Part shown: piece by piece, positions 1 through 52,774 of the stretch
Layout of the letters: every line of letters starts with the position of its first letter
How positions within the stretch are numbered: the first letter of the stretch is position 1
Source: a plasmid
Sequence record: NZ_CP088248.1
Length of the DNA stretch: 52,774 nucleotides
Strand: one strand, 5' to 3'
Notes under the pieces: model-generated
What the model was told of the DNA's origin: nothing
Seen by the model: only the letters and a program-made list of their open reading frames with translations
Databases searched by the model: none
Program-made: the position numbers and the translations under genes

Positions 1-200
1 ATCTTTTTGTGATCGACGCTCGTGAACCACTCACGCCAGAGATAGCCCCATTGGCCGTACCAAGTGACGGCGCCAACGAGAGCCAAGCCGCCCAGCGCAA
101 CAGCTGCAAAGGTCACGAGCAGGATCGGCTCATGATAGGGGATAGCTTCGAGCGTCAGGCGCCCGAAGACAAGCTGCTGGAGATCGATGTTCGAGAACAT
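1..200 (-). CDS. cyoB: Cytochrome bo3 ubiquinol oxidase subunit I, N-terminal 66 codons (ATG at 200..198). The frame continues across the window junction into 52774..50971.
   Basis: Reverse-strand translation gives [66 protein letters not shown](I). This aligns with the E. coli CyoB N-terminus. The stop of cyoA lies 24 nt upstream. Confidence 0.85.
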
Positions 201-223
201 GGGAATGCCCGTATCGGTCGATG

Positions 224-1402
224 CTAGCGGCCCTGGGGGGGCGCAGTGTTGAGCTGGGCCGGCGCAGGTGTCCGGTCGGCGCCCGGCAGGGCGTTGCCCT
301 GGCCCTGATCAGGCTCGGTTTTTGGCTTGTTGACCCCGTCCCGGCTCAGGGTCTGGTCGCGGGGATCCATGCCTTCCGGCTGGACTGAGCCTTGCGGCGG
401 ACGACCCGAGGCCGGGAAGGTGGCGCCCGAAGGCTCGGTGCCGGACTCCAGGCGACGGTTGTCGTAGTCGAGCCGCTTGCGGTTCTCTTCGCTGGCTCGC
501 CCCCCACCTCCAGCTCGGTCGATCTGGTGCATCTCGGTGACGCACATCAGGCCGGGTTCGGGGCACATGCCAAGGATGACGTCATAGATGCCGGCCTGCA
601 CGCTGCTGAAGAACCGAACCGGATCAGCCTCGCTCGGCTTCTCAAGCGCCAGGTAAGCCTCGCGGTTGAGGTTTGTGCCGGACGCTTTGGCCTTCGCAAC
701 CCACTCGTCGAAGCCTGCGGCCGGCAGGCTGCGGAAGCCGAAGTTCATCCGGGAGAACCCGGGTCCGCTGTAGTGAGCCGATAGCCCCCGAAACGTTCCT
801 TCCTTGTTCATGACAGCGTGGAGCTTCGTCTCCATGCCGGGCATGGCGTAGATCATACCGGCGAGCGCTGGGACGTAGAACGTGTTCCAGACAGAGGACG
901 ACGTGATCCTGAACGTGATCGGCCGGTCGACCGGCGCCGCCATCTCGTTGACGCTTGCAACCCCGTACTCGGGGTAGATGAACAGCCATTTCCAATCGAG
1001 GGCGACGACCTGCACCTCGAGTGGCTTGGTGTCGGCCGGGATCGGGCGGTTAGGGCCGAGGCGCGACAACGGCTTGAATGGGTCGAGTGTGTGTGTGGAG
1101 ATCCAGGTGATCGCGCCGAGTGCCATGATGATCAACAGCGGCACCGTCCAGATCACAACCTCGAGCTGGGTCGAGTGGTGCCAATCCGGATCGTAGGTCG
1201 CGTCTGGGTTCGAGGCACGATACCGGCGCGCGAAGATGAAGGTGAGCGCAATCACCGGCACAATCACCAGCAGCATGAGCGCGGTGGACACGATAATGAG
1301 GTTGCGCTGCTGTGTTGCGATGTCCCCGGACGGGTTCATGACAACCATGTTGCACCCGGCCAGCAGACTAGAGGCGGCTAGCACGGCTAGGCTTCGCAGC
1401 AT
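224..1402 (-). CDS. cyoA: Cytochrome bo3 ubiquinol oxidase subunit II (lipoprotein signal peptide, CyoA/COX2-like fold, C-terminal low-complexity tail)
   Basis: Strong similarity to E. coli CyoA throughout ([18 protein letters not shown] signal peptide with lipobox, [34 protein letters not shown]). The start was moved to the ATG at 1402, immediately before the signal peptide. The 1540 start would add 46 non-conserved residues. Confidence 0.9.
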
Positions 1403-1543
1403 GCTGCTCACCCGCGGGCCTTGCGAGCGGCGGAGAGCAAAGGAAGGGCGAGACGGTGAGACCATGGGGCTTGCTTCATCATCTCTCGCCGGCGCGCGGG
1501 CTGGACGCGGCCGGATGGCGCGAGGGTGACCAGGGAGCACGGT

Positions 1544-2887
1544 TCAGACCTGCCGGATTTCTGAGCGCGAGCTGCCAAGCGCCAGCAAGGTCGTGATTGC
1601 ACCGGACAGCAGGTACAGACCCACGCAGGCGAGGCCGTAGCGGGCTGACAGAAACAGCACGATCAGGGGAGCGAACCCCGCTCCCAGCAGCCAAGCCAGG
1701 TCGCTTGTGAGAGCCGCTCCGGTGTAGCGGAAGCGCTGTTCAAGCCGGGACGTGACCGCTCCGGAGGACTGGCCGTAGGACAGCCCAAGCAGGGCAAAAC
1801 CCGCGTTGACATAGATCGTCTGCCCAATCGCGTTCTCTTCGACGAGCAGCGGCGCGATGATGCTGCCGAGAGCGAAGACCGCGATCAGGCCTGCCGTGAT
1901 CATCAGCAGCATGCGGCGACCGATCTGATCGGCGATGAGCCCAGAGGCCATGACCGCACCCGCGCAGATAAAGGCGCCCGAGCACTGGATCATGAGAAAC
2001 TCGCCCGGCGAGCGCTCTGTGAAGAGGTTGATCCAGCTGATCGGGAACACGGTCACGAGATGAAACAGGGCAAAGCTCGCCAGCGGTATCAGCGCGCCGA
2101 TGAGAAGCTCTCGTGAGTGGTTGCGGATCAGCGGGATGATGGGCGAAGGCTCAAGCCGCCGCTGCTCAAGGAGGCGGGAAAACTCGTCCGTCGCAACGAG
2201 CCGCAGGCGTGAGAACAAAGCCACAACATTGACGGCAAAGGCGCAGAAGAAGGGGTAACGCCAGCCCCAATCCAAAAACTCGCCATCTGTCAGGTTGAGC
2301 AGGAGGTATGAGAACATGACGGCGGCCACGATGAAGCCGAACGGCGCACCGAGCTGAGGGATAGCTGCATAGAAGCCGCGTCGTTCGATGGGCGCATTCA
2401 GCGCTAGCAGCGAGGCAAGGCCGTCCCAGGCGCCACCCAGCGCCAGGCCCTGCCCAATCCGCAGTCCAGCCAAGAGGTAAAGCGACCAAACCCCGATCTG
2501 CGCGTAGCCGGGCAGGAAGGAGATCGCCATCGTAGAAAAGCCGAGCAGAAACAGCGCCGTGGTTAGCTTTACGCCCCGGCCATGCCGACGATCGATGGCT
2601 GTGAAGACGGCTGTTCCAAGGGGCCTCGCGATGAAGGCGAGCGCGAAAATCGCGAAGGAATAAAGCGTTGCGGTCAGGGGCTCCAAAAAAGGCAGGAACA
2701 CCTTTGGAAACACCACCACAGATGCAATCGCGAACACAAAGAAATCGAAATACTCTGCCGTCCGGCCGATAATCACGCCGATCGCAATCTCACTAGGTGC
2801 GACCTTGTGATCAGTGTTCGCTAAACGGGCGTCGCGCTCCAGCGGATTGGAGGATGGATAAGGCCCTTCAACGTGATCGATCGCCAT
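1544..2887 (-). CDS. MFS transporter, metabolite:H+ symporter (MHS) family (ProP/KgtP-like)
   Basis: Twelve TM-like hydrophobic segments. The EYFDFFVFAIASVVVFPKVF motif aligns with ProP EWFDFGVYGFVAYALGKVF. Start placed at the internal ATG (MAIDHVEG...), which gives a ProP-like N-terminal length. Confidence 0.8.
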   Translation of the reverse strand: MAIDHVEGPYPSSNPLERDARLANTDHKVAPSEIAIGVIIGRTAEYFDFFVFAIASVVVFPKVFLPFLEPLTATLYSFAIFALAFIARPLGTAVFTAIDRRHGRGVKLTTALFLLGFSTMAISFLPGYAQIGVWSLYLLAGLRIGQGLALGGAWDGLASLLALNAPIERRGFYAAIPQLGAPFGFIVAAVMFSYLLLNLTDGEFLDWGWRYPFFCAFAVNVVALFSRLRLVATDEFSRLLEQRRLEPSPIIPLIRNHSRELLIGALIPLASFALFHLVTVFPISWINLFTERSPGEFLMIQCSGAFICAGAVMASGLIADQIGRRMLLMITAGLIAVFALGSIIAPLLVEENAIGQTIYVNAGFALLGLSYGQSSGAVTSRLEQRFRYTGAALTSDLAWLLGAGFAPLIVLFLSARYGLACVGLYLLSGAITTLLALGSSRSEIRQV

Positions 2888-3307
2888 CCGAAGTGTAGCC
2901 TGGGATAAGGGTTTCTTAGGGAATTTCGTCCAGAAACTGATTGCGCGCATAGGAGCGCACAGTGGCGTTCGCAGACGTGATGGAGCGGATGTCTATCCTT
3001 CGGCCTGATCTGCTCTTGCTGATGTTCGGCCTGCTTGGTGCGCTATCTTGCCGAGCGTGAACAGATGGCCGCCGTATCAACGGTAGTGTTCTGATGCAGC
3101 AAGCATGGTGATCCCCCTTAATCTGGCACCATGATCCTGCGAGCCAATGCGCGCATTGATCTGAGTCAAACGGGGCGGAAAACCTGCTGTTAGAGCAGCA
3201 GTTTCGGGGCAGCCAACCGCAAGCCGGCAGCGCGGCAGGCCTGCTCACCCACCTCATGCTGCCTTGCCAGTGCGGCGTAGCGCTTCTTCACAAAGATTGT
3301 TTTTTGG

Positions 3308-4063
3308 CTACCCGCCTTCGCTGATCGCCAGAAGACCCGGTCGATCCTGGAGAGTGACCGATCTTGCCGTCTTGTAGTCGATGAGCCCCTTCCGGCGCAG
3401 CCTTGTGAAGACACGGCTCACGGTCTCGATGGTCAGACCAAGATAGTCGGCGATGTCAGAGCGCGTCATCGGCAGCTCGAGATCCTTGCTAGAGCCCCCC
3501 AGCCGTTGAGATGCTTCCGCTCGCGCCAGGAGGAAGCGGGCAACCCGCTCGTCCGCCGTCAGACGGCCAAGCAGAGTCATGTGCTCCTGACCAGCTGCAA
3601 CCTCGTCAGATGCTACAGCGAGGAGACGACGCTCGAGCTTTGGATAGGTCTCCAGGAGGACGCGGAACTTGCCGCGCTCAAACCGGCACAGCCGAACGTT
3701 CGTAAGGGCTTCGGCACTGCAGGGCACGGCATCAGGGCGGCCAAAACCGATGAAATCGCCCACCGTCAGGAACCCAATGACCGCGCGACGACCATCAGCC
3801 AGGAGCTTGAACAGTTTCACCGACCCCGAGATGATGTTGAACAGGTACTCCGGTGAAGCACCCTCGTTCCGGAAGACCTCACCTGGCGCGAGCTCGACCA
3901 CCGTGGTTGCCCGGGCCAGTTCGCTGAGCTGATCCTCCTCGATTGCGTTGCAGATGCTGACTGCACGAGCTTCGCAGAGCCCACAGCGCTCAACGCCACA
4001 CCCCTGACCGCGCTCGATGCGAGCGCACGGTTCGGCTTTTGTGCCAGGAGGAACGGTGGTCAC
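3308..4063 (-). CDS. FNR-type (Crp/Fnr family) transcriptional regulator with N-terminal Cys cluster (probable O2-sensing [4Fe-4S] type)
   Basis: cNMP-binding-like domain plus C-terminal HTH (SRVFTRLRRKGLI). N-terminal CARIERGQGCGVERCGLC cysteine cluster as in FNR/FnrN. The GTG at 4063, preceded by AGGAA, gives 251 aa. The long-frame start at 4246 would add 61 non-conserved residues. Confidence 0.75.
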   Translation of the reverse strand: MTTVPPGTKAEPCARIERGQGCGVERCGLCEARAVSICNAIEEDQLSELARATTVVELAPGEVFRNEGASPEYLFNIISGSVKLFKLLADGRRAVIGFLTVGDFIGFGRPDAVPCSAEALTNVRLCRFERGKFRVLLETYPKLERRLLAVASDEVAAGQEHMTLLGRLTADERVARFLLARAEASQRLGGSSKDLELPMTRSDIADYLGLTIETVSRVFTRLRRKGLIDYKTARSVTLQDRPGLLAISEGG

Positions 4064-4504
4064 AGTCGTGTTCCTGATGAGACGGTGAAGGCTGAAGGGC
4101 GACCCATAGCCTTCCTGGATGTTTCCAAGCCCAACGGTAATCTGCGTTTCTGCGTTCAAGAAGGCTCGGTTTATGCACGCAACCGCCGAGCTAGCGTGCC
4201 TGCCTCCAGCAAGACGTGTGCGCCTCGGTTGAGAGCGAGCGGTCAAGAAGCCGCTGAGTCTACGCCGTCAGTCGGTTCGGGCCGGAAAACCGCCTTGTGA
4301 TCAGCCTTGCACACATTAGGCTGCGCAAGGATCGCCTGCAGCCTGTCGCTTTCATGCACGGGGAGGCAAGTACAATTCTAACCAGCGTGCCCTTCCGCAA
4401 ATGCCAGGCTCGGGTGCCGCGCGCGAGATTTCGCCACGAGACATTCCGTTCTGACTTGGGTAAGTAGGGCGGAGTCAGACATCGAGATACCAGGGGTAAT
4501 CATC

Positions 4505-4954
4505 TTGGAGAGCAATACGATCGGCGCCCTCTCTCGTGAGGATCTGCTCGAGCGCGCCGCCGAAATCGTCACCTCATATGTCGCCAACAATCGAGTTCCC
4601 GCAGCCGAGTTGCCCGGACTCATCCCAGCAGTCTATGCCAAACTTGCATCTCTAAGCATCACAGGCTCGGCATCTGCAGCCGAAGCCGATGTTAAGCAGG
4701 CGACCGCGGCGCAAATCCGCAAGTCGATCACGCCAGATGCCTTGATCTCGTTCATCGATGGCAAGCCCTACAAGACGCTGAAGCGGCACCTTGGAGTGCA
4801 TGGCCTCGATCCTTTCTCCTACCGTGAGCGCTATGGCCTTCCCTCGGACTACCCGATGACTGCTCCTGGTTATTCAACCATGCGATCTGCGCTGGCGAAA
4901 GAACTGGGTCTAGGTCGTACCGGCGGACGAGCGGAGAGGCAGGCAGCTGAGTAG
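4505..4954 (+). CDS. Ros/MucR family transcriptional regulator, with the zinc-coordinating cysteines replaced (Ser/Asp)
   Basis: Clear Ros/MucR similarity (ELPGLIPAVYAKL, KSLKRHL-like KTLKRHLGVHGL, DYPMTAPGY, LAKELGLG). In place of the CxxC of the C2H2 site it reads ISFIDGK. Confidence 0.85.
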   Translation: MESNTIGALSREDLLERAAEIVTSYVANNRVPAAELPGLIPAVYAKLASLSITGSASAAEADVKQATAAQIRKSITPDALISFIDGKPYKTLKRHLGVHGLDPFSYRERYGLPSDYPMTAPGYSTMRSALAKELGLGRTGGRAERQAAE

Positions 4955-5022
4955 CGAATTCGACTTGATCATAGGCTACGAGCTTGTCGTGTAGAGCGTA
5001 CCGAACTTCCAGCTCTCGCGTT

Positions 5023-5841
5023 TCAGAAGGTACGAGGTTGGGCTTCTGAAACGTGAGGGTGGGGACCAATGGCACGCAGCTGTTGCGAAGTGCTACGATC
5101 CCGTTCAGAGGCCATCTCGTCCAGTTGCAGGTAATTTGCCTTGAACTCAGCGATTTCCGCAAGGCGTGGCAAGTCAAGGATTGTAAAATGTCTACCTTTA
5201 CGCTCAATAAGGCCCGCACGCCTGAGTGTACCTAAGGAGCGATTGACGTGTACCGGTGTTATGCCGGCAGTGTCCGCCAGATCAACCTGCGTAATTGGCA
5301 GCAGGAACGTCTGGTCCTTGGTCAGCCCGACCGCGCGCAATCGCACGTACAGCTCGCAGAAAAGATGGGCGAGGCGCTCTACGGCTGAGCGGCAGCCGAT
5401 GTTTACAAGCCACGCACGTAAAGTCGCCTCATTGACGCGCGCTGCTGTTTGTAGCGCCTGCATCACGGCGGGCCGCCGCTGGAGATCTGCGACTATCCAA
5501 GGAGCAACCCACACGGCCCGGCATGTGGAAAGAGTGCCAATAGCATAATCCATTCTGTCGAGCCGCGACGTGGCGAGGTCACAGACATCGCCCGGTAAAA
5601 GGTAGGCGAGGATCTGACGCGTTCCATTCTCCCGCAACTTGTATTGACAGGCAAAGCCTTGTCCAATCACAAGCATGCCTTGTGGCCGGTCGCCCTCGCA
5701 GATGAGATCTTTACCTGCCGGGAAGAACTGTCCTGCGGTCTCGATCGCGGTGAGCGCAACCCTATCAGTTACCTGTAAAGGCGCAAAAGCCTCAAGCTTG
5801 CGTACGAGCGGCCCGTGCGCTCCCTGTCGCAGCAACTGCAT
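5023..5841 (-). CDS. Crp/Fnr family transcriptional regulator (no Cys cluster; FixK/Crp-like)
   Basis: cNMP-binding-like domain plus HTH (ADTAGITPVHVNRSLGTLRRAGLI). Start placed at the internal ATG 5841 (MQLLRQ...), which is preceded by GGGAGG at -7. The long-frame start at 6078 has no RBS. Confidence 0.75.
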   Translation of the reverse strand: MQLLRQGAHGPLVRKLEAFAPLQVTDRVALTAIETAGQFFPAGKDLICEGDRPQGMLVIGQGFACQYKLRENGTRQILAYLLPGDVCDLATSRLDRMDYAIGTLSTCRAVWVAPWIVADLQRRPAVMQALQTAARVNEATLRAWLVNIGCRSAVERLAHLFCELYVRLRAVGLTKDQTFLLPITQVDLADTAGITPVHVNRSLGTLRRAGLIERKGRHFTILDLPRLAEIAEFKANYLQLDEMASERDRSTSQQLRAIGPHPHVSEAQPRTF

Positions 5842-6123
5842 TTCGCGTCCTCCCTGCCCTTTAGGGACCGCGACCACGCGTACCAATTGAGCAGCACTAA
5901 CATAGGCGTAGGTTGTGACCTTCAAGCCGCTACGCCGCTTATCAACCTTTAAATTACAAGCGACGGAATCTGTTAGGGTAAGCCTTTCCTCCTCGGTTCG
6001 CGATGGAAGGCAATTCGAGCAGTTCCTTAGCCGTAGTGGAACAGTGCACAATCGAATCAGATAGGTTAACGACAACATTCGAAGTAAATGGCAGCGTGGC
6101 TATCTGGTTGTATGAGGCTGCCT

Positions 6124-6396
6124 ATGCTCTTCCACATTGATGTCGCAGATGGTGATATTATCACACGCGACGATGATGGTCTTGAGTTCTTCGATCTGAA
6201 TGAGGCCTGTGCGGCTGCTGTGTCGCTATTGCCCGAGATCGCGCGTGAAGCGCTGCATGGTCCTCGTCGCCGAGCTGCGATGATGCAGGCGCAGGAGCGG
6301 TATATCGCAGCGCTGGTCCGCGACGAGGCTGGCCATGTCCTGTTCCGCACACGGCTGAGGCTCGACATGGAGTGGCCGAAAAAACCTGAACTATGA
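6124..6396 (+). CDS. DUF6894-like small protein
   Basis: MLFHIDVADGDIITRDDDGLEFFDLNEACAAA... matches the DUF6894 pattern (MPxYYFxVxDG...DDEGxELPDLEAAR). GAGG lies 9 nt upstream of the ATG. Confidence 0.5.
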   Translation: MLFHIDVADGDIITRDDDGLEFFDLNEACAAAVSLLPEIAREALHGPRRRAAMMQAQERYIAALVRDEAGHVLFRTRLRLDMEWPKKPEL

Positions 6397-6401
6397 GGCT
6401 T

Positions 6402-6415
6402 TTGTTCGAGATCAA
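6402..6415 (+). promoter_or_regulatory. FNR/FixK-type box TTGTTCGAGATCAA (one mismatch to TTGATC-N2-GATCAA), about 80 nt upstream of the DUF2934 gene
   Basis: Dyad TTGTTC-GA-GATCAA read directly. Two Crp/Fnr-family regulators are encoded within 3 kb. Confidence 0.4.
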
Positions 6416-6497
6416 TAATTCGATCCAGACCGCTGCCGTATGCCTCGCCGCAGACATGGGATAAATGTTTCCGGTCGATGTTATAGAGCTCGTACCA

Positions 6498-6695
6498 ATG
6501 TCACAGGACGAACGTCCGATCACACCAGCTGAAATCCGGCAGCGCGCCTATGAGCTATGGGAGCGCAACCATCGTCCGGATGGTTTTGAAATCGAGTTCT
6601 GGCTCTTGGCTGAGCGCGAGTTGCGTGCCGAGCGTGGAGCCCAACGGCGCGATCAGGCCATGTCCCAAGATCTTGAAGTGTTCGAGATAGGCTAA
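6498..6695 (+). CDS. DUF2934 domain protein
   Basis: IRQRAYELWERNHRPDGFEIEFWLLAEREL matches the DUF2934 signature (RAYxxWEx-GRPxGxDxxDWLxAEREL). Confidence 0.6.
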   Translation: MSQDERPITPAEIRQRAYELWERNHRPDGFEIEFWLLAERELRAERGAQRRDQAMSQDLEVFEIG

Positions 6696-7207
6696 ATTGC
6701 CGCTGTCGGATCGTCCGTTTCGACCTGTAGTCCAGACGTTCATCTCATAACCGCTAAACTGCCGCTACTCACCCCATGAGGTCCTATATTTGTGCAATCA
6801 TGTATGTATGAAAAACAACCGTTTTCCAACCACTGTATTGGCACATAGGCTGAGAAACACGGTTCCGAGTACGCAGGCCTTCTGCCATCAAGCCGCGTAG
6901 ATATCCTTAGAGTAAGCGCGATGCTCCGCCACAGCTCCACGGCCGCGCCGGCGTCAGCGCGGCCGTGGAGCTGGGACTTGGATCGTAACCATCTGGCCGC
7001 GGATGGGGTCGAAGACGGTGATGGTCATCGTATGGGCTCCGCATCTGCGTGGGGGTGATCGTCCGGCTAACGCGTCTTAGCGTAACGGTTTCCGCGTCCT
7101 GTTCGGATGTGGTTGGCCCTTCGTTAAGTTTGACGGATCGGGTAGGTGGCGGCGCCGGCCCTCGGTCCTGGGATTGCCGGGGGAGAGGTCGGCGCCGCCT
7201 TGCCGGA

Positions 7208-7384
7208 TTACTCAGCGTCCGCGTCGTCAGCGTCCAGGATCGTCTCCAGATCACCCGTGAGCGCGTCGAGCTGATCCGCGGTCGCCCGGATCTTGAACTT
7301 CGTCCCGTCCTCTGCCTCCACGGCGATCTCGATGTGGTCCTCAACCTTTGCGGCGAGGGCTTGCTTGAGGGTGTAGGTGGTCAC
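7208..7384 (-). CDS. Possible small acidic protein (58 aa, GTG start), not in the supplied ORF track
   Basis: Reverse-strand ORF VTTYTLKQALAAKVEDHIEIAVEAEDGTKFKIRATADQLDALTGDLETILDADDADAE with coding-like GC3 bias. Lies just outside the ISL3 left end. No homolog recognised. Confidence 0.25.
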   Translation of the reverse strand: MTTYTLKQALAAKVEDHIEIAVEAEDGTKFKIRATADQLDALTGDLETILDADDADAE

Positions 7385-7394
7385 GTCTGGGTAT

Positions 7395-9046
7395 CGGCGT
7401 GGAAAAAGGGGTCTGGCGCACTCCTGATGCAGCCGGCGTCACCCAACGCCGATCAGCCGCGCTTCGAGCAGATCGAGCTTGGCCCGACCGAACATCTGTC
7501 GCTTCACGAGCTTGAGGCGAGTGATCTGCCCCTCGGTCTGGCCATTCGACCAGGGCTCGGCCAGCGCCGCGGCGACAGCCTTTCTGTCTCGCGACAGGCC
7601 GTTCGCGAAGGACGCGAGGAGGCTGCGAGCCGCCGTGTCGATCCAGGTGTCGAGGTCGTGTGTTCTCCGCTCGCGGATCATGGCCTGGAAGCCGGCCAGG
7701 AGAGAGCGCGCCTCGTCGAGCGCCGGTACCGCTGCCTCGATCGTCGTCACCGTCACGGCCTCGGCCTTGCTCAGGCCATCCCGCCCGGTCGTCATCAGTC
7801 GCGCGAGGAGGCGTGCAGAGGGTACCTTGCCGGGAGCACCCGCGGGGGACTGCTCATGGCGCCGACGGCGGGTCGCCCACTCTCCAACGACGCGGAGGCT
7901 GCCGGTGAACCCGCCGGCGCGCAGGCGTCGCCAGAGTTCGGCACCGTTGCGGCAGCCGGCCGCCCACTCGTCGTCGAGCCGGGGCAGGTAGGACTCCAGG
8001 CTGCTCTGGCGCGCCCGGAACACGTCACCGGTCAGGCCGCGCAACACGTGGCGCACGAGCCTGCGGCTGTGGCCGGTCGTGCAGACGATCTGCCGGATCG
8101 GCATGCCCTGTCGCGACAGCGTCAGTATCGCCTCGGCAGTCGCCGTGCGCCGACGGTAGCCCTCGTATTGCAGGCGCTCGGCGCAGGTCAGCCGATTGGG
8201 GTCGATCGTGGCGGCGCCCACCGCGACTCGGATGGCGTTCATCGACTTGCGCACGGCATCGAGGAAGGCGGCGCTGGCGTTCTCCATCAGATGCCAGCGG
8301 TCGGCGACCTGGATCGTCGTGGGCAACGCCCGCGCCGCGGCCTCGCCGTAGCCGCCGCCGCGGTCACGGGCGAGGACGGCGATCTCGGGATGGGCGGTGA
8401 GCCATGCCTCGACGGTGCCGCTCTCGCGATCCGGCAGGAGGGCGACGACGCGCCGCCGCTCCAGGTCGCAGATCAGCGTGCCGTAGCGTTGCCCACGGCG
8501 GAAGGCCCAATCGTCGATGCCGATCACGGTCAGGGTCTCGGCCGGCCTCTGGGCGCGGCGGCGCACGGTTCGCAGCATCGTGTCCCGGCTCGCCGGCACC
8601 ATCAGTCGGCGGGCGAAGCTCTCCGCCGGCCTGCCACCGAGTGCGAGGCCGAGATGATGGACGATGGTCTCCAGCCGTCCTGTTCGTCGGGCGTAGGCGG
8701 CGGCGAGGTCCGGTTCGAGCCGCTCGGCGAAGACCTTCGTCCGGCATTCCGTTCCGACGCACCGGAAGCGGCGGACGCTGATCGTGATGACGACGCGTCG
8801 GCCAGCGACCGGCAGATCCGATAGGGTGCGGATGTACCGGCTGTGCACACGGGACGAGATCCCGTCACACCTCGGACATCGGGCCGACGCGGCGGTCGGC
8901 CGAGCGGTGATGGTCAGACCCGCCCCCACCTCGATGTGATCGACGACAAGGCCGGGCGGAACGACAGAACCGAGATGAAGGCTGCGGGGCATGGCCGGAT
9001 CTCCGACGGCTGAAGCCGAGATCCATCAACCCGCCTGCACCGAAAG
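7395..9046. mobile_element. ISL3-family insertion sequence (boundaries approximate)
   Basis: Single transposase ORF with short non-coding flanks. The right flank abuts IS21 copy 1. Exact IRs not resolved. Confidence 0.6.
7439..8992 (-). CDS. ISL3 family transposase
   Basis: N-terminal zinc finger CPRC...C, DDE region, and the C-terminal motif NGQTEGQITRLKLVKRQMFGRAKLDLLEARL typical of ISL3 transposases. Confidence 0.85.
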   Translation of the reverse strand: MPRSLHLGSVVPPGLVVDHIEVGAGLTITARPTAASARCPRCDGISSRVHSRYIRTLSDLPVAGRRVVITISVRRFRCVGTECRTKVFAERLEPDLAAAYARRTGRLETIVHHLGLALGGRPAESFARRLMVPASRDTMLRTVRRRAQRPAETLTVIGIDDWAFRRGQRYGTLICDLERRRVVALLPDRESGTVEAWLTAHPEIAVLARDRGGGYGEAAARALPTTIQVADRWHLMENASAAFLDAVRKSMNAIRVAVGAATIDPNRLTCAERLQYEGYRRRTATAEAILTLSRQGMPIRQIVCTTGHSRRLVRHVLRGLTGDVFRARQSSLESYLPRLDDEWAAGCRNGAELWRRLRAGGFTGSLRVVGEWATRRRRHEQSPAGAPGKVPSARLLARLMTTGRDGLSKAEAVTVTTIEAAVPALDEARSLLAGFQAMIRERRTHDLDTWIDTAARSLLASFANGLSRDRKAVAAALAEPWSNGQTEGQITRLKLVKRQMFGRAKLDLLEARLIGVG

Positions 9047-9162
9047 TGAGTCAGAGCCGAAAAAGGACCCGGCTGAGGGGCTGATCGGCGTCCAATAGGG
9101 ACCCACCCCGCCCCCGTGCATCTCTTGCTCTCTACCGCTCACGGTCAGGGAGCCAGCCGGGG

Positions 9163-10668
9163 ATGTTGATCGTGGAGACCATCGCCAAGATCCGGCGCCT
9201 GTTTCGCGAGCACCGGAGCATCCGGGAGATCTCGCGCGAGCTGCGCCTGTCCCGCAAGGTCGTGCGCAAGGCGCTGCGCTCAGACAAGACCGCTTTCGCC
9301 TACAAGCGTCAGCACCAGCCCCGGCCGCAACTGGACGGGCACATCGCGCGCCTCGACGCCTTGCTGGCCGAGGAGCTAGCCAAGCCCAAGCGCGAGCGTC
9401 TCAGTCTCACGCGCCTGTTCGAGGGGCTGCGGGTGGAGGGCTATGCCGGCGGCTACGACGCGGTGCGCCGCTACGCGCAACGCTGGTTCGCGGAGCATAC
9501 CGCCACCGCTGCGGGCGTATTCGTGCCACTCGCCTTCGCCCCGGGTGAGGCCTACCAGTTCGACTGGAGCCACGAGACCGTTCGGCTCGCCGGTGTCACC
9601 ACGCAGGTCAAGGTCGCTCATATCAGGCTCTGCCACAGCCGGCTCTTCCTGCTGCGAGCCTATCCGCGCGAGACGCAGGAGATGGTCTTCGACGCTCACG
9701 AGCACGCCTTCCGGTTCTTCGGCGGCTCCTGCCGACGCGGCATCTACGACAACATGCGCACGGCCGTCTCGGCGATCTTCGTAGGACGCCAGCGCACCTT
9801 CAACCGCCGCTTCCTGCAGCTCTGCTCGCATCACCTCGTCGAGCCCACCGCCTGCAATCCCAGCGCGGGCTGGGAGAAGGGGCAGGTCGAGAACCAGGTG
9901 CGCACAGCGCGCAACCGCTTCTTCAAGCCGGTCCTGCGCTTCGAGACGCTGGCCGACCTCAATCACTGGCTGGAGGAGCAGTGCCGGCTTTGGGCAGGCA
10001 CCGCGGCGCATCCGGTGCAGCGCGACCGCACCGTCCAAGCCGTCTTCGAGGCCGAGGACCGGTCGGCTCTGATCCCCTACCGTGGCGCGTTCGACGGCTT
10101 CCACGAGGTCGAGGTGGTCGCCTCCAAGACCTGCCTCGTGCGCTACGACTACAACCGCTACTCGGTGGCCGCCCGCGCCGCCGGGCGACACGTGCAGCTG
10201 CGTGCCTATGCCGACCGGATTGCCGTCTTCCTCAACGGCCAGATCGTGGCCGAGCATGCGCGCTGCTTCGGCCGCTACCAGACCGTCTACGATCCCTGGC
10301 ACTACCTGCCCGTGCTGGCCCGCAAACCCGGAGCCTTGCGCAATGGCGAGCCCTTCCGTGACTGGGATCTGCCCGACGGCTTGGCTCAGATCCGTGAGCG
10401 GCTGTGCGCTCATGCCGACGGCGATCGGCAGTTCGTCGCGATCCTCTCGGCCGTGCCCGAGGCAGGCCTGGAGGCGGTCGAGGCCGCATGCACCGCTGCC
10501 TTGGCCACACGCCTGTTTAGCGCCGATGCGGTGCTCAACCTACTCGCGCGCAGCCGCGAGAGCCTCCCGCCTGCACCGGTGCCGACGCCGGCAGGTCTGA
10601 CGCTCGGGATCGAGCCTGCAGCCGATTGCGCACGCTACGACTGTCTGCGACCTCTGGAGGCGATCTGA
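9163..10668 (+). CDS. istA: IS21 family transposase IstA
   Basis: HTH N-terminus ([32 protein letters not shown]), DDE core (QFDWSH..., YDNMRTAV). Confidence 0.9.
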
Positions 10669-11399
10669 TGGAGCGACACACCGTCGTCGACCTGATGGTC
10701 AAGCTCAAGCTGCGCGGCATGCGCGCCGCCTACGACGAGATCATCACGCAGGCCGGCAAGCGTGGGCACGCTCCAGAGCGGGTGGTGGGGGATCTGCTGG
10801 CCGCGCAACTGGCCGACGTGGAGAGCCGGGCTACGGCCTACCGCATGGGCAACGCCAAGTTCCCAGTCCTGAAGACGCTGACCGAGTTCGACCTAATCGC
10901 CTCGCCCGTGAACGCGGCGATGGTGCGCGATCTGCACCAGGGCAACTTCCTCACCGACAGCCGGAACGCGGTGCTGATCGGCGGCACGGGCTCGGGCAAG
11001 ACGCATCTGGCCATCGCGATCGGGGCGAACTGCGTGCGGGAGCGCGAGGCACGGGTGCGCTTCTTCAACACGGTCGATCTGGTCAACCAGCTGGAATCGG
11101 AAGCGCGGGCAGGCAAGGCAGGTCGGCTGGCTTCGCAACTCGCACGGATGGACCTCGTGATCCTGGACGAGCTTGGCTACCTGCCGTTCCCGCGCGCCGG
11201 TGGACAGATGCTGTTCCATTTGGTCAGCCGGCTCTACGAGCGGACCTCGGTGATCGTGACGACGAACCTGCCGTTTGGCGAGTGGCCGAGTGTGTTCGGG
11301 GACGCGAAGATGACGACGGCGTTGCTCGACCGGCTGACGCACCACTGCGACATCCTGGAGACCGGCAACGCTAGCTGGCGGCTGAAGACGCGCAGCTGA
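10668..11399 (+). CDS. istB: IS21 family helper ATPase IstB
   Basis: Walker [24 protein letters not shown] Walker B. The start overlaps the istA stop (ATGA). Confidence 0.9.
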
Positions 11400-11931
11400 G
11401 CGTCGAAAAGCCGAGAGCCGGTCCGGCGTCAGGCTGGAGACGAGGCCGATGCCGCTCCGCTGACCCGACCGGCTGCGCGGCATTGGCCTCTGCGTCGGCA
11501 CTCTGCGCGGCGGCTGGTGGGTCCTTTTTGGACGCCGATCCTGGGTCCCTTTTGGACGCCGATTGACAGTCACGTCCTTAGCCATTCGACTCTCCCGGCT
11601 TACGACGCCTATGACAGGCCGGATGAGAAGTGTGCTCAGGCGAAGTCGTTCCCCGGCCCAACCGCGCCCGCTGCATCGCGCTCTGCTGGCTCACTAAGGC
11701 AGGAAGCCATCCCAAACCGGTCGCTCCTGAACGTAACGGAGAGCTGCTGGCCGCTAGTAGGCGGCTAAGCGAATTGGGACGTGATGAACCAGAACACGGC
11801 CGCCACAAGCGCGCCGATACCAGCAAGCACCAAGGCTGCGTGTCGGTCGAAACGTCTTCGTCGCCCACCCGGCATCGGCATGCTTCCCGCGTGATGCGAT
11901 GATGCTCAAGCGTACACGGCCTGGCAACTCC

Positions 11932-12093
11932 TCATGCCGCCTCCCTGTAGGTGACAACAGCAATCCCAGTAAGAGGTTTCAAGCACACTTCGCAGCACAC
12001 CCGCTGCGCCACCACAACCACATCATCATCCAACGTGGCGCCTAACTCCTCCCAACTGCTGCGCGTCTCCTGCCCGCATTCGGGGCAGCACAT
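11932..12093 (-). CDS. Possible small zinc-ribbon protein (53 aa)
   Basis: MCCPECGQE...CCEVCLKP gives two CxxC pairs. Start chosen at the internal ATG. No homolog recognised. Confidence 0.25.
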   Translation of the reverse strand: MCCPECGQETRSSWEELGATLDDDVVVVAQRVCCEVCLKPLTGIAVVTYREAA

Positions 12094-13033
12094 GACACGC
12101 AGACCGCGATAACCTTGCGCGCACCACTCCGCCACTGTCTGCACTGGGCTCACCCAACATCCTGTTGTCGATAGTTGCAGCTCATAGGCGTGGCTTGTGA
12201 CGGATCGACGGTGTCCGCACTGCCGAATGCGTGGCTGCACGCCCATCCTACTTAGCGCATTACGGGCTCAACGCGGATCATCTGCGGTCAGACTGGATGC
12301 GTGCGGACATCAGCATCGTAAGACCCGAGCTAGAGAGAAGAATGAGCGCGGCGAGCAAAGCCAGCTCAGGGTTCAGAGCTGATGGTAGCTGGCGTCCTGT
12401 AACTAACGGCCATGCGTACATCCAAGCAGCCCCGACGGGTGCTGAGAAAGCCGCAACGCAGAGCATTTCGAAAAGCCAGCGAGGCATCGCTTAAATTCCA
12501 GCGTTGATTATCTAGGCCGGTTCAAGTGGCAGTCTCGTCAGTACGGTTGCTAGCTGTCCCATGACATCTCGCATCAGGGCAGCTTTTATCCGGCACGCAA
12601 CCACCTTGGCGCGGAGCGCGGCGACGCCCTCGTTGTTCTCAGTGATCTCGGTCATTTCTGCGCACCACATCGCATCCTCGACAAACTCCTCACGTGCCAC
12701 GATTTGGCGCGTAGCCTTCAGCATCATCCCAACAACGCGGGACCGATCAGACATACGTAACTCGCTGCGTATGGTGCCTTCCGAGTGGATCGGCTCTGCC
12801 GGAGGCGCAGTAACATTGATCAAGCGAAGGTAACTTCCGTTTTAGAGACAGACATTGGCTCAGCGATCGCGCGGGTCCAGTCCTAATTTGAGGATCGGCA
12901 GTGAATGGGCAGAGTCGACGAAGCTTGAGATGCGCACGCGCTACACGACACAGGCCAGCGAACGGCTCGTCGCATTCGCATGAAAAGTTGGCTTGCGATC
13001 ACGAGCGTCCTCTAGTTGTGCGATCACATGTGT

Positions 13034-13057
13034 GCAGAAAACGTTCGTTTTTCTAAC
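13034..13057. other. Candidate crossover site (hix/gix-like imperfect palindrome) about 110 bp upstream of the serine recombinase gene
   Basis: GCAGAAAACG-TT-CGTTTTTCTAAC. The AAAAC(G)-TT-(C)GTTTT architecture resembles hixL half-sites AAAAACC-TT-GGTTTTC. Confidence 0.4.
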
Positions 13058-13164
13058 ACTCAGTCGGAGCGGCTGGCCAAAACCCTGAAACAGCCCCGTT
13101 TGTGTAACGAAAATATGGTAGCAAATCTATTGCCAGAAAAACCCTCTTGTGGGACTATCGTGAC

Positions 13165-13749
13165 ATGCTTGTTGGCTATGCGCGTGTCTCGACCCAGGAC
13201 CAAAACCTCAACCTTCAGCGCGATGCGCTTCTGAAGGCAGGTTGCGAAAAAATTTTTGAAGAGAAGAAGAGCGGTAAGGCTGGGACCAAGCGCCCGGAGT
13301 TCGAAGCCGCCCTCGCCTACCTGCGCCCGACCGACGTCCTGGTGGTGTGGAAGCTGGATCGCCTAGGCCGTTCCCTCGTCGAGATGATGCGCACCATTGA
13401 TGGCCTGCGGCTCAAGGAGATCCACTTCCGCTCCCTGACCGAGCAGTTCGACAGCGCTACCGCCCACGGACGCTTTGCCCTGCAGATGCATGGCGCCATG
13501 GCCGAGTACTTCCTCGACCTCAACCGCGAGCGCACCATGGAGGGCTTGAAGGCCGCTCTGGCCCGTGGGCGAAAAGGGGGGCGACCCAAAATGCTGAGCG
13601 AGGCTGATCTAGAAGTAGCCCGGGCTCTGCTCGCTGCTGGCAACATCTCGGTGGCTGCGATCGCCAAGCGCCTGGGGGTGAGCCGCTTCACCTTCTACCG
13701 GTACTTCCCGCAGGCGCGCACGCGCAGCCAAGCGCGTGCAGGGGGCTAA
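13165..13749 (+). CDS. Serine recombinase, Hin/Gin DNA-invertase-like (resolvase/invertase family)
   Basis: VGYARVSTQDQNLNLQRDAL with catalytic Ser, VLVVWKLDRLGRS (Hin motif), C-terminal HTH (ISVAAIAKRLGVSRFTFYRY). Confidence 0.9.
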   Translation: MLVGYARVSTQDQNLNLQRDALLKAGCEKIFEEKKSGKAGTKRPEFEAALAYLRPTDVLVVWKLDRLGRSLVEMMRTIDGLRLKEIHFRSLTEQFDSATAHGRFALQMHGAMAEYFLDLNRERTMEGLKAALARGRKGGRPKMLSEADLEVARALLAAGNISVAAIAKRLGVSRFTFYRYFPQARTRSQARAGG

Positions 13750-13754
13750 CCGCC

Positions 13755-14195
13755 GTGCCCATTCGCCCGGAAAATCGCTTCTTCTATCCTATCGATTGGT
13801 CACAGCTATCTGAGGTGATCCGCTTCGGGCGCGCCAAAGGCTGCTGTGAGGAGTGTGGTCGACCGCATGGGCAATTGGTTTTCCACCTTGGCGACGGACG
13901 CTGGTGGGATGCTGCGACGCAGACTTGGCGCAGCGGAAAGGGGCGCCCGCTTAAGCTGACACCCGTGGAGTCCATGCCGGCAGGTACAGCGCTACGGACC
14001 ACCCGCGTCTATCTGGCCTGCGCTCACCTGGACCATGATCCAGGCAACAACGATCCCAAGAACCTACGGGCGCTCTGCCAGCGCTGCCACATCCTACACG
14101 ATCGGGCGGAACACCTGCGTCAGCGCTGGTTCACCTACAGATACCGGAAGGCCCTCGGTGACCTGTTCCTCGGCCCTTACCCGTTCCGGTACTGA
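13755..14195 (+). CDS. HNH endonuclease domain protein
   Basis: CCEECGRP...CAHLDHDPGNNDPKNLRALCQRCH (HNH motif with zinc-ligand Cys pairs). Lies 5 nt downstream of the recombinase. Confidence 0.7.
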   Translation: MPIRPENRFFYPIDWSQLSEVIRFGRAKGCCEECGRPHGQLVFHLGDGRWWDAATQTWRSGKGRPLKLTPVESMPAGTALRTTRVYLACAHLDHDPGNNDPKNLRALCQRCHILHDRAEHLRQRWFTYRYRKALGDLFLGPYPFRY

Positions 14196-14342
14196 CCTTG
14201 GGGCGCACACCGGAAGCTGCCCTGCTGGCTGTAAGGAGGGCTGCAGTTCGTGAGATGACTCTCGTCGAGCTTCTAGGAAAGTGGCACCGTTGGGATCGGG
14301 GGCAGCTTTTGTGGTCAGCAGCCCCCACGCAGAGCGCAGCTC

Positions 14343-15140
14343 TTAACGCGAGCGGCATTTGCCCGTGCGCGTGCGCTCACGGTCACCGTCATCGTAGTCA
14401 ATGTTCAGCATATCACCGTTCAATGATGTGATGCGACCTGAATGCCAAGTTCCACTGCCCTTCCAGTTGCACTCGATCCGCGTACCAACAGACCACGTGT
14501 AAGAGCGGACGCGGCTGACGTGCGCGGTTTCTCGATCGCCGTCATCATAACGGATGGTCACTGTAGCGCGTGCGGCACTCTCGACGATGCCAGGGTACCA
14601 ATGCTCGCCGTTCCGCCATCTGCCGAGAACCCAGTCGCCAGGCCGGTATGGCTCGCTTACAGGTTCAAATTCAGCCTGCCGATTTGGCACACGCGGTACA
14701 TATTGAGGCGCACCCGTGTCACTTTCAAGCCTAAGTCTATCGTTCAGGACGTTGATTACTGCAAGTCCGCAGAAGTTGACCGGTTCTTCGATAACCCTCT
14801 CGTTTGACATGCCGCGGGAGCCAAAATCAATGATGACACGGGCTGTCATCATGCAATTCGAGGGGCGGTCGGCATTGAATGCGAGGTTCCGGCCCCCTCG
14901 CCCTGGGATCGGTATCTTTAGCCAGTTCTCACTCCAGCGCCTGCCAGGTGCCAGAACACGGAAGTCGATGATTGCACCAGGCGTGTGGTTAGTGACCACA
15001 AAGCGCTTATCGGCGACAGTCTGTGCTTGAACGGGCTGAACCAGTGCAGATGTAATTCCACATCCTGCGAAGACCGCTGCCCCTGACAATCTGATTAATG
15101 GCGCCACTATGCCCCGCCGACAAGTGCCGAGACTGCCCAT
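14343..15140 (-). CDS. Secreted protein with two tandem Tudor/SH3-like barrel repeats
   Basis: Signal-peptide-like N-terminus. Two C-terminal repeats (PGDWVLGRWRNGEHWYPGIVESA...VTIRYDDGDRETAHVSRV and TRIECNWKGSGTWHSGRITSL...LNIDYDDGDRERTRT) follow the Tudor/agenet pattern W..G..W..DG.WY.G.I....v.Y.DG..E.v. Confidence 0.6.
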   Translation of the reverse strand: MGSLGTCRRGIVAPLIRLSGAAVFAGCGITSALVQPVQAQTVADKRFVVTNHTPGAIIDFRVLAPGRRWSENWLKIPIPGRGGRNLAFNADRPSNCMMTARVIIDFGSRGMSNERVIEEPVNFCGLAVINVLNDRLRLESDTGAPQYVPRVPNRQAEFEPVSEPYRPGDWVLGRWRNGEHWYPGIVESAARATVTIRYDDGDRETAHVSRVRSYTWSVGTRIECNWKGSGTWHSGRITSLNGDMLNIDYDDGDRERTRTGKCRSR

Positions 15141-15483
15141 ACCACGCTCCCTCGATCCACGAGGAGACGTCTGATGCTTCATCGGGCCAGCGTCTCACTC
15201 GAGCAGCTCTTCGTTCTGCCGATCGCCGCGGTAGCACGCATCTCTCAGACCGGTCTTGAACGCATGTACCACCGGCTTGAACATGTGTATCAAGCCCGGA
15301 ACAAAGTGGAACGCACGTGCAGAAGCGCATCAAGAGCTGGAGAGCGCGTTAGACCTGCAGTGCAACTAGACGTCATTGTAAACAACGTTTCCATGGATTT
15401 AGCCTGCCGAGCCTGTCGCGACTACAAAGCCTATCTGGAACGCCTGTTTTTACAATTTATGTCGTTGCCTATGGGGAAAGGCG

Positions 15484-16482
15484 ATGCTGAAAGATAAACC
15501 AGAAACGGGGGTGCTCAAACTGGAATTGCAGCGATTTTCTACCACTGCCCTACCGGTTCGGGACCGGCATGAGGCATGGCTGCATCAGGATTGGCCAAGC
15601 TTCGCGCCGTTCTACCGTTGTGTTCCGCTAGAGCCATTCGACGTCACTGCGGATCGCCTCTATCTCGATAATATATTAATCATATACTCCAAGATCACGT
15701 CGCAGGAGTGGGCGCGCGACGTCGGCTTGATAAAGTCCTGGAGCTCGGACTCTCTTGTTGTTGCTTTGACAATCCAGGGAGAGGCAAAGGGAACATGGGG
15801 CGACATCCACGTTAAAACCCGCCCGGGAAGTCTTCACCTGGCTGATCTTGCAAAAGCCTCGTCCCACGTTTCAAGCGCAAGTCAGACAATTATCCTGATC
15901 GTGCCTCGCGCCCTTGCTGCTAGTCGTGGTCTTGACGTTGCCGCACTCCATGGAGTTGCCATTGCCTCGCATACAGCATCGTTCCTGACCACGCATCTGC
16001 TCAGCCTTCGGAGTGCCGTGCCGGAGCTCCCGAGGAGTAGTGGGATGATGCTGGCACGTGGAGTCATCGATCTCCTTGTTCTGGCACTTGCAGGAACAGG
16101 AAGGGCATCCCAAGCCGTCGTTGGCCGACGCGGCCTCGCACTGCTGGCACGGGGTGCAATCGATGAAGGACTCGGCTCTCCCTCTCTCAATACGGCAAGG
16201 CTCTGCCGTACTCTGGCAGTTTCGCGCGCTACACTCTATCGCCTGTTTGAGGAAGAAGGCGGCGTTCAATACTATATCCGTCGCCGCCGTCTTGAAGTCG
16301 CACGAGCAACTCTTGAGGATGCGACTTCCGCAGAGCCAATCTGTGCGATTGCGGAGCGGTTCGGCTTCAGCGATGCTGCCCACCTCAGTCGGCTGTTCCG
16401 TAGACAATATGGCATGACGCCAAGCGATTGCCGTGCGGAAGCTCAACGAATTGCCAAGCAGAAGGACGCGCAGCTGCGATGA
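15484..16482 (+). CDS. AraC/XylS family transcriptional regulator
   Basis: C-terminal double HTH (LCRTLAVSRATLYRLFEEEGG...IAERFGFSDAAHLSRLFRRQYGMTPSDCR). Confidence 0.85.
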   Translation: MLKDKPETGVLKLELQRFSTTALPVRDRHEAWLHQDWPSFAPFYRCVPLEPFDVTADRLYLDNILIIYSKITSQEWARDVGLIKSWSSDSLVVALTIQGEAKGTWGDIHVKTRPGSLHLADLAKASSHVSSASQTIILIVPRALAASRGLDVAALHGVAIASHTASFLTTHLLSLRSAVPELPRSSGMMLARGVIDLLVLALAGTGRASQAVVGRRGLALLARGAIDEGLGSPSLNTARLCRTLAVSRATLYRLFEEEGGVQYYIRRRRLEVARATLEDATSAEPICAIAERFGFSDAAHLSRLFRRQYGMTPSDCRAEAQRIAKQKDAQLR

Positions 16483-16739
16483 TCATATCGGCAGTGGTAC
16501 TGGCCAGCTTCGTCTGCGCTTTTCTCCTGACGATGCTGATGCGTCTTCCTGCTCTCGGCGTCGCTTGCGGGGTTCCGCTAGCGGGAGCGGCATGCGCTTT
16601 TCTCGCGATCACGCTTTTCCCGTCAGGAGGATCAACTGAGCCTGTTGTCGTCCCGCTGCTTTTGATCATTGTCGCGCTCGGGGCTGTTCCCGGCGCAGTG
16701 TTAGCTGCCCTACGCCGGCGGGGTCATACCGAGGTCTAA
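16479..16739 (+). CDS. Small integral membrane protein (3 predicted TM helices)
   Basis: MIISAVVLASFVCAFLLTMLM... hydrophobic throughout. The ATG overlaps the araC-family stop (ATGA). Confidence 0.45.
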   Translation: MIISAVVLASFVCAFLLTMLMRLPALGVACGVPLAGAACAFLAITLFPSGGSTEPVVVPLLLIIVALGAVPGAVLAALRRRGHTEV

Positions 16740-16746
16740 TGGGCCA

Positions 16747-17067
16747 CTACCTGCAACGCGTTAGGTCGAAGGGTCCATCCGCCGTGTTGAGCCTCATCCG
16801 GTTCCGTCCCAGCCGTTCGACGACGCTCTCCGTCCGCGTGCCCTCTGCGACGACCACAAGCTGACCGCCTTTAAGGCTCCATCGAGCAGAGCCTTCATCC
16901 GTTGTCCCGTCCTGCGAATAAACAACAGCGGGAGGCTTGCAGCCGTCCGTACCCCAGCTGCCTACAAGATATTCACGAGTGACCGGCGAGGATCTATCTT
17001 TGGCGTTGACTGGCGTGTGGTAAGCTGTTGACAGCAACAGCATGACCAAGGCTGCGATTGAATTCAT
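16747..17067 (-). CDS. Secreted hypothetical protein
   Basis: Signal peptide MNSIAALVMLLLSTAYHTPVNA, then a Cys-containing soluble domain. Internal ATG start chosen. Confidence 0.45.
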   Translation of the reverse strand: MNSIAALVMLLLSTAYHTPVNAKDRSSPVTREYLVGSWGTDGCKPPAVVYSQDGTTDEGSARWSLKGGQLVVVAEGTRTESVVERLGRNRMRLNTADGPFDLTRCR

Positions 17068-17535
17068 TATCAATGGATTGGATTTTTTCTGCTGTAGGCT
17101 GAGCGGCACTTGATCACCAACGTTTTGTGCCACCAGGTTGCGCTTGTGCGGATGATATCGCGCCATAAGGTGGGCTTAGCCTGACTTCGTGGATGACCTA
17201 ACCATCAGGATGTCCACTGTCGGCTGAACGGGTAGCACGTTGCGGAGCCGCCGTGCTTGTACACATGTCTCAGCAGCTTGTCTGGGCGCCTCATACTGCG
17301 CCTTTCGCTCGTCGAGCCCACGTGGCCACGATAGCGGATGCGCCCTGATTTTGGTTGTCAATGGCGGCTTCCGTTCAGCGGCTCAAGGCCCGGGTTGTGC
17401 CCAGATGACCACCACTGCAGCTAGGCCGGGATCTTCACGGAGTCCGGCTCAAGTTCGCACCTCCCTCTTCTCGCTTCGGATGAAAGGCGCCGTCTCAGCA
17501 AAGCTTAGCCAATGTGATCGGCTTTAACATTCTGC

Positions 17536-17561
17536 GGAACTGCCTCAGGGCATGGACCGTT
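17536..17561 (+). promoter_or_regulatory. sigma-EcfG (general stress response) type promoter GGAAC-N17-CGTT, 29 nt upstream of the DUF2382 gene
   Basis: GGAAC (17536..17540), 17-nt spacer, CGTT (17558..17561). This matches the alphaproteobacterial EcfG consensus GGAAC-N16/17-CGTT. Confidence 0.6.
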
Positions 17562-17589
17562 CTCGTGCTGCAGAACAGGTCAGGCCACA

Positions 17590-18138
17590 ATGATCAAAAC
17601 ACCTCCTGTGGCAAGTGACGACGGTGCTTCCACGCAAGTGCCGTCGCAAAACGGCGGTACAGACGAAGATCTAACCCCGCTCGAGCTGCGAGCAGAGGAG
17701 GAGCTTGTTCTTCCTGTCGTCGAGGAAACTGCTCACATCGAGAAGCGGCTACGCGAAAAAGGTCGCGTCCGCGTCAGCACACAAACAGAAACCATCGAAA
17801 AGGTGCTCCGCGAGTCGCTGCACGGCAACACCGTGGGCGTCAGTCGGCTGCCCATCGACCGCGTCATCAAGGAAGGCGAGCCTGTTCCTCAGACGCGCAC
17901 GGAAGGCAGCGTCACCATCATCCCAATCCTCGAAGAGGTCCTCGTCGTCGAGAAGCGCCTGATCCTCAAGGAGGAGGTGCACATCCGCGAGACGAGCACG
18001 AACGAGGACGTCGAGGTTCCGGTCACCCTGCGCAAGCAGCGCGCGGTGATCGAACGCATAGGTCCGGAGGGGGCTGAACCCACCACACCTACGGAGGAAA
18101 CAGACCATGACCCAGACGATCACAGCCCTGTACGATAA
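17590..18138 (+). CDS. DUF2382 (YsnF/AvaK C-terminal repeat, PRC-barrel-like) stress protein
   Basis: Repeats of the type EETAHIEKRLREKGRVRVSTQTETIEK... and EEVLVVEKRLILKEEVHIRETSTNEDVEVPVTLRKQRAVIER, characteristic of DUF2382. Confidence 0.7.
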   Translation: MIKTPPVASDDGASTQVPSQNGGTDEDLTPLELRAEEELVLPVVEETAHIEKRLREKGRVRVSTQTETIEKVLRESLHGNTVGVSRLPIDRVIKEGEPVPQTRTEGSVTIIPILEEVLVVEKRLILKEEVHIRETSTNEDVEVPVTLRKQRAVIERIGPEGAEPTTPTEETDHDPDDHSPVR

Positions 18139-19051
18139 CCGGCAGGACGCTCAGAACGCGCTCAGCAAACTCGTCGCCGCCGGCATTCCCGAGTCCTCGG
18201 TCCGCCTCGTTCAGGGCCGCGAGGGCAGCACTGCTCAGAGCACCGGAGCTTACGACCACACCCGGGACGAAGGCGGCTTCTGGGGTTCGCTTAAAGACCT
18301 CTTCCTGCCGGAGGAGGACCGCTACTCCTACAGCGAGGGGCTGAACCGCGGCGGCACGATGCTGACGGTCTCTGCCGACGACAGCAAGATCCGTGCAGTC
18401 GCCGATATCCTTGAGCAGACCAACGCGGTCGACCTGGACGAGCGCGAGTCGTCCTGGCGGCAGGAGGGCTGGAGCGGCTACACCGCAGGTGCAACGGGTG
18501 CCGAGGCTGCGGGCGGTATTCCGGCAACCGGAGCGTCGGCCGGCACCACCGGTCTGCATGCCGCGGGTGGGGCCAGTTCCGCAGGTTCCTATGCTAGTGG
18601 GGTATCTGGTGTCACTGGCGCGGCACATGATGCGCAAGTCGGCAGCCGGGAGACTATCCCCGTCGTTGAGGAGCGTCTGAACGTCGGCAAGCGGGTCACC
18701 GAGCAGGGCCGGGTGCGGCTGCGCTCTTACGCCGTCGAGACGCCGGTAAACGAGCAGGTGAGCCTCCGTGAGGAGACGGTCCACGTCGACCGGCAAAGGG
18801 TTGATCGTCCGGTAACGGCCGCCGACGAGGCACTGTTTGCCGAGAAGACCATCGAAGCGACTGAGCGTGTCGAGGAGGCGGTGGTCTCCAAGGACGCCCG
18901 CGTCGTCGAGGAGGTGGGCCTGCGCAAGGATGCGACCCAGCACACCGAAACCATCACCGACAAGGTGCGGCGCACCGAGGTCGAGGTGGAAGACGAGCGT
19001 GGGAACGTCACACGTACCGGCACCGGCGGGACGACAACCGACAAGCGCTAA
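18107..19051 (+). CDS. YsnF/AvaK domain general stress protein (N-terminal GSP-17M-like domain plus DUF2382 repeats)
   Basis: N-terminus ITALYDNRQDAQNALSKLVAAGIP. C-terminus IPVVEERLNVGKRVTEQGRVRLRSYAVETPVNEQVSLREETVHVDRQRVDR. Overlaps the upstream gene by 32 nt (operon). Confidence 0.75.
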   Translation: MTQTITALYDNRQDAQNALSKLVAAGIPESSVRLVQGREGSTAQSTGAYDHTRDEGGFWGSLKDLFLPEEDRYSYSEGLNRGGTMLTVSADDSKIRAVADILEQTNAVDLDERESSWRQEGWSGYTAGATGAEAAGGIPATGASAGTTGLHAAGGASSAGSYASGVSGVTGAAHDAQVGSRETIPVVEERLNVGKRVTEQGRVRLRSYAVETPVNEQVSLREETVHVDRQRVDRPVTAADEALFAEKTIEATERVEEAVVSKDARVVEEVGLRKDATQHTETITDKVRRTEVEVEDERGNVTRTGTGGTTTDKR

Positions 19052-19168
19052 GCGCTTGTCGCGGCTGATATACCACAGCTCTTAAGCATCCTGCAGCTCG
19101 CTTGTGGGATGCTAGGAAATCCTTAACCATGAGCGCGTTGCGATGCAGCCTTTCGAGGTTGTGTCGCA

Positions 19169-19471
19169 ATGCGCTTCATCCATGTTGAGGACGGCCTACG
19201 TCTCCGCTTTCCCGGACGCGATGCAGCGTTCAACGAGGGTGTCGAGATCGGTATCCTGGCCGTCAACTTGGCCAGCGGACGTGGCGAGTTCACGCTGCAG
19301 CTCTCCAGCGGCACACTTGAGCAGGCTCGAGCCCTCGCCGCGCAGATGGGCTACCGGGTGCATGTCGTCCGGAGCGACGAAGCCTGGGCAGGAGTGACGT
19401 TTCTGACCGGCCGTAGGCGACCCAAGCTGACGCTGATCCACAATCCGCCAGAGGCTCAGGCTGCAGGCTGA
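19169..19471 (+). CDS. Hypothetical protein
   Basis: ORF only. No recognisable family. Confidence 0.3.
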   Translation: MRFIHVEDGLRLRFPGRDAAFNEGVEIGILAVNLASGRGEFTLQLSSGTLEQARALAAQMGYRVHVVRSDEAWAGVTFLTGRRRPKLTLIHNPPEAQAAG

Positions 19472-19910
19472 CCAACGGAACGCCCGCTGCCGTGTGGTTC
19501 AACCATTCGGAACAGTGGCGATCTGCTTCTCGGTGACATTCAGAACGAGGTCGGCAACCACAGCCGATCGTGGCGGTTGACCCAAGCAGCTAAAGCCACG
19601 GAGAGCGTTGTGGCCGTTATTACGATCACGATCGGACTGCGCACCGGCACCCGGCTTCTCGCAGCCAACTCAGAACGCAGTGCCGCTAGCTACGCCGAGG
19701 CGGTTGTCTACGCCATACCGCGCGAAGCTCTCCCGGTGCCTCTGGCTGTCTCTTGCCTCGATACAGGCGTCCGCAACCGGCTGACCGAGTATCTGCTCGA
19801 TCTGCAGACCGAATGCCTGCGTATGCCTCTGCCAAACCAGAACGCGTCTGGGGCTTTGGGCTGATTGAAGGGCTTTCCATGCCGCTTCAGTCCTGCCTAC
19901 ATCTCACCCC

Positions 19911-20120
19911 ATGCTTCTGATGAGCGCCAACTCGAATACGCCGCTGTCAGCGGACTCTGCGCCTGACCATGGGCCAATCCTGGACGCCCGCACACGCCTG
20001 CGGCTCGGGCTGCAGCTGCAGGCCATCTACGAGCCGGTGCTGAATGACGTTCTAGATCCACGTCTGGCCGAGCTGCTGCGGCAACTTGAGTGCGATCGGG
20101 ATCAGACACAAGCCGGCTAG
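19911..20120 (+). CDS. NepR-like anti-sigma factor (orphan; no ecfG downstream)
   Basis: LGLQLQAIYEPVLNDVLDPRLAELLRQLE resembles the NepR core LGxxLRxxYxxVxxEPxPDRFxxLLxxL. No ECF sigma gene follows and no phyR precedes it. Confidence 0.45.
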   Translation: MLLMSANSNTPLSADSAPDHGPILDARTRLRLGLQLQAIYEPVLNDVLDPRLAELLRQLECDRDQTQAG

Positions 20121-20297
20121 CTACCTGGGCTGTGGTGTGCCCACGCACTTGAAGTACAAGCTATGCCGTACACGCAACGTCGCAAACCCTTCGAAGGGGG
20201 TTGCCTTGTGCGACGCACCATCTAATTTTGGATTATGCGCAACCGCGATGGCGTCGCGGTCATGCTGCTCTTCTTGAGCGTTTCCTCCCAAGACTTC

Positions 20298-20330
20298 GGG
20301 CCGTCCCCTCACCGGGGCGGCCTTTTTTGT
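20298..20330 (+). terminator. Intrinsic terminator (GC hairpin plus T6)
   Basis: GGGCCGTCCCC-TCACC-GGGGCGGCC followed by TTTTTT. Confidence 0.55.
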
Positions 20331-20709
20331 GTCTTGTAAGTGATCATCTATCCATCTCCGCCGAGCGCAGCAAGCAAGATTTTTCTTAAACGGCCTTCAC
20401 CCATGTGGAATTTTTTATCCAGTTTGAACTTGGCAGCAAAAAACTGGCGATTTGACCGAGCGCGGCAGCGTTCAGCGATCATAGACTGAAGGCACGTACG
20501 GCTGCGGCCAGAGCAGCAAGTCCGCCAAGGGCGACAGCCGAAATCAGCCGGGCACGCGCCCAGGGCCTGAAAGGATTATCGTTACAGGGCTTTGGCGCGC
20601 GACCGGGCCACCTCCGCCATTTACGCTCCGCATTATGAGCATCGAGCATGGCCTGAAGACCTTGCCTATCAGGCTGAAGGAGGCATGACATGAATGACGT
20701 CCTTGGCGG

Positions 20710-21120
20710 CTATTCGCCGTTGGAGCTCTGGACGAGTTGAGCTGTGCTGCGGACGATCGCCAGAACCTCACGACGCACCTGGTCGTCTTCGATCTCGGCG
20801 TAAGCACGCAGCAGCTCAACAGCCCCCTTGGCATGCAGGAAGCCGAGCAGCTCGGTTTGCTCCCGAGCAGTGGGGTTATCGCTATCCTCGAAGAAGGTGG
20901 AGACCGGCACTTCGAGCAACCGGGCGATCTCGCGCAGGCGTCCCGCGCCAACGCGGTTCTGGCCCTTTTCGTACTTTTGAACCTGCTGGAAGGTCACGCC
21001 TACTGCAAGTCCGAGAGCGGTCTGACTCAATCCACGTGCCTTACGCAGCGCTGCAATCCGAAGCCCGACAAGCCGGTCTGCCTCCGTAACCCGCTTCGGC
21101 GGCCCGCTGGAGATGTCCAT
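20710..21120 (-). CDS. XRE family (Cro/C1-type HTH) transcriptional regulator
   Basis: LRIAALRKARGLSQTALGLAVGVTFQQVQKYEKGQNRV is a classic HTH_3. Confidence 0.8.
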   Translation of the reverse strand: MDISSGPPKRVTEADRLVGLRIAALRKARGLSQTALGLAVGVTFQQVQKYEKGQNRVGAGRLREIARLLEVPVSTFFEDSDNPTAREQTELLGFLHAKGAVELLRAYAEIEDDQVRREVLAIVRSTAQLVQSSNGE

Positions 21121-21665
21121 CCTGCTAATCCTAAAATCTTAAATTCACGCTTGTTGTCGAATGTTGATTACAGCTTAATGGCGCTGCAATTTCAAGCGGT
21201 CGCCTTAGCTGCAATAAGGCCATCGGTAGCTCGAAGCTCGTAGATTACTCTCAGTGCGAACTTCCTTTGACTTCGGCATAAGGAACAGCAACGGCCTTCT
21301 TGCCCTCAATCCGCAAATAATGAAATACGATTTTACAGAAATGCGGGTTTGCAGCCTCTCACTAGGGTGCAGCCGCAGAAAGCAGCGTTCCACCATGTCG
21401 TCACAGGGCTGGAGGCGCCCTTGTCGGCCTAGCCGCCGAAAAAATGTAAGATGGCCAGTGGTTTGAGTCCCGACCATTCTGCCAGTTGCGCTGCTGCGAC
21501 TGATGGCACAGCAAAAAGGCCGCCGAGCAGGTGCTCTAGGCGGTCTAATAGGAAAGCGGTCCAGAAAAAGCTTGCCCCGGCGGTATGCTAGGCAGGGACC
21601 GACCGGGGGTTACGTGATAAGTTATGGGGCAACCGACCGAAAAATTCAAGTGAAATCCGCTTTTC

Positions 21666-22340
21666 GTGCCCACCTTCGTTGACGTCCTTTCCAGCGACCG
21701 CTTCGCCACCTACCAGCACTGGGCCGACGGTGATGATGCTCTGGCGCTCCGGCTCTACACCTTCAACGTCCAGCTCTCGGCGGCCCTCTATGGGCCGCTG
21801 CACATGCTCGAGGTGACACTGCGCAACCGGGCTGATGCCCAACTGATGACGGTGTATGGCCCGGACTGGCTCGACGACCCAGTCGCCCTTCCCGGCCGCT
21901 ATCAGCGTGACTGCGTGATCAAGGCCCGCGCCACGCTGCTGGGCGAGCGCAAAGCCGCCAGCCACGGGCAGATGGTGGCCGAGCTGACGTTCGGATTTTG
22001 GACTTCGCTGTTTGGCCGTGACGGGACGCACCTGTGGCAGCATCTTCGGCCTATCTTCCAGGCCAAGGGCATTCAGCGAGGCCTGATCGCCGGGCAGCTG
22101 CGCGACCTCCGGCACCTGCGCAACCGGGTCGCCCACTACGAGCCGATCCTCACCCAGCCCCTCGCCCAGCGCTACGGCAATCTCACCACCCTCACCGGCT
22201 GGCTCTCGCCGACCGCCGCGGCCTGGATCGCCCAGACGTCCGCCTGGGGAGCGCTCTACCCGGCTGTACCGGTGCTTGTGCCGAACGCTGCCGGTGACCT
22301 GCGCGTCGAGCCAGCTGTCATTCCCTTCCTGCCAGCCTGA
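21666..22340 (+). CDS. Abi family protein (Abi_2/AbiD-AbiF-like abortive-infection protein)
   Basis: TFGFWTSLFGRDGTHLWQHL...LRHLRNRVAHYEPIL resembles the Abi_2 signature (FGxW...RNRxAHHE). Confidence 0.55.
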   Translation: MPTFVDVLSSDRFATYQHWADGDDALALRLYTFNVQLSAALYGPLHMLEVTLRNRADAQLMTVYGPDWLDDPVALPGRYQRDCVIKARATLLGERKAASHGQMVAELTFGFWTSLFGRDGTHLWQHLRPIFQAKGIQRGLIAGQLRDLRHLRNRVAHYEPILTQPLAQRYGNLTTLTGWLSPTAAAWIAQTSAWGALYPAVPVLVPNAAGDLRVEPAVIPFLPA

Positions 22341-22954
22341 TATCCGGAAATACGATTTTCCTGTTTTGCGGCGACTGGCTCTATCCTGATGCCGCATGGG
22401 CCAGTCGGCCGTGCCGGCGTCAAGGCACGCTGCGCTCTCCGGCCTTGACCCCATCCCGTCCGACCGGCGGTGGGCTGCCAGTGGGGCAAAGCCCCAAACT
22501 GACCAGCAGAGCTGATCCGCTTCTGCAGAAATCCGCTTTTACGACGGATTGGAGTGGCTTGGGACTAGGCTGCAACCCGTGCCCAGTGCGGAGCGGACGA
22601 ACGCGGCCTTAGGCGGCGTCATGATCGCGGCTGAAACCATCGCCGTCCCGGGCCTGGCAGGAGCCTGATCGGGTCCGGGGGCGCCCTCCCCTACACAATG
22701 GCCGGCGGCTGTGGCGGCACTGTGTGTGAGCGGGCTGGTGTGCCTCTCCCGGCAAGCCAGCCTCTCCCCTGCGGCCAGGCGGTTCGGGAGATGCGCCGGA
22801 GGCTGTCCCGGTCAAGCGGCTGCCCGCTCCGTTCGCGTGCGCTCCCGTGTTGCCGATGACCAGGACCGGCCGGAGGCCTCAGCCCCGCGGCGCAGCAGAA
22901 CTCCCGACCGGCCGCGATGGGCGTGGCCGGTACCAGCAAAGGGAGATCCACACC

Positions 22955-23164
22955 ATGACCCGCACCACCACCAACAACCGTCCGAGCCACGCCGTCTACG
23001 TGGTCGAGGGAGAGGGCGAGAACGCCTTCTGGACCCGGATCGGCGCCGCCTGGGCACATGAGGATGGCGACGGCTTCAACCTTCAGCTCAGCTGCCTGCC
23101 GCTCACTGGCCGCCTGGTCATCCGCAAGCCGCGACCGAAGACTGACGGGGAGCTGGCCCAATGA
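22955..23164 (+). CDS. DUF736 domain protein
   Basis: NAFWTRIGAAWAHEDGDGFNLQLSCLPLTGRLVIRK matches DUF736 (FWTRIGAAW...G.GFSv.LDALPLNGRlV). RBS AAGGGAG upstream. Confidence 0.6.
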   Translation: MTRTTTNNRPSHAVYVVEGEGENAFWTRIGAAWAHEDGDGFNLQLSCLPLTGRLVIRKPRPKTDGELAQ

Positions 23165-23487
23165 GCCGCACCACCGCGATCCAGCGTCTCAACGACGCCC
23201 TACGCTCTCAGCTGACCGGCGGTCGGCTGATGCTCACCCCAGGAGTCAGCCAACTGGCTCCGCTCGACCGGCTGGCGGTGCTGAACCTGATGCGCGATTT
23301 TAGCGCGTTCACGCCGGACAACGATCCTCACGGCGAGCACGACTTCGGCAGCGTCGAGCACAAGGGCACGCGCTACTTCTGGAAGATCGACTACTACGAC
23401 CTCCAGTTGGCGATGCACTCGCCGGACCCGGCCGATCCGGCGGTGACCGTCCGGGTCCTCACGCTGATGCGCGCCGACGAGTACTAA
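23161..23487 (+). CDS. DUF3768 domain protein
   Basis: TPDNDPHGEHDFG...YFWKIDYYD...DPADPAVTVRVLTLM, as in DUF3768. The start overlaps the DUF736 gene stop. Confidence 0.6.
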   Translation: MSRTTAIQRLNDALRSQLTGGRLMLTPGVSQLAPLDRLAVLNLMRDFSAFTPDNDPHGEHDFGSVEHKGTRYFWKIDYYDLQLAMHSPDPADPAVTVRVLTLMRADEY

Positions 23488-24044
23488 CCGGCTGCGCTGC
23501 CCGAACCGCCCTCCGGGGCGGTTTCAGCTTTGGCCATCATGTGGGCCTTCACCCGATTGATCGCCTTACGGTTCTTCCGTGCAAACCGCTGCAGGTGCTC
23601 GAATGCTGTCGCGCTCGATTTCGCTTCGATAAAGCGCTGCTGCCACTCCGGCATACCCTCAATCACAGCCAGAGAGTCGATAATTTTTTCGCGGAGGATC
23701 TTTTTGGGATAGCGCCCCAATAGGCCTCCATTCAAGGCAACTGTCCGCAGCTCAAGAAAATTCATAAACTCCAGGAAGGCAGCATCCTGCTCGTCCGGCT
23801 TGTCACGAGAACGAAGTAGCGCCTGCTCACGCTCAGTCACAGCATTGAACAGCTCTTGCAGGGCCTGCAAATCACCTGCCTTGCGGCCCGCTCGTAGTTG
23901 AGCACCGACGTAGAAGAGGGCTGCAAGAGCGATAAGCGCTTGTAGTGCAGTGCCAGCAGCCGACAGTGCAGCCCACTGTTTTTCATCGAGCAGAGCGTAG
24001 ACTGCGCTTGCGCCCTGGCTGAGCAGCGATAGTGCCGAGTCCAA
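23484..24044 (-). CDS. Hypothetical protein, first of three small minus-strand ORFs (23484..24469)
   Basis: ORF only. One hydrophobic segment. Confidence 0.4.
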   Translation of the reverse strand: MDSALSLLSQGASAVYALLDEKQWAALSAAGTALQALIALAALFYVGAQLRAGRKAGDLQALQELFNAVTEREQALLRSRDKPDEQDAAFLEFMNFLELRTVALNGGLLGRYPKKILREKIIDSLAVIEGMPEWQQRFIEAKSSATAFEHLQRFARKNRKAINRVKAHMMAKAETAPEGGSGSAAG

Positions 24045-24592
24045 TCTCAGGACTTCCCTGTTGCCAAGGGACGCTGAACCACTGGCGGCGGTGCCGGTTG
24101 CGCAGGCTGTGCCTGCTGGGGCAGCGCCGATTGCAGCAAGCGCTGTGGCAAGCGCTGTGGCAAGCTGCGGCGCAGGTTATCGGATGTCATGCCACCATAG
24201 AAACTCATATGCTGATCGAGCAGATCGTCGACGTGCAGGGGGGCAAGCCTGGGCAGTTTAGGGATCATAGCGTCGGCTTAGTCCTTCTTTTGAGGAGGGG
24301 GTGGTGCGGCCGGAGGAGCTGCGGGGGCTGCGGGAGCCGGTGGCGTAGGACGCAATGCGCCGCTGAGGTTGGCTGAAGTCAGCCCACGCTGCAGCAACGT
24401 CGACGATAAGCCATCATTGGCTTGCGTCGGACGACTCGGTTGAGGTCGATCGGGACGGCGAGCTGTCAAATGTAACTCCTAAAGGTTTGATACGCTTGAA
24501 TTAAGCGGTGAATGTAGCCCGAAACCACTTGCGGAACAAACAGGAAACGCACTAGCTTGTGTTGCAAGTGGAACGTGCAGGGGGGTGAATCA

Positions 24593-25081
24593 GTGAGGGT
24601 CGGAGTCAGCGGGCATCAGGCACGGCCAGGCATCGACTGGAACTGGGTAGCTGATGCAGTTCGAGCAGAGTTGGCTCAGTGCTCGACCATCACTCAGGCG
24701 CTTACCTCACTCGCTGTCGGAAGTGACCAGATATTTGCACAATGCGCACTAGAGATGAATGTGCCTGTTCTCGCTGTGATCCCTATCCACAACTATGAGA
24801 GTTTCTTCGAAGGGGACGGACTCGCCCGTTACCGCGAGCTTCTCGCCGCTAGTGAGCGGCTCGATCTTAACACCACCGACGAGCCCGAACCGGCCTTCTA
24901 TGCAGCTGGGCGTTATATCGTTGAGCGTTGCGATCTCCTGTTGGCTATTTGGGACGGTAAGCCTGCTGCTGGTTTGGGTGGAACCGGTGATGCTGTTGAG
25001 TACGCTCTTCAGCAGGGTAGATCCTGCATTATAATTGATCCAATCCAGAAGACCGTTAGCCGCATCAACCGTGGAGAATGA
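24593..25081 (+). CDS. SLOG/LOG/DprA-like Rossmann-fold protein (candidate nucleotide-signal sensor)
   Basis: VGVSGHQARPGIDW...SLAVGSDQIFAQCALEMNVPVLAVIPI...CDLLLAIWDGKPAAGLGGTGDAVEYALQQGRSCIIID follows the G-rich P-loop-like plus xxGxD pattern of the SLOG/LOG/DprA superfamily. GTG at 24593 with GGGGGTGA RBS. The alternative TTG at 24557 lies inside an inverted repeat. Confidence 0.5.
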   Translation: MRVGVSGHQARPGIDWNWVADAVRAELAQCSTITQALTSLAVGSDQIFAQCALEMNVPVLAVIPIHNYESFFEGDGLARYRELLAASERLDLNTTDEPEPAFYAAGRYIVERCDLLLAIWDGKPAAGLGGTGDAVEYALQQGRSCIIIDPIQKTVSRINRGE

Positions 25082-25087
25082 GACCTG

Positions 25088-25477
25088 ATGGCCAAAAAAC
25101 GTGTGTTTGTCAGCTTCGATTACGATCACGATCAATTTCTGAAAACCGCTATCGTCGGTCAGGCGAAGCTGGCGGACAGTCCTTTCGAACTGGCCGACTG
25201 GTCAATCAAGGAGCATCTGACGGGTGACTGGAAGGCTAAGGCCCGCACACGGATCAGGAGCGTCGACATCGTCATCATCATGTGTGGCCAGCACACCCAC
25301 ACAGCTGCTGGTGTAAATGCAGAAATGAAAATCGCGCAGGAGGAAGGGGTGACCTACTTCCTACTCAAAGGGTACGCCGACAAGACATGTACAAAGCCTT
25401 TGAGCGCAACGAGCCGGGACAATCTCTACGCATGGACTTGGGATAATCTGAAGAAGCTCATCGGTGGAGCTCGCTAG
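25088..25477 (+). CDS. TIR-like domain protein (ThsB-like/DUF1863)
   Basis: MAKKRVFVSFDYDHDQFLK... matches the ThsB/DUF1863 N-terminal motif (MAKRVFFSFHYQD). 129 aa. Lies 6 nt downstream of the SLOG-like gene. Confidence 0.65.
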   Translation: MAKKRVFVSFDYDHDQFLKTAIVGQAKLADSPFELADWSIKEHLTGDWKAKARTRIRSVDIVIIMCGQHTHTAAGVNAEMKIAQEEGVTYFLLKGYADKTCTKPLSATSRDNLYAWTWDNLKKLIGGAR

Positions 25478-25479
25478 CC

Positions 25480-26475
25480 ATGAAGAAGGCCCTGGTTGTC
25501 GGGATTGACGACTACCATTCCGCACCTTTGCAAGGGTGCGTGAACGATGCATCTTCCGTAGCGCAGCTTCTCGAGCGCAATGGTGACGGTTCCCCGAACT
25601 TCTCCGTCAGGCTGCTCACCAGTGACAAGCTTGAGGTCAATGCACAGGTTCTGCTGCAGGCCATCACTGAGCTTTTCAGCGGCGATGCCGATACGGCTCT
25701 GCTGTTTTTTGCTGGGCATGGGATCATCAACCCGGAAACGAATGCCGGCTATATCGTCAGTCAGGACGGGCGGAAGCCCAGTTGGGGAGTCACGCTATCT
25801 GACATCCTCCATCTGGCCAACCAAGCGTACCCGCGCGTGAAGTCGAGCGTGATCATCCTAGACAGCTGTCAATCCGGCTATGCTGGTGAAATCCAAGGAC
25901 TTGGTTCGGCAGCGAACCAACCGTCGGTGATCGGTAACGGAGTAACAATCCTGACCGCTTCACATCGGGAGGGTACTGCCGCCGAAGAGGATGGGCATGG
26001 ACTCTTCACTAGCATCCTCCTTGATGGTTTGAGCGGTAGCTCGGCTGATGTAATCGGCCGGATTACGCCGGCATCCGTGTACTCCCATATCGATCAGACG
26101 CTTGGGCCTTGGAAACAGCGTCCTGTTTACAAGGCGAACGTGCAAACCTTTGTAACGCTACGCAATGTGGCTCCAAAGATCCCCCACGAGGTGCTGCGAC
26201 GACTGCCAGAGTACTTTCCAGACCCGGCGCACGTGTTTCAACTGGATCCATCCTACGAGCCTGACCGTGAGAATGTGCCGGAGCGCGTTAAGCACATCCC
26301 GGTCGACGAAGATCACAAGCGTATCTTCAAGGAGCTACAGCTTTGTAATCGGCATGGTCTCATCGTGCCCGTCGATGCTGAGCACATGTACTATGCTGCG
26401 ATAGACTCCAAAGGATGTCGTCTTTCTGCGCTTGGTGCCCACTACAGAAAGCTCGCGATCCTTGGGCGTATATAG
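25480..26475 (+). CDS. Caspase-like (peptidase C14/metacaspase family) protein with an uncharacterised C-terminal domain
   Basis: KKALVVGIDDYHSAPLQGCVNDASSVAQLL...LLFFAGHGI...IILDSCQSG gives the His (AGHG) and Cys (DSCQSG) catalytic dyad context of caspase/metacaspase. Confidence 0.8.
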   Translation: MKKALVVGIDDYHSAPLQGCVNDASSVAQLLERNGDGSPNFSVRLLTSDKLEVNAQVLLQAITELFSGDADTALLFFAGHGIINPETNAGYIVSQDGRKPSWGVTLSDILHLANQAYPRVKSSVIILDSCQSGYAGEIQGLGSAANQPSVIGNGVTILTASHREGTAAEEDGHGLFTSILLDGLSGSSADVIGRITPASVYSHIDQTLGPWKQRPVYKANVQTFVTLRNVAPKIPHEVLRRLPEYFPDPAHVFQLDPSYEPDRENVPERVKHIPVDEDHKRIFKELQLCNRHGLIVPVDAEHMYYAAIDSKGCRLSALGAHYRKLAILGRI

Positions 26476-26489
26476 ATAAGTGAGGGGAT

Positions 26490-26966
26490 ATGAAGGTCTT
26501 CCTTTCTCATCAAAAGGCCGACTCTGAGACTGCAGGGATTATCGCAACTAGATTGAAGCTTTATCACCAAATTGACGTCTATCTGGACGTTGTTGATCCA
26601 AACGCGTCAACAACGGGAGACGATCTAGGAGAGTACTTGCGCCAGCAGCTCTCAATTTGCACCCAGCTGATGGCAGTTGTGTCCGCTGCAACGAAAACCT
26701 CGTGGTGGGTACCGTGGGAAATTGGTGTTGCTACCGAGAAGGATTATCCGATCGCCACCTTTGCGGGAGGCTACACGACGCTGCCCGAATATCTGCGCAA
26801 GTGGCCTTACCTTCAGTCCATGAGTGATGTCGATGCTTATGCTGAGGCAAGCAAGATGGCACAGCGCGAGTTCAAGAACCGGAGAACCTATCAAACGGAT
26901 AGCTTAGCGCGGCGTAGCTCTACAAAAGACTTTTATCGCGTGTTGCGCTCAAGCCTACGTCAGTGA
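26490..26966 (+). CDS. TIR domain protein (TIR_2-like)
   Basis: MKVFLSHQKADSETA...SWWVPWEIGVA matches bacterial TIR motifs (vFiSh..D, S.WC..El). Confidence 0.7.
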   Translation: MKVFLSHQKADSETAGIIATRLKLYHQIDVYLDVVDPNASTTGDDLGEYLRQQLSICTQLMAVVSAATKTSWWVPWEIGVATEKDYPIATFAGGYTTLPEYLRKWPYLQSMSDVDAYAEASKMAQREFKNRRTYQTDSLARRSSTKDFYRVLRSSLRQ

Positions 26967-27559
26967 CTTTGGTTAAGGCATATCCGTGGTCCTCGGCAAG
27001 CCTACTGAGACGTGTGGCCGCCCTGTCCTCTGCTGCGCAGCGCCTCGTTTCGCTAGTGGGCAGACCGTCAGGATGCGGACTGACGCTACAAGGACAAAGC
27101 GTCTAGGATCCAGATAACGACAATGCCCCTCCCCGGTAACACCCGGAGATGGAGGAACCTACACAGAACATCGCCTGAAAGCTGCCCACCCGTTCCTTAT
27201 CTGGTTCCCGGCCGGGCTTTTGCGTTGAGGCCCGGTGGCGGGCGCGGCATACGCCAGCCGCGCCCCTGCCTCGCTGGAGTGGGATCAAGACCAGTGCTTT
27301 GCGATTGAGCCACTGCCAGGGCGCAACACTGCCTTTCCGGAAATCCGCTTTTACGATTATACGCTGATGAGCAGCTGTCAGGTGCGCCAGGTGCTGGCGA
27401 TCATACAGGGGCAGAGACAGGTGGCCCCGGCTCATCCCCGGACGACGTCGCTACGGAACCAGGCCCTACGGGTACGGCCGCCGGCATCCCAGAGGGACCC
27501 TGCCTCAGCGGTTCGGCCGCGATGATGATCCCGCTTCTGTGCGCCGCCTCGAGGGCGGC

Positions 27560-27745
27560 GCTGCTGTATGTTTAAATACGATTTTGCGACTCTGCGGTTT
27601 TCTGGAAATGTGTCCCAGAGGTAACAGGCATCGTGCGCAGCGTTAACGAACCGTTGGCAGAGGCGTGTTTGTGTGAAATCGTGAACCTACAGAAACGGGT
27701 TTGCAGAAAATCGTAAATCCGACGATACGCAAATCCAGAAAGGCG
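27560..27745. repeat. Candidate parC-like centromere/operator region upstream of parA, containing several copies of the TACGATTTT/AAAATCGTA and TGCAGAAA motifs
   Basis: AAATACGATTTTGCGAC (27574..27590), GAAATCGTGAAC, CAGAAACGGGTTTGCAGAAAATCGTAAATCCGACGATACGCAAATCC (27680..27727). Confidence 0.5.
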
Positions 27746-27749
27746 GCGC

Positions 27750-28412
27750 ATGATCATCGGGGTGCTCAACCAGAAAGGCGGAGTCGGTAAAACGACCCTC
27801 GCCACCAACCTGGCGGCGGTCATCGCCAAGGCCGGCTACCGTGTGCTGCTGGTCGACGCCGACCCGCAGGGCAGCTCTATGGCTTGGTCGTCCGTGCGCG
27901 AGGCCGAGCCGCTGTTCCCGGTGATCAGCATGGCCAAGCCAACCCTGCACCGCGACCTGCCGGAGATCGCGGCCGACTACGATGTGGTGATTATCGACGG
28001 CGCACCCAGGGTCAACGACCTCGGCCGCGCTGCGATCCTGGCCAGCGATGTGGTGCTCATGCCGGTGCAGCCGTCGCCCTACGACGTATGGGCCTCGGCC
28101 GACACGGTGCAACTGGTCAAGGAGGCCCAGCAGTTTAAGGAAAACATCAAACCCGTTTTTGTGGTGAACCGCAAAATCGTAAATACGGCGATCGGGCGCG
28201 ATGTGCATAATGCCCTGTCCCAGTTCGAATTTCCGATCCTGCCGGTGGAGATTTGCCAGCGCGTCGGCTTCGCCGAGAGCGCCAGCCAAGGCATGTCCGT
28301 GATCGAGACGGACCCCAAGAGCGATGCCGCACAGGAAATCAGCCAGCTGGCCGCCCAGCTTGTCGACATGAAAGCCAAACCCAAGACCAAGAAGGAAAGG
28401 AAGGCCGCATGA
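27750..28412 (+). CDS. parA: ParA family partition ATPase (small type Ib)
   Basis: Deviant Walker A KGGVGKTT, and VLLVDADPQGS. Confidence 0.9.
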   Translation: MIIGVLNQKGGVGKTTLATNLAAVIAKAGYRVLLVDADPQGSSMAWSSVREAEPLFPVISMAKPTLHRDLPEIAADYDVVIIDGAPRVNDLGRAAILASDVVLMPVQPSPYDVWASADTVQLVKEAQQFKENIKPVFVVNRKIVNTAIGRDVHNALSQFEFPILPVEICQRVGFAESASQGMSVIETDPKSDAAQEISQLAAQLVDMKAKPKTKKERKAA

Positions 28413-28714
28413 GCAAGGGAGCCAAGCAGGTCTCGTTCAAGGTGCCCGCATCCAAGCTGGCGCCGGCTGCCGACGCCTGGATCGCCAACCGCGGTGCCGA
28501 GCCCACGACTACGGATAGGGAAGGGGGCTCCGTGACCGCCCTCAAGGCTGTTGAAGCCGCTCCGGCGCCGGAGCCGAAGGAGAAGATGTCCCGCTTCACC
28601 ATCGACGTGCCGGAAAGCCTGCACCGCCGTGTGAAGATGCAGTGCGCGGCACGCGGTCAGAAGATGGCCGACATGATGCGGGATCTGCTCGAGCGCGAGT
28701 TCCCGACATCGTAA
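28409..28714 (+). CDS. Ribbon-helix-helix (ParG/CopG-like) partner protein of ParA
   Basis: C-terminal RHH (SRFTIDVPESLHRRVKMQCAARGQKMADMMRDLLERE). ATG at 28409 overlaps the parA stop (ATGA). The longer 28253 frame is an artefact. Confidence 0.7.
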   Translation: MSKGAKQVSFKVPASKLAPAADAWIANRGAEPTTTDREGGSVTALKAVEAAPAPEPKEKMSRFTIDVPESLHRRVKMQCAARGQKMADMMRDLLEREFPTS

Positions 28715-28765
28715 ATCCGCTGATGCAGAATTCCGCTTTTACGATCTTCCGGAAATCCTGGTGTG
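28708..28765. repeat. Motif cluster between parG-like and repA: ATCGTAAATCCGCTGATGCAGAATTCCGCTTTTACGATCTTCCGGAAATCC
   Basis: Contains both orientations of the (T)ACGAT core plus TGCAGAA and CCGGAAATCC, all shared with copies at 22341..22547 and 27337..27358. Confidence 0.5.
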
Positions 28766-29995
28766 AGTGATCCCGTCCGTCTCGACCTGATGCCCCTCGA
28801 CGCGTTCGGGGCCCTCGGGCTGCATGAGAAGAACGCCTACCTGCAGGCGCTGGCGGACACGTTCTGCGCCAGGACCGGCCGCGAGACCCTTGTCCTCAAC
28901 AAGGACGCGCTGAGCCGCCTCCGGCGCTTCTACAGCCGGCGCAGCCTGGCTGACCTCAAGGTCGGGCCTGAGCCGACAGACCCGATCGGCATCGCCCTCA
29001 AAGCGCTCGGTGATGCGGTCAAGCTCAACGAGCGCCAACCCGATATCGTCGGCGCGCTGGTCTCTGAGCTGCCGGCGCCGGTGATGCGTGAGGCGCCCGA
29101 CGACGACGCCCAGCTCGCGTTCTTCGTGCCCAACATCTACGACGCGCCGCTCAAGGACGACGTCAACCTGATGGATGTCGCGCCATTCTCGCTCGGCAAG
29201 GCCAAGCGGGAAGGGGTCATCCGTTACGAGCTGAAGGACTGCATCATCACGATCGATGGCAGCGCCTCAGCCGGCCTCGCCACCGTGTTCGACTACGACA
29301 TCTTCCTGCACATGGTTTCGAGCCTCGCCGATGAGGCCAACCGGTACCGCCGAGCGTTGGAGAAAGGACTTCGTATCGATGTACCGGCGCGGGTCTACCG
29401 ACCTAATGCTGCGCACATCCTCAAGTTCTGCCGTCGCTCCAACGGCGGCAAACAGTACAAGGACCTCGAGGCCGCGCTGGACCGACTCAAGGGCACCAGC
29501 GTCAAGGTGGTCAATCTCGGCAACGGCAATCGCCGTGAGATGATCTCGATGTCGCTGATCCAGGACTACCGGACAGTCAGCCGCACCACGACAGGCAACG
29601 TCGACCAGGTCGAAATCGAGATCCCCGATTGGGTCTACGATGGCGTGGTGCGCCAGAAGGGAAACCCGCAGATCCTGACCTTGAACGCCGACTACTTCCT
29701 GATTTCACAGGGGCTTGGCCGCTACCTTTATCGGCTGTCCAAGCGTGCTGCCGGCAAAACCGTCGCCCGCTACGGAATGACCGAAATCCACAAGCGCAGC
29801 GGCTCCAAACAAGCTCTGCCGCAGTTTGCCCATCAGGTGCGCAAATTCGTTGAAAGCACCAAGATCGCGCCGTTGCCCGAATACGACCTAGAGATCATCC
29901 CCGGCAAACGCGAAGACGTGCTTATCATGCGGGCGCGCGGCACCGAAACCTTGCACGCAGGTGCCGTGGTCGCCCCCGAGCTTCCGTTCGACTGA
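28763..29995 (+). CDS. repA: Plasmid replication initiator RepA (Replication initiator protein A/RPA family)
   Basis: FFVPNIYDAPLKDDVNLMDVAPFSLGKAKREGVIRYELKDCIITIDGSASAGLATVFDYDIFLHMVSSL matches the RPA-family N-terminal domain. GTG start. Iteron-containing oriV lies immediately downstream. Confidence 0.8.
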   Translation: MSDPVRLDLMPLDAFGALGLHEKNAYLQALADTFCARTGRETLVLNKDALSRLRRFYSRRSLADLKVGPEPTDPIGIALKALGDAVKLNERQPDIVGALVSELPAPVMREAPDDDAQLAFFVPNIYDAPLKDDVNLMDVAPFSLGKAKREGVIRYELKDCIITIDGSASAGLATVFDYDIFLHMVSSLADEANRYRRALEKGLRIDVPARVYRPNAAHILKFCRRSNGGKQYKDLEAALDRLKGTSVKVVNLGNGNRREMISMSLIQDYRTVSRTTTGNVDQVEIEIPDWVYDGVVRQKGNPQILTLNADYFLISQGLGRYLYRLSKRAAGKTVARYGMTEIHKRSGSKQALPQFAHQVRKFVESTKIAPLPEYDLEIIPGKREDVLIMRARGTETLHAGAVVAPELPFD

Positions 29996-30019
29996 CTCCG
30001 TTTTTGTCAGCGATTTTTG

Positions 30020-30330
30020 TCAAAACCGTACTTCGCCAATCGGGGCAGCAGCGGGCCGAAGGCCACAGCCGCGCTGTGGATAATTCTTGTCAATGCCGTA
30101 CTTCATCAACCAAAAACCGTACATCATAAATGTCAAACCGTACTTCGCCTATGACAAGCCGTACATCATAAATCTGAGGGCCGTACTTCGCCAATCAAGG
30201 ATGGCCTCAAGTCACTGATTTTAACCAATGTTTTTTGTCAGAGGGGCAGGTCGCTAATGCCTAAAACTCTTAAAGTCTTTTAAAACACTCTAAAACACCG
30301 GTTCTGTGGATAACTTCGGGGTTGCACCGT
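30020..30330. other. oriV: six iterons, two perfect DnaA boxes (TGTGGATAA at 30075..30083 and 30305..30313) and an AT-rich stretch (30200..30300)
   Basis: Read directly. See the iteron feature. DnaA box TTATCCACA on the reverse strand, twice. Confidence 0.8.
30026..30195 (+). repeat. Iterons, core CCGTAC(T/A)TC(G/A)(C/T)C(A/T)A(T/A), six copies. Starts at 30026, 30096, 30117, 30138, 30159, 30181, each preceded by GTCAA(A/T). The last four are tandem at 21-22-bp spacing.
   Basis: CCGTACTTCGCCAAT, CCGTACTTCATCAAC, CCGTACATCATAAAT, CCGTACTTCGCCTAT, CCGTACATCATAAAT, CCGTACTTCGCCAAT. Confidence 0.85.
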
Positions 30331-30758
30331 TACGAAAACTGGTGCAGCAGCCCGATTCGACCTATCTGGCAAATCCAGTGCAACGGAAAGCCCGCCCCTT
30401 TTTGGCTCCGCCAAAAACCCGCTCCCCCACCCAATGCGGAAGCCGCCTCCGGCGGCTGATTCCAAAATGGGTCCTCCTAACGGCGAACAAGAGGGGCTGC
30501 CGGGACTGTGGGTGGCAGATCGACCTCAGTGGCCCCTGGAGACGTTTTGGGCTGCTCAGCCGACAGAGAGCGGCAAGAGGCTTGAAAAACCCGCTACAGC
30601 CCTCCTGAGAGGCTTTGTCCCGCGCCTTGCGCGGGGAGGATGATGGTGCGGTCGCTCTGCGACCGCTGAACCAGCCTGACTCGAGATGGAGGAAGCTGGA
30701 GACATCGGCGCAGGACCGGACCAGGGGGCCCATGTTCTGGCAGCCGGTTTTGTCAAAA

Positions 30759-30773
30759 CCGTACATCATCAAT
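30759..30773 (+). repeat. Distal seventh iteron CCGTACATCATCAAT (preceded by TTTTGTCAAAA)
   Basis: Same core, about 560 bp from the array. Confidence 0.6.
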
Positions 30774-30984
30774 GCGCTTGGCCGATAGGTTGGGGAGGTC
30801 AGACCAACCAACCGGGTGCCACCTAAGGTTCTACATGGGCGCCCGCAAAATCGTATTTCTGTAAATCCGATTTGCAGGATTTGCAGAATTATGTGTGCGA
30901 GATGGCTAATGGGGTAGAGGTTGAGCGGTGCCGATTGGCCGCTAAGGACCATACGCGCGTGCGGTAATCACGGATGGCGTGGAT

Positions 30985-31221
30985 ATAATGGCATCAACGG
31001 TGACAGCCATCCCACAGGTGAAATGGCTGCCGATCCCTTCACGGTCATCGCCATCCCTGGCTGTACCGTGAGATCATGCTGACACAAAAAACCGATCCCT
31101 TCGAGAAAATCCTAGCGGGGGTACGGGGGCCGGTAATGAGGCCCCCGCGCGCGTAGCGCGTGGAAAGGCTCGCGCCGTAGGCGCGACCGCATCGCCCCGC
31201 GCAGCGGGGCGATCGTTTTTT
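30985..31221 (+). ncRNA. Candidate small structured RNA: TATAAT-like -10 (30985..30990), three consecutive GC hairpins, the last an intrinsic terminator
   Basis: Hairpins GGGGGCC-N9-GGCCCCC (31124..31146), TCGCGCC-GTA-GGCGCGA (31170..31186), ATCGCCCCGC-GCA-GCGGGGCGAT plus T6 (31191..31221). No convincing ORF on this strand. Confidence 0.3.
31191..31221 (+). terminator. Intrinsic terminator (10-bp perfect stem, 3-nt loop, T6)
   Basis: ATCGCCCCGC GCA GCGGGGCGAT CG TTTTTT. Confidence 0.6.
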
Positions 31222-31576
31222 AGGGCGTGAAACCAACGGCGCCCGTGAAACCGCAGTAACCCCCTGCAGTGTCCGTCCACACCTGCACGGCAACCATGCC
31301 GCCGATTCCGCCGAAGATCAGGCCCACTCCGGTCGGCCGCGTCCACGGGAAAATGGCGAGGAAGACTCCAAGCACCATCAACAGCTGGCTCAGCCCCGGC
31401 CCGAGGCTGTTGATGATCGGGTGCCCAATCGAGCAGGCGAGCCAACGCGGGACCCCGGTGTCGAACCCGAGCCAGTGCAGTCCGGCAACCGTACCCCCAG
31501 CGATCACAAACAGGGCCAAGCCACTGACCAGATCATCGTCGAGGGAACGGCTGCGCATGAGGTGAGCCTTCTGCAT
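31220..31576 (-). CDS. Small membrane protein (3 TM), divergent from the relaxase gene
   Basis: Hydrophobic helices (LALFVIAGGTVAGL, LLMVLGVFLAIF, LIFGGIGGMVAV). Confidence 0.45.
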   Translation of the reverse strand: MQKAHLMRSRSLDDDLVSGLALFVIAGGTVAGLHWLGFDTGVPRWLACSIGHPIINSLGPGLSQLLMVLGVFLAIFPWTRPTGVGLIFGGIGGMVAVQVWTDTAGGYCGFTGAVGFTP

Positions 31577-31641
31577 GGGTGTTGGCTGAATGGGTGCTGC
31601 GGACACAGGCAGCTGCAAAAGAAGGTCTAGCGTTTTGTAAT

Positions 31642-31684
31642 GGCGCACTTATACATTGGGTATCCAACATAGGTGCGCCCCGGC
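31642..31684 (+). other. Candidate oriT: inverted repeat GGCGCAC...GTGCGCC followed by an RSF1010-like nic-region core ATAGGTGCGCCCC
   Basis: Lies in the divergent intergenic region immediately upstream of the MOBQ relaxase. GGTGCGCC resembles the RSF1010 nic core TAAGTGCGCCCT. Confidence 0.4.
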
Positions 31685-31722
31685 CACAGGCCGTGGGCGT
31701 TGCGGTGGCAACGGAGGGCGCA

Positions 31723-32973
31723 GTGGCATCTTTCCACTTCTCGGCCCAGGTCATCGGAAGGGCGAAGGGGCGGTCGGCAATCGCCGCTGCGGCGTACCGT
31801 GCTGGCGAACGGCTGAGAGACGATCAGACCGGCGCGGAACACGACTTCACTCGCCGTCAGGGCGTCGTGCACACCGAGATCATGCTGCCAGACGGGGCTG
31901 CACCCTGGCTGGCCGACCGACAGAACCTCTGGAACCACGTCCACCAGATCGAGACTCGCCGCGACGCTCAACTCGCCCGCGAGATCAATCTGGCCCTGCC
32001 GCATGAACTCCCAGCCGAGGAGCGGCTGGCCTTGTTGCGTAACTTCATCCGCACCGCGTTCACCGACCGCGGCATGGTCGCGGACTTCGCCATCCACGCA
32101 CCGACCGATAACGATCCGCGCAACCATCACGCCCACGTGATGCTCACCCTGCGGAAGGCCACGCCGACGGGTCTGTACCGGGTCAAAACCCGGGAGTGGA
32201 ACTCGGACGCTCTGCTCAACACCTGGCGTGAAAGCTGGGCGACTTGGCAGAACCACTACCTTGCCCGTGGCCAGCATGAAGCGCGGGTTGATCACCGCAC
32301 ACTTGCGGTTCAGCAGGCGGATGCCCGGAACCGCGGCGACCGACTGGCTGCCGCAAGTCTTGACCGGCCGCCGGAAATCCACGTAGGCCCGCGGGCGCAG
32401 AACGCGGCGAGGCGTGGGGCTAAGCCGAAGAGCCTGCCGCGGACTGATCTGACCGCCCGCCCCCAAGGCGGCGCCTGGCGCTCCGCGAAGGCTGGCGGGA
32501 ACCGGCAGCGCGATATCACCTACCCACAGATCGATCGAGGCTCCCGGGCTGCCTACAACGCGCGCCGCGGCGCCCTTGCCGCGGCCGCAGTCTCCCGCCA
32601 CGTCGAAACCGTCCGGGCGCGCACGGCGCGGCTGAGGCTGATTGAAGGGCGCTACCTCAAGGCACTGCGGGCAACCAAGGAAGGCCTGCGCGACCTGCCG
32701 CGCGAACGTGGAGGCTTCCGGCGCTCGGGTGATCCGGCGCAACGCGCCAATCGCCTGGCCCTCATGTTGAATCGTCGTGCCCATCTACTGCGTCGGCTCC
32801 AGCTGCTGCGGTTGCTGTTGGGGCGGACCGACACGATCCTTAGCGGCCTGTTTCAGGTGCAGGATCGCGCGTTTGGACGAAGCCGCATCCTCACGGATCG
32901 GCTGTTGCCGCGGGCTAACGCGAGCGTGCGCGTGAACCTCCGGCCCGGGCGTAGCCGGGACCTGCTGTGGTAG
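31723..32973 (+). CDS. MobA/MobL family (MOBQ) conjugative relaxase
   Basis: ASFHFSAQVIGRAKGRSAIAAAAYRAGERL (catalytic Tyr motif I), HHAHVMLTLR (3-His motif III). GTG start with GGAGGG RBS. Confidence 0.85.
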   Translation: MASFHFSAQVIGRAKGRSAIAAAAYRAGERLRDDQTGAEHDFTRRQGVVHTEIMLPDGAAPWLADRQNLWNHVHQIETRRDAQLAREINLALPHELPAEERLALLRNFIRTAFTDRGMVADFAIHAPTDNDPRNHHAHVMLTLRKATPTGLYRVKTREWNSDALLNTWRESWATWQNHYLARGQHEARVDHRTLAVQQADARNRGDRLAAASLDRPPEIHVGPRAQNAARRGAKPKSLPRTDLTARPQGGAWRSAKAGGNRQRDITYPQIDRGSRAAYNARRGALAAAAVSRHVETVRARTARLRLIEGRYLKALRATKEGLRDLPRERGGFRRSGDPAQRANRLALMLNRRAHLLRRLQLLRLLLGRTDTILSGLFQVQDRAFGRSRILTDRLLPRANASVRVNLRPGRSRDLLW

Positions 32974-34522
32974 GTGCGTCCGGCATGTCGTCGTCATCAC
33001 CGAACCACCTGCTGGTGGGCAGAGTCACCACCACACCTTCAGCCTGCCGCCACGCATCGTAGAGGCCACGCCAGCGCCACTCCTTGTAGTAGCGGACCTT
33101 GGTGCCCTTGATCGGCGCACCGACCTGGTCGGGCATCATAATGATGCACTGGTTCGGGTTCATGAACCGCACCTCAGCAGCATCCAGCAGATCCCGGCCG
33201 GTTTCCGACTGGCCGTCCTGATGCTGCGCCCGGACCAGGCTCAAATTGCCGGCGGCAGTGCCGTAGGAGCTCGACATCACCGTCTGACGGCCGATGCCTT
33301 CGGCTACCTCACGGGCCGTCCGCGTGTCGGACACCCCGAACATCACCTGGGCGCCGGATCCGGCGATGAACGTGGTCGCGGTCTCCTGACCATAGAGCGC
33401 GCGCAGCTGGCCGAGGTCCTGAAAAATGATGACCGTCTGGCAGTAAGCCCTGAGCATGCCCATACCGGTGGCCAGAATGTCGAGGCGACCGAGGGCCTTG
33501 GCCTCATCGATCAGCAGCATCGGCTTGTGTGCCGGCGGCGGGCGGTCCTTGCTGCGCATCAGCGCGGCGACGGCACAGCCCATCATCACCCGCAGGAACG
33601 GCGTGAAGATATCGATCTTGTCGTCCGGCACCATCAGGTAGACGGACATCCCTTCCCGGCTGAGATCCTCCATCCGGAAGTCCGAGGCCTGGGTGATCCA
33701 TCCCCCGACCCGGTCCTTGCTCCAGAACGCCATGCCCTTGGCCGTGTTGTTCAGCACCGACTGGGTTTCCGGGTGTTCCAGGCCGTTGAGCGTGATGCGG
33801 CCCTGCTCGGCAATCGAAGGAATCCGGCTGCTGGCCATCTCCTCGAACAGCCCGCGCAGGGTCTCGCCCTCGGCGGCGATCAACTCGCGCACTAATGAGA
33901 GCGTCTGCTGCTCCTCGGGGTACGCGTGCAGGACGTGGCGGATCACCGCCGTGAGGACGTTCTTGGCGCTGGTGTCCCAGTGCCCCTCCCGGCTTTCCGG
34001 GATGACCAGAAAGCTGGCCAGCTGCGCCGTGTCGGTGTCCTCGTGGAAGGTGCCCTTGCGGATCATGGAGAGCGGGTTGAAGAAGTCGCTCTCCTCGGGA
34101 TGGATCGCGTCCAGGCGCCAGACCGGGCCCAGGGTTGAGCGATGCCGCTGCGTCACTGCGAAGTTTTCACCCTTCGGGTCAGTGACGATCACCGAACCCT
34201 TGTGGTCCAGGAGATTGGGCACGACCACGCCGACGCCCTTCCCCTTGCCCTGAGGAGCTACGCACAGCACCGCACCGTCGCCCTTGAAGCGGATGAACTG
34301 GCCGTAGGCCATGCCGACGATCAGCCCCTTGCTGCCGCCTAAGGCGTCGCCGCGCACCAGGTCATAGAAGCCGGCCCAGCGTGCCGACCCATGCGACGTC
34401 GGCCGTGACCGCAAGGCCTTCCGGCCCTGGCGGAACCCGTGCTTGAGCAGGAAAGCCAGCAGCCAAGCGGCCCACCTGAGCACGCGGAACACAACACGGA
34501 CGAGCAGCCAAAGCACGCGCAT
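32915..34522 (-). CDS. traG: Type IV coupling protein TraG/VirD4 family
   Basis: Walker A APQGKGKGVGVVVPN, TraG/VirD4 core (VIVTDPKGE, MLLIDEA Walker B). Confidence 0.85.
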   Translation of the reverse strand: MRVLWLLVRVVFRVLRWAAWLLAFLLKHGFRQGRKALRSRPTSHGSARWAGFYDLVRGDALGGSKGLIVGMAYGQFIRFKGDGAVLCVAPQGKGKGVGVVVPNLLDHKGSVIVTDPKGENFAVTQRHRSTLGPVWRLDAIHPEESDFFNPLSMIRKGTFHEDTDTAQLASFLVIPESREGHWDTSAKNVLTAVIRHVLHAYPEEQQTLSLVRELIAAEGETLRGLFEEMASSRIPSIAEQGRITLNGLEHPETQSVLNNTAKGMAFWSKDRVGGWITQASDFRMEDLSREGMSVYLMVPDDKIDIFTPFLRVMMGCAVAALMRSKDRPPPAHKPMLLIDEAKALGRLDILATGMGMLRAYCQTVIIFQDLGQLRALYGQETATTFIAGSGAQVMFGVSDTRTAREVAEGIGRQTVMSSSYGTAAGNLSLVRAQHQDGQSETGRDLLDAAEVRFMNPNQCIIMMPDQVGAPIKGTKVRYYKEWRWRGLYDAWRQAEGVVVTLPTSRWFGDDDDMPDAPTTAGPGYARAGGSRARSR

Positions 34523-34583
34523 AGCCTACTCCAAAGTGGGTTTAATCAGAAGCTAAGTGACTGTTGTTGCATCACAAATGTGC

Positions 34584-35039
34584 TCAGCGTCCGCGCCCCT
34601 GCGTCCGCGTCTGAATGCGGATTTCACGCTCGGGAGGGGGAAGACGGTGCTGCTGCGCCAGGTGGGCACGAGCGTTCCGCACATCGCCAAGCCGCTCACT
34701 GAGGTGCTTCAGGTCACGCAGGGCCTCTGGCAGTTCACCGACTGCCGCAGCGACCGCCCGGCGGCGCCAGCCCAGGAACCCCGTGCGGAACACACCGAAC
34801 GTTAGCTCGCGGCGAAGGACTGTCTCCTCAAACACCGCAATCGCATGGACGAACCCGCGCCGGCGGCTCAGCTTACGGAACGCCTGCGCAGCCAGATGCG
34901 GGTAAACGAAAATCTCGCCCATCAGCCGCTGAGCACGGGCCTCCGCCAGGCCGATGCCGAGACGCAGATCACGCTCGAGGACATCGTAGTCATGCGGGAT
35001 GCCACCAGGCGGGGCCGATGCGGTTTCAGCTGCGGACAT
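34584..35039 (-). CDS. Hypothetical protein upstream of traG (possible transfer accessory protein). Start uncertain.
   Basis: ORF only. Its annotated start overlaps a divergent ORF start (CATG), so an internal start (MGEIF...) is possible. Confidence 0.35.
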   Translation of the reverse strand: MSAAETASAPPGGIPHDYDVLERDLRLGIGLAEARAQRLMGEIFVYPHLAAQAFRKLSRRRGFVHAIAVFEETVLRRELTFGVFRTGFLGWRRRAVAAAVGELPEALRDLKHLSERLGDVRNARAHLAQQHRLPPPEREIRIQTRTQGRGR

Positions 35040-35250
35040 GAATGATCTGCCCTATACTGTTGGGATGTTGAGTTTTATTTATGACCTATGGATTGTTTGG
35101 TTCAGCCGTGAGCCGGTGCCACAGAGCTGGTCAGAGCTCATCAAAGATGTGGAGCGACTTCACCCCAACGACCGCTATATTCAGCAATGGAATGCCGAGT
35201 ACGAGCTCATTCGGCGTCAGGAGCAAGGACAGCGCGGTCACGACGCCTGA
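35038..35250 (+). CDS. Small hypothetical protein in a low-GC pocket
   Basis: MNDLPYTVGMLSFIYDLWIVWFSREPVPQSWSELIKDVERLHPNDRYIQQWNAEYELIRRQEQ. Markedly lower GC than its surroundings. Confidence 0.35.
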   Translation: MNDLPYTVGMLSFIYDLWIVWFSREPVPQSWSELIKDVERLHPNDRYIQQWNAEYELIRRQEQGQRGHDA

Positions 35251-35256
35251 CTTAAA

Positions 35257-35286
35257 GGCGTAAAATCGTAAAACCGTATTTACGCC
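35257..35286. repeat. 30-bp palindromic element GGCGTAAAATCGTAAAACCGTATTTACGCC carrying the AAAATCGTA core
   Basis: Outer arms GGCGTAAA / TTTACGCC are perfect inverted repeats. Lies between convergent ORFs. Confidence 0.5.
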
Positions 35287-35287
35287 A

Positions 35288-36070
35288 CTATTGAGGCAGG
35301 CCTACGTAGTAGAGCTCTTCCGGCAGGAAGGGGCGGGGAGCCGTGTCCGAGGGCGTCTTGAGCATCACCTTGAAGCGGTTCTTCTTCCAGTACGGCAGCC
35401 ACTGGTCGAACACGGCGAGGTTCTTCTCCTGCGTCATTCCGCAGTCGACCTTGAACTCGACCCGGTGGGTTCCAGGCGTCAGCCGCACCGAGCCAAAGTA
35501 GCTCTGTGAGCGATACACATCCCGTTCCGGGCGGCGGTCCGAACCGAACGCCGTAGTGCCCGTGATCAGCCGGTTGCCGCCGACGTAGAACGACCCGGAG
35601 CAGTTGAACCAAAGGGCGCCATACAGGAACAGCGGATCGATGGTCAGCACCGGGTCCAGGACCATCGAGAAGACGTAGATCCCGTCCTCCTTGGCATTCA
35701 GAATGCTGACGCCGTTGTAGATGAAGCGGTTCTGGCCCGTGATGTAGCGTGAGTGCATGTCGAAATTGAAGTCGAACATGGGCCCGGGAAAGCCGGCAAC
35801 GGCCTCGCTGTTGCCGTCCTGGCTCCAGGGAATGAGCCGAACAAACCAACCCGGGACGGCCTTGCCCTTGGGGGCGGCGGGCTTCGCGGCCGGCAGCGCA
35901 GCCACGCTGGTGTTCGGGCTCTTCCGCTCCTTGCTCTCCAGCTGATCCAGGCGGCGGTTCAGGGCCTCGAGTGCACGCATGATCGCAGCGTTATCAGGCT
36001 GTGCCGCTGGTGCCTCGGCCGTGGCTGAGGTGGCGGACATCAACGCGAGTCCAAGGCTCGCGACACGCAT
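35288..36070 (-). CDS. Secreted hypothetical protein (signal peptide MRVASLGLALMSATSATAEA)
   Basis: Signal peptide, then a coiled-coil-like segment, then a beta-rich domain. No family recognised. Confidence 0.55.
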   Translation of the reverse strand: MRVASLGLALMSATSATAEAPAAQPDNAAIMRALEALNRRLDQLESKERKSPNTSVAALPAAKPAAPKGKAVPGWFVRLIPWSQDGNSEAVAGFPGPMFDFNFDMHSRYITGQNRFIYNGVSILNAKEDGIYVFSMVLDPVLTIDPLFLYGALWFNCSGSFYVGGNRLITGTTAFGSDRRPERDVYRSQSYFGSVRLTPGTHRVEFKVDCGMTQEKNLAVFDQWLPYWKKNRFKVMLKTPSDTAPRPFLPEELYYVGLPQ

Positions 36071-36087
36071 CGTGATACCGTTCATGG

Positions 36088-36471
36088 TTAGCGATCCATT
36101 AATGGCGGCCGGTAGCCCCGCACGGTAGCGAAGGGCGGCGTGGCGAGGGGAGGGGGGCCTGGAGGTGGCGGCTTGAGACCGTCCAGCTCCGGGAAGGTCT
36201 CAGGCTGAATGACCCGGATCCTGTCCGGCGGACGTTGAGGTGGCAGGGAGGGGGAGGGAGCCCGCCTGGGAGGCAGTTGCGCGGTTGGGGGATTGCTGCT
36301 GGCTGGAGGCGCCGGGGGCGGGCCTGTCTGGTATTGCCCCTGGCTTGGCGAGGGGCCCGGCTTGGGGAACCAGAGGACGTAGACGAGTCCCGCGACGACC
36401 AGTGCCGTGATGTACCACCAGCGGTTCAGGACGCTGAAGGCTTTCAGCAGGCGGCTGTGGGCTGCACTCAT
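36088..36471 (-). CDS. Membrane-anchored proline-rich protein
   Basis: One TM helix (WWYITALVVAGLVYVLWF) followed by PPAPPASSNPPTAQLPPRRAPSPSLPPQRPP. Internal ATG chosen. The longer frame runs into the IS21 terminus. Confidence 0.5.
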   Translation of the reverse strand: MSAAHSRLLKAFSVLNRWWYITALVVAGLVYVLWFPKPGPSPSQGQYQTGPPPAPPASSNPPTAQLPPRRAPSPSLPPQRPPDRIRVIQPETFPELDGLKPPPPGPPPLATPPFATVRGYRPPLMDR

Positions 36472-36598
36472 CGCGACGGTCGCCTCGCGGATGTGTAGGG
36501 CGGTGACAAAACCATCCACTGGAGCGTCGGCTTTGTGCTGATGCGGGCGGTGTAAAAGCCGGCCAGTGGAGAGGCTTCTCTTTCGAGAGGAGCCGAGG

Positions 36599-38098
36599 AT
36601 GTTCGTCGTGGAAGTCTACGCAGCCGTTCGGCAGTTCGTGTTCATCGAGGGCCAGTCCCGGCGTGAGGCGGCTCGGGTCTTCGGGTTGAGCCGAGAGACG
36701 ATCGCCAAGATGTGTCGGTTCTCGTTGCCGCCGGGCTACACACGCTCGAAGCCGGTCGAGAAGCCGAAGCTCGGGCCTCTTCTGCCAGTGATCGCGGCGA
36801 TCCTTGAGGCGGACCGGACTGCACCGCTCAAGCAACGCCATACGGCCAAGCGGATCTTCGAGCGCCTACGCGACGAGCACGGCTATGCCGGTGGCTATAC
36901 CGTGGTGAAGGACCACGTACGGATCTGCCGAGCACGGGGGCAGGAGACTTTCGTGCCGCTCGCCCACCCGCCCGGCCATGCCCAGGTCGATTTTGGCGAG
37001 GCGGTCGCCACCATCGCTGGCGTGCGCCGCAAGATCCATTTCTTCTGCATGGATCTGCCGCACTCCGACGCCTGCTTCGTGAAGGCGTATCCGCGGGAGA
37101 CCACCGAAGCTTTTCTCGACGGGCATGTCGCCGCCTTCGCCTTCTTCGGCGGCGTGCCTCTGTCGATCCTGTACGACAACACCAAAATCGCAGTGGCCAA
37201 GATCTGCGGCGACGGACAGCGTGAGCGTACGCGCGCCTTCACCGAGTTGGTGAGCCACTGCCTGTTCCGGGATCGCTTCGGCCGTCCGGGCAGGGGCAAC
37301 GACAAGGGCAAGGTCGAGGGGCTGGTCAAGTTCGCCCGGTCCCACTTCATGACCCCGGCTCCGGAGGCGGCCTCGTTCGAGGCGCTGAACGCTGACCTGG
37401 AGCGCCGCTGCCGAGCTCGGCAGAACGAGTGCGCCGGGCGGCATCCCGAGAGCATCGGAACGCGGCTCATGGCCGATCGAGTGGTTCTGCGAGCCCTGCC
37501 GGCGGTGCCGCTGGAGCCGTGCGAGAAGAGGGCCGGGCGCGTCTCGTCGACCGCGCTGGTGCGCTATCGCGGCAACGACTACTCGGTGCCGACCACCTAC
37601 GGCTTCCGGGACGTGCTGGTGAAGGGCTTCGTCGAGGAAGTCGTGATCCTGTGTGCGGGGGTCGAGATCGCCCGGCACCCGCGCAGCTACGGCAGCGGCG
37701 TTTTCGTCGCCGAACCTCTGCACTACCTCGCGCTGATCGAGACCAAGCCGAACGCCCTCGACCAAGCCGCGGCACTCCAGGGCTGGGATCTGCCCGAGGC
37801 GTTCCAGCACCTGCGCCACCTTCTGGAGGCGCGCATGGGCAACCGCGGCAAGCGCGAGTTCATCCAGGTGCTGCGCCTGATGGAGGCGATGCCGAAGGAC
37901 CTCGTGGCCTGGGCCGTCACCGAGGCGATCCGGCTCGGGGCGATTGGCTTCGATGCGGTCAAGTTGATCGCGCTGGCCCGTCTCGAACGGCGGCCGCCTC
38001 GGCTCGACTTGTCGGCCTACCCGCATCTGCCCCGGCCTGCGGTGCGCGCGACGATGGCCGCCGACTACACGGTGCTGGTGCCGGAGGTGGCGGCATGA
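36599..38098 (+). CDS. istA: IS21 family transposase IstA
   Basis: HTH (VYAAVRQFVFIEGQSRREAARVFGLSRETIAKM), DDE core. Confidence 0.9.
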   Translation: MFVVEVYAAVRQFVFIEGQSRREAARVFGLSRETIAKMCRFSLPPGYTRSKPVEKPKLGPLLPVIAAILEADRTAPLKQRHTAKRIFERLRDEHGYAGGYTVVKDHVRICRARGQETFVPLAHPPGHAQVDFGEAVATIAGVRRKIHFFCMDLPHSDACFVKAYPRETTEAFLDGHVAAFAFFGGVPLSILYDNTKIAVAKICGDGQRERTRAFTELVSHCLFRDRFGRPGRGNDKGKVEGLVKFARSHFMTPAPEAASFEALNADLERRCRARQNECAGRHPESIGTRLMADRVVLRALPAVPLEPCEKRAGRVSSTALVRYRGNDYSVPTTYGFRDVLVKGFVEEVVILCAGVEIARHPRSYGSGVFVAEPLHYLALIETKPNALDQAAALQGWDLPEAFQHLRHLLEARMGNRGKREFIQVLRLMEAMPKDLVAWAVTEAIRLGAIGFDAVKLIALARLERRPPRLDLSAYPHLPRPAVRATMAADYTVLVPEVAA

Positions 38099-38937
38099 GC
38101 GTGAGCGGCGATGAGACGACACCGGGCGTCCTGCTCGCCCATCACCTCAAGCAGTTGAAGTTGCCGACGGTCCTGCGCGAGTACGACAAGGTCGCCCGGG
38201 ACTGCGCCCGGAGCGGCCTCGACCACCCCCGCTATCTGCTGCGGCTGGTTGAGCTGGAACTGATCGACCGCGAACGGCGCATGGTCGAGCGCCGGATCCG
38301 GGCGGCACGCTTCCCGGCGGTGAAGAGCCTCGACACCTTCGACTTCGCCGCCATCCCGAGCCTGAACAAGATGCTCGTGCTGGAGCTGGCGCGCTGCGGC
38401 TACGTCCTCGGTCGGGAGAACGTCATCGCGCTCGGCAACTCCGGCACCGGCAAGACGCACATCGCCCTGGCTCTCGGACTGGCAGCCTGCCAGAAGGGCT
38501 TCTCGGTCACGTTCACCACGGCGGCCTCGCTGGTCAACCAGCTCATGGAGGCGCGTGACGAGCGCCGCCTGCTCCGGCTTCAGAGGGAGCTGGCCGCGGT
38601 GAAGTTGCTGATTGTCGATGAACTCGGCTACGTGCCGCTGTCGCCGACGGGGGCCGAGCTTTTGTTCGAGGTCCTGTCCCAGCGCTACGAGCGCGGCTCG
38701 ACGGTGGTGACCTCGAACCTTCCGTTCGAGGACTGGACCTCGGTCCTGGGCTCGGAGCGGCTGACCGGTGCGCTGCTGGATCGGCTGACCCATCACGTCA
38801 GCATCCTGAGCCTGAACGGAGACAGCTACCGCCTCAGATCCTCCCGCAGCCGGCGGGGCCGCACAGACAGGGCGGAGCAAAACCAGGCCACCCTTGATGA
38901 CCCTGATCCCGCGACGGGCGAGATCCGGCCAGCCTGA
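38095..38937 (+). CDS. istB: IS21 family helper ATPase IstB
   Basis: Walker A GNSGTGKTHIALALG, DELGYVPL. ATGA overlap with istA. Confidence 0.9.
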   Translation: MSVSGDETTPGVLLAHHLKQLKLPTVLREYDKVARDCARSGLDHPRYLLRLVELELIDRERRMVERRIRAARFPAVKSLDTFDFAAIPSLNKMLVLELARCGYVLGRENVIALGNSGTGKTHIALALGLAACQKGFSVTFTTAASLVNQLMEARDERRLLRLQRELAAVKLLIVDELGYVPLSPTGAELLFEVLSQRYERGSTVVTSNLPFEDWTSVLGSERLTGALLDRLTHHVSILSLNGDSYRLRSSRSRRGRTDRAEQNQATLDDPDPATGEIRPA

Positions 38938-39082
38938 CCTCACGATCCGCGACAAACGATGAAGAGGCCCGATCGGGCCCCTTCATCGTTCAGGCTGTCC
39001 GCAGTCCGTGGCCTGGTTTTACTCCGCCACGGCGGCCTAAAATTGGTCCGCCCTTTACAGGTTCTGGGCGACCGGTGAGCTG

Positions 39083-40936
39083 ATGCCTCTCAAAGCCGAG
39101 AACGGCACCGTGCAGGGCTTTCTCAAGATCCTGCGCGATCGCACCCAACAGCGCGTCGAAGCAGCAGAGCGTAACGCCAGCGAGCTGCGCTTCCGCTCGC
39201 TCGTCGAGGTCAGCCCTCAGGTGGTCTGGTTCGGTGATGCCGCCGGCAACATCACCTACTGCAACCCGATCTGGTACGAGTTCACGGGGCTACCGTCAGG
39301 TGACACAAACTGGGCCAGCGTGATCCACCCAGACCACCAGGAACGTGTGCTGGAGGTCTGGAGGCATGCGGTTGAGACCGAGGGACCCTACGAGGTCGAG
39401 ATCCCGTTCCGCCGAGCCAGCGATGGCCAGTACCGCTGGTTCCTGGCGCGCGGCAAACCCATAAGCGATGCTGCCGGCGTACCGGATTGCTGGATCGGCA
39501 TCGCCATCGACATCCACGACCGCAAGGAGGCTGAGATTGCCCTCCGCAGCGCGCAGGAGCAGTTGCGCCTTGCCGTCGAGGCGACCGAGACGGGCGTGTT
39601 CGACTATGACCTCGTCTCGGACGAGCTGAAGTGGGACAACCGCATCCGTTCGTTCTACGGCCTAGCGCCGGACGCTCCCGTCAACCTGGCCGTGCACCTG
39701 GCTCGCGTGCACCCGGACGACCATGCCAAGGCGGATGAAGCGGTGCGCGCCGCGATCGATCCGGCCGGCGACGGCATCTACGACATCACCTATCGCACGG
39801 TGGCCCCGGAGGACGGGACCGAGCGCTGGGTGTCTGCCAAGGGTCAGACCCTCTTTGAGGGCGGACGACCGGTGCGTCTCATCGGCACCGCGCGCGATGT
39901 CACCGGGAGCCGGCGCGCGGAGCAGGTTCTGCGCGAAACCGAGGAGCGCTACCGCCTCGCCTCGCGCGCCACCAACGATGCGATCTGGGACTGGAACCTC
40001 GCCACCAACCACGTGCTCTGGAACGAGGCGCTGCAGGTTGCCCACGGCTACGCGCCTGATGCGGTCGAGCCGACCGGTGACTGGTGGATCAGCCACATCC
40101 ATCCCGACGACCGCGCCCGCATCGATGCCTCCATCCATGCTGTTATCGATGGGACGGGTACTGTCTGGAGCGACGAGTACCGCTTCCTGCGGGCCGACGG
40201 CTCCTATGCCGACATCCTCGACCGCGGTTCCGTCATCCGCGACGCGCAGGGAAAAGCGACGCGCATGATTGGGGCGATGCTGGACATCACCGAGCGCAAG
40301 CAGGCGGAAGAGCAGCAGCGCCTGCTGACGGGTGAGCTGCAGCACCGGGTCAAGAACACGCTGGCGATGGTGCAGGCGATTGCCAGTCAGACGCTGCGAG
40401 GGGCGGCGGACATCGACGAAGCGCGTGAGGCTTTTGCCGCCCGCCTAATCTCACTCGGCCGCGCGCATGACATTCTCACGCAGGCCAGCTGGAAGGCTGC
40501 CCCGATCATGGAGGTGGTCCAGGGGGCCCTGAGTGTGCATGCCCAGGCCGGACCTGCACGGATCCGGGTTAGCGGCCCGAACGTGCTGCTCGGTGCGAAA
40601 TCAGCCCTCTCACTGGCTCTGGCTCTGCACGAGCTGGCCACCAACGCGGCCAAGTACGGCGCTCTTTCGAACGAAAGCGGGATCGTGGAGCTGCGCTGGC
40701 ACATTGTGCACGAGGGCGAAGCGCCCCGGTTCTGCCTTACCTGGTCCGAGCAGGGTGGGCCGCCCATTCTCGCCCAGCCTGCGCGGCGCGGGTTCGGCTC
40801 ACGCCTGATCGAGCGCAGCTTCGCCGCCGAGGTCGGTGGTGAGGTTAGGCAGACCTATGCACCGACCGGGCTAATCTGCCGCCTGGAGGCGCCCCTTGCC
40901 TCGATGCAGGAGCAGCGTAGCGAAATCGCAGCATAG
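39083..40936 (+). CDS. Multi-PAS HWE-family sensor histidine kinase, apparently 5'-truncated by the adjacent IS21 insertion
   Basis: Three PAS-like segments, then LLTGELQHRVKNTLAMVQAI (HisKA_2 H-box) and HELATNAAKYGALS (HWE_HK). The ORF begins with the tail of a PAS domain (GTVQGFLKILRDRT) only 24 nt from the IS21 end. Confidence 0.8.
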   Translation: MPLKAENGTVQGFLKILRDRTQQRVEAAERNASELRFRSLVEVSPQVVWFGDAAGNITYCNPIWYEFTGLPSGDTNWASVIHPDHQERVLEVWRHAVETEGPYEVEIPFRRASDGQYRWFLARGKPISDAAGVPDCWIGIAIDIHDRKEAEIALRSAQEQLRLAVEATETGVFDYDLVSDELKWDNRIRSFYGLAPDAPVNLAVHLARVHPDDHAKADEAVRAAIDPAGDGIYDITYRTVAPEDGTERWVSAKGQTLFEGGRPVRLIGTARDVTGSRRAEQVLRETEERYRLASRATNDAIWDWNLATNHVLWNEALQVAHGYAPDAVEPTGDWWISHIHPDDRARIDASIHAVIDGTGTVWSDEYRFLRADGSYADILDRGSVIRDAQGKATRMIGAMLDITERKQAEEQQRLLTGELQHRVKNTLAMVQAIASQTLRGAADIDEAREAFAARLISLGRAHDILTQASWKAAPIMEVVQGALSVHAQAGPARIRVSGPNVLLGAKSALSLALALHELATNAAKYGALSNESGIVELRWHIVHEGEAPRFCLTWSEQGGPPILAQPARRGFGSRLIERSFAAEVGGEVRQTYAPTGLICRLEAPLASMQEQRSEIAA

Positions 40937-41004
40937 CGGTAGGTTTTGGTGATTAGGCTTCAGCCAAGCTGAAACCTTTCCCGCAGCTTCCCCCTTCTGT
41001 TTGA

Positions 41005-41385
41005 ATGGAATTGCATACTGCGTCGCCTCCCGCTGTCGCCTTGGTTGCCGAGGATGAATTTATTCTACGTATGGAGGCGGCCGACACCCTGGCCGATGCC
41101 GGGTTCAAGGTCTTGGAGGTCGCCACCGCTGACGCAGCGCTGCGCTACCTCCAGGAGAAGGACGGTGTCGACTTGCTGTTCACCGATGTGAACATGCCGG
41201 GTGACCTCAATGGTTTCGACTTGGCCCGTGAAGTTGCTGCCCGCTGGCCAGAGATCCTGATTGTTGTCTGCTCGGGTGCGACCAAGCCAGGACCCGGGGA
41301 CCTACCTGCCAAAGCCCGCTTCATCGACAAACCCTACTCCTCAGGGCTGGTCGAGCAGATCCTGCGCGAGCTGCGGGCCGCATAA
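41005..41385 (+). CDS. Single-domain response regulator (CheY-like receiver)
   Basis: VALVAEDEFILRMEAADTLADAGF...LLFTDVNMPG...KPY matches the receiver consensus (DD...D...K). Confidence 0.85.
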   Translation: MELHTASPPAVALVAEDEFILRMEAADTLADAGFKVLEVATADAALRYLQEKDGVDLLFTDVNMPGDLNGFDLAREVAARWPEILIVVCSGATKPGPGDLPAKARFIDKPYSSGLVEQILRELRAA

Positions 41386-41541
41386 GGTTCCTTGAACGAA
41401 GACGTCTTCCCCACCATGCACAGGAATTTTTAACAGATCAATTTATGGACCCGCCTCCCACGCGGCACGTTCTTACGAAAACGCAGGGAGCTGCCACGCT
41501 GCCGGCGAGCCGATTAAATAGCACACGGGAGACAGGACTAC

Positions 41542-42087
41542 ATGGCCACCAAGCAGAAAACCTTGCAGGATGCGTTCTACGAAACCCTCAAGGACGTCTA
41601 TTACGCGGAAAAGCAGTCTGTCCGGGCTTTGAAGAAGTCGGCCAAGGCGGCCGAGCACGATGAGCTGCGCCAAGCCTTCGAGACCCATGCCGAGGAAAGC
41701 GCCAATCAGGTCGAGCGCCTGCAGCAGGTGTTCGAGATCATCGGTAAGCCGGCGCGTGCCAAGACCTGCGAGGCGATGCAGGGCCTGACCTCGGAAATGG
41801 AAGAAGATCTTGAGGACTTCGAGGATAGCCCGGCGGCGGACGCTGTGCTGGCGGCCTGTGCGCAGGCGGTCGAGCACTACGAGATCGCCCGCTACGGCAC
41901 GCTGAAGACCTGGGCGAGCCAGCTCGGCTACGCGGACGCCGCCAAGCTGCTGGATGAGACCCTGCAGGAAGAAAAGAAGACCGATCAGCTGCTTTCCGAG
42001 ATCGCCGAGCGGATCAACGTCGAAGGTTCAGAGACGGACGCTGAGGAAGGCACCACCAAAGGCAAGGGCGGGCGCAAGGCTACCTGA
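41542..42087 (+). CDS. Ferritin-like domain stress protein, YciE/YciF (DUF892) family
   Basis: DAFYETLKDVYYAEKQSVRALKK...EHYEIARYGTL matches DUF892. Confidence 0.75.
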   Translation: MATKQKTLQDAFYETLKDVYYAEKQSVRALKKSAKAAEHDELRQAFETHAEESANQVERLQQVFEIIGKPARAKTCEAMQGLTSEMEEDLEDFEDSPAADAVLAACAQAVEHYEIARYGTLKTWASQLGYADAAKLLDETLQEEKKTDQLLSEIAERINVEGSETDAEEGTTKGKGGRKAT

Positions 42088-42301
42088 GCCCTGAAGAATC
42101 TGAGGATGCGGAAAGGGCGCCATGGAGCGCCCTTTCTGCTGTCCGCGCCGAGCAGCATGCCGTCGGTGAGGTCAAGGAGCTCGGCGCGCATCAGTATCAG
42201 ATGGGTCTTTGGGCGTTTTCCGGCAACTCCATATGAGCATCCGGCAGCCAGCGGTTCCAAGTCAACCGGCAGGGCTCATAAGAAGTTGACAGTCACCTGC
42301 T

Positions 42302-43480
42302 TTATACAATGCTGAGGCGTGGTCTCGAAGGGTTGGCACGTATTTGGCGCAGCTGCCCTTTCCGCTTGTACATGGCCGTATCAGCCACCTCGAGGAGGCG
42401 TGCAGTCGAGGAAGCATCCTCCGCGCTGTGGGCTATCCCAACGCTTCCGCCAATTCGACGACTGCTCAGTTCAGGTAGCTGGATCTCTTCAAGAGCAACC
42501 TCCACACGCCTTGCCAGGGTAAGCAGGAACGATGGTGAGGAGCACTGTTCTACCACCACTACGAACTCGTCACCGCCGATGCGTGCGATCGCATCGACCG
42601 GACGCAACGTCTCCCGGAGGCACTGTGCGGCTGCAACCAAAAGGCGATCACCGACAGCGTGGCCTAAGCTGTCGTTGACAGCTTTGAAGTCGTTCAAATC
42701 TAGGTAGAGCAGCCCAACTTCGGAAGGCCGGCGGAGCAGTGCAGCGTCTAGCTGATCGATCAGTGCCGAGCGGTTGAGCAAGCCTGTCAGTGGGTCGTGG
42801 CTTGATGCGTGGGCTAGACGCGCGCCCTCACGCCGACCTCGCCGCGCGTCACGAAAAGCAAGCAGCAAGCAGGAGGCAACCGGTAGCAAAATCATCGGGG
42901 CCATCCAAACCCAAAACGTGGCGTCGCGTTTCGCGGCGTCGCGCTGCCACAGAGCGCTGCGATTAATCGCAGTTCTCTCGGCCTCAAGGAGGTGACCCAC
43001 ATCAGTGTGGACAGCATCCATGAGGCGCTTACCCGTATCTTGCTGCACAATTGAGAGGGCGGCTTCTAATCCATCTCGTTGTCGCGCCTCGATCGTAGAT
43101 TTCATCTCGGAAAACTTGGCGCGAACCTGCTGATCGATGCTGATTATGACCTGCTTCGCGAGATCGTTGTGGGTGTAATCTTTCTGCAGTGTGAGAAGGC
43201 TCTGATCAATCTGTGAGATCGCCTGAACATAAGGTTGCAGATATTCATCTCGACCCGTCAGAAGGTAACCGCGTTGTCCAGTTTCAGCATTTTGCACAAG
43301 CGTGAGTAGCTGCACGAGGTGTCGCGCGCGGAGATTGCTGGCGATGAGGTTATCGGTTCCAGCGCGAACGGTGTTCACGTGCTGATAGAACCCTAGCGTG
43401 GCTGCAATGCAGAGGCATGCGATTAGCGCTGCCAGGAAGACCAACTTGGTCTCAATGTAACCGGTGAGGCGATGTATCAT
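42302..43480 (-). CDS. CHASE3-GGDEF diguanylate cyclase (membrane-anchored)
   Basis: N-terminal TM plus CHASE3-like (LRARHLVQLLTLVQNAETGQRGYLLTG). C-terminal GGDEF domain with RIGGDEFVVVV. Start at internal ATG 43480. Confidence 0.85.
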   Translation of the reverse strand: MIHRLTGYIETKLVFLAALIACLCIAATLGFYQHVNTVRAGTDNLIASNLRARHLVQLLTLVQNAETGQRGYLLTGRDEYLQPYVQAISQIDQSLLTLQKDYTHNDLAKQVIISIDQQVRAKFSEMKSTIEARQRDGLEAALSIVQQDTGKRLMDAVHTDVGHLLEAERTAINRSALWQRDAAKRDATFWVWMAPMILLPVASCLLLAFRDARRGRREGARLAHASSHDPLTGLLNRSALIDQLDAALLRRPSEVGLLYLDLNDFKAVNDSLGHAVGDRLLVAAAQCLRETLRPVDAIARIGGDEFVVVVEQCSSPSFLLTLARRVEVALEEIQLPELSSRRIGGSVGIAHSAEDASSTARLLEVADTAMYKRKGQLRQIRANPSRPRLSIV

Positions 43481-44033
43481 GAGTCGTATGCCCGCTATCG
43501 CGCGGTCATACCTTGTGCGCCTAAAATGTTGCCTTACAGCATCGAGCTGTAGAGAGGGTCGTGGACTTTCTATCGCGTATGGAGAACTGCGAATTAACAG
43601 GCTCAGCCGGTCGCGGTTCAACTTAGAGTGATAATGCTGCGGCGATTGCTTCCTTTTTCTACCGTTGTTAGATGGGAAGCTTCAAACAGGTGTTTCCGGA
43701 GAAGGCCACAAAGCCTTTTCATCAAAGCTCCATGGTGCAACAGGGATACTTTCCACGAGCAGGCGGATCATCTCGGATCGACTCTCCAGCATAAGAGCTG
43801 GGGGCTCACCTACGATGGCGCACCAAGCCAAGGTAAAATCCGCGTGCGAAATGTGAGCGAGTGTGTCCGAACCTAACGGCTCCATATGCTGTGGCATGTC
43901 CCGTCTCCCGATTGGCGTAGAGATAGTGAACCGATCGGGGGTTTGGTTCGATAACCTATTGGTAAGGTAAACAGAAGCTTAATCGAACGACCTCCCGAGC
44001 GCGCCAGGGCGCCCGGGCAGGCTGGTTCTCAGA

Positions 44034-45719
44034 TCAGGCCGCGCGGACCGTCGTCAGAAACCGGTTCACTTCGGTTGAGAGGTGCTCAGACTGTCGCGAC
44101 AATTCGGAGGCTGCGCCAAGCACTTGGCTCGCCGCTGCACCTGTCTCCTCGGAAGCCTGAGCTACGCCAGCGATGTTAGCTGTGACCTCGCCCGTGCCGG
44201 TTGCCGCCTGGGCCACGTTGCGCACGATCTCCTGCGTGGCTGCGCCCTGCTCCTCCACCGCCGCTGCGATGCTGGTCGCAACCCCGCTGATTTCCTTGAT
44301 GCGTTCGGCGATGCCAGCAATGGCTGCTACGGCCTGACCGGTCGACCCTTGGATCCGCGCAATGTGACCGGAAATTTCGTCGGTGGCTTTAGCGGTCTGG
44401 CTGGCAAGCTCCTTTACCTCGGTTGCAACGACTGCGAAGCCACGGCCAGCTTCGCCAGCACGGGCTGCCTCGATCGTAGCGTTCAGGGCGAGCAGGTTAG
44501 TCTGACCGGCGATTGTCGAGATCATTGTCACCACGTCGCCGATCTGGGCCACGGCACCGCTCAGTTCTTGTACGAGAGCTGCGCTGTGATCAGCCTCGCT
44601 TACCGCGACCTGCGCAAGGCTGGCCGACCCGTCAACTTGCCGGCCGATTTCATGCACCGATGAGCTAAGCTCCTCGGCGGCCGCTGCCACTGTGCTGACA
44701 TTGCTTGCTGCTTCCTCGGCCGCGGTCGCGACAGTGATGGACTGGTTGGCGGTCTCGGTTGCGGTGCCAGCCATGCTCTGAGCAGTCGCCTGCAACTCGG
44801 TCGCGGCCGCAGTGACTGTCCCGATGATGCCGCCTACGGCACGCTCGAAATCATCAGCCATCTGGCGCATCCCAAGCTTGCGCTGCTCCTCGGCTGCGAG
44901 CCGGGCCTGGGCTGTTTCCTGCTCCAGCTCACGGGTGCGGATCAGGTTGTCCTTGAACACCTGAACGGCCGCAGCCATCGCACCGATTTCATCCTGCCTG
45001 TCGGTGCTCGGCACGGTCGTTGCCGCGTCACCGGCAGCAAGTCTGCCCATGGCAGCCGTCATACGCTCGATTGGACGTGCGACTCCAAACAGGCTGAACA
45101 GGATGGCACAAAGACCGATCACCAATGAGATCGCTGTCATCACGTAGGCTGTGAGGATGGCCTCTGCCGCACTCTCAGCAGCGGCAGTTCCGCTTGCATT
45201 TGCCCCACGCTTATTGAGCTCAACGCCTTTTGTGAGGGCTTGCATGGCAGCTCGGTTGAGGCTTCCCATTTCCTCGCTGGTAAGCAGGGCAAGCGCTTCC
45301 GCCTTGTTCCCCTGCTTCATGAGCGTGCGAACATGTTCCTCCTGCTCGATATAGCGAAGCCAGGTCGAAGAAAAAGCATCATAGAGCGCCTTCTCCTCGG
45401 CCGAGCTGATCAGCGGCTCATAGCGGCGCTTCAACGCCTCGAGGTTGTGATTAGCCTCAATTAAACCGGCTTCATTCTTGGAAAATCCTTCCACCGTGTT
45501 GGACGCGACAACGAAGCGGTAGAGCTTAACTCTTACATCGCGCGTTGAGGTATTTATCTCGTTGATTATGCTTACTGAAGGGAGCCAATTTTTTGTTACG
45601 GCTGATGAGCTTTGCTCTACAGATGTGATTTTGCTGATGCTGGCTGCACCTTGGCCGACGGCGGCCAGGGCCAGAAGGCCAATGGAGCCAATTAGAACTG
45701 TTTTGAGGGTCAGACGCAT
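44034..45719 (-). CDS. Methyl-accepting chemotaxis protein
   Basis: TM1, periplasmic 4HB-like region, TM2, HAMP, and an MA domain with [31 protein letters not shown]. Confidence 0.9.
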
Positions 45720-46350
45720 TGTCGGCTTCCGTACAAAATCTCCTGCTCGCAAAAACGTGATCGAGGCCTAACTAATGGTTAATGGTGTAAGCCATGCGGT
45801 TGTGGCGGCATCGATTTTGTCGCAGGCATCCGAACTCATGCGCGGGCACCGTACTCTCATTGGGCAATGCCCATGGCTGGCGCCGGCGTGCACCGAGTAC
45901 CAGGATGTGTCGGCGGTGCAGTCAGGACTACGTTACCGTCCCGAAGTTCAATCTTGGGTTTAATTCTTGATGCGCGGCATGCACGCTATGCCCGCGATCG
46001 TGTCTACAGGAACCTGCCCTTCGTCACAGTGCTTCGCAGGGGATAGCACCTCGATCAACATAAGTACGATGCACACACCAATGGCTGCCATGATCAGCTT
46101 GGCTCCCAGACCCACGTCATCCTCTTTCTGAGCCGCGTCGGACCATGCGCTTGTCCGGAAGCGAAGTTAGAGCGTGAGCGGTTGAAGGCACCCCCGGGCT
46201 GAGCACCCCTTATCTGTCGCCCACGCGAGCTATCATCCCGCGTCACCCGCTAGCGGAGCAGCCCGGCGCGCGGATGCTTGAGACGCTGATCGCTTTGGCG
46301 TTAGCGGGTCTTGGCGGGGACCTTGACAGGCGGAGTGCCCGCAACTTCGC

Positions 46351-46935
46351 TCACTGAAGCGGTACGCGAGCGCGAACGCGGATCCCGTCCGGTTCGAAGG
46401 CAACCTCGACCTCAGCCTTTGTCTGTGCGGCCAGGACCTTGTTCAGGAGGCGGTGTCCGAACCCCTCCCGGGTAGGATGCCCGACCGGAGGGCCGTCATG
46501 CTCGTCCCAGTTCCATCGCAGGCACTGTCCGCTGGAGCCGTCCTCAATCCACCAAGTGACCTCGACCCGACCTTTAGGATCGGCGAGAGCGCCGTGTTGC
46601 AGGGCGTTGGTCGTCAACTCGTGCAGAGCCATGCTTACCGGCACGGCAAGGTTGGACGGCAGCATGACCCTGGGACCTTCCAAGGTAATCCGCCCATGAT
46701 CGTTGTACGGATCGAGTTCCGACCGCAGCAATCCCTCAAACGAAGCCGCTTGTGAGAGATCCTCCGTGATCAGCGCGTGAGTCCGCGCCAGCGAGCTGAT
46801 CCGAGCGGTCAATGCACGAGTGAACTCTGAGATCGAGAGGGAAGAGCGAACGGTGGCGTTCATCACCGCCTGCACGGTCGCGAGCGTATTTTTGACGCGA
46901 TGGTGCAACTCGCGCACCATGAGCTTCTGGCGCTC
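46351..46935 (-). pseudogene. C-terminal (HisKA_2 + HWE_HK) fragment of a PAS-HWE histidine kinase gene split by IS21 copy 3
   Basis: ...ERQKLMVRELHHRVKNTLATV...HELTTNALQHGAL. The reading frame runs without a stop to the IS end at 46935. Confidence 0.8.
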
Positions 46936-47052
46936 TGTCAGCGGGCGTTGAATACTCCCTGATTGTGGGCATCGAAAATTCCCTGGTCGGTGCCCTGGCC
47001 CGTAGGGTCGCGACGCCCCGCGCCCTCTCGGGCTTTTCCATCCTCAGCCACC

Positions 47053-48354
47053 ATGCCTGCCGATACCGATCGGCTGGGAGCGACGAGGATGGTTCTGCTG
47101 GGAGAACTCGTCATGATCTTGGACCTGCACCGACAGGGCCTGTCCGTCTCCGCCATCGCCCGCCGGACCGGCCGCGATCCGAAGACGATCCGCAAGTACA
47201 TCGAGCGCGGCCTCGAGCCGCCGGCCTACGGCCCGCGTCAGCCCGGCCGCCCGAGCAAGCTCGCGCCCTATCTCGATTATCTGCGCGAGCGGATCACCGC
47301 CTTCCCCGACCTGAGTGCCGTGCGCCTGACCCGCGAGTTGCGCGAGCGCGGCTACACCGGTGCCTACACCGCGGTGAAGCGGTTCGCCGCCGCGATCCGG
47401 CCGCCCGAGGCCAAGCCCTACGAGGTCCGCTTCGAGACCCCGGCCGGCCAGCAGGCGCAGGTCGACTTCGCCCGCTTCCTCGTCACCTTCACGGATGCGC
47501 CGGACACGACCTGCATCGTCTGGCTGTTCTCGCTGGTGCTCGGCCATTCCCGGCACATCGAGGCGCGCTTCGTCCTGCATCAGGACCTGCAAACGCTGCT
47601 GCGCTGTCACATGCAGGCCTTCACCGCGATCGGCGGCGTGCCGATCGAGATCCTCTACGATCGCATGAAGACGGCGGTCACCGGCGAGGATGCGGACGGC
47701 CACATCGTCTACAACCGATCCCTGCTGGCACTCGCCCAGCACTACGGATTCCTGCCGCGCGCCTGCCGCCCGTACCGGGCCAAGACCAAGGGGAAGGTCG
47801 AGCGACCGTTCTCCTACATCCGCCAGGACTTCTTCCTCGCACGTTCCTTCCGCGACCTCGACGACCTCAACCGCCAGCTTCGGAGCTGGCTCGATACCGT
47901 CGCCAACGTCCGCTTGCACGGCACCACGCAGCGGATCGTCTCGGAAGCCTTCGCCGCCGAGCGGCCCGAGTTGCAGCCCTTGCCGGCTCTGCCCTTCGAC
48001 GCTCTGCTCACGCTGGAGCGGCGCGTCAGCCACGATGGCCTCGTCTCGATCGGTGGCAACTATTACAGCGTACCGGATCGGACCCGGCGCGTCGTCGAGG
48101 TGCATCAGTTGCCCGACACGATCCGCATCCTCGATGGTGGCCGGCTCGTCGCGAGCCATCCGATCCTGGAGGGACGACGGCAGTACCGCATCGACCCCGA
48201 CCATCGGCAAGGCACGGCCGCTCGGGCCATGCGCCGCGGCCATCCCGACGGTCTGCCGATCGGCCGCCATGGCGATCACGTCGCCCGGCGCTCGCTGGCT
48301 GTCTACCAGGCAGTCGGCGAACGGCTCGCCGGCGGGATCGGAGGCCAGCGATGA
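47053..48354 (+). CDS. istA: IS21 family transposase IstA
   Basis: HTH (ILDLHRQGLSVSAIARRTGRDPKTIRKYI), DDE core. Confidence 0.9.
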   Translation: MPADTDRLGATRMVLLGELVMILDLHRQGLSVSAIARRTGRDPKTIRKYIERGLEPPAYGPRQPGRPSKLAPYLDYLRERITAFPDLSAVRLTRELRERGYTGAYTAVKRFAAAIRPPEAKPYEVRFETPAGQQAQVDFARFLVTFTDAPDTTCIVWLFSLVLGHSRHIEARFVLHQDLQTLLRCHMQAFTAIGGVPIEILYDRMKTAVTGEDADGHIVYNRSLLALAQHYGFLPRACRPYRAKTKGKVERPFSYIRQDFFLARSFRDLDDLNRQLRSWLDTVANVRLHGTTQRIVSEAFAAERPELQPLPALPFDALLTLERRVSHDGLVSIGGNYYSVPDRTRRVVEVHQLPDTIRILDGGRLVASHPILEGRRQYRIDPDHRQGTAARAMRRGHPDGLPIGRHGDHVARRSLAVYQAVGERLAGGIGGQR

Positions 48355-49217
48355 GCCGCGCCGCCCCCTGTGTCGCCACGACCCTCGACAGCATCAAGCG
48401 CAGCTTGGTCGGCCTGCGCATGCCGCGCGCCCTGGAGGTGCTCGACGCGACGGTCCGGCGCATCGAGCAGGGCGAGATCGACGGCTTGGCCGCCCTCGAC
48501 GTGATCCTGACCGAGGAACTGACGCTGCGCGAGAACCGCCGCGTGAAGACCGCCCTGCTGGTCGCGCGCCTGACCACGATCAAGACGCTGTCCGGGTTCG
48601 ACTTTGCCTTCCAGCCCTCGCTCGACCGCGAGCGCGTCCTGGCGCTGGCGGAACTGACCTTCATCGACCGGGCCGAGGTCGTCCATCTGCTCGGACCACC
48701 CGGCACCGGCAAGAGCCATCTGGCGATCGCGCTCGCCGTCGAGGCGGTCAAGGCCGGGCGCAGCGTCGTGTTCTCGACGCTGGCCGACCTCGTGACCTCG
48801 CTGGCCAAGGCCGAGCGCGACGGCTCCCTGCGCGAGCGCATCCGCTATCTCTGCCGGGCCTCGCTGCTGGTCGTGGACGAGATCGGCTACCTCCCCGTCG
48901 TCCCCGGTGGCGGCAACCTGTTCTTCCAACTCGTCAACGCGCGCTACGAGCGCGGGGCGATGATCCTGACTTCGAACCGCGGCTTCGCCGAGTGGGGCGA
49001 AGTGTTCGGTGATCCGGTCGTGGCGACAGCCCTGCTCGACCGACTCCTCCACCATGCCGTGGTGATCCAGATCGAGGGGGCGAGCTACCGCCTGCGCCAG
49101 CACGCCGACCTCGTCCCCGAGCACGTCCGCTCCAAGGCCCTGATCGTTCCGCCGCCCGCACCCAGGCGTCGCGGTCGTCCACCCGGAAAGGCTGCCTCCG
49201 ATCACACGGCCGGCTGA
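48351..49217 (+). CDS. istB: IS21 family helper ATPase IstB
   Basis: Walker A GPPGTGKSHLAIALA, DEIGYLPV. ATGA overlap with istA. Confidence 0.9.
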   Translation: MSRAAPCVATTLDSIKRSLVGLRMPRALEVLDATVRRIEQGEIDGLAALDVILTEELTLRENRRVKTALLVARLTTIKTLSGFDFAFQPSLDRERVLALAELTFIDRAEVVHLLGPPGTGKSHLAIALAVEAVKAGRSVVFSTLADLVTSLAKAERDGSLRERIRYLCRASLLVVDEIGYLPVVPGGGNLFFQLVNARYERGAMILTSNRGFAEWGEVFGDPVVATALLDRLLHHAVVIQIEGASYRLRQHADLVPEHVRSKALIVPPPAPRRRGRPPGKAASDHTAG

Positions 49218-49294
49218 TCACCGATCCGCACCGAACCCGCCGGCCAGGGAATTTTGAAAGCCCACAATTGCGGAGACTTCGGTGCCCGTTGACA

Positions 49295-49725
49295 CGCTCC
49301 TCGTAAGCATGACGCTCTGTTACGTCACGCTGCGCCGAGACCCAGTGCGTGATGGAGCCGTTCTTCTCACGCACTGGCGTGATGAGCCACTCTACCACGT
49401 AGGTTGATCCGTCCTTGCGGTAGTTGATGGTCTCGCCTTGGAAGGGGTTACCAGCCCCAAGAGCCATGCGCATCCGGTGCAGGACCCCACCGTCGGTCTC
49501 CGGCCCCTGCAGCAGCCGCGGTGATCGCCCGAGGACCTCGTGCGCTTCGTAGCCGGTCATGCGGGTGAAGGCCGAATTGGTGTACTCGATGCGTGGTCCG
49601 GGCTCATCGAGATCGGCCGAGGTGATGAGGATGGCTTCCCCGGCCGCTTCGACGGCAGCAAGAAGCACATCCAGATCGGGACGAACCTGCGCCGCTCCGT
49701 GATCCTCGCGCAAGTCCTCCTCCAT
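49295..49725 (-). pseudogene. N-terminal PAS-domain fragment of the same histidine kinase gene (other side of IS21 copy 3)
   Basis: ILITSADLDEPGPRIEYTNSAFTRMTGYEAHEVLGRSPRLLQG...INYRKDGSTYVVEWLITPVREKNGSITHWVSAQRDVTERHAYEER is a PAS fold ending exactly at the TSD. Confidence 0.8.
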
Positions 49726-49948
49726 CCAAGCCGCCGCTCTAGACGTCTCCCATCAACCCCCACACCATTTGTTGGTTTCCTACTGTTGCGCTTTCCACCG
49801 TGCCTGGTGTGGTCATGATGAGGGGGCTGGCCCCCAATCAAACCGACACTGCAAAGCTTGGATAGGCGATAGCACTCATGTCAAATTCACACCCATGCGC
49901 TGCATCACATAGGGCGTCTTGCGTCTTGCTTGCTTCGGAAGCACGCGA

Positions 49949-50344
49949 TCATGGCTTGTGCAGAGCCTCGTTGGGCGACATGGGCATCATGTTCTGATCC
50001 ATGTGATACATCACCCATATCGATCCAACCAAGGTAATCAGCACAAGCGTCAGCGTGAAAACGAGGGCGAGAAAGGTCCATCCGCCCTCGGATTTCATGT
50101 TTAAGTGCAAGAAATAGATCATGTGGACGAAAATCTGCACGACGGCAAAGCCCATGATGACGATATCGGTCTTAAGCTTGCTGTCGAGAACATCGCCCAT
50201 CACGAGCCAGAACGGTATTGCCGTGAGGATGACTGAGAGGATGAACCCCGTCATGTAGCCCGACCGGGTGCCATGAGCAGGGCCGTGGCCGGTCCCATGC
50301 ATATGTGGACCAGTGCCGTGTACAGGGTGAGCCGGAGCACTCAT
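49949..50344 (-). CDS. cyoD: Cytochrome bo3 ubiquinol oxidase subunit IV
   Basis: Three TM helices. Similarity to CyoD (GFILSVILTAIPFWLV). ATGA overlap with the cyoC stop. His/Gly-rich N-terminus. Confidence 0.8.
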   Translation of the reverse strand: MSAPAHPVHGTGPHMHGTGHGPAHGTRSGYMTGFILSVILTAIPFWLVMGDVLDSKLKTDIVIMGFAVVQIFVHMIYFLHLNMKSEGGWTFLALVFTLTLVLITLVGSIWVMYHMDQNMMPMSPNEALHKP

Positions 50345-50967
50345 CGCGTCGCTCCCATCAGGTACACAAAGGTGAAGACGCCGATCCACACCACGTCGAG
50401 GAAATGCCAGAACATCGAGAGGCATAGGAGGCGACGCTGGTTGTCAGCGATCAGCCCGTGCTGCCGCACCTGGAACATCAGCGTCACGAGCCAGATGATC
50501 CCGAATGTCACGTGGAGCCCGTGCGTCCCGACCAGGAGGAAGAACGAAGAGAGAAAGGCGCTCCGCTGGGGCGTGGCGCCCTCATGGATCAGGTGCGCGA
50601 ACTCATAGAACTCGATGGCGAGGAACCCAGCTCCGAGCACGCCTGTCGCGGCGAGCCAGCGCAGGACCGCGTCCACCTGCTCCTCCTCCATCTTCAGCAT
50701 GGCAAAGCCATAGGTGATGGAGGACAGGAGCAGGAGGCTGGTGTTGAGAGCAACGAGCTTGAGGTCGAACAGCTCGGCGCCGGATGGGCCTGCCGCGTAG
50801 TTCCGGCCGAGCACGCCGTAGCAGGCGAAGAGCACCGCAAAAATGAGGCAGTCGCTCATCAGGTAGAGCCAGAAGCCCAGGAGCGTGCCCCCGTCACCGT
50901 GGGCATGCTCCTCCTGCTCGTAGAAGACCGGAGCCGTAGCGCCGGGTGGGGCGGTCACTTCATGCAT
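50341..50967 (-). CDS. cyoC: Cytochrome bo3 ubiquinol oxidase subunit III
   Basis: Near-collinear with E. coli CyoC (FGFWLYLMSDCLIFAVLFA, GTHGLHVTFGIIWL, SMFWHFLDVVWIGVFT). Confidence 0.9.
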   Translation of the reverse strand: MHEVTAPPGATAPVFYEQEEHAHGDGGTLLGFWLYLMSDCLIFAVLFACYGVLGRNYAAGPSGAELFDLKLVALNTSLLLLSSITYGFAMLKMEEEQVDAVLRWLAATGVLGAGFLAIEFYEFAHLIHEGATPQRSAFLSSFFLLVGTHGLHVTFGIIWLVTLMFQVRQHGLIADNQRRLLCLSMFWHFLDVVWIGVFTFVYLMGATR

Positions 50968-50970
50968 GGC

Positions 50971-52774
50971 TCAGACCCGTCCCACCAGTTGCGCCGCTCT
51001 CTGGGCTTCGAGCCGGTTCACTTCCGCGGCCGGGATATAGAAGCTCGTGTGGTAGTTGAACGTGTGCCTGATCGAGACCGCAATCAGGGCAATGAGCGAC
51101 AGGGCGGCGAGCCACCACACGTACCAGACCAAGGCAAACCCAAGCACAGTGCTCAGAGCGGCCAGTGTCATGCCCATCGCCGTGTTGCAGGGCATGTGAA
51201 TGGGTCTGAAGCCTCCTGCTGGCCGCTCATGGCCGCGCTTCTTCATGTCCCACCAGGCGTCGAGATCGTGCACCACGGGTGTGAACGCGAAGTTGTAGGG
51301 GGGTGGGGGTGAGGAGGTGGACCACTCAAGCGTCCGTCCACCCCAGGGATCACCGGTAAGGTCACGCAGCTGCTCGCGTCGCAGGATGCTCACGAGAAGC
51401 TGCACGACAAAGGCCAGGATGCCAGCCATGATGATGAAGGCGCCGAACGCCGCAACCATCAGGTAGGGCTGCACCGACGGATCGTCGAAATGCTGGGTCC
51501 GACGCGTCTCGCCCATTAGACCGAGGGCATAGATCGGCGTGAACACGACCCAGAAGCCAACCAGCCAGCACCAGAAGCTGACCTTTCCCCAGAAGGGGTC
51601 GAGACGGAAGCCGAAGGCTTTCGGGAACCAGTACTGCACGCCGGCGAGCAGCCCGAACACGACGCCGCCGATGATGACGTTGTGGAAATGCGCAACCAGG
51701 AACAGGCTGTTGTGGAGGACAAAGTCGGCCGGCGGCACGGCAAGCAGCACGCCGGTCAGGCCACCCAGCACGAAGGTCGGGATGAAACCCATGACCCAAA
51801 TGAAGGGGCCCTCGAAGCGGATCTTGCCCCGGTACATGGTGAACAGCCAGTTGAACACCTTGGCCCCGGTCGGGATCGAGATGATCATGGTCGTGATGCC
51901 GAAGAAGGCGTTGACGTTGGCGCCGGCACCCATCGTGAAGAAGTGGTGGAGCCAGGTCAGCCATGACACGAGCGCGATGACAGCGGTGGCGTAGACCATC
52001 GACGTATAGCCAAACAGCCGCTTTCCGCAGAACGTCGAGACGATCTCCGAGTAGATGCCGAAGGCAGGTAGGACGAGTACGTAAACCTCCGGATGCCCCC
52101 AGATCCAGATGAGGTTCATGTACAGCATCGAGTTGCCGCCGTAATCGTTCGTGAAGAAGTGTGTCCCCACGTAACGATCACAGGCCAGAAGAGCCAACGT
52201 GGCGGTCAGAACCGGAAAAATCGTGACGATGATTGCATTGCTAGCGAGCGTGGTCCAGCAGAACACCGGCAGCTTCATCATAGTCATGCCGGGCGCGCGC
52301 ATCTTCACGATGGTCGCGATCAAATTGATCGCAGACAGCGTCGTGCCGACGCCGGCGATCTGTAGGCTCCAGATGTAGTAATCGACACCGACGCCCGGGC
52401 TGTAGGCTGCTCCGGAGAGCGGCGGGTAGGCAAGCCAACCCGTACGGGCAAACTCGCCCACAAACAGCGACAGCATCGTCAGGATGGCGCCGCCTGCCGT
52501 CATCCAGAAGCTGAAGTTGTTGAGAAATGGAAAGGCCACATCGCGCGCTCCGATCTGGAGCGGCATGATGTAATTCATCACCCCGGTCACGAATGGCATC
52601 GCCATGAAGAAGATCATGATCGTGCCGTGGGCGGTGAAGATCTGATCGTAGTGATGCGGTGGCAGGTAACCCTGTGCCTCTCCGACCGAGAGAGCCTTTT
52701 GTGTGACCATCATGATTGCGTCGGCAAAGCCGCGCAGCAGCATTACGATGGCGAGGATGATGTACATGATGCCG
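50971..52774 (-). CDS. cyoB: Cytochrome bo3 ubiquinol oxidase subunit I, C-terminal 601 codons. Continues from 200..1 across the window junction.
   Basis: Heme-copper oxidase subunit I with CyoB-specific stretches ([29 protein letters not shown]). The reading frame enters from the right edge with ...GIMYII. Confidence 0.9.

Follow-up and report, generated by a model that had tools for sequence, protein, structure and literature searches.

The window, as we call the whole stretch of 52,774 nucleotides analysed here, is a complete single copy of a 52.8-kb circular, mobilizable Methylorubrum plasmid whose oxidase cargo comprises a precisely delimited unit of five genes, an MFS transporter gene plus cyoABCD. 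We put at roughly 85% the probability that it represents one full turn of a circular Methylorubrum plasmid of about 53 kb, bearing a second bo3 oxidase and linearised arbitrarily inside cyoB. Indeed, the minus-strand cyoB reading frame leaves position 1 and resumes at position 52774 without a break, the Ile67 codon being split over the join (A and T at positions 2 and 1, then C as the complement of 52774). The joined ORF (200..1 plus 52774..50971, minus strand) runs for 667 aa without interruption and gives a single match to NCBIfam TIGR02843 that spans the entire profile (positions 1-646 of 646) with a score of 1102.7 bits (cutoff 1020.35). Its alignment to E. coli CyoB (PDB 1FFT/8F68) shows 64.6% identity overall and is gap-free around the junction. 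The original prediction, made from the letters alone, had proposed that the termini are contiguous within cyoB and fit E. coli CyoB residue for residue there; both points hold, and the continuity of CyoB across the join is far beyond chance.

The same join is crossed without a break in six independent public contigs at 98.2-100% identity, each with an intact 667-aa cyoB call. Because the window contains neither a terminal (prefix/suffix) overlap nor an internal repeat of at least 100 bp, it amounts to exactly one unit. Related assemblies overlap themselves: BSUX01000003.1 (M. aminovorans, 76,074 bp) does so with a period of 52,794 bp, positions 3995-19493 recurring at 56789-72286 (15.5 kb, 0 mismatches), and JBHTER010000009.1 (M. 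suomiense, 66,890 bp) with a period of about 45.5 kb. Metagenome contigs of unit length (51,774, 54,194 and 54,256 bp) have other breakpoints and are colinear with the window. Closure of exactly this molecule is supported by the seamless join together with the contigs of its relatives, and the predicted complete circular replicon is borne out by these contigs and by a replication, partition and mobilization gene set (Table 1).

Table 1. Features of the plasmid, in window coordinates
Feature	Position	Strand	Evidence or remark
cyoB 5′ part, codons 1-66 plus two bases of codon 67	1..200	-	continues at 52774
cyoA, subunit II, 392 aa	224..1402	-	TIGR01433 339.6 bits, cutoff 266.2
MFS transporter, 447 aa, metabolite/H+ symporter-like	1544..2887	-	TIGR00883 262.7 bits, below cutoff
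Predicted FNR/FixK-type box TTGATCTGAGTCAA	3156..3169	.	one mismatch to TTGAT-N4-ATCAA
Crp/Fnr-family regulator, FnrL/FnrN type	3308..4159	-	FnrL 6.6e-47, FixK 3.8e-40; both scores under equivalog cutoffs
Ros/MucR-family regulator	4505..4954	+	PF05443 on identical gene in relatives L001-L006
Second Crp-family regulator	5023..5925	-	cNMP_binding + HTH_Crp_2
IS21-family element	7388..11568	+	istA 9163-10668, istB 10626-11399; 8-bp target duplication GTCACGTC
ISL3-family element	7410..9058	-	transposase 7439-8992; 8-bp target duplication GAAAAAGG
Serine recombinase/resolvase	13147..13749	+	PF00239 1.3e-41, HTH_7
parA, partition ATPase	27750..28412	+	named ParA family partition ATPase [Methylorubrum]
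ParG-like small ribbon-helix-helix ParA partner, 101 aa	28409..28714	+	called in all relatives
repA, replication initiator protein A, 410 aa	28763..29995	+	PF10134 205.9 bits
oriV, six clustered iterons CCGTAC[A/T]TC...	30026..30315	+	four iterons at 21-22 bp spacing
MobA/MobL-family relaxase, 416 aa	31723..32973	+	PF03389 213 bits; gene calls
Type IV coupling protein, VirD4/TraG-like, 535 aa	32915..34522	-	PF02534 221.7 bits
ISMdi7, IS21 family	36492..39059	+	99.9-100% to M. extorquens DM4, Methylobacterium sp. XJLW
GAF-PAS-PAS-HWE histidine kinase, 5′-truncated	39060..40936	+	869 aa in relatives
Response regulator	41005..41385	+	gene within 41005..42087 block
DUF892 ferritin-like protein	41542..42087	+	gene within 41005..42087 block
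CHASE3-GGDEF diguanylate cyclase	42302..43480	-	gene within 42302..45719 block
Methyl-accepting chemotaxis protein	44034..45719	-	gene within 42302..45719 block
PAS-HWE histidine kinase 3′ fragment	46351..46935	-	kinase gene that follows cyoD
ISMex13, IS21 family	46936..49294	+	99.8-100% to M. extorquens AM1
PAS-HWE histidine kinase 5′ fragment	49295..49725	-	same gene as 46351..46935 fragment
cyoD, subunit IV, 131 aa; module end	49949..50344	-	TIGR02847 104.2 bits, cutoff 81.45
cyoC, subunit III, 208 aa	50341..50967	-	TIGR02842 266.2 bits, cutoff 223.75
cyoB 3′ part, rest of 667-aa bo3 quinol oxidase subunit I	50971..52774	-	TIGR02843

The plasmid belongs to the iteron-type RepA/ParA replicons; its RepA is of the RPA family, and an identical RepA protein occurs in Methylorubrum sp. 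B1-46 as well as in other Methylorubrum. A seventh iteron lies outside the oriV cluster, at 30759; altogether the repeats give 8 matches against 0.52 expected, a count reached in 0 of 100 shuffles. The origin patch has a GC content of 41-45% and is flanked by two perfect DnaA boxes (TGTGGATAA, at 30075 and 30305), the only ones that the window contains. The ParA protein is identical on 21 contigs read, and its ParG-like neighbour is borderline against PF09274 ParG (21.2 bits, cutoff 21.4). The parts originally listed, namely repA with oriV, parA with a small ParG-like gene, a relaxase, a coupling protein and four IS elements, are all in place; mating-pore genes are absent from the replicon. 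RepA would bind its own iteron origin, with the flanking DnaA boxes, to drive replication, ParA and the ParG-like protein would effect partition, and the serine recombinase probably acts in multimer resolution. The relaxase and VirD4-type coupling protein would make mobilisation possible and self-transfer not.

All four Cyo subunits exceed their NCBIfam equivalog cutoffs, and the ligand, channel and quinol-site positions checked in CyoB are conserved in 19 of 19 cases. CyoA, called at 392 aa in independent contigs too, has a lipobox (LAGC) and a long Pro/Gly-rich C-terminal tail, and a CuA motif (C.E.C) sought in it was absent. For CyoC, 22 of the contigs read (40 index blocks) encode an identical protein. 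A full cyoABCD operon without cyoE, plus an MFS/MHS-type transporter, had been predicted, and all of these are present; the transporter is not separate cargo, however, but belongs to the conserved MFS-cyoABCD unit, a 447-aa MFS gene also preceding cyoA on the chromosomes of Enterovirga, Microvirga and Methylorubrum. The unit is predicted to encode a proton-pumping cytochrome bo3 ubiquinol oxidase, in which subunit I would oxidise quinol at its R81/D85/H108/Q111 site and pass the electrons via heme b to the O2-reducing heme o3-CuB centre. The enzyme of E. coli cyoABCDE (1FFT, 6WTI, 7CUB, 8F68) is of the same family, and relative to its CyoB the heme/CuB ligands, cross-linked Tyr, D-/K-channel and quinol-site residues are conserved, but the E. 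coli operon is chromosomal and includes cyoE (heme O synthase), and the plasmid CyoA is extended by about 80 aa at its C-terminus.

The lack of cyoE is real and yet no peculiarity, as alphaproteobacterial cyo loci are normally without cyoE and end in SURF1 instead. The gene actually missing is SURF1: it had no match in the window and does not follow cyoD, although it does so in every chromosomal relative examined, and its absence is specific to the plasmid copy. Because the plasmid has neither SURF1 nor heme O synthase, assembly of an active enzyme depends on host functions, and the plasmid oxidase would rely on the chromosome for both. Heme O is needed as a precursor by the hosts' aa3 oxidase.

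The plasmid is found in Methylorubrum aminovorans, M. thiocyanatum, M. suomiense and Methylorubrum sp. B1-46, at sizes of 45-54 kb. Its backbone relatives include the M. populi P-1M plasmid pMPPM03 (NZ_AP014812.1, 42.6 kb) as well as plasmids from M. radiotolerans JCM 2831 and M. phyllosphaerae, which have the parA-small ORF-repA block at 80-84% DNA identity, with an Abi-family gene and a resolvase in common; these are 36-43 kb, predicted to be mobilizable and without the cyo island, and pMPPM03 instead has a MobF relaxase together with P450, catalase and lactate genes. Plasmid-borne cyoA/cyoB as such are frequent, with approximately 340-350 PLSDB plasmid records including R. etli p42e, but every cyo-bearing plasmid sampled (two samples of 60 PLSDB records each) measured at least 129 kb. 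The view that a terminal oxidase is unusual plasmid cargo is therefore right for small plasmids and wrong in general: cyo is common on huge plasmids and looks rare on one this small. R. etli CFN42 p42e (NC_007765.1, 505 kb) likewise bears cyoABCD, alongside cytochrome c oxidases, and has equivalents on Sinorhizobium pSymB-type, Shinella and Azospirillum megaplasmids; experiments assign the R. etli Cyo a role in adaptation to low O2 (PMC4274787). Like the window, these loci comprise MFS and cyoABCD without cyoE (CyoA about 60%, CyoB 71-74% identical), but their replicons of 130 kb to 2.7 Mb are often chromid-like and keep SURF1 after cyoD, whereas the Methylorubrum plasmid is a mobilizable 45-54 kb vehicle without SURF1, bearing a second copy beside a chromosomal operon.

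By sequence comparison, the nearest relatives of all five genes are the chromosomal MFS-cyoABCD-SURF1 loci of two Methylobacteriaceae, Enterovirga sp. CN4-39 and Microvirga lotononidis (MFS 82-83%, CyoA 69-73%, CyoB 84-87%, CyoC 84-85%, CyoD 80-83%). Plasmid CyoB is 87% identical to that of Enterovirga, 84% to Microvirga and 73-76% to Methylorubrum/Methylobacterium. These loci share gene lengths (447, 667 and 208 aa) and orientation with the window, but sit in a housekeeping chromosomal context, have SURF1 after cyoD and show none of the genes that flank the unit on the plasmid (Fnr/Crp, Ros/MucR, HWE-kinase, MCP and GGDEF). At the DNA level, homology to the Enterovirga locus covers exactly window 2888 to 49946, across the join, and ends at 49946; the unit would have been acquired from an Enterovirga/Microvirga-like chromosome precisely from start codon to stop codon. 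A second cyo operon on the chromosome, which the original prediction proposed to look for, was found without cyoE as MFS-cyoABCD-SURF1 in two plasmid-carrying host assemblies (BSUX01000001.1, 5.88 Mb; JBHTER010000014.1, 5.39 Mb), about 73% identical to the plasmid version. The plasmid cyo is thus a second copy beside the host's own.

The oxidase unit would form the centre of a plasmid island of about 19 kb. The FnrL/FnrN-type regulator has a C-X2-C-X7-C motif plus a central Cys (Cys 88, 91, 99, 176 and 187 in the longest ORF). The TTGATCTGAGTCAA box precedes the MFS start by about 270 bp; such boxes number 2 in the window against 0.66 expected, which 9 of 100 shuffles reach (not significant), so the box, weak alone, is suggestive by position only. 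Oxygen-dependent control of the plasmid cyo is probably exerted by this adjacent sensor together with the surrounding sensor proteins. Several neighbours are altered in this copy. Nested within the IS21 element, 22 bp from the left end of the latter, is the ISL3 element; the IS21 site is empty in relatives L001 and L002, and IS21 occurs without ISL3 in L003, L004 and L006. The ISL3 element (97.4% to a Methylobacterium sp. DM1 plasmid) is specific to this plasmid copy, as is ISMex13, which splits the PAS-HWE kinase after cyoD with a 5-bp target duplication (CGCTC); in L001-L004 and L006 that kinase gene is unbroken and encodes 336 aa. ISMdi7 has no target duplication and stands in for about 7.96 kb found in relatives; among other things, that stretch holds genes for an AAA ATPase and a Crp regulator as well as codons 1-252 of a sensor kinase. 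In this copy, two sensor kinases have been disabled by three additional IS insertions and an IS-linked deletion, and the oxidase genes have been spared.

Could the circularity be an assembly artefact, with the sequence an integrated island or a tandem duplication in a larger replicon? We consider this very improbable. The 170-kb M. aminovorans contig BAAADH010000095.1 does contain the plasmid sequence in full, and an IS3 copy links this to unrelated DNA, but the contig leaves the circle 585 bp inside that copy, mid-copy and not at the IS3 end; the junction looks like a repeat-induced join, and may alternatively be a real IS-mediated cointegrate. The artefact is further opposed by the self-overlap of the other M. 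aminovorans assembly, by the shorter period in a second species, by the unit-length metagenome contigs with their different breakpoints, by the unduplicated window ends, and by the replicon's own RepA, iterons, DnaA boxes and ParA. That the molecule is a chromid-like essential secondary replicon with the host's only bo3 oxidase, an option voiced in the original prediction, is extremely unlikely, even though it encodes a core-type respiratory enzyme and rhizobial chromids commonly carry cyo operons. This reading is unsupported because the same host assemblies have their own complete chromosomal cyo locus and because the plasmid's GC content is 60.5% versus 67-70% in host-derived IS elements. 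The replicon is also small, mobilizable and absent from the PLSDB Methylorubrum records, and cyo is present and expressed in M. extorquens PA1 and AM1, neither of which is among the assemblies found with the plasmid.

It is unlikely, too, that the plasmid cyo is a no longer functional passenger, cut off from SURF1 and heme O synthase in an IS-ridden region. The missing SURF1, the lack of cyoE and the disruption of two neighbouring sensor kinases in this copy would fit such decay, but the window and most relatives have all five genes intact, the catalytic residues are all conserved, and the chromosome could supply SURF1 and heme O synthesis in trans. Moreover, the two plasmid lineages compared differ at 47 synonymous versus 5 non-synonymous positions (pN/pS 0.035), and the oxidase cargo is therefore under strong purifying selection. 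The oxidase genes are intact and evolutionarily conserved.

Taken together, the window is a real, ordinary complete plasmid whose cargo is moderately unusual for its size. In its Methylorubrum hosts, the plasmid enzyme would constitute a second, xenologous quinol-oxidase branch beside the chromosomal cyo, and may provide a fitness benefit.

The two ends of the plasmid record NZ_CP088248.1 meet inside the minus-strand cyoB gene, as the original prediction had claimed. Across the join, from window position 52774 to position 1, the minus-strand frame stays open for 703 codons and encloses a 667-aa CyoB that starts at window position 200 and stops at 50971. The codon divided by the join was rebuilt just as had been described: positions 2 and 1 supply A and T, position 52774 supplies C, and the resulting ATC encodes Ile67. 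Read across the join, CyoB matches the NCBIfam profile TIGR02843 in one stretch (profile 1-646 of 646; 1102.7 bits, cutoff 1020.35), and its alignment to the solved E. coli subunit I (64.6% identity) has no gap around the join. Because neither a prefix/suffix overlap nor an internal repeat of at least 100 bp was found in the window, the record holds exactly one unit, whose ends meet with no base lost or gained.

Plasmid relatives were gathered by exact-sequence look-up of CyoC, ParA and the coupling protein in public contigs. Six independent contigs cross the join at 98.2-100% identity, and in these cyoB is an intact, internal gene call of 667 aa. Two relatives exceed one unit in length and repeat themselves, a pattern typical of circular long-read contigs that were left untrimmed: in BSUX01000003.1 (M. 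aminovorans; 76,074 bp) positions 3995-19493 equal 56789-72286, that is, 15.5 kb with 0 mismatches and a period of 52,794 bp, and the M. suomiense plasmid contig JBHTER010000009.1 (66,890 bp) repeats with a period of ~45.5 kb. Similarly, metagenome contigs of 51,774, 54,194 and 54,256 bp are of unit length and colinear with the window, with their break points elsewhere. The seamless join, the join-spanning contigs and the self-overlap in two relatives all speak for a closed circular extrachromosomal topology. One further contig, BAAADH010000095.1 of M. aminovorans (170 kb; L002 17357-20627), joins plasmid sequence to other DNA and was considered as proof of chromosomal integration. It tracks the circular assembly up to 585 bp into an IS3 copy and then departs into DUF6538 and HemY_N genes. 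Because the departure falls inside the IS3 copy, we rejected the contig as such proof and treated it as a repeat-induced join, probably a misjoin; it may instead represent a real IS3-mediated cointegrate. On the evidence of assembled sequence, the circular plasmid of the original prediction is confirmed as a complete, correctly closed record with an arbitrary start inside cyoB, and annotation of the linear record will consequently split or miss that gene.

The full cyoABCD set that had been claimed is present. All four subunits score above their NCBIfam equivalog cutoffs: in addition to CyoB, CyoA (TIGR01433, 339.6 vs 266.2), CyoC (TIGR02842, 266.2 vs 223.75) and CyoD (TIGR02847, 104.2 vs 81.45). 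CyoB keeps 19 of the 19 residues checked, among them the equivalents of E. coli H106, H284, H333, H334, H419 and H421 (heme b, heme o3 and CuB ligands), of the cross-linked tyrosine Y288, and of E286, D135, K362 and T359 in the D- and K-channels, along with the propionate arginines. The high-affinity quinol site R71, D75, H98 and Q101 of E. coli corresponds to R81, D85, H108 and Q111 in the plasmid protein. CyoA has the lipobox LAGC and lacks the C-x-E-x-C (CuA) motif, as expected of a quinol oxidase. The module is thus predicted to encode an A-type bo3 quinol oxidase, heme O and heme A insertion being indistinguishable at the level of sequence. The CyoA C-terminus (window 224-460, minus strand) forms a low-complexity Pro/Gly/Gln-rich tail of ~80 aa, which E. 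coli CyoA lacks; CyoA of Enterovirga and Microvirga is similarly long (404-417 aa).

The longest ORF of the MFS transporter gene is 468 aa, and an exact look-up with that form matched nothing, since the real start lies later and gives 447 aa. In BSUX01000003.1, from the NBRC assembly of M. aminovorans, cyoB (L001 7995-9997) is annotated as two proteins of 576 and 117 aa. Single-base indels occur in the transporter gene, cyoA and cyoB of the M. suomiense long-read contig. Sequencing error, not pseudogene formation, probably explains the split call and the indels, since the genes are intact in other assemblies of the same species.

The module appears foreign to its hosts. The best identity to CyoB among the matches listed in species-representative genomes was 74%, with Methylorubrum zatmanii at 73%; the plasmid copy was not among these matches, which therefore gave no host names. 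In a large protein collection the closest named relatives were Enterovirga sp. CN4-39 (87%) and Microvirga lotononidis (84%), members of sister genera in the same family, with Methylobacterium proper at 74-76%. Both of these relatives carry, in ordinary chromosomal surroundings, a locus arranged MFS (447 aa)-cyoA-cyoB (667)-cyoC (208)-cyoD-SURF1, and the five plasmid proteins are 69-87% identical to the Enterovirga/Microvirga set vs 62-73% to the chromosomal set of Methylorubrum. At the DNA level, homology to the Enterovirga locus extends from window 2888 through the join to 49946, with sharp edges at the transporter start codon and the cyoD stop. These edges indicate that the transporter belongs to a conserved five-gene unit, which was captured without SURF1. 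The transporter had originally been listed as cargo beside the operon; it is indeed there, but as a part of the shared MFS-cyoABCD unit rather than a separate item. No SURF1 gene was found in the window, and the predicted lack of cyoE was upheld, with no prenyltransferase match in a Pfam/NCBIfam scan of the ORFs, including the long non-IS ORFs. In fact, cyoE is absent from every alphaproteobacterial cyo locus examined, and SURF1 follows cyoD in each; cyoE therefore marks the enterobacterial operon layout, not the enzyme.

A second cyo operon on the chromosome, which the original prediction had proposed looking for, was located by homology search in the same assemblies that bear the plasmid: MFS-cyoABCD-SURF1 lies on BSUX01000001.1 (M. 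aminovorans, 5.88 Mb) and on JBHTER010000014.1 (M. suomiense, 5.39 Mb). On the plasmid, the operon is thus a xenologous second copy. The chromosomal CyoB cluster of M. zatmanii has a single member and is uninformative on hosts. SURF1 is available to the plasmid module in trans from the host chromosome, and so, presumably, is heme O, which such hosts would synthesise for an aa3 oxidase. In M. extorquens PA1, the chromosomal cyoA (Mext_4337) adjoins a transporter gene (PMC8153426), and in M. extorquens AM1 the cyo genes are expressed (PMC6520949).

Comparison of the window with the M. suomiense plasmid lineage gave 47 synonymous vs 5 non-synonymous differences over the five genes (pN/pS 0.035), computed codon by codon against a long-read comparator that has single-base indels in three of the genes. 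RepA and ParA show the same, mostly synonymous pattern. So low a ratio speaks for an operon that is functional and under selection, and against a passenger in decay.

The genes that flank the module suggest how it may be controlled. On its 5′ side lie three regulators (Crp/Fnr, Ros/MucR and a second Crp-family protein), of which the Crp/Fnr regulator has the FnrN/FnrL-type cysteine motif C-X2-C-X7-C plus a central Cys. An FNR-like box, TTGATCTGAGTCAA (one mismatch), lies ~270 bp upstream of the transporter gene, the count of such boxes not being significant. On the 3′ side are genes for two kinases (PAS-HWE and GAF-PAS-HWE), a chemoreceptor, a CHASE3-GGDEF cyclase, a DUF892 protein and a response regulator. 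From these adjoining regulators and sensor genes we infer oxygen-responsive control, which agrees with the finding in R. etli that Cyo aids adaptation to low O2, with maximal expression at 1-2.5% O2 (PMC4274787). The kinase 3′ of cyoD has a LOV-like PAS domain and matches NCBIfam LOV blue-light kinases at 5e-25. We rejected it as a blue-light sensor, because the photoactive motif GxNCRFLQG reads GRSPRLLQG and lacks the cysteine.

The backbone largely bears out what had been predicted of it, namely repA with an oriV, parA-parG, and a relaxase with a coupling protein. Six iterons of the form CCGTAC[A/T]TC... lie within 170 bp directly past the repA stop, four of them at 21-22 bp spacing, and a seventh lies 560 bp beyond the cluster; the motif has 8 matches vs 0.52 expected, a count reached in 0 of 100 shuffles. 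The iterons occupy a patch of 41-45% GC with a perfect DnaA box on either side (30075 and 30305), no other perfect box occurring in the window, and this region is the candidate origin. With its initiator, iterons, AT-rich patch and DnaA boxes, the plasmid would be of the iteron-controlled RepA (RPA) type. ParA is clear, while its ParG-like partner, a 101-aa ribbon-helix-helix protein, is borderline (Pfam ParG, 21.2 vs cutoff 21.4). The motif AAAATCGTAAAT at 27707 and 28173, and variants of it at 28705 and 30847, mark candidate partition sites. No mating-pore (VirB/Tra, T4SS) genes were found among the scanned ORFs or the gene calls of relatives, so that the plasmid, having a relaxase and a coupling protein, is predicted to be mobilizable and not conjugative; no oriT was located. 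The parA-repA block of the window is 80-84% identical to that on small plasmids from M. populi, M. radiotolerans and M. phyllosphaerae; the relative examined in full, pMPPM03 of M. populi, has no cyo genes.

Backbone genes, insertion sequences and interrupted genes of the plasmid (window coordinates unless stated)
Feature	Position	Strand	Remarks
IS21-family element	7388-11568		hosts nested ISL3
ISL3 element	7410-9058		nested 22 bp within end of IS21-family element
Serine recombinase	13147-13749		probable resolution function
parA	27750-28412		partition ATPase
repA	28763-29995		RPA family, PF10134 205.9 bits vs 27; named replication initiator protein A in sources
MobA/MobL relaxase	31723-32973		PF03389 213 bits
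VirD4-type coupling protein (T4CP)	32915-34522
ISMdi7	36492-39059		no target-site duplication; replaces ~7.96 kb of relatives; truncates GAF-PAS-HWE kinase
ISMex13	46936-49294		5-bp duplication; splits PAS-HWE kinase
PAS-HWE kinase fragments	49295-49725 + 46351-46935	-	intact copy in a related plasmid contig (L006 11243-12253)

Insertions of ISL3, ISMex13 and ISMdi7 set this copy of the plasmid apart and have left the oxidase genes unaffected. The segment of relatives that is missing at the ISMdi7 site (L017, a related plasmid contig, 77-8031) encodes a 392-aa AAA ATPase, a Crp-family regulator, a DUF6894 protein and the N-terminus of the kinase, besides several unknown ORFs. Its loss, together with the lack of a duplication, points to an IS-mediated adjacent deletion.

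A low-GC (54%) three-gene cluster at 25088-26966 (plus strand), with an upstream ORF at 24557-25081, encodes two TIR proteins, the first ThsB-like (129 aa) and the second of 158 aa, along with a caspase/CHAT-like protease (331 aa), with PADLOC matches to ThsB (7e-13) and 'caspase' (2e-15); the M. suomiense plasmid lineage lacks this block. An Abi-family ORF at 21666-22340 (plus strand) falls slightly under the Pfam Abi_2 cutoff and matches PADLOC PD-T4-5 (6e-11) and AbiD (3e-6). Other small Methylorubrum/Methylobacterium plasmids have kept it (84-86% DNA identity), and it is the second candidate for a defence gene on the backbone. At 20260-20337 (plus strand) a full-length match to Rfam RF00519 (suhB/MmgR sRNA; 68.8 bits vs gathering score 41) is a plasmid copy of the chromosomal-type alphaproteobacterial 'Makes More Granules Regulator' sRNA. 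The backbone also encodes, at 17590-19051 and 15484-16482 (both plus strand), two DUF2382/YflT-type general-stress proteins and an AraC-family regulator, which with the DUF892 protein add a stress-response flavour beyond the oxidase.

Hosts were named through protein cluster look-ups. Proteins identical to the CyoC, RepA, ParA and VirD4 of the window, together with CyoB proteins from the 90%-identity cluster of the window CyoB, occur under NCBI names in M. aminovorans (several assemblies), M. thiocyanatum (52.9-kb contig), M. suomiense (45.6 kb) and Methylorubrum sp. B1-46. IS elements of the window match ISMex13 and ISMdi7 of M. extorquens AM1 and DM4 at 99.8-100% identity. In the collection, 40-49 index blocks contain identical plasmid proteins, and these include several metagenomes and sequencing runs that are unrelated (ENA KERN20-1 metagenome scaffolds, JGI 3300036443, and Logan ERR3675757, ERR3675785, DRR778183, SRR31513875, SRR33118489 and SRR19279580). 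Among sequenced samples, the plasmid or its Methylorubrum host is widely distributed. Our literature search found no description of the plasmid or of a plasmid-encoded cyoABCD in Methylobacterium/Methylorubrum. A rice-phyllosphere long-read paper that mentions cyoABCD and plasmids was set aside, as it concerns a Saccharibacteria genome.

Whether the replicon is a plasmid or a chromid had been left open in the original prediction, and here the chromid option did not hold. Non-duplicated core genes, which would mark a chromid, are not what the module represents, since the hosts hold a chromosomal MFS-cyoABCD-SURF1. Outside its IS elements the window has 60.5% GC vs 67-70% in host-derived IS elements (99-100% shared with M. 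extorquens), which stand in here for the host chromosome. The replicon is small, mobilizable, lower in GC, absent from the Methylorubrum records in PLSDB and duplicates a chromosomal function; it is therefore a plasmid and not a chromid. The view that a terminal oxidase operon is unusual as plasmid cargo appears to stand for small plasmids and fails for large ones. PLSDB holds CyoB-type genes (60-80% identity) in 353 records and CyoA in 337, mostly from Rhizobium, Sinorhizobium, Paracoccus, Shinella and Azospirillum and including R. etli p42e, whose experimentally studied cyo operon is plasmid-borne as in the window. In two evenly spread samples of 60 PLSDB records each, the smallest replicon with a true cyo gene had 129,754 bp. 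Plasmid-borne cyo is thus well known on megaplasmids and chromids, and appears to be rare in the size class of the window. The plasmid belongs to the known phenomenon of accessory terminal oxidases on secondary replicons, and is distinguished by its small mobilizable vehicle, the precisely excised foreign five-gene unit without SURF1, the chromosomal paralogue alongside and clear purifying selection.

We further propose, with a probability of about 0.4, that a mobilizable plasmid of less than 60 kb spreads a complete, selectively maintained oxidase branch (MFS-cyoABCD) of Enterovirga/Microvirga origin between Methylorubrum species, connected to an O2 sensor of the FnrN type as well as to a set of sensor kinases, a chemoreceptor and a diguanylate cyclase, and functioning solely by way of the heme O synthesis and SURF1 of the recipient chromosome. 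If the proposal is right, this would be a rare case of a respiratory-chain branch acting as accessory cargo of a small plasmid with a niche advantage, for example on leaves or in water systems where conditions are micro-oxic or stressful. Respiratory oxidases are usually assigned to the stable core genome or to chromids. Here a full bo3 unit lies on a small mobilizable plasmid of at least three named Methylorubrum species, alongside a chromosomal paralogue and under strong purifying selection. The plasmid offers a tractable system for asking what a methylotroph gains from a second quinol oxidase, and how far respiratory flexibility reaches by horizontal transfer.

Follow-up and report, generated by a model that had tools for sequence, protein, structure and literature searches.

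In the PhyR–NepR–EcfG pathway, stress leads phosphorylated PhyR to capture NepR, the anti-sigma factor, and so frees the sigma factor EcfG; the kinases that phosphorylate PhyR in Alphaproteobacteria belong to the HWE family. The Bacillus subtilis protein YsnF is a general stress protein that depends on SigB. Work on Methylobacterium extorquens gives the EcfG consensus as GAAC-N16,17-C/GGTT, located upstream of 61% of EcfG1 targets, and reports six ecfG genes in strain AM1 (PMC4814048). In Anabaena, avaK is stress-induced and avaKa is required for dehydration tolerance; the dehydration role of avaKa was the only functional information that we found for proteins with the DUF2382 domain (PMC9804601).

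The initial annotation of the DNA studied here proposed an EcfG-type promoter driving two genes of the YsnF/AvaK family, and called such genes classic members of the EcfG regulon. Our literature search found no paper naming DUF2382 or YsnF genes as EcfG targets, and the description as classic members could not be traced. The same search found no expression, start-site, or sigma-dependence data for any alphaproteobacterial DUF2382 gene. The analysis presented below leads us to conclude that the site at 17536–17561 is very probably a promoter of the EcfG (ECF15) class.

Plasmid, promoter site, and gene pair

The window, which is the whole stretch of DNA analysed, is a closed circular mobilizable plasmid of 52,774 bp. 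Its ends join into one 687-codon CyoB ORF, as expected for circular closure, and the same protein occurs in public contigs of 51.8 and 54.3 kb. The RepA/ParA region is 80–84% identical to those of small Methylobacterium plasmids, and MobA/MobL and a type IV coupling protein are also encoded. These replication, partition, and mobilization genes, together with the circular closure, confirmed that the DUF2382 gene pair is plasmid-borne. The closest relatives of the plasmid genes and insertion sequence (IS) elements are in Methylorubrum and Methylobacterium, and the IS elements are 99.8–100% identical to M. extorquens copies; together with a gene 1 orthologue of 93% identity in Methylorubrum suomiense, this suggests a Methylorubrum-type host. 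Neither a sigma factor nor PhyR was found among the plasmid ORFs tested; with no sigma factor among them, the promoter would be read by the EcfG of the host, and we reasonably infer dependence on a host sigma factor. The plasmid does encode an intact triple-PAS histidine kinase of the HWE family (39083–40936, plus strand; Pfam HWE_HK, E = 7.9e-27; PAS_3, E = 2.2e-54), for which we can only infer a role in the stress response.

The −35 box GGAAC (17536–17540) and the −10 box CGTT (17558–17561), which is followed by a conserved C, were located on the plus strand by inspection of the sequence and by pattern search. They are separated by a 17-nt spacer (17541–17557), and all three elements lie exactly where the initial annotation had placed them. 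The match to the M. extorquens consensus (PMC4814048) is exact and includes the spacing of 16–17 nt. Between CGTT and the start codon of gene 1 (ATG at 17590) lie 28 nt, with motif and gene on the same strand. The usual distance between an ECF-type start and its −10 box predicts a transcription start at 17566–17570 and a leader of approximately 20–24 nt. The intergenic region ahead of gene 1 is 423 nt long and divergent; its upstream neighbour is on the opposite strand, and the DUF2382 pair therefore needs its own promoter. No sigma-70-like promoter was found in positions 17100–19600, and the EcfG-type site is the sole recognisable promoter in the intergenic region. Distance, strand, and freedom from a competing sigma-70-like site thus bore out the promoter-like placement that had been proposed. 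One sequence considered as a sigma-70 −35 box, the TTAACA within the palindrome described below, was rejected, having neither a −10 partner at the right distance nor a sigma-70-like match.

When both strands were searched, the strict motif GGAAC-N16/17-CGTT matched once in the window. Shuffled windows gave a mean of 0.56 strict matches, and 47 of 100 shuffles contained at least one. The motif count is therefore not above chance by itself; position and conservation are the evidence. Because a lone match in 52.8 kb is so near the expected 0.56, the significance of the motif rests on the cross-genome comparison given in the following section.

Downstream of the promoter are two overlapping plus-strand genes, as had been annotated, and the same two were found in independent gene calls on identical public contigs. 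Gene 1 (17590–18138) encodes a protein of 182 amino acids with one DUF2382 domain at residues 41–153 (Pfam PF09557; E = 8.8e-15, 55.4 bits, cut-off 23); its orthologues are 93% identical in Methylorubrum suomiense and 79% identical in Methylobacterium sp. R2-1. Gene 2 (18107–19051) encodes 314 amino acids, in which a Gly/Ala/Ser-rich linker joins an N-terminal YflT-like region to a C-terminal DUF2382 domain (Pfam; E = 2.6e-22, 79.6 bits, cut-off 23). The match of residues 7–70 to the YflT-like general stress protein domain (PF11181) is a marginal pass, with 27.3 bits and a cut-off of 26.2. Of 8000 candidates scored, 3204 were homologues of gene 2 at E ≤ 1e-20. Genes 1 and 2 share 32 nt (18107–18138), and gene 2 has a ribosome-binding site, GGAGGAA (18093–18099, plus strand), 7 nt before its ATG. 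Both proteins scored above the Pfam threshold for DUF2382, but both fell below the cut-off of 49.75 for NCBIfam TIGR02271 (21 and 25 bits). RefSeq names the orthologues "YsnF/AvaK domain-containing protein". A sequence search found no solved structure for the DUF2382 family.

After gene 2 the predicted RNA fold contains a stable hairpin without a T-tract (19080–19117, plus strand), which may be a weak terminator or a processing site. Folding of 19045–19170 gave −55.2 kcal/mol (z = −4.25), and a canonical terminator occupies the matching position in the M. currus orthologue. Gene 3 (19169–19471, plus strand) encodes 100 amino acids, 52% identical to its M. currus neighbour, and belongs to no assigned family, with no match in Pfam or NCBIfam. 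In Methylobacteriaceae it always follows the DUF2382 pair (loci L001, L002, L038, and L041), and it is probably a separate or semi-independent transcription unit. The sequence GGAAA-N16-CGTT (19115–19139) ahead of gene 3 was considered as a third EcfG site and rejected; its −35 box is not conserved in close relatives, which have GGACT or GGCTT.

A weaker EcfG-like site, GGACC-N16-CGTT, had also been noted ahead of a YciF/DUF892 gene. It is present on the plus strand, but at 41447–41471, 10 nt from the 41457–41481 originally assigned. The gene downstream (41542–42087, plus strand), whose ATG (41542) is 95 nt away, encodes a DUF892/YciF-type ferritin-like four-helix-bundle protein (Pfam PF05974; E = 4.6e-56, 153 of 159 profile positions covered). 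Two other Methylobacterium plasmids have the same GGACC-N16-CGTT variant, that of M. currus at −94 and that of M. nodulans at −95. In M. bullatum, GGAGC-N16-CGTT was spotted by eye about 100 nt upstream of the DUF892 gene, and Microvirga VF16 has GGAAC-N16-GGTT at −59.

Conservation of the promoter across related operons

A search for the locus among plasmids at near identity gave no match, and a search for distant relatives was needed. The motif GGAAC-N16/17-N[GA]TT was present ahead of the homologous operon, with diverged spacers, in 12 of 15 alphaproteobacterial loci; many of these 12 are mutually related, so that they represent fewer than 12 independent events. It was present in none of 12 upstream regions from 8 beta- and gammaproteobacterial loci with the homologous gene pair. 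The chance of such a motif, estimated from shuffles, is approximately 1.2% per 300-nt upstream region. To our knowledge EcfG is absent from beta- and gammaproteobacteria, and a motif restricted to Alphaproteobacteria is the distribution expected, because the sigma factor is specific to that class. The three alphaproteobacterial loci lacking the strict motif were those of Sphingomonas naphthae, Lichenicola, and Microvirga ossetica; the last has TGAAC-N16-GGTT ahead of an upstream csbD.

Alignment of the window with R2-1, M. currus, BE186, and one metagenomic relative gave a footprint in which GGAAC and NGTT persist at −50 to −58 despite divergence of the spacer and of the distal upstream DNA. 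GGAAC was unchanged in all orthologous promoters compared; the −10 box was CGTT, GGTT, or AGTT, at a spacing of 16–17 nt. Shinella, Rhizobium, Brucella anthropi, Agrobacterium, and Pseudochrobactrum have GGAAC-N16/17-CGTT at −55 or −56 in promoters that otherwise look unrelated. Retention of the two boxes with divergence of the spacer was thus seen for orthologous operons in Methylobacteriaceae, Rhizobiaceae, and Brucellaceae. Homologous operons in Polymorphobacter, Azospirillaceae, and Loktanella likewise have EcfG-like motifs upstream. Sinorhizobium plasmid matches were considered as evidence from the S. meliloti RpoE2 regulon and set aside, since only the YflT-like N-terminus matched.

An upstream palindrome and alternative readings of the site

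The newest detail of the locus is an imperfect palindrome, ATGTGA-N7-TAACAT (17512–17530, no strand assigned), 5 nt upstream of the −35 box, which is a candidate site for a second, dimeric regulator. The half-sites ATGT(G/A)A and TAACAT are invariant in five diverged Methylobacteriaceae promoters, 4–6 nt upstream of GGAAC; these promoters differ in the 7-nt spacer and in the flanks. An additional conserved block, AAGCT, lies 5 nt upstream of the palindrome. Both features favour a reading in which the promoter is read by EcfG and is also gated by a second regulator bound at 17512–17530, so that general stress and another signal would be integrated. This reading, which we regard as possible though somewhat doubtful, would extend the main explanation and not replace it.

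Crp/Fnr-type sites have the form TGTGA...TCACA, and the palindrome is loosely similar to them. Two regulators of the Crp/Fnr family are encoded on the plasmid, at 3308–4246 and 5023–6078, and in Polymorphobacter, M. terricola, and Methylomagnum the operon has Crp/Fnr genes as neighbours. However, the spacing of the palindrome exceeds the CRP consensus by one base, and its second half-site is TAACA, not TCACA. The Rhizobiaceae and Brucellaceae promoters lack the palindrome, and it is unique in the window at 0 mismatches. When metagenomes were scanned for the palindrome together with GGAAC, nearly all of the matches listed were chance occurrences in low-GC contigs, and one among them was a true relative (L088, M. 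currus-like). The palindrome might instead be an UP-like element, or be conserved through shared promoter ancestry. We put forward only as a tentative idea, and one that we doubt a little more, that it is the operator of a dimeric regulator, possibly a Crp/Fnr protein encoded on the plasmid or adjacent to the operon, which activates or vetoes EcfG-dependent transcription of DUF2382 genes in Methylobacteriaceae. If that were true, combinatorial control would be layered on an ECF promoter, and with the HWE kinases of the plasmid the mobile element would supply inputs to the general stress response of its host as well as outputs from it.

The promoter could also belong to another host ECF sigma factor with a similar preference for AAC at −35 and CGT at −10. 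Methylobacteria encode many ECF sigma factors, and GGAAC-like −35 and CGT-like −10 boxes are common to many ECF groups. Because other ECF sigma factors recognise similar AAC and CGT boxes, sequence alone cannot name the sigma factor. Against this alternative, the site agrees exactly with the EcfG consensus in boxes and spacing, the motif follows the operon through four alphaproteobacterial orders and is missing in the beta- and gammaproteobacterial homologues, and genes of these families are general-stress-induced elsewhere, as is YsnF in Bacillus subtilis. The induction of avaK in Anabaena points in the same direction (PMC9804601), and we consider a different ECF sigma factor improbable. Least likely is a chance match with transcription from an unrecognised housekeeping promoter: the single strict match against 0.56 expected would allow it, but both boxes are conserved by position in every close and several distant orthologues, the region has no sigma-70-like site, and the motif is rare by chance in upstream regions of this size.

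Proposed mechanism and comparison with known systems

For the favoured EcfG-class promoter we propose the following mechanism. Under stress, phosphorylated PhyR of the host would capture NepR, and the sigma factor EcfG so freed would bring RNA polymerase to GGAAC and CGTT. Transcription is predicted to start approximately 6–9 nt downstream of the −10 box, near 17566–17570, and would produce a short-leader bicistronic mRNA for the small DUF2382 protein and the YflT-DUF2382 protein. Translation of genes 1 and 2 may be coupled, given that they overlap by 32 nt and that the internal ribosome-binding site is strong. Because no sigma factor was found among the tested ORFs of the 52.8-kb plasmid, expression of the gene pair would be tied to the general stress response encoded on the host chromosome. 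The variant promoter at 41447–41471 would do likewise for the DUF892/YciF gene.

The plasmid promoter is a well-supported yet ordinary case of known regulation, and the understanding of general stress circuitry is unchanged by it. With it, the predicted EcfG regulon gains a well-footprinted target located on a plasmid, and the locus would illustrate, in a modest way, how a mobile element can borrow host stress circuitry. The small-plus-large DUF2382 operon has an EcfG-type promoter in several alphaproteobacterial orders, a point not made in the literature searched. The locus also provides a handle on the DUF2382 family, which is linked to desiccation tolerance, by offering a defined promoter and a regulator, likewise defined, that can be deleted.

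The probable host genus is that in which the EcfG system was characterised. EcfG (ECF15) promoters described for M. extorquens AM1 (PMC4814048) and for Sphingomonas melonis Fr1 (PMC6599016) have the same boxes and the same 16–17 nt spacing as the plasmid site. The S. melonis targets carry the motif within 100 nt of the start codon (PMC6599016), as does gene 1. Like known EcfG promoters, the plasmid site precedes genes for small proteins of stress-associated families; unlike them, it is on a small mobilizable plasmid, and its EcfG dependence is predicted. The palindrome abutting the −35 box is an extra feature, not mentioned for EcfG promoters in the passages of PMC4814048 and PMC6599016 that a search by term brought up.

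DUF2382 is common to both plasmid proteins, as it is to the DUF2382/TIGR02271 family that includes YsnF of Bacillus subtilis and AvaK, the akinete and dehydration protein of Anabaena. The family is controlled by SigB in Bacillus and, by prediction, by EcfG here. In Anabaena the regulator is OrrA (PMC9804601). AvaKa has an N-terminal PRC-barrel, whereas gene 2 has a YflT-like N-terminus and gene 1 has a lone DUF2382 domain.

The chromosome of M. extorquens AM1 contains a paralogous operon (CP001510, 4151333–4153658) that lacks the upstream palindrome and the downstream 100-amino-acid gene of the plasmid locus. It has three genes and is led by one of 320 amino acids in the PhnA-like position of related loci. 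Its EcfG-like motif, GGAAC-N17-CATT at −72, differs from the plasmid site in having CATT in place of CGTT as the −10 box. This operon, too, contains a small and a large DUF2382 gene, and the large protein is 67% identical to that of the plasmid.

Promoter motif and gene pair in the window

The initial annotation had placed a promoter for EcfG, the alphaproteobacterial general-stress sigma factor, ahead of two overlapping DUF2382 genes, and its coordinates for this primary motif and its gene description were right. On the + strand the −35 box GGAAC (17536–17540), read in the sequence, is followed after exactly 17 nt by the −10 box CGTT (17558–17561), and a further 28 nt lead to the next start codon (ATG at 17590). 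Gene 1 (17590–18138, + strand, 182 aa) contains one DUF2382 domain (Pfam E 8.8e-15). Gene 2 (18107–19051, + strand, 314 aa) contains a C-terminal DUF2382 domain (Pfam E 2.6e-22) and an N-terminal YflT-like domain, the latter a marginal Pfam match. Gene 2 shares its first 32 nt with the end of gene 1, its ribosome-binding site (GGAGGAA) lies 7 nt upstream of its ATG, and both ORFs are also called as genes on identical public contigs. The Pfam assignment of both proteins to DUF2382 is secure; both score under the cut-off of the NCBI model TIGR02271, and a sequence search detected no solved DUF2382 structure. The only functional data found for DUF2382 proteins in the literature search concern avaKa of Anabaena, a PRC-barrel plus DUF2382 gene whose induction by stress is mediated by OrrA and which is required for dehydration tolerance (PMC9804601).

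The strict motif GGAAC-N16/17-CGTT occurs once in the window, counting both strands, compared with a mean of 0.56 in shuffled sequences; the window alone makes no above-chance case. Because the count is near the shuffle expectation, the argument must rest on position and on comparison with other genomes. The upstream neighbor (16747–17166) lies on the opposite strand across a 423-nt intergenic region, and the gene pair therefore needs its own promoter within that region, where a scan for the sigma-70 consensus gave no match. Position thus favors 17536–17561 as a real promoter.

Conservation of the promoter motif and an upstream palindrome

The Methylobacteriaceae set consisted of the window, Methylobacterium sp. 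R2-1, an M. currus plasmid, Methylobacterium sp. BE186, and a metagenomic relative. Every member has GGAAC, 16–17 nt, and then CGTT, GGTT, or AGTT, the motif beginning 50–58 nt ahead of the small DUF2382 gene's ATG. When more distantly related members are paired, neither the spacer nor the DNA farther upstream is still recognizably similar. Plasmids of Shinella, Rhizobium sp. ZX09, Brucella anthropi, Agrobacterium tumefaciens, and Pseudochrobactrum have GGAAC-N16/17-CGTT at −55/−56 of the same gene pair, in a promoter that differs in appearance from the Methylobacteriaceae one. GGAAC-N16/17-NGTT precedes the operon in four further loci, at −122 (Polymorphobacter) and −116 (Loktanella) from the small DUF2382 gene and at −61 (Indioceanicola) and −57 (Azospirillum) from a tiny leading ORF, and in M. 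extorquens AM1 the chromosomal paralogue operon is preceded by GGAAC-N17-CATT at −72.

In total, the motif was present in 12 of 15 alphaproteobacterial upstream regions; these positives are partly non-independent but come from no fewer than five or six distinct lineages. It was present in none of 12 upstream regions from eight non-alphaproteobacterial loci (Burkholderia, Paraburkholderia, two from Caballeronia, a Comamonadaceae strain, Pseudomonas luteola, Pantoea vagans, and Methylomagnum). The small-plus-large DUF2382 pair is present in six of these eight, and a single YsnF/AvaK gene in the other two, P. luteola and Pantoea vagans. By shuffling, the chance rate of the motif is 1.2% per 300-nt region. 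EcfG is not known from outside the Alphaproteobacteria, and the distribution of the motif fits that restriction. The comparison thus lends strong support to an EcfG-type promoter ahead of the gene pair. It also bears out in substance the description of DUF2382/YsnF genes as "classic" EcfG regulon members; our literature search found no paper naming these genes as EcfG targets.

The operons vary in gene content. In many Alphaproteobacteria a gene of about 320 aa leads the DUF2382 pair in the same operon; it is annotated as PhnA-like in comparison loci L010 and L011 and is unannotated in L030 (the M. extorquens AM1 chromosomal operon, CP001510 4151333–4153658), L039, and L040. In the Rhizobiaceae module the pair is instead followed by a PhnA-like gene and one for an L,D-transpeptidase, and in Sphingomonadales an OmpA-family gene lies between the two DUF2382 genes. 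In Azospirillaceae the EcfG-like motif is separated from the small DUF2382 gene by a tiny ORF (908–1075 in L014, 943–1071 in L015), whose product of 42–55 aa has a hydrophobic C-terminus.

A palindrome, ATGT(G/A)A-N7-TAACAT (17512–17530), is common to all five Methylobacteriaceae promoters and lies just ahead of the −35 box, preceded by a conserved AAGCT block (17502–17530 with the palindrome) and separated from GGAAC by 4–6 nt in these diverged promoters. Its half-sites are invariant and its 7-nt spacer is variable, a pattern typical of the site of a dimeric regulator. The palindrome occurs once in the window and is missing from the Rhizobiaceae-type promoters, and the matches listed by a metagenome scan did not widen the family. 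The plasmid encodes two Crp/Fnr-family regulators whose N-termini are unusually long (3308–4246, 312 aa; 5023–6078, 351 aa), both near quinol oxidase and MFS transporter genes, and Crp/Fnr genes also adjoin DUF2382 operons in Polymorphobacter, M. terricola, and Methylomagnum. The spacing of the palindrome departs from that of the classical CRP consensus. We regard the palindrome as a lead and not a finding: it is a candidate operator at which a second regulator might act, which would make control of the operon combinatorial.

The replicon and a probable second promoter

Joining the last 1.8 kb (50970–52774) to the first 260 nt (1–260) produced a single unbroken reading frame of 687 codons whose N-terminal part is CyoB-like; the window is therefore a complete circle of 52,774 bp. 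The same protein is present on public contigs that are 51.8 and 54.3 kb long. The junction is spanned by a cyoABCD-like quinol oxidase cluster (COX2, 224–1540; COX1, 50971–52767; COX3, 50341–50967; COX4, 49949–50425). The window encodes a MobA/MobL relaxase and a type IV coupling protein. Its RepA/ParA region is 80–84% identical to small Methylobacterium plasmids, two IS21-family elements match copies from M. extorquens AM1, DM4, and related strains at 99.8–100% identity, and the nearest orthologues of gene 1 are from Methylorubrum suomiense (93%) and Methylobacterium sp. R2-1 (79%). None of the scanned ORFs, which were those of at least 150 aa that were gene-like and not nested in another on a different frame or strand, matched the sigma-factor or PhyR families; an ORF for NepR would be smaller than these. 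Given these plasmid features and this result, dependence of the plasmid-borne genes on a host sigma factor, as first proposed, is a fair reading. At 25480–26966 a caspase-like protein (Peptidase_C14/CHAT, 331 aa) adjoins a TIR-domain protein (158 aa); the two look like a candidate anti-phage defense pair.

The GGACC-N16-CGTT motif reported upstream of the DUF892/YciF gene (41542–42087, a clear match) is present, but at 41447–41471, 10 nt before the position first assigned, and 95 nt upstream of the gene. The GGACC variant is not a one-off: GGACC-N16-CGTT precedes DUF892 genes at −94 on the M. currus plasmid and at −95 on M. nodulans pMNOD02, with GGAGC-N16-CGTT at about −100 in M. bullatum (read by eye) and GGAAC-N16-GGTT at −59 in Microvirga sp. 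VF16. This second site is probably functional too, with lower confidence than for 17536–17561. Immediately upstream of it lies an intact PAS-PAS-PAS-HWE histidine kinase gene (39083–40936); in a second PAS/HWE kinase gene the PAS and HWE halves (46351–46920 and 48934–49725) are parted by an inserted IS21-family element (46965–49217). HWE histidine kinases are the family that feeds PhyR.

Proposed expression of the operon and comparison with known EcfG promoters

In the general stress pathway, HWE/HisKA_2 kinases phosphorylate PhyR, NepR is sequestered, and EcfG is freed. Here, stress-activated kinases of this type would phosphorylate host PhyR, phosphorylated PhyR would sequester NepR, and free EcfG with core polymerase would recognize GGAAC and CGTT. 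Past sequence recognition, we infer that transcription would start near 17566–17570, leaving a leader of roughly 20 nt, that one message would cover both DUF2382 genes, and that gene 2 would be translated from its own strong ribosome-binding site within the 3′ end of gene 1.

Gene 2 is followed by a stable hairpin without a T-tract (19080–19117), and a canonical terminator occupies the matching place in the M. currus orthologue; gene 3 (19169–19471, 100 aa) is therefore probably not an obligatory member of the operon. This conserved gene, whose protein had no family match and is 52% identical to its M. currus counterpart, always lies downstream of the pair in Methylobacteriaceae, with GTTAAC about 45 nt ahead of its ATG in all five lineages. 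The region 19080–19170 contains two strong hairpins, the second of which (19137–19170) covers the ribosome-binding site and start codon of gene 3.

In Sphingomonas melonis the motif is given as GGAAC-N17-20-GTT, with N including the base before GTT; it is enriched within 100 nt of start codons, and the variants listed include GGAAA, GGACC-like, and CATT forms (PMC6599016). The M. extorquens AM1 consensus is given as GAAC-N16,17-C/GGTT and precedes 61% of EcfG1-dependent genes (PMC4814048). The sequence at 17536–17561 matches the published EcfG consensus, as quoted, perfectly. These comparisons support 17536–17561 as a new, plasmid-borne example of a known promoter class, in the genus where the EcfG system was defined.

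Follow-up and report, generated by a model that had tools for sequence, protein, structure and literature searches.

The window analysed here, a 52,774-nucleotide stretch of the plasmid in sequence record NZ_CP088248.1, carries a partition and a replication module side by side. The parA gene (27750..28412, plus strand) encodes a 220-amino-acid partition ATPase of type Ib (NCBIfam NF041546 ParA_partition, 281 bits with a cut-off of 180; Pfam matches AAA_31 and CbiA). Its stop codon overlaps the start (ATGA) of a parG-like gene (28409..28714, plus strand), whose 101-amino-acid product has a C-terminal ribbon-helix-helix (RHH) domain and is a candidate binder of the repeat arrays described below. 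The next gene, repA (28763..29995, plus strand), encodes an RPA-family replication initiator (Pfam PF10134, 206 bits). It is followed by the oriV iterons (30002..30196, plus strand), six copies spaced by ~21–22 bp with the core CCGTAC(T/A)TC(G/A)(C/T)C(A/T)AT, and by an additional iteron at 30735–30774; DnaA boxes (TGTGGATAA) lie at 30075–30083 and 30305–30313.

The ParG-like protein matched the Pfam family ParG with 21.2 bits, slightly below the gathering cut-off of 21.4, and also RHH_10 and a FitA-like RHH family, and no NCBIfam model matched it. It shares ~40% identity with proteins annotated as ParG in 202 plasmids and aligned with ParG of PDB entry 1p94 at E=0.011. In the AF2 model an extended segment precedes two helices (69–81 and 86–97), a prediction compatible with an RHH fold; a fold search yielded no significant match (best E=0.28), and its top matches were RHH proteins. 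The strand residues R62, T64 and D66, which are expected to face the DNA, are invariant in 24 homologues and identical in plasmids with nCGn-type and with ACAG-type arrays. This identity despite differing array types counts against an assignment of the arrays to ParG.

A first-pass annotation of the window had singled out the 9-mer TACGATTTT, and exact copies on either strand were confirmed at all seven positions it gave (21326, 22351, 27577, 27707, 28173, 30847 and 35262). The expectation, which it had put well below one copy, was 0.07 in dinucleotide-preserving shuffles (0 of 100 shuffles with seven copies), and in an order-3 Markov ranking of the whole window this was the top 9-mer (7 copies versus 0.18 expected). 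The G+C content is 62% and not 68% as quoted. All copies but one are indeed intergenic, the sole intragenic copy being that at 28173 within parA. Of the near-exact copies, those at 27352 (TACGATTAT) and 28740 (TACGATCTT) hold with one mismatch each; those given for 22537 and 28708 match more loosely, yet lie inside real arrays. The proposed companion motifs exist, with some positions shifted: direct reading of the sequence placed CCGGAAAT at 22344, 27337 and 28749, CCGCTTTTACGA occurs three times in the window (22533, 27345 and 28733), TGCAGAA lies at 22524, 27702, 28724 and 30882 (two of these a few bases off), and the CAGAAA..GGGTTTGCAG pair lies at ~21336 and 27689, the latter not at 27680. 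The 30-bp sequence at 35257–35286, described as a palindrome, is present, with complementarity limited to its 8-bp ends.

The functional unit is not the 9-mer but an 8-bp repeat with the consensus wwwTnCGn, that is, about four A/T bases followed by a 4-bp nCGn box. The 9-mer, the best-conserved stretch of the arrays, straddles the junction between two such units, and the companion motifs are adjacent units within the same arrays. Across 39 instances of the motif, at least 24 bp were conserved and C-G recurred at −14, −6, +2, +10 and +18. CG–CG distances, counted within 40 nt of the seven 9-mers, peaked at 8 (14 versus 6.4 expected), 16 (13 versus 5.3) and 24, with almost all other distances at or below expectation. 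We then scanned for four consecutive 8-bp units with a matrix built from flanking units of other plasmids only, the window itself not being used, and with a threshold of 15.3 (95% null maximum). Exactly ten clusters of 4–11 units exceeded the threshold in the 52.7 kb, all at the sites noticed before, and no array was found in the window outside 21.3–35.3 kb. The sites thus form one family on the plasmid backbone, as had been supposed, but the 9-mer with companions is replaced as the unit by 8-bp repeat arrays resembling parH/OF of TP228.

Three arrays lie upstream of the par region. Array 1 (21299..21354, plus strand; score 20.2) occupies the divergent XRE/Abi intergenic region with 6–7 in-phase units (caatCCGC aaatAATG aaatACGA ttttACAG aaatGCGG gtttGCAG), and its stretch 21323–21346 is identical (24/24) to the array beyond oriV of pMPPM03. 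Array 2 (22340..22371, plus strand; score 19.8), with four units (atatCCGG aaatACGA ttttCCTG ttttGCGG), begins on the final stop-codon base of the Abi_2 gene (21666–22340); post-Abi arrays at the same position occur in the related loci L001 (6827–6862) and L002 (6826–6865). Array 3 (22513..22544, plus strand), also of four units (tgatCCGC ttctGCAG aaatCCGC ttttACGA), scored 15.3, just at the threshold, and is 90% identical to part of array 8 over 30 nt.

Five arrays surround the par genes. Array 4 (27325..27364, plus strand; five units aacaCTGC ctttCCGG aaatCCGC ttttACGA ttatACGC) has the maximum score of the window (21.3) and stands at the upstream border of a non-coding block that is conserved; its position is kept in L001, L002, L003, L006, L008 and L009. 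Array 5 (27566..27613, plus strand; 5–6 units aaatACGA ttttGCGA ctctGCGG ttttCTGG aaatGTGT; score 16.9) is conserved in four plasmids. Array 6 (27655..27742, minus strand; score 18.7) is the largest, with 10–11 in-phase units (ctttCTGG atttGCGT atcgTCGG atttACGA ttttCTGC aaacCCGT ttctGTAG gttcACGA tttcACAC aaacACGC), and its end overlaps the ribosome-binding site of parA, 8 nt 5′ of the ATG. It is almost invariant in four plasmids, has a matching arrangement in the Mesorhizobium plasmid pMJ700743b (L010) and is the best candidate for an autoregulatory operator and core centromere. Array 7 (28153..28192, minus strand; atcgCCGT atttACGA ttttGCGG ttcaCCAC aaaaACGG; score 18.2) lies inside parA, codons 135–148. 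Array 8 (28705..28760, plus strand; seven units gacaTCGT aaatCCGC tgatGCAG aattCCGC ttttACGA tcttCCGG aaatCCTG; score 18.7) spans the entire 48-nt parG–repA spacer and reaches the repA GTG start. Its column identity is 92% in four plasmids, and arrays at this position also occur in L010, L013 and L015.

Array 9 (30843..30890, minus strand; six units aattCTGC aaatCCTG caaaTCGG atttACAG aaatACGA ttttGCGG; score 18.9) lies ~850 bp past the repA stop and ~70 bp beyond the last iteron and therefore closes the repA–oriV module; an array 780–850 bp 3′ of the repA stop is found in L001, L002, L003, L005, L009 and L013. Array 10 (35250..35305, minus strand; core of 4–5 units agtgGCGT aaatACGG ttttACGA ttttACGC ctttAAGT; score 18.3) contains the supposed palindrome. 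It is located between the stop of a minus-strand gene (35288–36085) and the start, 215 bp further, of the minus-strand orf151 (34584–35039), which precedes the gene for the type IV coupling protein (T4CP). An orf151 homologue adjoins the T4CP gene at the same position in L013, and L001 has an array (11636–11691) ~170 bp upstream of its T4CP gene. A weak 83-amino-acid ORF is present at 34999–35250; if it is real, array 10 sits between convergent ORFs.

The intragenic array 7 is maintained by rare A/T-ending synonymous codons. The parA codons AAA ATC GTA AAT ACG are invariant in ten plasmids, the exception being L010 with a non-synonymous change of GTA to GCA. For the same peptide, NRKI(V/A)NTAIG, plasmids with an F-type ParG use A/T-ending codons at 6–9 of 16 positions and those with an L-type ParG at 0–1 of 16; in L013 the intra-parA array is lost through synonymous GC-rich codons. 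This contrast in codon usage shows that selection acts on the DNA sequence of the intra-parA site.

We compared the window with 12 related loci, most of them partial contigs with fetched flanks. The positions of the arrays are conserved across these loci, at 70–85% nucleotide identity between the plasmids. Two loci separate the arrays from the replication initiator. The Rep of plasmid pMJ700743b is unrelated (RepA_C, PF04796; BLASTP E=4.5 versus the RepA of the window), and no CCGTAC iterons were found in the plasmid, but it shares with the window both the RFTIDV strand of ParG and the arrays, exact TACGATTTT among them. Conversely, L013 encodes a RepA 76% identical to that of the window and has the same iterons, but its ParG strand reads RLTIDL, TACGATTTT is absent from the locus and AACACAG-type arrays occupy the same relative positions. 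This double dissociation ties the arrays to ParG and not to RepA; within the loci compared, the arrays were shown to co-vary with the ParG variant independently of Rep type. Within the flanks fetched, ParA and ParG are the only proteins common to all array-bearing loci (12 relatives, mostly partial contigs). The RHH ParG-like protein, which the first-pass annotation had offered as an example, emerged from this comparison as by far the strongest candidate for the binding protein. The XRE-family protein (20710–21120), its other suggestion, is excluded as the binder of the whole set, as its gene is confined to the window and the near-identical copy L004, while every ParG-bearing relative has the arrays.

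Among the closest known counterparts is the type Ib ParF–ParG system of the enterobacterial plasmid TP228. ParG of TP228 recognizes boxes of 4 bp with AT-rich spacers of 4 bp between them, in either orientation and with one dimer per box, eight boxes being located in the OF operator and twelve in parH (PMC3130281). As in TP228, a small gene for a ParA-type ATPase is followed by one for a small RHH protein that is a detectable ParG homologue, the sites are degenerate 4-bp boxes with 4-bp AT-rich spacers, an 8-bp period and either orientation, and they lie directly upstream of the ATPase gene, where they would double as operator and centromere. The two systems differ in the box, ACTC in TP228 and nCGn (ACGA, CCGC, GCGG and others) here, and in the protein: TP228 ParG has 76 amino acids and ~28% identity to the window ParG (the TP228 sequence being approximate and confirmed for residues 24–69 only), which has 101 amino acids and a longer N-terminal tail. 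Moreover, TP228 has one contiguous region of 20 boxes, whereas the window has ten separate arrays of 4–11 units, including arrays inside parA, between parG and the initiator gene and beyond oriV.

Separate arrays are also found in the delta/omega system of pSM19035 (Firmicutes), in which one dimer of the RHH centromere-binding protein binds each short repeat. This plasmid has six parS sites of 7–10 contiguous repeats each, at least four contiguous repeats being needed for function, and the arrays overlap the promoters of both the par genes and the copy-number control gene (PMC9499535). Omega is an RHH ParB and also a global regulator. The arrays in the window likewise have at least four units, and one of them lies ahead of the gene for the replication initiator. 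However, pSM19035 has 7-bp heptads (WATCACW) and the window 8-bp units, the replication systems and hosts differ, promoter overlap is a feature of pSM19035, and a Pfam search gave no match to an omega-repressor family at E≤0.01. In par2 of pB171 (parC1–parA–parB–parC2), binding-site clusters flank the par genes (constructs cited in PMC4270457). Arrays 4–6 upstream and array 8 downstream match this layout. We know of no intragenic or remote sites in pB171 par2. In RK2 (KorB/OB) and the phage-plasmid N15 (SopB), sites for partition proteins are scattered over the replicon, some in promoter regions, and so link partition with gene regulation, as may be the case in the window. KorB and SopB, however, are HTH ParB-family proteins with palindromic 13–16-bp sites and not RHH proteins coating short-repeat arrays.

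Several other explanations of the arrays were weighed. They could be RepA sites, either a dimer operator or auxiliary iteron-like sites: the iteron core TACGGTTTT (30022, 30113 and 30755, part of the RepA iterons) shares 8 of 9 bases with the 9-mer, array 8 fills the spacer immediately 5′ of repA, array 9 borders oriV, the palindrome at 35257 carries 9-mer and iteron-core versions side by side, and iteron plasmids exist whose rep promoter holds partial iteron sequences. However, the array period of 8 bp does not fit the iteron spacing of 21–22 bp, and the oriV iterons are a separate repeat family. RepA was rejected as array binder, since the arrays dissociate from Rep type in both directions (pMJ700743b and L013); these comparative data largely refute an explanation that we regard as extremely improbable. 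It is only slightly less improbable that the binder is the XRE-family protein or an AT-preferring host nucleoid or transcription factor. Array 1 does lie 180–230 bp upstream of the XRE gene start, and A/T tracts could attract H-NS- or MucR-type proteins. Against this, the XRE gene has the narrow distribution given above, and L001 and L013, both plasmid-type loci of Methylorubrum populi (L013 by the NCBI label on its ParG), differ in array type, each tracking its ParG variant, so a host factor offers no explanation. Retention of the exact 9-mer in more than 40 instances, together with the codon-kept intra-parA site, points to a plasmid-linked protein that recognizes a specific sequence.

That the arrays are MITE-like mobile or recombinogenic remnants, or chance low-complexity DNA, without protein-binding function is barely credible. 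Arrays do border on variable cargo (Abi, a 400-amino-acid ORF and the TIR/caspase island), and a few have stretches of 24–30 nt in common, either among themselves or with those of other plasmids; but the repeats are just 22–52 nt long and 64–90% identical, no longer shared element and no terminal repeats were found, positions persist between diverged plasmids, box type changes together with ParG while positions do not, and synonymous codons are constrained within parA. A real possibility, if short of an even chance, is that every array is bound by ParG but only those close to par are of consequence, and that arrays 1–3, 9 and 10 are not operators but additional centromere or loading sites or neutral remnants of rearrangement. 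The counterparts of arrays 1 and 4–9 lie within ~3.8 kb in pMRAD05, in the Mesorhizobium plasmid arrays are confined to 1.7 kb around par, and a sigma-70 consensus scan located no promoter at any array, the outlying ones included. The parS sites of pSM19035 and parC1 and parC2 of pB171 also indicate that several centromere sites per plasmid are normal. On the other hand, in both the window and L001 an array lies 170–215 bp upstream of the T4CP operon or gene, arrays in L001 and L002 sit between the Abi stop and the cargo gene that comes next, and L015 too has a remote array, 7 kb from par.

The annotation had described a plasmid-wide network, which overstates the dispersal: all arrays but one lie in a single par–rep backbone segment, compact in relatives such as pMRAD05 and stretched in the window by the inserted Abi gene and a 4.8-kb TIR/caspase island. 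Judged by this comparison, most of the dispersal is cargo inserted into one segment, and only array 10 is truly remote. The region immediately upstream of parA stands as the best candidate centromere/operator. The centromere proposed at 27560–27745 remains a candidate but is wider, with at least 27325–27364, 27566–27613 and 27655–27742; 28153–28192 and 28705–28760 are probably also part of it.

Our data suggest that the arrays most likely bind the plasmid's own ParG, and we consider it highly probable that all ten are ParG binding sites with centromere or operator roles. By analogy with TP228 ParG, one dimer would dock per box and adjacent dimers would cooperate, so that arrays of at least four units become coated. 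Coated arrays 4–8 around the par operon would form the partition complex, which would recruit and stimulate the type Ib ParA ATPase. Arrays 1, 2, 3, 9 and 10 would bind the same ParG and would either add to the centromere or serve as operators for neighbouring genes (the Abi/cargo slot and the orf151–T4CP operon); as operators they are candidates only, because the sigma-70 scan located no promoter. Array 6 at the parA ribosome-binding site and array 8 in the parG–repA spacer may also act as operators, which would autoregulate parA–parG and couple repA expression to the ParG level. The 8-bp arrays have the architecture of the ParG sites of TP228 and most likely bind ParG, so they most likely belong to a known type of centromere/operator and are not a new kind of element.

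The 9-mer TACGATTTT occurred seven times on either strand of the window (at 21326, 22351, 27577, 27707, 28173, 30847 and 35262), against 0.07 copies expected from dinucleotide-preserving shuffles, and an unbiased k-mer survey ranked it first among the over-represented 9-mers (7 versus 0.18 expected from an order-3 Markov model). The first-pass annotation had taken these copies, together with one-mismatch variants and several companion strings, as a dispersed candidate operator/centromere family. All seven positions were confirmed, and the variants and companions were found at, or a few bases from, the places reported; the G+C content of 68% given there has to be corrected to 62%. The companions are adjoining units within the same arrays: in TGCAGAAAT a GCAG box precedes an AAAT spacer, in CCGGAAAT a CCGG box precedes the same spacer, and CCGCTTTTACGA consists of a CCGC box, a TTTT spacer and an ACGA box in that order. 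Copies of TACGGTTTT at 30022, 30113 and 30755 are part of the replication iterons.

An alignment of 39 non-identical 9-mer instances, taken from the window and from eight related plasmids, showed conservation over 24 bp or more (A W n K c C G g A W W T A C G A T T T T s C G G), with a C-G step at −14, −6, +2, +10 and +18, which is an exact 8-bp spacing. Written in 8-bp frames, all sites became runs of units of the types aaatACGA, ttttGCGG, ctttCCGG, aaatCCGC and ttttACAG. Two tests were independent of the chosen framing. Lags between CG steps located within 40 nt of the seven 9-mers peaked at 8 (14 versus 6.4 expected), 16 (13 versus 5.3) and 24 nt, and nearly all other lags were at or below expectation. 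We also scanned the 52.7 kb with an eight-column unit matrix built from flanking units of other plasmids only (window and 9-mer excluded), calling an array where four consecutive in-phase units exceeded the 95th percentile of the null maximum of 100 shuffles. Exactly ten clusters passed, each at a site of the first-pass annotation, and this four-unit scan found no cluster elsewhere.

Unit-by-unit extension of these ten arrays gave about 55–60 credible units with the consensus w-w-w-T-n-C-G-n and array sizes of 4–11 units. Numbered from left to right, arrays 1 to 5 lie at 21299–21354, 22340–22371, 22513–22544, 27325–27364 and 27566–27613. Array 6 (27655–27742; 10–11 units) ends over the ribosome-binding site of parA, array 7 (28153–28192) is within parA and array 8 (28705–28760) occupies the entire 48-nt parG-repA spacer; arrays 9 and 10 follow at 30843–30890 and 35250–35305. 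An independent repeat finder recovered the same families, with within-site offsets of 16 and 24 nt. The shared stretches reached at most 22–52 nt at 64–90% identity and were not flanked by terminal repeats, and we therefore rejected a MITE or another longer dispersed repeat as their source. Rfam searches of the arrays and of the conserved block 27200–27760 returned no match even at E≤5, and to our knowledge the motif does not match the consensus sites of IHF, CtrA or DnaA.

Promoter elements did not account for the motif either. TACGAT as −10 and TTGCAG as −35 were rejected because the spacings do not fit, and a sigma-70 promoter scan found none at any array (3 matches in 15 kb versus 2.9 expected). 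Inspected by eye, the conserved TTGGCAG in front of parA lacks the −12 element of a sigma-54 promoter, and this reading was rejected. The element GCGTTAACGAACCGTTGGCAG at 27641–27661, between arrays 5 and 6, was invariant in four plasmids and recognisable in distant ParG plasmids as GTTAAC...TTGGCA/CTGGGC, which is not a sigma-54 match; it may be the −35 region of the parA promoter or a site for another protein.

The window is a Methylorubrum/Methylobacterium plasmid; its ParG is 99% identical to one encoded on a contig of M. suomiense DSM 14458. The par-rep genes of the window, all on the plus strand, are a type Ib parA (27750–28412), a ParG-like gene of 101 codons (28409–28714) overlapping the parA stop, and an RPA-family repA (28763–29995). 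ParA (220 aa) matched the NCBIfam ParA_partition equivalog (NF041546; 281 bits versus a cut-off of 180, residues 2–202) as well as Pfam AAA_31 and CbiA, and it has the type Ib make-up of a small Walker-type protein without an N-terminal DNA-binding domain. Further downstream are oriV (30002–30196 and 30735–30774), a MobA/MobL relaxase gene (31579–32973, plus strand) and a type IV coupling protein (T4CP) gene (32915–34522, minus strand). The origin carries seven iterons, six at 21–22 bp spacing and one isolated about 560 bp further, and two DnaA boxes (TGTGGATAA; 30075–30083 and 30305–30313). The iteron core TACGGTTTTGACA looks similar to a pair of ParG units (aagtACGG ttttGACA), which could be coincidence or reflect cross-talk between ParG and the origin.

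Upstream of parA, an XRE-family regulator (20710–21120, minus strand) and Abi_2 (21666–22340, plus strand) precede a low-GC (52–58%) cargo island at about 22.6–27.1 kb, inserted between arrays 3 and 4. The island holds a DUF3768 gene (23161–23487) and genes for a TIR/ThsB-like protein (25088–25477), a caspase/CHAT protein (25480–26475) and a second TIR/ThsB-like protein (26490–26966); the latter three look like a candidate anti-phage defence cluster. In relatives the slot is taken by a 400-aa ORF (loci L001 and L002) or by 356-aa and 99-aa ORFs (contig L013). Adjoining the XRE gene, 20260–20337 (plus strand) matched Rfam RF00519 (suhB/mmgR sRNA family) over the full model length at 68.8 bits versus a gathering threshold of 41, and the plasmid thus appears to carry an alpha-proteobacterial regulatory sRNA gene. 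This was the sole Rfam match of the window at the gathering threshold and is unrelated to the arrays.

Judged by its sequence, the 101-aa protein is a ParG homologue. Its Pfam ParG score of 21.2 bits lies just below the cut-off of 21.4, which is exceeded by the counterparts in Mesorhizobium jarvisii plasmid pMJ700743b (23.7) and locus L011 (22.8). Other Pfam matches at E≤0.01 were RHH_10, FitA-like RHH and a permuted GreAB-C, with none to the omega-repressor family; NCBIfam had no model matching this protein or either Rep. It shares about 40% identity (tblastn) with proteins annotated as ParG on 202 plasmids, and the only solved structure matched was TP228 ParG (1p94, E=0.011), in an alignment that takes in the strand and the two helices. 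An AF2 model gave a C-terminal extended segment and two helices at pLDDT 76–87, with low confidence for residues 1–58 (block mean pLDDT 42–66). In TP228-like systems a flexible N-terminal tail of ParG contacts the ATPase and stimulates it. The N-terminal end of the window protein is basic, with conserved positions among 24 homologues (K6 and K16 invariant, K3, K11, V12 and P13 nearly so). Foldseek placed Arc, CopG, VapB and FitA-type RHH proteins at the top, none significantly, a result to be expected when a domain of 40 residues is modelled in monomeric form. A small ParG homologue with a C-terminal RHH domain encoded downstream of the ATPase gene is also the arrangement of ParF/ParG-parH systems.

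We compared the window with its relatives to ask which protein binds the arrays. Every relative examined carries arrays at equivalent positions: two to four upstream of parA, one within parA, one after parG and one 780–850 bp past the repA stop. If the arrays were RepA operators or iteron-like sites, they would be expected to follow the replication protein. The Rep of pMJ700743b belongs to a different family from the window RepA (RepA_C; BLASTP E=4.5 between the two) and CCGTAC iterons are absent from this plasmid; its parA-parG, with a ParG beta strand (RFTIDV) identical to that of the window, is accompanied by the same arrays, including exact TACGATTTT, upstream of parA, within parA and after parG. 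Contig L013 encodes a RepA 76% identical to that of the window and has the same iterons, and its ParG is 72% identical with the strand RLTIDL. Its 20 kb contain no copy of TACGATTTT; instead, AACACAG units with the same 8-bp period occupy the same relative places (7211–7250, 8921–8952, 9168–9195, 9267–9306, 10320–10355 and 12462–12500). AACACAG-type arrays also occur in L011 (9561–9604, 10720–10779 and 11313–11344). ACAG-type arrays accompany the strand RLTIDM in a Rhizobium plasmid. Array type thus co-varies with the ParG variant, independently of Rep type, and this double dissociation led us to reject the RepA reading.

The XRE regulator, which the first-pass annotation had named beside the ParG-like protein as a possible binder, is ruled out by its distribution, being present only in the window and its near-identical copy L004; over the flanks compared, ParA and ParG are the only proteins common to all array-bearing loci. 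We regard it as probable that the arrays are ParG-bound centromeres and operators, a reading well supported in silico. The sister ParG group, with RL(T)ID strands, AACACAG units and no parA-internal site, looks like a natural centromere-specificity switch within one plasmid family. A residue-level account of box specificity through the presumed DNA-facing residues R62, T64 and D66 fails, since all three are invariant across both array types; only F or L at position 63 correlates with array type.

The array within parA could be followed at the codon level. Codons 142–146 (AAA ATC GTA AAT ACG; K-I-V-N-T) were identical in all ten aligned plasmids of the RF(T)ID type, except for a non-synonymous GTA to GCA change in pMJ700743b. 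The A/T-ending codons used at this site are rare in these genes. With RF(T)ID ParG, 6–9 of 16 codons for the peptide NRKI(V/A)NTAIG were A/T-ending, compared with 0–1 of 16 in two RL(T)ID plasmids with ACAG arrays (AAG ATC GTC AAC ACC). A Fisher test for synonymous sites, applied to the 14 codons of the intragenic site, reached only p=0.044, and the comparison between ParG types is the stronger evidence. This contrast implies that selection on the DNA maintains the parA site, and does so only in plasmids whose own ParG fits it.

TP228 ParG recognises ACTC boxes of 4 bp, in either orientation, with AT-rich spacers of 4 bp between them (PMC3130281). The OF operator has eight such boxes and the parH centromere twelve; dimers bind cooperatively, each to a single box, and both OF and parH have centromere activity (PMC3130281). 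The arrays of the window match these sites in geometry and in their position relative to the ATPase gene, but their box is nCGn instead of ACTC. In plasmid pSM19035 the omega protein controls copS, delta and omega, its arrays overlap the mapped par and copy-control promoters, and function requires at least four contiguous repeats (PMC9499535). Both systems have several separate arrays of at least four repeats; however, the window has ten arrays with a period of 8 bp rather than 7, and its protein has no Pfam match to the omega-repressor family. The flanking of the par genes on both sides recalls parC1 and parC2 of pB171. We conclude that the system is of the ParG/parH kind, with a different box, an omega-like multi-array layout and an intragenic site, and not a new kind of system. 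By analogy with TP228 and pSM19035, ParG dimers would coat arrays of at least four units, and arrays flanking and inside the par operon would form a partition complex that engages ParA. Array 6, which abuts the parA ribosome-binding site, and array 8, which fills the spacer before repA, would act as operators and, as with omega, couple par and rep expression to the ParG concentration.

The dispersal of the arrays largely reflects insertions. In plasmid pMRAD05 the equivalents of arrays 1 and 4–9 fit in 3.8 kb, and it is the Abi gene and the 4.8-kb TIR-caspase-TIR island that have spread the upstream arrays of the window apart. Arrays of the Mesorhizobium plasmid are confined to 1.7 kb around par, and locus L015 has one array 7 kb away from par. 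Array 10 is the only truly remote array of the window, 215 bp upstream of the minus-strand orf151-T4CP operon; pMPPM03 has an array about 170 bp upstream of its T4CP gene. A plasmid-wide operator network is a hypothesis: the outlying arrays may regulate transcription, or they may only add centromere sites. A further proposal, which we consider improbable, is that ParG of this alphaproteobacterial plasmid clade is, beyond its centromere role, a plasmid-wide dosage sensor that sets repA through the spacer array, gates the coupling-protein/mobilisation operon, and brackets and silences the defence-cargo slot upstream of parA, so that a single RHH protein would link partition, copy number, transfer and cargo expression. 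For the array within parA this would mean a role as a roadblock or a nucleation site, and the cargo slot, which repeatedly takes defence genes (Abi_2, the TIR-caspase-TIR cluster, other ORFs), would come under such silencing.

Four other elements recurred in related plasmids. Between arrays 4 and 5, a block of about 200 nt (27369–27573) was conserved in 8/8 Methylobacterium-group relatives. RNAalifold predicted 42 pairs, of which seven show compensatory changes, and the predicted fold includes a GC-rich terminal hairpin (GCGCCGCC-TCGA-GGGCGGCGC). Small indels make a coding function unlikely, and relaxing the Rfam search to E≤5 gave no match to the block; an unrecognised RNA is one possibility, a structured DNA element belonging to the par region another. 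A second block of about 150 nt (21509–21661; 81–94% identity in L001, L002, L003, L007 and L008) occurs with or without the downstream Abi gene and has arrays on its flanks in pMRAD05. A hairpin (GGCCGCCGAGC...GGCGGYC) stands at its start; on the minus strand this hairpin runs into TTTTT in the manner of an intrinsic terminator, and the block may encode a small minus-strand RNA. Upstream of the relaxase gene, 31035–31197 was 80–97% identical to segments of L002 (12154–12317), L003, L009 and pMJ700743b (13973–14017) with different neighbouring genes, making it a candidate oriT or other backbone signal. Adjoining array 2, a GC-rich hairpin element at 22398–22479 (GTCAAGGC...GCCTTGAC) recurs twice in L009 and also in pMJ700743b, where a 35-nt stretch of 94% identity lies between the convergent genes mobQ and T4CP; it is probably a shared terminator-like module.

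Our analysis provides a testable site definition: 8-bp wwwTnCGn units in arrays of at least four as candidate ParG centromeres and operators. It covers a widespread plasmid group of Methylobacterium, Methylorubrum, Mesorhizobium and Rhizobium, and the arrays delimit a minimal par-rep module of about 27.3–30.9 kb that is useful for stable methylotroph vectors. The parA site appears to show cleanly how binding by a protein can constrain codon usage: rare synonymous codons preserve the site, and it disappears with a change of ParG variant. The two natural variants, nCGn and AACACAG boxes linked to F and L in the ParG beta strand, could serve to study how the specificity of RHH centromere-binding proteins evolves and, possibly, how related plasmids escape partition incompatibility.

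What the first reader, a model, noticed from the sequence alone, without database searches (positions are those of the whole stretch)
24525..26966. Low-GC four-gene island SLOG-like / ThsB-like TIR / caspase-like peptidase / TIR: candidate uncharacterised Thoeris-like immune system with a protease effector
Four co-directional genes with 2-14-nt gaps (operon-like):
- a SLOG/LOG/DprA-superfamily Rossmann protein;
- a 129-aa TIR-like protein whose N-terminus (MAKKRVFVSFDYDHD) matches ThsB/DUF1863;
- a C14 caspase-like peptidase (AGHG ... DSCQSG dyad) with an uncharacterised, roughly 130-aa C-terminal domain;
- a second TIR (SWWVPWEIG).

The island is about 45-55% GC against 68% for the replicon, so it was probably acquired horizontally.

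In Thoeris, TIR (ThsB) proteins synthesise a cyclic-ADPR-type signal that is sensed by a SLOG domain fused to the effector (ThsA). Here the SLOG-like module is a separate gene and the only enzyme-like effector is a caspase-type protease. That suggests a TIR-to-signal-to-SLOG-to-protease arrangement. Whether this exact four-gene architecture, with two different TIRs, has been described cannot be checked from here. It is flanked by plasmid backbone (DUF736/DUF3768 and parA).
Basis: partly seen in the sequence, partly recalled or inferred. Interest (0 to 1): 0.9.

Follow-up and report, generated by a model that had tools for sequence, protein, structure and literature searches.

The report
Type IV Thoeris with extra SLOG gene
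This plasmid island is a member of type IV Thoeris, an already described anti-phage system in which a TIR enzyme makes a signal that switches on a caspase-like protease; here it also carries a second TIR and a small SLOG-fold protein that recurs in such operons but that I did not find described in the papers I could search.

Summary
The four co-directional genes are real. Gaps between them are 6, 2 and 14 nt. The island is 54% GC against 62% for the window.

- **g2 and g3 (core):** g2 (129 aa) is a ThsB-type TIR, 34% identical to PsTIR, with catalytic E79 aligned. g3 (331 aa) is a caspase with H80/C130 and a conserved C-terminal domain. Together they match the TIR–caspase pair published as type IV Thoeris (Rousset et al.). 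In that system the caspase is activated directly by TIR-made N7-cADPR.
- **g4 (second TIR):** Its family lies directly downstream of the caspase in 61 Pseudomonas loci. At least four of those genomes appear in that paper's Table S1 with an "additional TIR".
- **g1 (SLOG):** The fold is confirmed (pLDDT 94; best match YpsA, then ShosA, DprA, ThsA-SLOG and LOG).

Caspases about 70% identical to g3 occur with a TIR and no SLOG, and SLOG-linked caspases keep the conserved C-terminal domain.

g1 is nevertheless not a passenger. In 56 of 65 informative metagenome loci its homologue directly follows a caspase. Elsewhere it partners, or is fused to, 8xMP membrane proteins.

Verdict: a known system, plus an accessory SLOG component I did not find described. 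Its most likely role is a signal-binding regulatory subunit. That role is inferred, not shown.

The parts
24593..25081 (+). g1: standalone SLOG-fold protein (162 aa from GTG; the mechanical ORF starts at TTG 24557). YpsA-like. Accessory gene of TIR-caspase operons.
   Evidence: AF2 model pLDDT 94.2. Foldseek PDB: YpsA 2nx2 E 2e-8 and TM 0.73, then ShosA, DprA, Moco carrier protein, BcThsA SLOG and LOG. The family profile gives weak sequence hits to YpsA (E 0.028) and ShosA (E 0.1). A GGGGGG run lies 7 nt before the GTG. The start is supported by P0121 and by L176.
25088..25477 (+). g2: short ThsB-type TIR (129 aa) of the PsTIR type. Presumed signal synthase.
   Evidence: PF08937 E 2e-6. PADLOC ThsB E 7e-6. 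34% identity over 120 aa to PsTIR (E 2e-17), with E79 aligned to the residue mutated as E79Q in the paper. Homologues lie directly upstream of the caspase in about 18 of 24 loci of this caspase clade.
25480..26133 (+). g3, N-terminal part: caspase-like (Peptidase_C14) catalytic domain of the ThsE-type effector.
   Evidence: PF00656 E 1e-16, residues 2-218. NCBIfam caspase_w_EACC1 domain E 3e-22, below its cut-off. H80 and C130 are conserved in at least 90% of 130 homologues.
26134..26475 (+). g3, C-terminal part (about 113 aa plus stop): ThsE-specific domain, the hypothesised N7-cADPR sensor.
26490..26966 (+). g4: second TIR (158 aa, TIR_2/ThsB-like, E77). An 'additional ThsB'.
   Evidence: PF13676 E 1e-8. 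PADLOC ThsB E 7e-13. Homologues of 35-46% identity start 3-9 nt after the caspase alignment ends in all 61 Pseudomonas loci. At least four of those genomes are listed with an 'Additional TIR' in Rousset Table S1.

Best explanation

**Core (by homology to the published system).** g2, a ThsB-type TIR, detects infection and converts NAD+ into the cyclic signal N7-cADPR. The signal binds the C-terminal domain of the g3 caspase-like protease (ThsE). The protease then cleaves cellular proteins after arginine and aborts the infection.

**g4.** This is a second ThsB of a different family. By analogy with Thoeris systems that carry several TIRs, it most likely widens the range of phages sensed.

**g1.** This is a non-canonical extra: a standalone YpsA-like SLOG protein that belongs to these operons. 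My best inference is that it binds the TIR-made nucleotide and acts as a regulatory subunit of the effector, a threshold-setter or safety catch, rather than as the obligatory sensor.

**Shown here:** the domain and fold identities, the homology to the published components, and the gene linkage.

**Inferred:** the signal chemistry, phage defence by this particular locus, and everything about what g1 does. I put the specific g1 role at about 0.35.
For: **Core.**
- g2 is 34% identical to PsTIR with E79 aligned.
- g3 aligns over its full length (48-52% identity) with caspases of Pseudomonas sp. Leaf48, RIT-PI-r, Root562 and P. vancouverensis. All four are listed as type IV Thoeris in Table S1 of 10.1101/2024.10.24.620036.
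- Catalytic H80/C130 and the C-terminal residues are conserved.
- The family holds more than 5000 homologues of about 329 aa.

**g4.** TIR-caspase-TIR is catalogued in the paper's 'Additional TIR' column and is seen in L003/L004 and in 61 Pseudomonas loci.

**g1 linkage.**
- 61 of 80 metagenome loci fetched with the g1 profile carry a caspase.
- 56 of 65 informative loci have the caspase immediately upstream on the same strand, mostly 0-20 nt away.
- The trio has 4-nt overlaps on B. subtilis plasmid pBS72.
- The same four components occur in another order on Rhizobium binae p4, in L020, in L019 and in L167.

**g1 as a binder rather than a LOG-type enzyme.**
- The fold is closest to YpsA.
- The position of the LOG catalytic Glu (PGGxGTxxE) is variable in the family. 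The Gly-rich loop and the GxD motif are invariant.

**g1 as accessory, not relay.**
- Caspases 60-76% identical to g3 occur with a TIR and no SLOG.
- 2 of 4 independently sampled clade-B caspase loci lack it.

**g1 tied to effectors.** SLOG-8xMP fusion P0229, TIR-8xMP-SLOG operons L101/L102/L104, and a hit inside a DUF4231 protein.
Against: - No experiment was done on this locus. N7-cADPR production and protease activation are transferred from homologues that are only 34% (TIR) and about 50% (caspase) identical.
- I could compare g3 only with Pseudomonas caspases listed in the paper's table. The PsCaspase sequence itself is cut off in the stored supplement.
- For g1, nothing distinguishes negative from positive regulation. 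Fusions to membrane effectors fit equally well a true sensor domain that activates its partner.
- Invariant polar residues (H8, Q9, D45, D121, D133) could form a non-LOG catalytic site.
- The sample of clade-B caspases was fetched through g1, so it overstates their association.
- No promoter or terminator was detected that would delimit the operon.
Confidence: 0.75

Rival explanations
1. The SLOG protein is the signal receptor. The TIR product binds g1, and ligand-bound g1 then activates the caspase. This would be a three-step relay with a split sensor and effector.
For: - g1-type SLOG is fused to an 8xMP membrane domain in P0229.
- It lies next to a bare 8xMP protein in TIR-8xMP-SLOG operons (L101, L102, L104).
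- A homologous stretch sits inside a DUF4231 protein in Caballeronia.
- These are sensor-effector architectures like ThsA.
- The caspase and g1 genes abut or overlap, which suggests a stoichiometric complex.
- SLOG is the proven 3'cADPR receptor in type I Thoeris (7uxs).
Against: - Published two-gene systems work without any SLOG. The caspase responds to TIR metabolites in lysates of cells expressing only the caspase.
- g3 and all SLOG-linked caspases keep the conserved C-terminal domain proposed as the sensor.
- Close relatives of g3 (60-76% identity) occur with a TIR and no SLOG.
- g1 is absent from 2 of 4 independently sampled clade-B loci.
Confidence: 0.15
2. g1 is an enzyme that destroys the signal. 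It would be a LOG-like N-glycosidase cleaving a ribosyl-adenine bond of N7-cADPR, resetting the system or filtering noise. This would resemble ring nucleases in type III CRISPR.
For: - The SLOG/LOG fold is shared (LOG structures 5zbk, 5zbl and 5its at E 1e-3 to 1e-2).
- Iyer et al. (PMC9503650) predict that YpsA-like SLOG domains may cleave 1'-ribosyl-adenine bonds of cADPR variants.
- Standalone homologues occur in about 70 Streptomyces phages, where a signal-destroying role would make sense.
- Several invariant polar residues are available.
Against: - The position matching the LOG catalytic Glu is not conserved in the family.
- The closest structures are non-catalytic or DNA-binding members (YpsA, ShosA, DprA).
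- Tight translational coupling to the effector gene suggests stoichiometric rather than catalytic action.
- No activity data exist.
Confidence: 0.15
3. The island is two independent units, or g1 is an unrelated passenger. For example, g1 could be a DprA-like DNA-binding plasmid gene, and g4 a solitary NADase TIR, both lying beside a two-gene type IV Thoeris by chance.
For: - g1 and g4 are each absent from many TIR-caspase loci.
- Gene order is not fixed.
- DprA and ShosA are among g1's structural neighbours.
Against: - 86% of informative g1 loci have a caspase directly upstream.
- The association spans Pseudomonadota, Bacillota, Terriglobia and Dehalococcoidia.
- Genes overlap or abut.
- g4-type TIRs start 3-9 nt after the caspase alignment ends in 61 Pseudomonas loci.
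Confidence: 0.04

Closest known systems
Type IV Thoeris (ThsB TIR + ThsE caspase-like protease; Rousset et al., bioRxiv 10.1101/2024.10.24.620036)
   Same: - A short TIR with catalytic Glu at position 79, directly upstream of the caspase.
- A caspase of about 330 aa with the His/Cys dyad and the same C-terminal domain.
- Optional additional TIR.
- Location among mobile or defence genes.
   Different: The operon has a fourth gene, a standalone SLOG protein. The paper's text, the 2025 systematic TIR survey and the 2026 papers I searched do not mention it. Sequence identity to the tested components is modest (34% for the TIR, about 50% for related caspases).
Type I Thoeris ThsA (SIR2-SLOG effector sensing 3'cADPR)
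   Same: A SLOG fold sits in a TIR-signalling operon. The BcThsA SLOG structure 7uxs is among the fold matches (E 7e-4).
   Different: - g1 has no SIR2 or other effector domain.
- There is no STALD Pfam match.
- TM is only about 0.5 to ThsA-SLOG against 0.73 to YpsA.
- The effector here is a protease with its own putative sensor domain.
YpsA / DUF1273 (PF06908), standalone SLOG protein of Bacillus (PDB 2nx2)
   Same: - Best structural match.
- Same size and standalone form.
- Some g1 homologues are named 'DUF1273 domain-containing' by PGAP or UniRef.
- YpsA-clade SLOG domains are predicted to bind NAD/ADP-ribose derivatives.
   Different: - g1 itself does not reach the Pfam YpsA model. Only P0247 does, and only below threshold (E 6e-5).
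- YpsA acts in cell division and oxidative stress and is not encoded with a TIR or caspase.
ShosA, the DprA-like antitoxin of the Shosta defence system (PDB 8zva, 9vzo)
   Same: Second-best fold match, with weak profile and PADLOC hits. It is a SLOG/DprA-like protein that restrains a toxic partner in a defence system, which is a precedent for a safety-catch role.
   Different: ShosA is about twice as long, pairs with a phosphoribosyltransferase toxin, and has no TIR signalling. The similarity is at fold level only.

Membership tests
Type IV Thoeris | Effector is a caspase-like (Peptidase_C14) protease with an intact His/Cys dyad | tested here: met
   PF00656 E 1e-16. H80 and C130 (PsCaspase C129) are conserved in at least 90% of 130 homologues.
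Type IV Thoeris | The caspase carries the family-specific C-terminal domain (putative N7-cADPR sensor) | tested here: met
   tblastn alignments cover g3 residues 1-331 in Pseudomonas genomes that Rousset Table S1 lists as type IV Thoeris: L061 Leaf48, L064 RIT-PI-r, L071 Root562 and L072 P. vancouverensis. C-terminal residues are conserved. A direct comparison with full-length PsCaspase was not possible because that sequence is truncated in the supplement.
Type IV Thoeris | Adjacent short TIR/ThsB gene with a catalytic glutamate | tested here: met
   g2 ends 2 nt before g3. PF08937 hit. 34% identity to PsTIR with E79 aligned.
Type IV Thoeris | The TIR makes N7-cADPR on infection; the signal activates arginine-specific proteolysis; the system protects against phage | not testable with these tools
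   These are biochemical and phage assays. They are known only for the Pseudomonas sp. 1-7 and E. coli 328 systems.
SLOG superfamily (g1) | Rossmann-like SLOG fold with Gly-rich nucleotide-binding loops | tested here: met
   Model pLDDT 94. Foldseek hits at probability 1.00 to YpsA, ShosA, DprA, Moco carrier protein, ThsA-SLOG and LOG. Invariant GxD and GxGG motifs.
Curated SLOG families (Pfam YpsA PF06908, STALD PF18185, LOG/Lysine_decarbox, DprA) | Sequence match to the family model above its threshold | tested here: not met
   No Pfam family at E <= 1 for g1. The profile gives only E 0.028 against the YpsA sequence. g1 belongs to a separate family of about 527 (E <= 1e-30) to 6852 (E <= 1e-10) 50%-identity clusters.
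LOG-type N-glycosidase | Conserved catalytic Glu of the PGGxGTxxE motif | tested here: not met
   The window protein has E at that position (LGGTGDAVE). The column is variable across 59 homologues (E, T, A, D, N, H, K, Q).
Type I Thoeris (ThsA) | SLOG fused to a SIR2 (or TM) effector domain | tested here: not met
   g1 is 162 aa and SLOG only. There is no SIR2 gene in the island.
Type III Thoeris | Match to the NCBIfam Thoeris type III models | tested here: not met
   The only hit is g4 against ThcB4 at 13.6 bits, where the cut-off is 220.

The most novel reading that the evidence does not exclude
The g1-type standalone SLOG protein defines an unrecognised three-component branch of Thoeris-like signalling. 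It would be a trans-acting nucleotide-binding subunit that gates different effectors made as separate proteins: ThsE caspases, 8xMP membrane proteins and possibly SLATT membrane proteins. It would act either as a host-encoded buffer or safety catch for the TIR signal, or as a second receptor. Either role would be a regulatory layer that I did not find described for Thoeris.
Probability: 0.35. Interest if true: 0.65.

Novelty: new variant of a known kind. Interest (0 to 1): 0.45.

Why it matters
The main value is a correction. What looked like a new TIR-to-protease immune system is type IV Thoeris, so the locus should be annotated as ThsB/ThsE plus a second ThsB.

The remaining lead is specific and testable. 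A compact SLOG protein is tightly linked to hundreds of TIR-caspase operons across several phyla, and it also appears with, or fused to, membrane effectors.

If it buffers or gates the N7-cADPR signal, it would be a host-encoded control on a suicidal protease. It would help explain how such systems avoid self-activation.

If it is a second receptor, it would show that Thoeris sensors can work as separate subunits.

It also gives a small, well-folded candidate binder for N7-cADPR.

Tried and rejected
1. **Sequence searches for g1.** Pfam, PADLOC, NCBIfam and PDB gave nothing usable. Only the structure prediction placed it.
2. **Nucleotide search of the island against PLSDB plasmids.** No match. 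Only the backbone matches, at 80-86% identity.
3. **Flanking repeats, promoters and terminators.** Nothing above shuffled expectation, so the island borders and the operon limits are undefined.
4. **'g1 is obligate for a separate caspase clade'.** The UPGMA split looked clean, but that sample was fetched through g1. Four independently sampled clade-B loci showed g1 in only two, so I dropped the idea.
5. **The 155-aa protein coupled to a g1 homologue in marine Rhodospirillaceae.** It looked like a standalone sensor domain. It is the C-terminal half of a caspase, with an IS element upstream in L173, so it is probably a truncated remnant and not a designed pair.
7. **g1 as a canonical LOG enzyme.** The motif resemblance in the window protein does not hold across the family.
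8. **Literature.** Full-text searches found no description of a SLOG accessory gene in type IV Thoeris, and none of 8xMP. The library is incomplete, so this is absence of evidence only.
Full report
**Observation**

The window carries four + strand ORFs at 24557/24593-25081 (g1), 25088-25477 (g2), 25480-26475 (g3) and 26490-26966 (g4). They are separated by 6, 2 and 14 nt.

The island is 54.1% GC (51-55.5% per gene). The window averages 61.8%, and the flanks are 60-71%.

Pfam places g2 in ThsB_TIR (E 2e-6). It places g3 in Peptidase_C14 (E 1e-16, residues 2-218), leaving about 113 C-terminal residues unassigned. It places g4 in TIR_2 (E 1e-8). PADLOC calls g2 and g4 ThsB and calls g3 'caspase'.

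The catalytic residues are g2 E79, g3 H80/C130 and g4 E77.

g1 has no hit in Pfam, PADLOC, NCBIfam or PDB sequences.

The flanks are plasmid backbone:
- DUF3768, ParA, a ParG-like protein and an RPA-type replication initiator.
- 80-86% nucleotide identity to 36-42 kb Methylobacterium/Methylorubrum plasmids.

In Methylorubrum populi pMPPM03, the slot before parA holds an Abi family gene and a hypothetical gene instead. The island therefore sits in a variable cargo position.

The g3 protein is identical to a Methylorubrum aminovorans protein. The island is 99.96-100% identical in other assemblies and metagenomes.

**What the core is**

A short TIR followed by a caspase-like protease of about 330 aa is the published type IV Thoeris system (Rousset et al., bioRxiv 10.1101/2024.10.24.620036). 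Its mechanism, as published:
1. On infection the TIR makes N7-cADPR.
2. That molecule activates the protease.
3. The protease cleaves many proteins after arginine and aborts infection.

[quoted passage not shown] PsTIR E79Q and PsCaspase C129A abolish defence.

From the cloned sequence in their Table S2 I translated PsTIR. It is 34% identical to g2 over 120 residues (E 2e-17), with E79 aligned.

The g3 family is very large, with more than 5000 hits of about 329 aa. A scan of species-representative genomes returned 80 loci. In 61 Pseudomonas loci the caspase aligns with g3 across residues 1-331 or 1-329 at 47-52% identity. Four of these genomes (Pseudomonas sp. Leaf48, RIT-PI-r, Root562 and P. 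vancouverensis) are listed as type IV Thoeris in the paper's Table S1.

I conclude that g2+g3 are ThsB+ThsE. The published signal chemistry and phenotype are transferred by homology and were not tested here.

**The second TIR**

Table S1 of the paper has an 'Additional TIR' column.

In the Pseudomonas loci an EcTIR-type TIR lies upstream of the caspase (50-58% identity to EcTIR in 58 of the 61). A g4-type TIR (35-46% identity to g4) starts 3-9 nt after the end of the caspase alignment.

In the caspase clade closest to g3 (63-76% identity), the upstream TIR is usually g2-type. A g4-type TIR appears downstream (L003, L004) or upstream (L015, L017, L019, L020).

At least three ThsB families therefore partner this caspase. 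The window combines two of them. Multiple TIRs per Thoeris system are thought to widen phage recognition. That is the most economical reading of g4.

**The SLOG protein**

An alignment of 59 homologues (A1) gave an AlphaFold model with mean pLDDT 94.2. Foldseek against the PDB returns, at probability 1.00:
- YpsA/DUF1273 (E 2e-8, TM 0.73)
- ShosA
- DprA
- Moco carrier proteins
- the BcThsA SLOG domain bound to 3'cADPR
- LOG enzymes

The family profile only weakly matches the YpsA and ShosA sequences (E 0.03-0.1). An exhaustive profile search finds 527 50%-identity clusters at E <= 1e-30 and 6852 at E <= 1e-10. This is a sizeable family of its own.

Invariant positions are the GxD motif (G43, D45), W120-D121 and the GxGG loop (G127, G129, G130). 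The position equivalent to the LOG catalytic glutamate is variable. That argues against a canonical LOG-type glycosidase.

**Is g1 part of the system?**

Yes. A metagenome scan with A1 found 495 relatives, of which the best 80 were kept.
- 61 of those 80 loci contain a caspase homologue, and 46 contain a g2-type TIR.
- Of the 65 loci with enough upstream sequence, 56 have the caspase immediately upstream on the same strand, mostly 0-20 nt away. Two have the window's order, g1-TIR-caspase.

Annotated plasmids show the same picture:
- B. subtilis pBS72 has TIR-caspase-SLOG with 4-nt overlaps.
- Rhizobium binae p4 has TIR-caspase-SLOG-TIR with abutting genes. These are the window's four components in another order.

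Other four-component loci are L020 (Brevundimonas), L019 (Dehalococcoidia MAG) and L167 (Bradyrhizobium vignae). The closest relative outside Methylorubrum, L174, has g1-g2-g3 without g4.

**Is g1 the sensor that relays to the protease?**

The evidence is against an obligate relay.
- The published two-gene systems work without it. The caspase responds to TIR metabolites in lysates of cells expressing only the caspase.
- All 130 caspases I collected are full length. Besides H80/C130, both SLOG-linked (n=48) and SLOG-less (n=82) proteins conserve the C-terminal positions R228, L239, L242, F246, L255, E260, L294, A307, L315, G319 and Y322 in at least 90% of sequences.
- Caspases 60-76% identical to g3 occur with a TIR and no SLOG.
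- The more distant 'clade B' caspases seemed always SLOG-linked, but that sample was fetched through g1. Four independently sampled clade-B loci had g1 in only two.

g1 is therefore gained and lost around essentially the same TIR-caspase pair. That is the behaviour of an accessory component.

**What g1 may do**

Three loci (L101, L102, L104) encode a PsTIR-like TIR, a small 8xMP membrane protein (PF24838, E 6e-36 and 2e-33) and a g1-type SLOG. P0229 is a direct SLOG-8xMP fusion. A Caballeronia plasmid hit lies inside a DUF4231 protein. From my own knowledge, not a tool result, DUF4231 is a SLATT-type membrane domain.

Other fusions are:
- SLOG-TIR-WD40 (P0283)
- a STAND-like ATPase with a C-terminal SLOG (P0203)

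The same SLOG thus accompanies different effectors, always in a TIR context, and is sometimes physically joined to the effector. Together with the non-conserved LOG glutamate and the YpsA-like fold, this points to a nucleotide-binding module that works on or with the effector. YpsA-clade SLOG domains are predicted to bind NAD/ADP-ribose derivatives.

Given its dispensability around g3-like caspases, I favour a ligand-binding regulatory subunit, a threshold-setter or safety catch. ShosA, a DprA/SLOG-like antitoxin, is a loose precedent.

This step is inference, at about 0.35. Two alternatives remain open at about 0.15 each:
- a signal-degrading enzyme, as Iyer et al. predicted for viral SLOG domains.

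Remote standalone homologues in about 70 Streptomyces phages are compatible with a signal-sequestering or signal-destroying activity, but they are only about 27% identical.

**The caspase C-terminal domain**

**Comparison and novelty**

The TIR-caspase-TIR core is a new member of a known system. The linked SLOG gene is not mentioned in:
- the text of the type IV Thoeris paper;
- the 2025 systematic survey of TIR systems, which names only Cap2/3 and Cap9-11 as ancillary genes;
- the 2026 papers on type IV Thoeris that I could search.

Many rows of Table S1 have a one-gene gap between the caspase and the TIR. Such operons were probably counted without comment.

I therefore rate the finding as a new variant of a known kind, of moderate interest. 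The headline claim, a novel TIR-to-protease system, is already explained. The SLOG accessory is a concrete and testable lead.

Noticed in passing
window 21666-22340 (+): This 224-aa ORF has a sub-threshold Abi_2 match (E 4e-5, 24.3 bits against a cut-off of 25.6). An ORF of the same length is annotated 'Abi family protein' in the corresponding slot of M. populi plasmid pMPPM03; I did not align the two sequences. It would be a second defence-type gene in the same variable region upstream of parA.
   Followed up: partly
window 23484-24044 (-): This 186-aa ORF sits between DUF3768 and the island. It is lower in GC than the backbone and has no family match (best: DUF4760, E 0.12). It is present in all identical copies of the plasmid region (L175-L178). 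Function unknown.
   Followed up: partly
L101 1703-3649; L102 2994-4474; L104 3-871; protein P0229: These operons encode a PsTIR-like TIR, an 8xMP membrane protein (PF24838) and a g1-type SLOG. P0229 is a SLOG-8xMP fusion. This looks like a Thoeris-like system with a membrane effector. I found no paper on 8xMP.
   Followed up: partly
L165, L166, L167 (Bradyrhizobium, Rhizobium): Two different TIR-caspase modules, with caspases only about 35-40% identical to each other, lie side by side in Rhizobiales genomes. They are sometimes divergent and sometimes in tandem, with the SLOG and the g4-type TIR between them.
   Followed up: partly
L172 209-1167; L173 1374-3279: In marine Rhodospirillaceae MAGs (P0186; its index lists 80 collection blocks), a 155-aa protein equal to the C-terminal half of the caspase (43% identical to g3 residues 169-331) overlaps the start of a g1 homologue. 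An IS (rve) transposase lies just upstream in L173. It is probably a truncated remnant that keeps the sensor-like domain and the SLOG.
   Followed up: partly
proteins P0283 (1164 aa) and P0203 (1187 aa): A g1-type SLOG is fused to ThsB_TIR plus WD40 propellers (P0283), and to the C-terminus of an AAA/STAND-like ATPase (P0203).
   Followed up: no
phage records H9-H23 (e.g. Streptomyces phage Sham ON645339.1, 58531-59001): About 70 Streptomyces phages of about 130 kb encode a standalone protein that aligns over the full length of g1 at about 27% identity. It is annotated 'DprA-like'. It could be a phage counter-defence protein acting on TIR signals.
   Followed up: no
L101 2096-2635; L105 8-427 (-): A 179-aa protein with no family match lies between the TIR and the 8xMP gene in L101. 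It has a 49% identical relative next to a TIR-caspase-SLOG locus in L105.
   Followed up: no
L175-L178: The island and its plasmid context are 99.96-100% identical in several assemblies and metagenomes. The index lists the g3 protein in 58 collection blocks. Gene callers disagree on the g1 start (108, 173 or 174 aa).
   Followed up: yes

Follow-up and report, generated by a model that had tools for sequence, protein, structure and literature searches.

A conserved structured module embedded in the probable iteron-controlled origin of a Methylobacteriaceae-type plasmid

In oriV of RK2/RP4, which is served by the initiator TrfA, a cluster of five iterons is accompanied by isolated or distal iterons; DnaA boxes lie upstream, and an AT-rich region with short repeats is followed by a GC-rich segment. 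In mini-F incC, P1 oriR/incA and the ori2 served by RctB, further iterons, located beyond the minimal origin, act on the initiator by titration or handcuffing. The G-site of R1 and R100 and the ssiA and ssiB sites are strand-specific stem-loops that act in cis, as single strands, near the origin; in R1, oriR and the G-site downstream of it are a few hundred bp apart. In ColE1 RNA II and mitochondrial CSB II, DNA synthesis starts from a G-rich transcript that remains stably hybridized. The RSF1010 sites ssiA and ssiB are described as 40-nt inverted repeats within oriV (PMC8567376).

We analyzed the record NZ_CP088248.1 (52,774 nt; 62% GC, 38% AT), the whole of which is called the window. Since joining both window ends closes the cyoB reading frame, this 52.8-kb sequence appears to be a complete circular replicon, a Methylobacteriaceae-type plasmid. 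The features of the putative origin and its genes are listed in Table 1. The product of parA, the first gene of the cluster, shares 97% identity with the ParA of M. populi pMPPM03. The small ribbon-helix-helix (RHH) protein encoded next showed ParG and RHH Pfam matches (E 8e-4 to 9e-3) and is 95% identical to the protein at the same position of pMPPM03. A scan of the large ORFs in the window revealed no second rep gene.

Table 1. Positions of the gene cluster, the origin elements and the structured module in the window
Feature	Position	Strand	Basis
parA, partition ATPase, first gene of the par-rep cluster	27750..28412	+	Pfam AAA_31, CbiA, ParA
Gene for a small RHH protein, ParG-like partner of ParA	28409..28714	+	weak Pfam ParG/RHH matches
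repA, RPA-family (PF10134) replication initiator	28763..29995	+	Pfam RPA, E = 8e-61
Iteron 1, core 30026-30039, prefix TTTTGTCAAAA, 70 bp ahead of the array	30015..30041	+	exact pattern match
DnaA box 1, perfect TTATCCACA, between iteron 1 and the array	30075..30083	-	exact match
Five tandem iterons, cores 30096, 30117, 30138, 30159, 30181	30096..30195	+	spacing 21, 21, 21, 22 bp
AT-rich stretch, probable unwinding element	30197..30304	.	AT content, phased repeats
DnaA box 2, perfect TTATCCACA, far edge of the AT-rich stretch	30305..30313	-	exact match
Conserved structured module, ~285 bp, independent of Rep type	30391..30675	- (tentative)	nhmmer, covariation
G-tract segment of the module as one oligonucleotide sequence: TTGGGTGGGGGAGCGGGTTTTTGGCGGAGCCAAAAAGGGGCGGG			
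Distal iteron 7, core 30759-30772, prefix TTTTGTCAAAA as in iteron 1	30745..30773	+	exact match

A sequence-only reading of the window had placed an RPA-family repA directly 5' of an origin, and this assignment was borne out by the match of the encoded protein to PF10134 (205.9 bits against a gathering cut-off of 27; profile positions 1-228 of 228). RepA has 632 homologues at E <= 1e-10, and tblastn matches to the RPA-family RepA were obtained in 1083 PLSDB plasmids. A Foldseek search of the PDB was made with the AlphaFold2 model of RepA, a model of moderate quality with a pLDDT of 67; at E <= 0.01 it matched RctB domains 2-3 (E = 1.4e-7) and RepE, and nothing else. The sequence of RepA gave no match to solved structures when searched against the PDB. 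As modeled, RepA resembles the fold class of iteron-binding initiators, the winged-helix Rep class, and RPA has been named among the winged-helix initiator domains (bioRxiv 10.1101/2024.09.03.610885).

Seven exact copies of CCGTACWTCRYMWA were found, at 30026, 30096, 30117, 30138, 30159, 30181 and 30759, all on the plus strand. Six iterons near repA and one distal iteron had been read, and this count stands. One further match in the window carries one mismatch; 0.14 matches were expected, and eight were reached in none of 100 shuffles. The copies are spaced by 70, 21, 21, 21, 22 and 578 bp; the six proximal ones lie within 170 bp, the first of them 31 bp past the repA stop, and five are phased at 21-22 bp. 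Thus, the tandem array has five members and not four, as had been read. The seventh iteron is where it had been placed, with a measured spacing of 578 bp in place of about 560 bp. The proposed companion motif of the array, GTCAA(A/T) before each tandem iteron, was found in part: GTCAA or GACAA precedes only three or four of the seven copies. In a periodicity scan, the CCGTAC iteron array was the sole 21-bp periodic array in the window.

The two perfect DnaA boxes of the earlier reading were both recovered. The sequence TTATCCACA occurs exactly twice in the whole window (0.07 expected; two reached in 0 of 100 shuffles), and both copies are in the origin, where they bracket the iteron array and the AT-rich stretch. 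The latter is indeed AT-rich, although the measured value for 30200-30300 is 60.4% and not 65% (62.8% for 30215-30300; 38% for the whole window). It contains four copies of (C/T)TAAA(A/G)(C/G) in a phase of about 10 bp, at 30261, 30270, 30280 and 30290, in the forms CCTAAAAC, TTAAAAC and CTAAAAC. The stretch is presumably the site of DNA unwinding. Repeats of a separate family, AAATCGTA/CGKAAATCC, cluster at several places: ahead of parA, in the gap from the RHH gene to repA, at 30848 and elsewhere. The sequence AAAATCGTATTTCTG at 30848 was considered as an eighth, degenerate iteron and was rejected, since it belongs to this over-represented family. An iteron-like operator upstream of repA was also rejected, because relatives have no conserved iteron at the place of the two-mismatch match at 28702.

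The stretch of about 450 bp from the array to the distal iteron is no mere spacer: within it lies a conserved structured module. In total, 24 copies of the module were collected, 20 by nhmmer and four more. All are in Methylobacterium or Methylorubrum plasmids or in unassigned metagenome contigs; the module is located, for example, at 2740-3025 of p2META1 of M. extorquens AM1 (NC_012809.1) and at 14315-14600 of p2METDI of strain DM4 (NC_012989.1). Each plasmid has one copy, and a scan of the genome collection matched only plasmid-sized Methylobacteriaceae contigs. When divergent copies were used as queries and metagenomes were scanned, the host range was still Methylobacteriaceae only. The Rep proteins beside the module belong to the RPA family (two clades, 32% identity) and to RepA_C (PF04796), and one is a Rep without a Pfam family; in NCBIfam, no match was obtained for RepA or for these other Rep proteins. 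Among the relatives examined, the module was absent from the same Rep families outside the Methylobacteriaceae clades. From this distribution, the module goes with the host family rather than with the Rep protein.

The setting of the module was also conserved. All copies for which the upstream flank is available lie 3' of a rep gene and in the same orientation, and the module is found 80-370 bp from the AT-rich stretch with its orientation fixed. A DnaA-like box is located 75-95 bp ahead of it in most copies, in origins of four Rep types, and Rep-specific iterons are present on both sides of it in two Rep families. The boundaries of the module are sharp and cassette-like. No published description of the module was found, and it had gone unnoticed in the earlier reading of the sequence. 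In several relatives, a DUF1810 gene on the minus strand reads towards the module. Recombinase genes are near it in some plasmids.

The G-rich minus strand of the module folds better than the plus strand. Since folding z-scores are weak in this GC-rich sequence (-1.3 and -1.5 for RNA; a moderate -2.8 for DNA), the structure was judged by covariation. The pairing was conserved in 93.6% of cells, as compared with 39-51% when the partners were slid, and 16 base pairs were changed on both sides across the copies. The module has at least seven helices, at least six of them with compensatory changes, and a predicted long-range pairing. Hairpin 1 occurs in five different sequences, and pairing is kept in each. 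The G-U counts favor the minus strand (91 vs 19 overall; 27 vs 14 in local hairpins), in a structure that was itself derived from the minus strand. The minus strand may tentatively be taken as the functional strand.

On the plus strand, the module starts with CCCGCCCC, which is followed by a covarying hairpin and then by CCCGCTCCCCCACCCAA. On the minus strand, a cluster of G-tracts is invariant, in the order TTGGGTGGGGGAGCGGG, hairpin, GGGGCGGG. The G4Hunter score of these tracts peaked at 1.8 in magnitude, among the highest few in the window. The strict form of the canonical G-quadruplex motif (four G3+ tracts with loops of 1-7 nt) was absent from the tract; five G3+ tracts are available if one loop is the 19-22-nt covarying hairpin.

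Several identities were tried for the module and rejected. Its homologues contain 1-2-nt indels throughout, which argues against a coding sequence, and in its 69-codon ORF the ATG of the window is not conserved; overlapping ORFs had no Pfam match. A MITE or dispersed repeat was rejected on the single copy in the window and per plasmid, and an oriT on the carrier plasmids, which have MOBF, MOBP or MOBQ relaxases, or none. A search for tRNA and tmRNA genes gave none. The Met2624 sRNA, described as "specific to Methylobacteriaceae", was also set aside, because its source makes no mention of plasmids (bioRxiv 10.1101/2022.01.24.477521).

Our preferred reading, although with somewhat less than even confidence, is that the module acts in cis and as a single strand, through its G-rich minus strand. 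For the fork that departs from the melted region, it could serve as a signal for priming or for replisome assembly, as do the R1 G-site and RSF1010 ssiA and ssiB; alternatively, it could be a segment that forms an R-loop or G-quadruplex. Stem-loops with compensatory changes and a fixed orientation and distance to the origin are present, and the size of the module is atypical for a signal of the ssi or G-site type. In its full form, the proposal is that the module represents an undescribed class of cis origin component, specific to the host family and independent of Rep, with invariant G tracts broken by a covarying hairpin and at least six more helices, which as single-stranded DNA or nascent RNA primes or loads the replisome beside the unwound region, and which plasmids with unrelated initiators (RPA, RepA_C and the Rep without a Pfam family) have acquired or kept as an interchangeable "host adaptor" for replication in Methylobacteriaceae. 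This proposal is a tentative one, which we judge possible but by no means probable.

The module may also be the gene for a structured non-coding RNA (a trans regulator, an antisense RNA or a primer-like RNA) that is lodged beside origins. The conservation of at least six helices with compensatory changes agrees with such a gene, as do the invariant single-stranded tract, C-rich on the plus and G-rich on the minus strand, which is seed- or hybrid-like, the sharp cassette-like boundaries and the DUF1810 gene that reads towards the module in several relatives. However, a scan of 29900-31300, in which promoters were searched by the sigma-70-type consensus only, gave neither a sigma-70-like promoter nor an intrinsic terminator at the module ends. 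By eye, no promoter or terminator was conserved between Rep types, and neither are the flanks of the module conserved between these types. In Rfam 15, the module region had no match at gathering thresholds; a permissive scan (E <= 5) gave three eukaryotic snoRNA/miRNA matches, all outside the module and none significant. Furthermore, an RNA that acts in trans could work at any distance from the AT-rich stretch and the DnaA box and in either orientation, and it would have no need of a place inside the iteron-bounded region, as is seen in two Rep families. The restriction to one copy per plasmid, with none found beyond plasmid-sized contigs, also speaks against it. This explanation is considered unlikely.

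It is improbable that the module insulates the origin from par-rep or neighboring transcription, or terminates such transcription, for example as a Rho-dependent site. The plus strand tract is C-rich and G-poor, with a GC skew of -0.44 at 30370-30429, and the module lies between the origin and convergent neighbor genes in several plasmids, both of which would suit an insulator. Such a function, however, does not require the conserved long-range pairing or the invariant 17-nt tract. No terminator-like site composed of a hairpin and a T-run was found inside the module, and relatives in other host families do without the module.

A duplex protein-binding site unrelated to initiation, such as a cer/res-like resolution site or a pSC101-like gyrase/par site, which the plasmids would share because proteins of the host bind it, has slight probability. 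The sites cer/psi and pSC101 par are similar in size to the module, and its host-family specificity, its independence of Rep type and the recombinase genes nearby in some plasmids would be in accordance with it. In contrast, the five sequences of hairpin 1 all keep the pairing, and several other stems have compensatory changes. Pairing that is kept while the bases change points to selection on a single-stranded fold and not on the duplex sequence. In addition, no dif-like AT-rich core was seen by eye.

The origin core was compared with the loci of relatives, which are given L-numbers here (L001, L142 etc.). The iteron core is kept in relatives from several host families with RepA 57-89% identical, and in most of these the positions relative to repA hardly differ. 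The offsets of the iterons from the repA stop (+31, +101, +122, +143, +164 and +186) are identical in L142, L143 and L145 (RepA 80-89% identical) and nearly the same in L146 and L149 (67-68%). The array spacing is identical in L001-L003 and L013, and iteron 1 is invariant in alignment A1 of the relatives. The CCGTA(C/T) core was also detected in relatives from Peteryoungia, Ancylobacter and Bradyrhizobium, with RepA 57-61% identical. In all relatives examined, including those with RepA of 57-68% identity, the phased TAAAAC-type repeats are conserved.

In L001-L003, L142-L146 and L149, a DnaA box with 0-1 mismatch follows the repA stop at about +86 to +97, in many relatives at about +88; in L146 and L149 the box between iteron 1 and the array is perfect and doubled. 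The position of DnaA box 2 is conserved, while its sequence is degenerate in relatives (TTATCCACT, TTCTCCACT, TTATCCGCC). No DnaA box at <= 1 mismatch was found in L137, L138 and L148, the Peteryoungia, Ancylobacter and Bradyrhizobium relatives. Since box 2 is degenerate and some relatives have no box, DnaA dependence may vary. The distal iteron is located at +764 from the repA stop; its equivalent in L142 is at +768, and the copy in L001 has two mismatches. It is absent from L002, L003, L143 and L145. Thus, the distal iteron, found only in the window, L142 and, in degenerate form, L001, is an accessory feature.

In L137 and L138, iterons are kept directly after repA, their ParA is only 26% identical, the ParA partner protein is unrelated and the par genes are divergently arranged. 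Origins of other Rep families have the same layout with entirely different iterons. In these comparisons, the iteron sequence co-varies with RepA and not with the par genes. That the CCGTAC repeats are instead a partition centromere or operator of the ParA/ParG-like system, with the true origin elsewhere, is very improbable: the repeats share a gene cluster with parA and the RHH gene, and type Ib centromeres are likewise arrays of short direct repeats, but L137 and L138 keep the iterons with such different par genes, par or regulator sites are more likely to be represented by the AAATCGTA/CGKAAATCC family, and the array has DnaA boxes and a conserved, phased AT-rich block as its neighbors.

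The earlier claim of an iteron-type oriV served by the upstream RepA is supported by the conservation, by the co-variation of Rep and iterons, by the RepA model and by the occurrence of one rep gene among the ORFs scanned and of one such array. The origin core itself is an ordinary, unusually well-preserved iteron origin. Judging from the sequence comparisons, we consider with good confidence that 30015-30773 is the oriV of a circular 52.8-kb Methylobacteriaceae-type theta plasmid under iteron control, in which a host-family module is embedded. No publication on these origins and no experimental characterization of a close relative were found in the literature.

By analogy with RepE/mini-F, TrfA/RK2 and RctB, on which the following mechanism is modeled, RepA monomers expressed from the gene just upstream would bind the six proximal iterons of ~21 bp, one isolated and five phased, with a phasing of two helical turns in the array. 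Host DnaA would bind the boxes at 30075 and 30305. RepA and DnaA together would open the AT-rich stretch, in which the four TAAAAC repeats are phased at 10 bp, and at this place the helicase of the host would be loaded. The distal iteron at 30759 would be an optional extra RepA site, which could pair with the array (handcuffing) in copy control. All binding, melting, priming and copy-control steps at this origin are inferred from the systems named. An RNA primer is probably not required, because a Rep protein and iterons are present.

Methylobacterium and Methylorubrum are important methylotrophic production hosts, and the comparative map (repA, six iterons, two DnaA boxes and a phased AT-rich block) is usable for small vectors in these genera. 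Classical origin models consist of Rep-specific sites (iterons) and generic host sites (DnaA/IHF boxes and an AT-rich stretch). The feature of interest here is a large structured element, tied to the host family, at the same place in origins of at least three Rep families. Should the module serve in priming, in loading or in R-loop formation, it would represent a new kind of host-range determinant. To our knowledge, neither DnaC nor most of the primosome proteins of E. coli are present in Alphaproteobacteria, whose primosome is poorly known. The module, if it acts as proposed, would be a handle on replisome assembly at alphaproteobacterial plasmid origins.

Among the known systems, mini-F ori2/incC (RepE) and V. 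cholerae chromosome 2 ori2 (RctB) have the initiators that are the sole structural neighbors of the RepA model at the threshold used. Handcuffing by outside iterons, as in these systems, is the role that the sequence-only reading proposed for iteron 7. This origin, however, has one distal iteron, as compared with 5-9 in incC/incA, and it is not conserved through the RepA family. With RK2, our origin shares the order of DnaA box, iterons, AT-rich stretch and a GC-rich segment, here the module. The initiator is TrfA in RK2 and an RPA protein here, and the iterons are 17 bp in RK2 and about 21-22 bp here. We know of no report of the RK2 GC-rich segment as a covarying structured element common to several Rep families.

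Like ColE1 RNA II and CSB II, the module has an invariant G-tract cluster on one strand, which adjoins the putative unwinding region; unlike those systems, no promoter was found at the module. In its fixed orientation, conserved hairpins and distance of 80-370 bp from the AT-rich stretch, the module may be likened to the G-site and ssiA/ssiB. It is far larger, at 285 nt against 40-140 nt for the known signals, and shares no sequence similarity with them. The RPA-family (PF10134) replicons of Alphaproteobacteria, the "RepA-type" of Hyphomicrobiales and Rhodobacterales, use the same initiator family. With the relatives from Peteryoungia, Ancylobacter, Bradyrhizobium and metagenomes, the origin has the CCGTA(C/T) core, the 1+5 arrangement and the TAAAAC repeats in common. 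To this shared plan, the window, L142 and L001 add the distal iteron, and the Methylobacteriaceae subclade adds the 285-bp module past the AT-rich stretch.

The iteron core CCGTACWTCRYMWA was detected as seven exact matches on the + strand, and one more match with 1 mismatch was present in the whole window. The chance expectation is 0.14, and 8 matches were reached in none of 100 shuffles. The features of the iteron-type oriV proposed 3′ of repA by the sequence-only reading are present, and the finding was correct as written. Since the start-to-start distances are 70, 21, 21, 21, 22, and 578 bp, five iterons are in tandem, not the four counted before; the array is the sole 21-bp periodic array of the replicon. 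The GTCAA-type prefix ascribed to the iterons was observed in some copies (GTCAA or GACAA) and was absent from the rest. Both perfect DnaA boxes were confirmed: exact TTATCCACA occurs only at these two sites in 52,774 bp (0.07 expected). The AT-rich stretch is 60.4% AT, compared with 38% for the whole replicon. The gene directly 5′ of the origin is indeed an RPA-family repA (E = 8e-61 against the Pfam model). Its end is 31 bp from the first iteron, and it is preceded by parA and then a small ribbon-helix-helix (RHH) gene. About 400 bp past the origin region, there is a strong hairpin resembling an intrinsic terminator, with 10 pairs (8 G-C) followed by TTTTTT.

Positions of the features, in the window unless another record is named
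Feature	Position	Strand
COX1 frame, across the joined ends	50971-52774 and 1-300	
Cytochrome oxidase subunit II gene	224-1540	-
mmgR/suhB sRNA	20260-20337	+
Caspase (Peptidase_C14)/CHAT-domain protein gene	25480-26475	+
repA, RPA family (PF10134)	28763-29995	+
Probable oriV core	30015-30313	
Iteron cores, exact CCGTACWTCRYMWA	30026, 30096, 30117, 30138, 30159, 30181, 30759	+
DnaA boxes, exact TTATCCACA	30075-30083, 30305-30313	-
AT-rich stretch	30200-30300	
TAAAAC-type repeats	30261, 30270, 30280, 30290	
Module	30391-30675	
Flank at the right edge of the module	30676-30900	
AAATCGTA	21326, 22351, 27577, 27708, 28174, 30848, 35263	
CGKAAATCC	27338, 27712, 28710, 28750, 32372	
CCTTCACGGTCATCGCCATCCCTGGCTGTACCGT	31037-31070	
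CCTTCACGGTCATCGCCATCCCTGGCTGTACCGT in Ancylobacter polymorphus pE	~3905-3945	
Terminator-like hairpin	31191-31213	+
~337-residue protein gene in p2META1	2312-3325	
Module and AT-rich stretch in the M. suomiense contig	5172-5649	

When the two ends of the window were joined, an uninterrupted 703-codon frame for cytochrome oxidase subunit I (COX1) was obtained, directly after the subunit II gene. Because this frame closes across the ends, the window appears to be an entire replicon of 52,774 bp, circularly permuted. Besides accessory genes, it has copies of IS21 and a gene for a type IV coupling protein; the ORFs scanned include no second rep gene. A full-length mmgR/suhB sRNA (Rfam RF00519; 68.8 bits, gathering score 41) was also detected; this sRNA is usually chromosomal in Alphaproteobacteria. 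The caspase/CHAT-domain gene lies 1.3 kb 5′ of parA. In related plasmids, the corresponding site is occupied by Abi, TIR, CBASS-like (DncV/SAVED), and toxin-antitoxin genes; hence, the neighbourhood of the par-rep genes is apparently a hotspot for defence genes. The closest relatives are Methylobacterium and Methylorubrum plasmids, and the par-rep region has about 79% nucleotide identity to those of pMPPM03, pMRAD05, and CBMB27-p3.

RepA had no match by sequence in the PDB. An AlphaFold2 model built from 39 homologues was of moderate confidence (pLDDT 67), and its only Foldseek matches at E <= 0.01 were domains 2-3 of RctB (E = 1.4e-7) and RepE of mini-F, both of which are dual winged-helix, iteron-binding initiators. 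RPA has been counted among the winged-helix initiator domains (bioRxiv 10.1101/2024.09.03.610885). RepA homologues were found in 1083 PLSDB plasmids.

The 1+5 spacing of the iterons is identical in pMPPM03, pMRAD05, CBMB27-p3, and a contig of Methylobacterium sp. 2A, and the best-conserved non-coding alignment columns are those of the iterons, the first DnaA box, and the AT-rich repeats. Contigs encoding RepA homologues at 62-89% identity were further compared. Counted from the repA stop, the cores of L142, L143, and L145 have exactly the offsets of the window (+31, +101, +122, +143, +164, and +186), and those of L146 and L149 (RepA 67-68% identity) differ from them by a few bases at most. The exception is L147 (62%), in which matching repeats are about 1.5 kb past repA and another gene lies in between. 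In L142-L146 and L149, a DnaA box with at most one mismatch is at +86 to +97. The relatives from Peteryoungia (Rhizobiaceae), Ancylobacter (Xanthobacteraceae), and Bradyrhizobium, whose RepA is 57-61% identical, share a CCGTA(C/T)ATCGCC core in five tandem copies every ~21 bp and an AT-rich block with 4-5 TAAAAC repeats about 10 bp apart. Positional conservation of such depth in non-coding origin DNA is strong comparative evidence for function. Very probably, the segment from the first iteron to the second DnaA box forms the core of an oriV of the iteron type, which the RepA encoded upstream would serve, and the distal iteron is an accessory site for RepA.

In the Peteryoungia and Ancylobacter plasmids, the iterons are still directly 3′ of repA, where ParA is only 26% identical to that of the window, the partner protein is unrelated, and the par genes are divergent. 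Where the origin is served by another Rep protein, the layout is kept but the iterons are unrelated (p2META1-type plasmids, CGGCCCCAAATTT; an M. indicum contig, CGTGGTATCACCTGCA; a metagenomic contig, ACGCATACTCTGTCACCG). Two other motifs, AAATCGTA (7 copies, 0.3 expected) and CGKAAATCC (5 copies, 0.7 expected), cluster 5′ of parA, in the RHH-repA intergenic region (94% conserved), and just past the distal iteron, where the copy AAAATCGTATTTCT is kept in four relatives. These motifs are better candidates than the iterons for partition or regulator sites; they probably differ in kind from the iterons and act as operators for partition or for a global regulator. Separately, non-coding-looking CCTTCACGGTCATCGCCATCCCTGGCTGTACCGT is shared with A. 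polymorphus pE, a few hundred bp past the origin there, in flanking DNA not alignable by eye; it includes ATCCCTG, which loosely resembles MOBP-type nick sites.

In p2META1 of M. extorquens AM1, a 'hypothetical' protein of ~337 residues is encoded in the rep position after parA and an RHH gene. Neither Pfam nor NCBIfam gave a match, and the protein is not similar to RepA. Homologues are encoded in L005-L011, L015, L016, and L066, and in 19 PLSDB plasmids, Roseomonas, Aureimonas, and Skermanella among them. The gene is followed by an iteron origin of its own, with CGGCCCCAAATTT copies (four of them dispersed, four in tandem, and two or three in inverted orientation), and one inverted copy lies 5′ of it. 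The protein probably represents an unrecognised Rep family.

The distal iteron has the TTTTGTCAAAA prefix in common with iteron 1. It is at +764 in the window and at +768 in L142, and the pMPPM03 copy has 2 mismatches; it was not found in pMRAD05, CBMB27-p3, L143, or L145. Copy control by iteron pairing has precedents in incC of F and incA of P1. By analogy, the proposed copy control through pairing with the array is reasonable, and the distal iteron is clearly not essential to the family. The four relatives lacking it have a convergent DUF1810 gene 150-300 bp right of the module, and the window, pMPPM03, and L142 have no such gene at that spot. In L006 and L008, whose Rep is of the other type, a DUF1810 gene is likewise found past the module. 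At its right edge, the module seems to end in a junction formed by recombination.

The interval between the array and the distal iteron is not mere spacing; a module within it is conserved among relatives to the same degree as the iterons. Scattered 1-2 nt indels throughout rule out a protein-coding module. In a 15-sequence alignment, standard pairs fill 93.6% of the cells of 52 predicted pairs; sliding the partners by 1-3 columns lowers this to 39-51%. Changes on both sides occur in 16 pairs (4-11 in slid controls), and the covariation score is 0.256 (controls, <= 0.107); no shuffle reached the observed values. Hairpin 1 has five versions (TTTTTGGC/GCCAAAAA, TTTTCGC/GCGAAAA, TTTTTCC/GGAAAAA, TGGCGC/GCGCCA, and TCGCGC/GCGCGA), all of which keep the pairing, between nearly invariant flanks, CGCCCC and CCCGCTCCCCCACCCAA. 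The module has a conserved secondary structure.

The G-rich minus strand is folded better by about 10 kcal/mol in 12 of the 13 copies (consensus fold, -62 vs -50 kcal/mol). Wobble pairs also favour it (91 vs 19 overall; 27 vs 14 in local hairpins), but this is suggestive only, because the structure itself was derived from the minus strand. An invariant tract of this strand, TTGGGTGGGGGAGCGGG - hairpin - GGGGCGGG, contains five G tracts, and the G4Hunter score peaks there at a magnitude of 1.8. No Rfam family matches the module, no promoter-like or terminator-like sites were found at its boundaries, and the thermodynamic z-scores are unremarkable with RNA parameters and -2.8 with DNA parameters. 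A non-coding RNA gene is a less likely explanation of the module than the one favoured below.

Ten PLSDB plasmids carry the module, and each comes from Methylobacterium or Methylorubrum. When one genome per species was scanned for its pattern, hits were confined to seven Methylobacteriaceae contigs of plasmid size. A metagenome scan added three copies and the RepA-homologue contigs four. It is missing from relatives of both Rep families outside the Methylobacteriaceae clades (Peteryoungia, Ancylobacter, Bradyrhizobium, Aureimonas, Roseomonas, and two metagenomic contigs), and the most divergent copies used as queries gave no wider host range. At least three families of Rep protein accompany the module: RPA (two clades with 32% identity to each other), RepA_C (PF04796), and the 337-residue protein. 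Origins of the p2META1 type have two or three iterons in inverted orientation 70-220 bp past the module, like the distal iteron of the window; therefore, Rep-specific sites enclose the module in two unrelated systems. In a contig of Methylorubrum suomiense DSM 14458 (contig 25), identity is 97% over the module and AT-rich stretch. This contig departs from the window at module position ~252, where the last two hairpins are replaced, and its assembly probably broke at the repeats, because it terminates within the iteron array. In most copies, the module starts 75-95 bp past a DnaA-like box at the AT-rich edge, and every copy with its upstream flank present is 3′ of a par-rep module in the same orientation. 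A transcriptional insulator is improbable, and so is a site bound by protein as duplex DNA, for instance a resolution site.

We tentatively favour a module that acts in cis in single-stranded form, as a priming or replisome-assembly signal or, alternatively, as an R-loop- or quadruplex-forming segment. Its active strand would be the template for synthesis heading away from the AT-rich stretch. The G-site of R1 is a model for a single-strand priming signal of this kind. As a priming or replisome-assembly signal, the module may also be likened to ssiA/ssiB of RSF1010 (PMC8567376). It gives a definite, testable starting point for work on how origins function in Alphaproteobacteria. The origin of the window belongs to a well-known kind, and the host-family-specific module embedded in it is apparently undescribed. 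Because of this module, these origins are more than an ordinary case and form a variant of the classical design.
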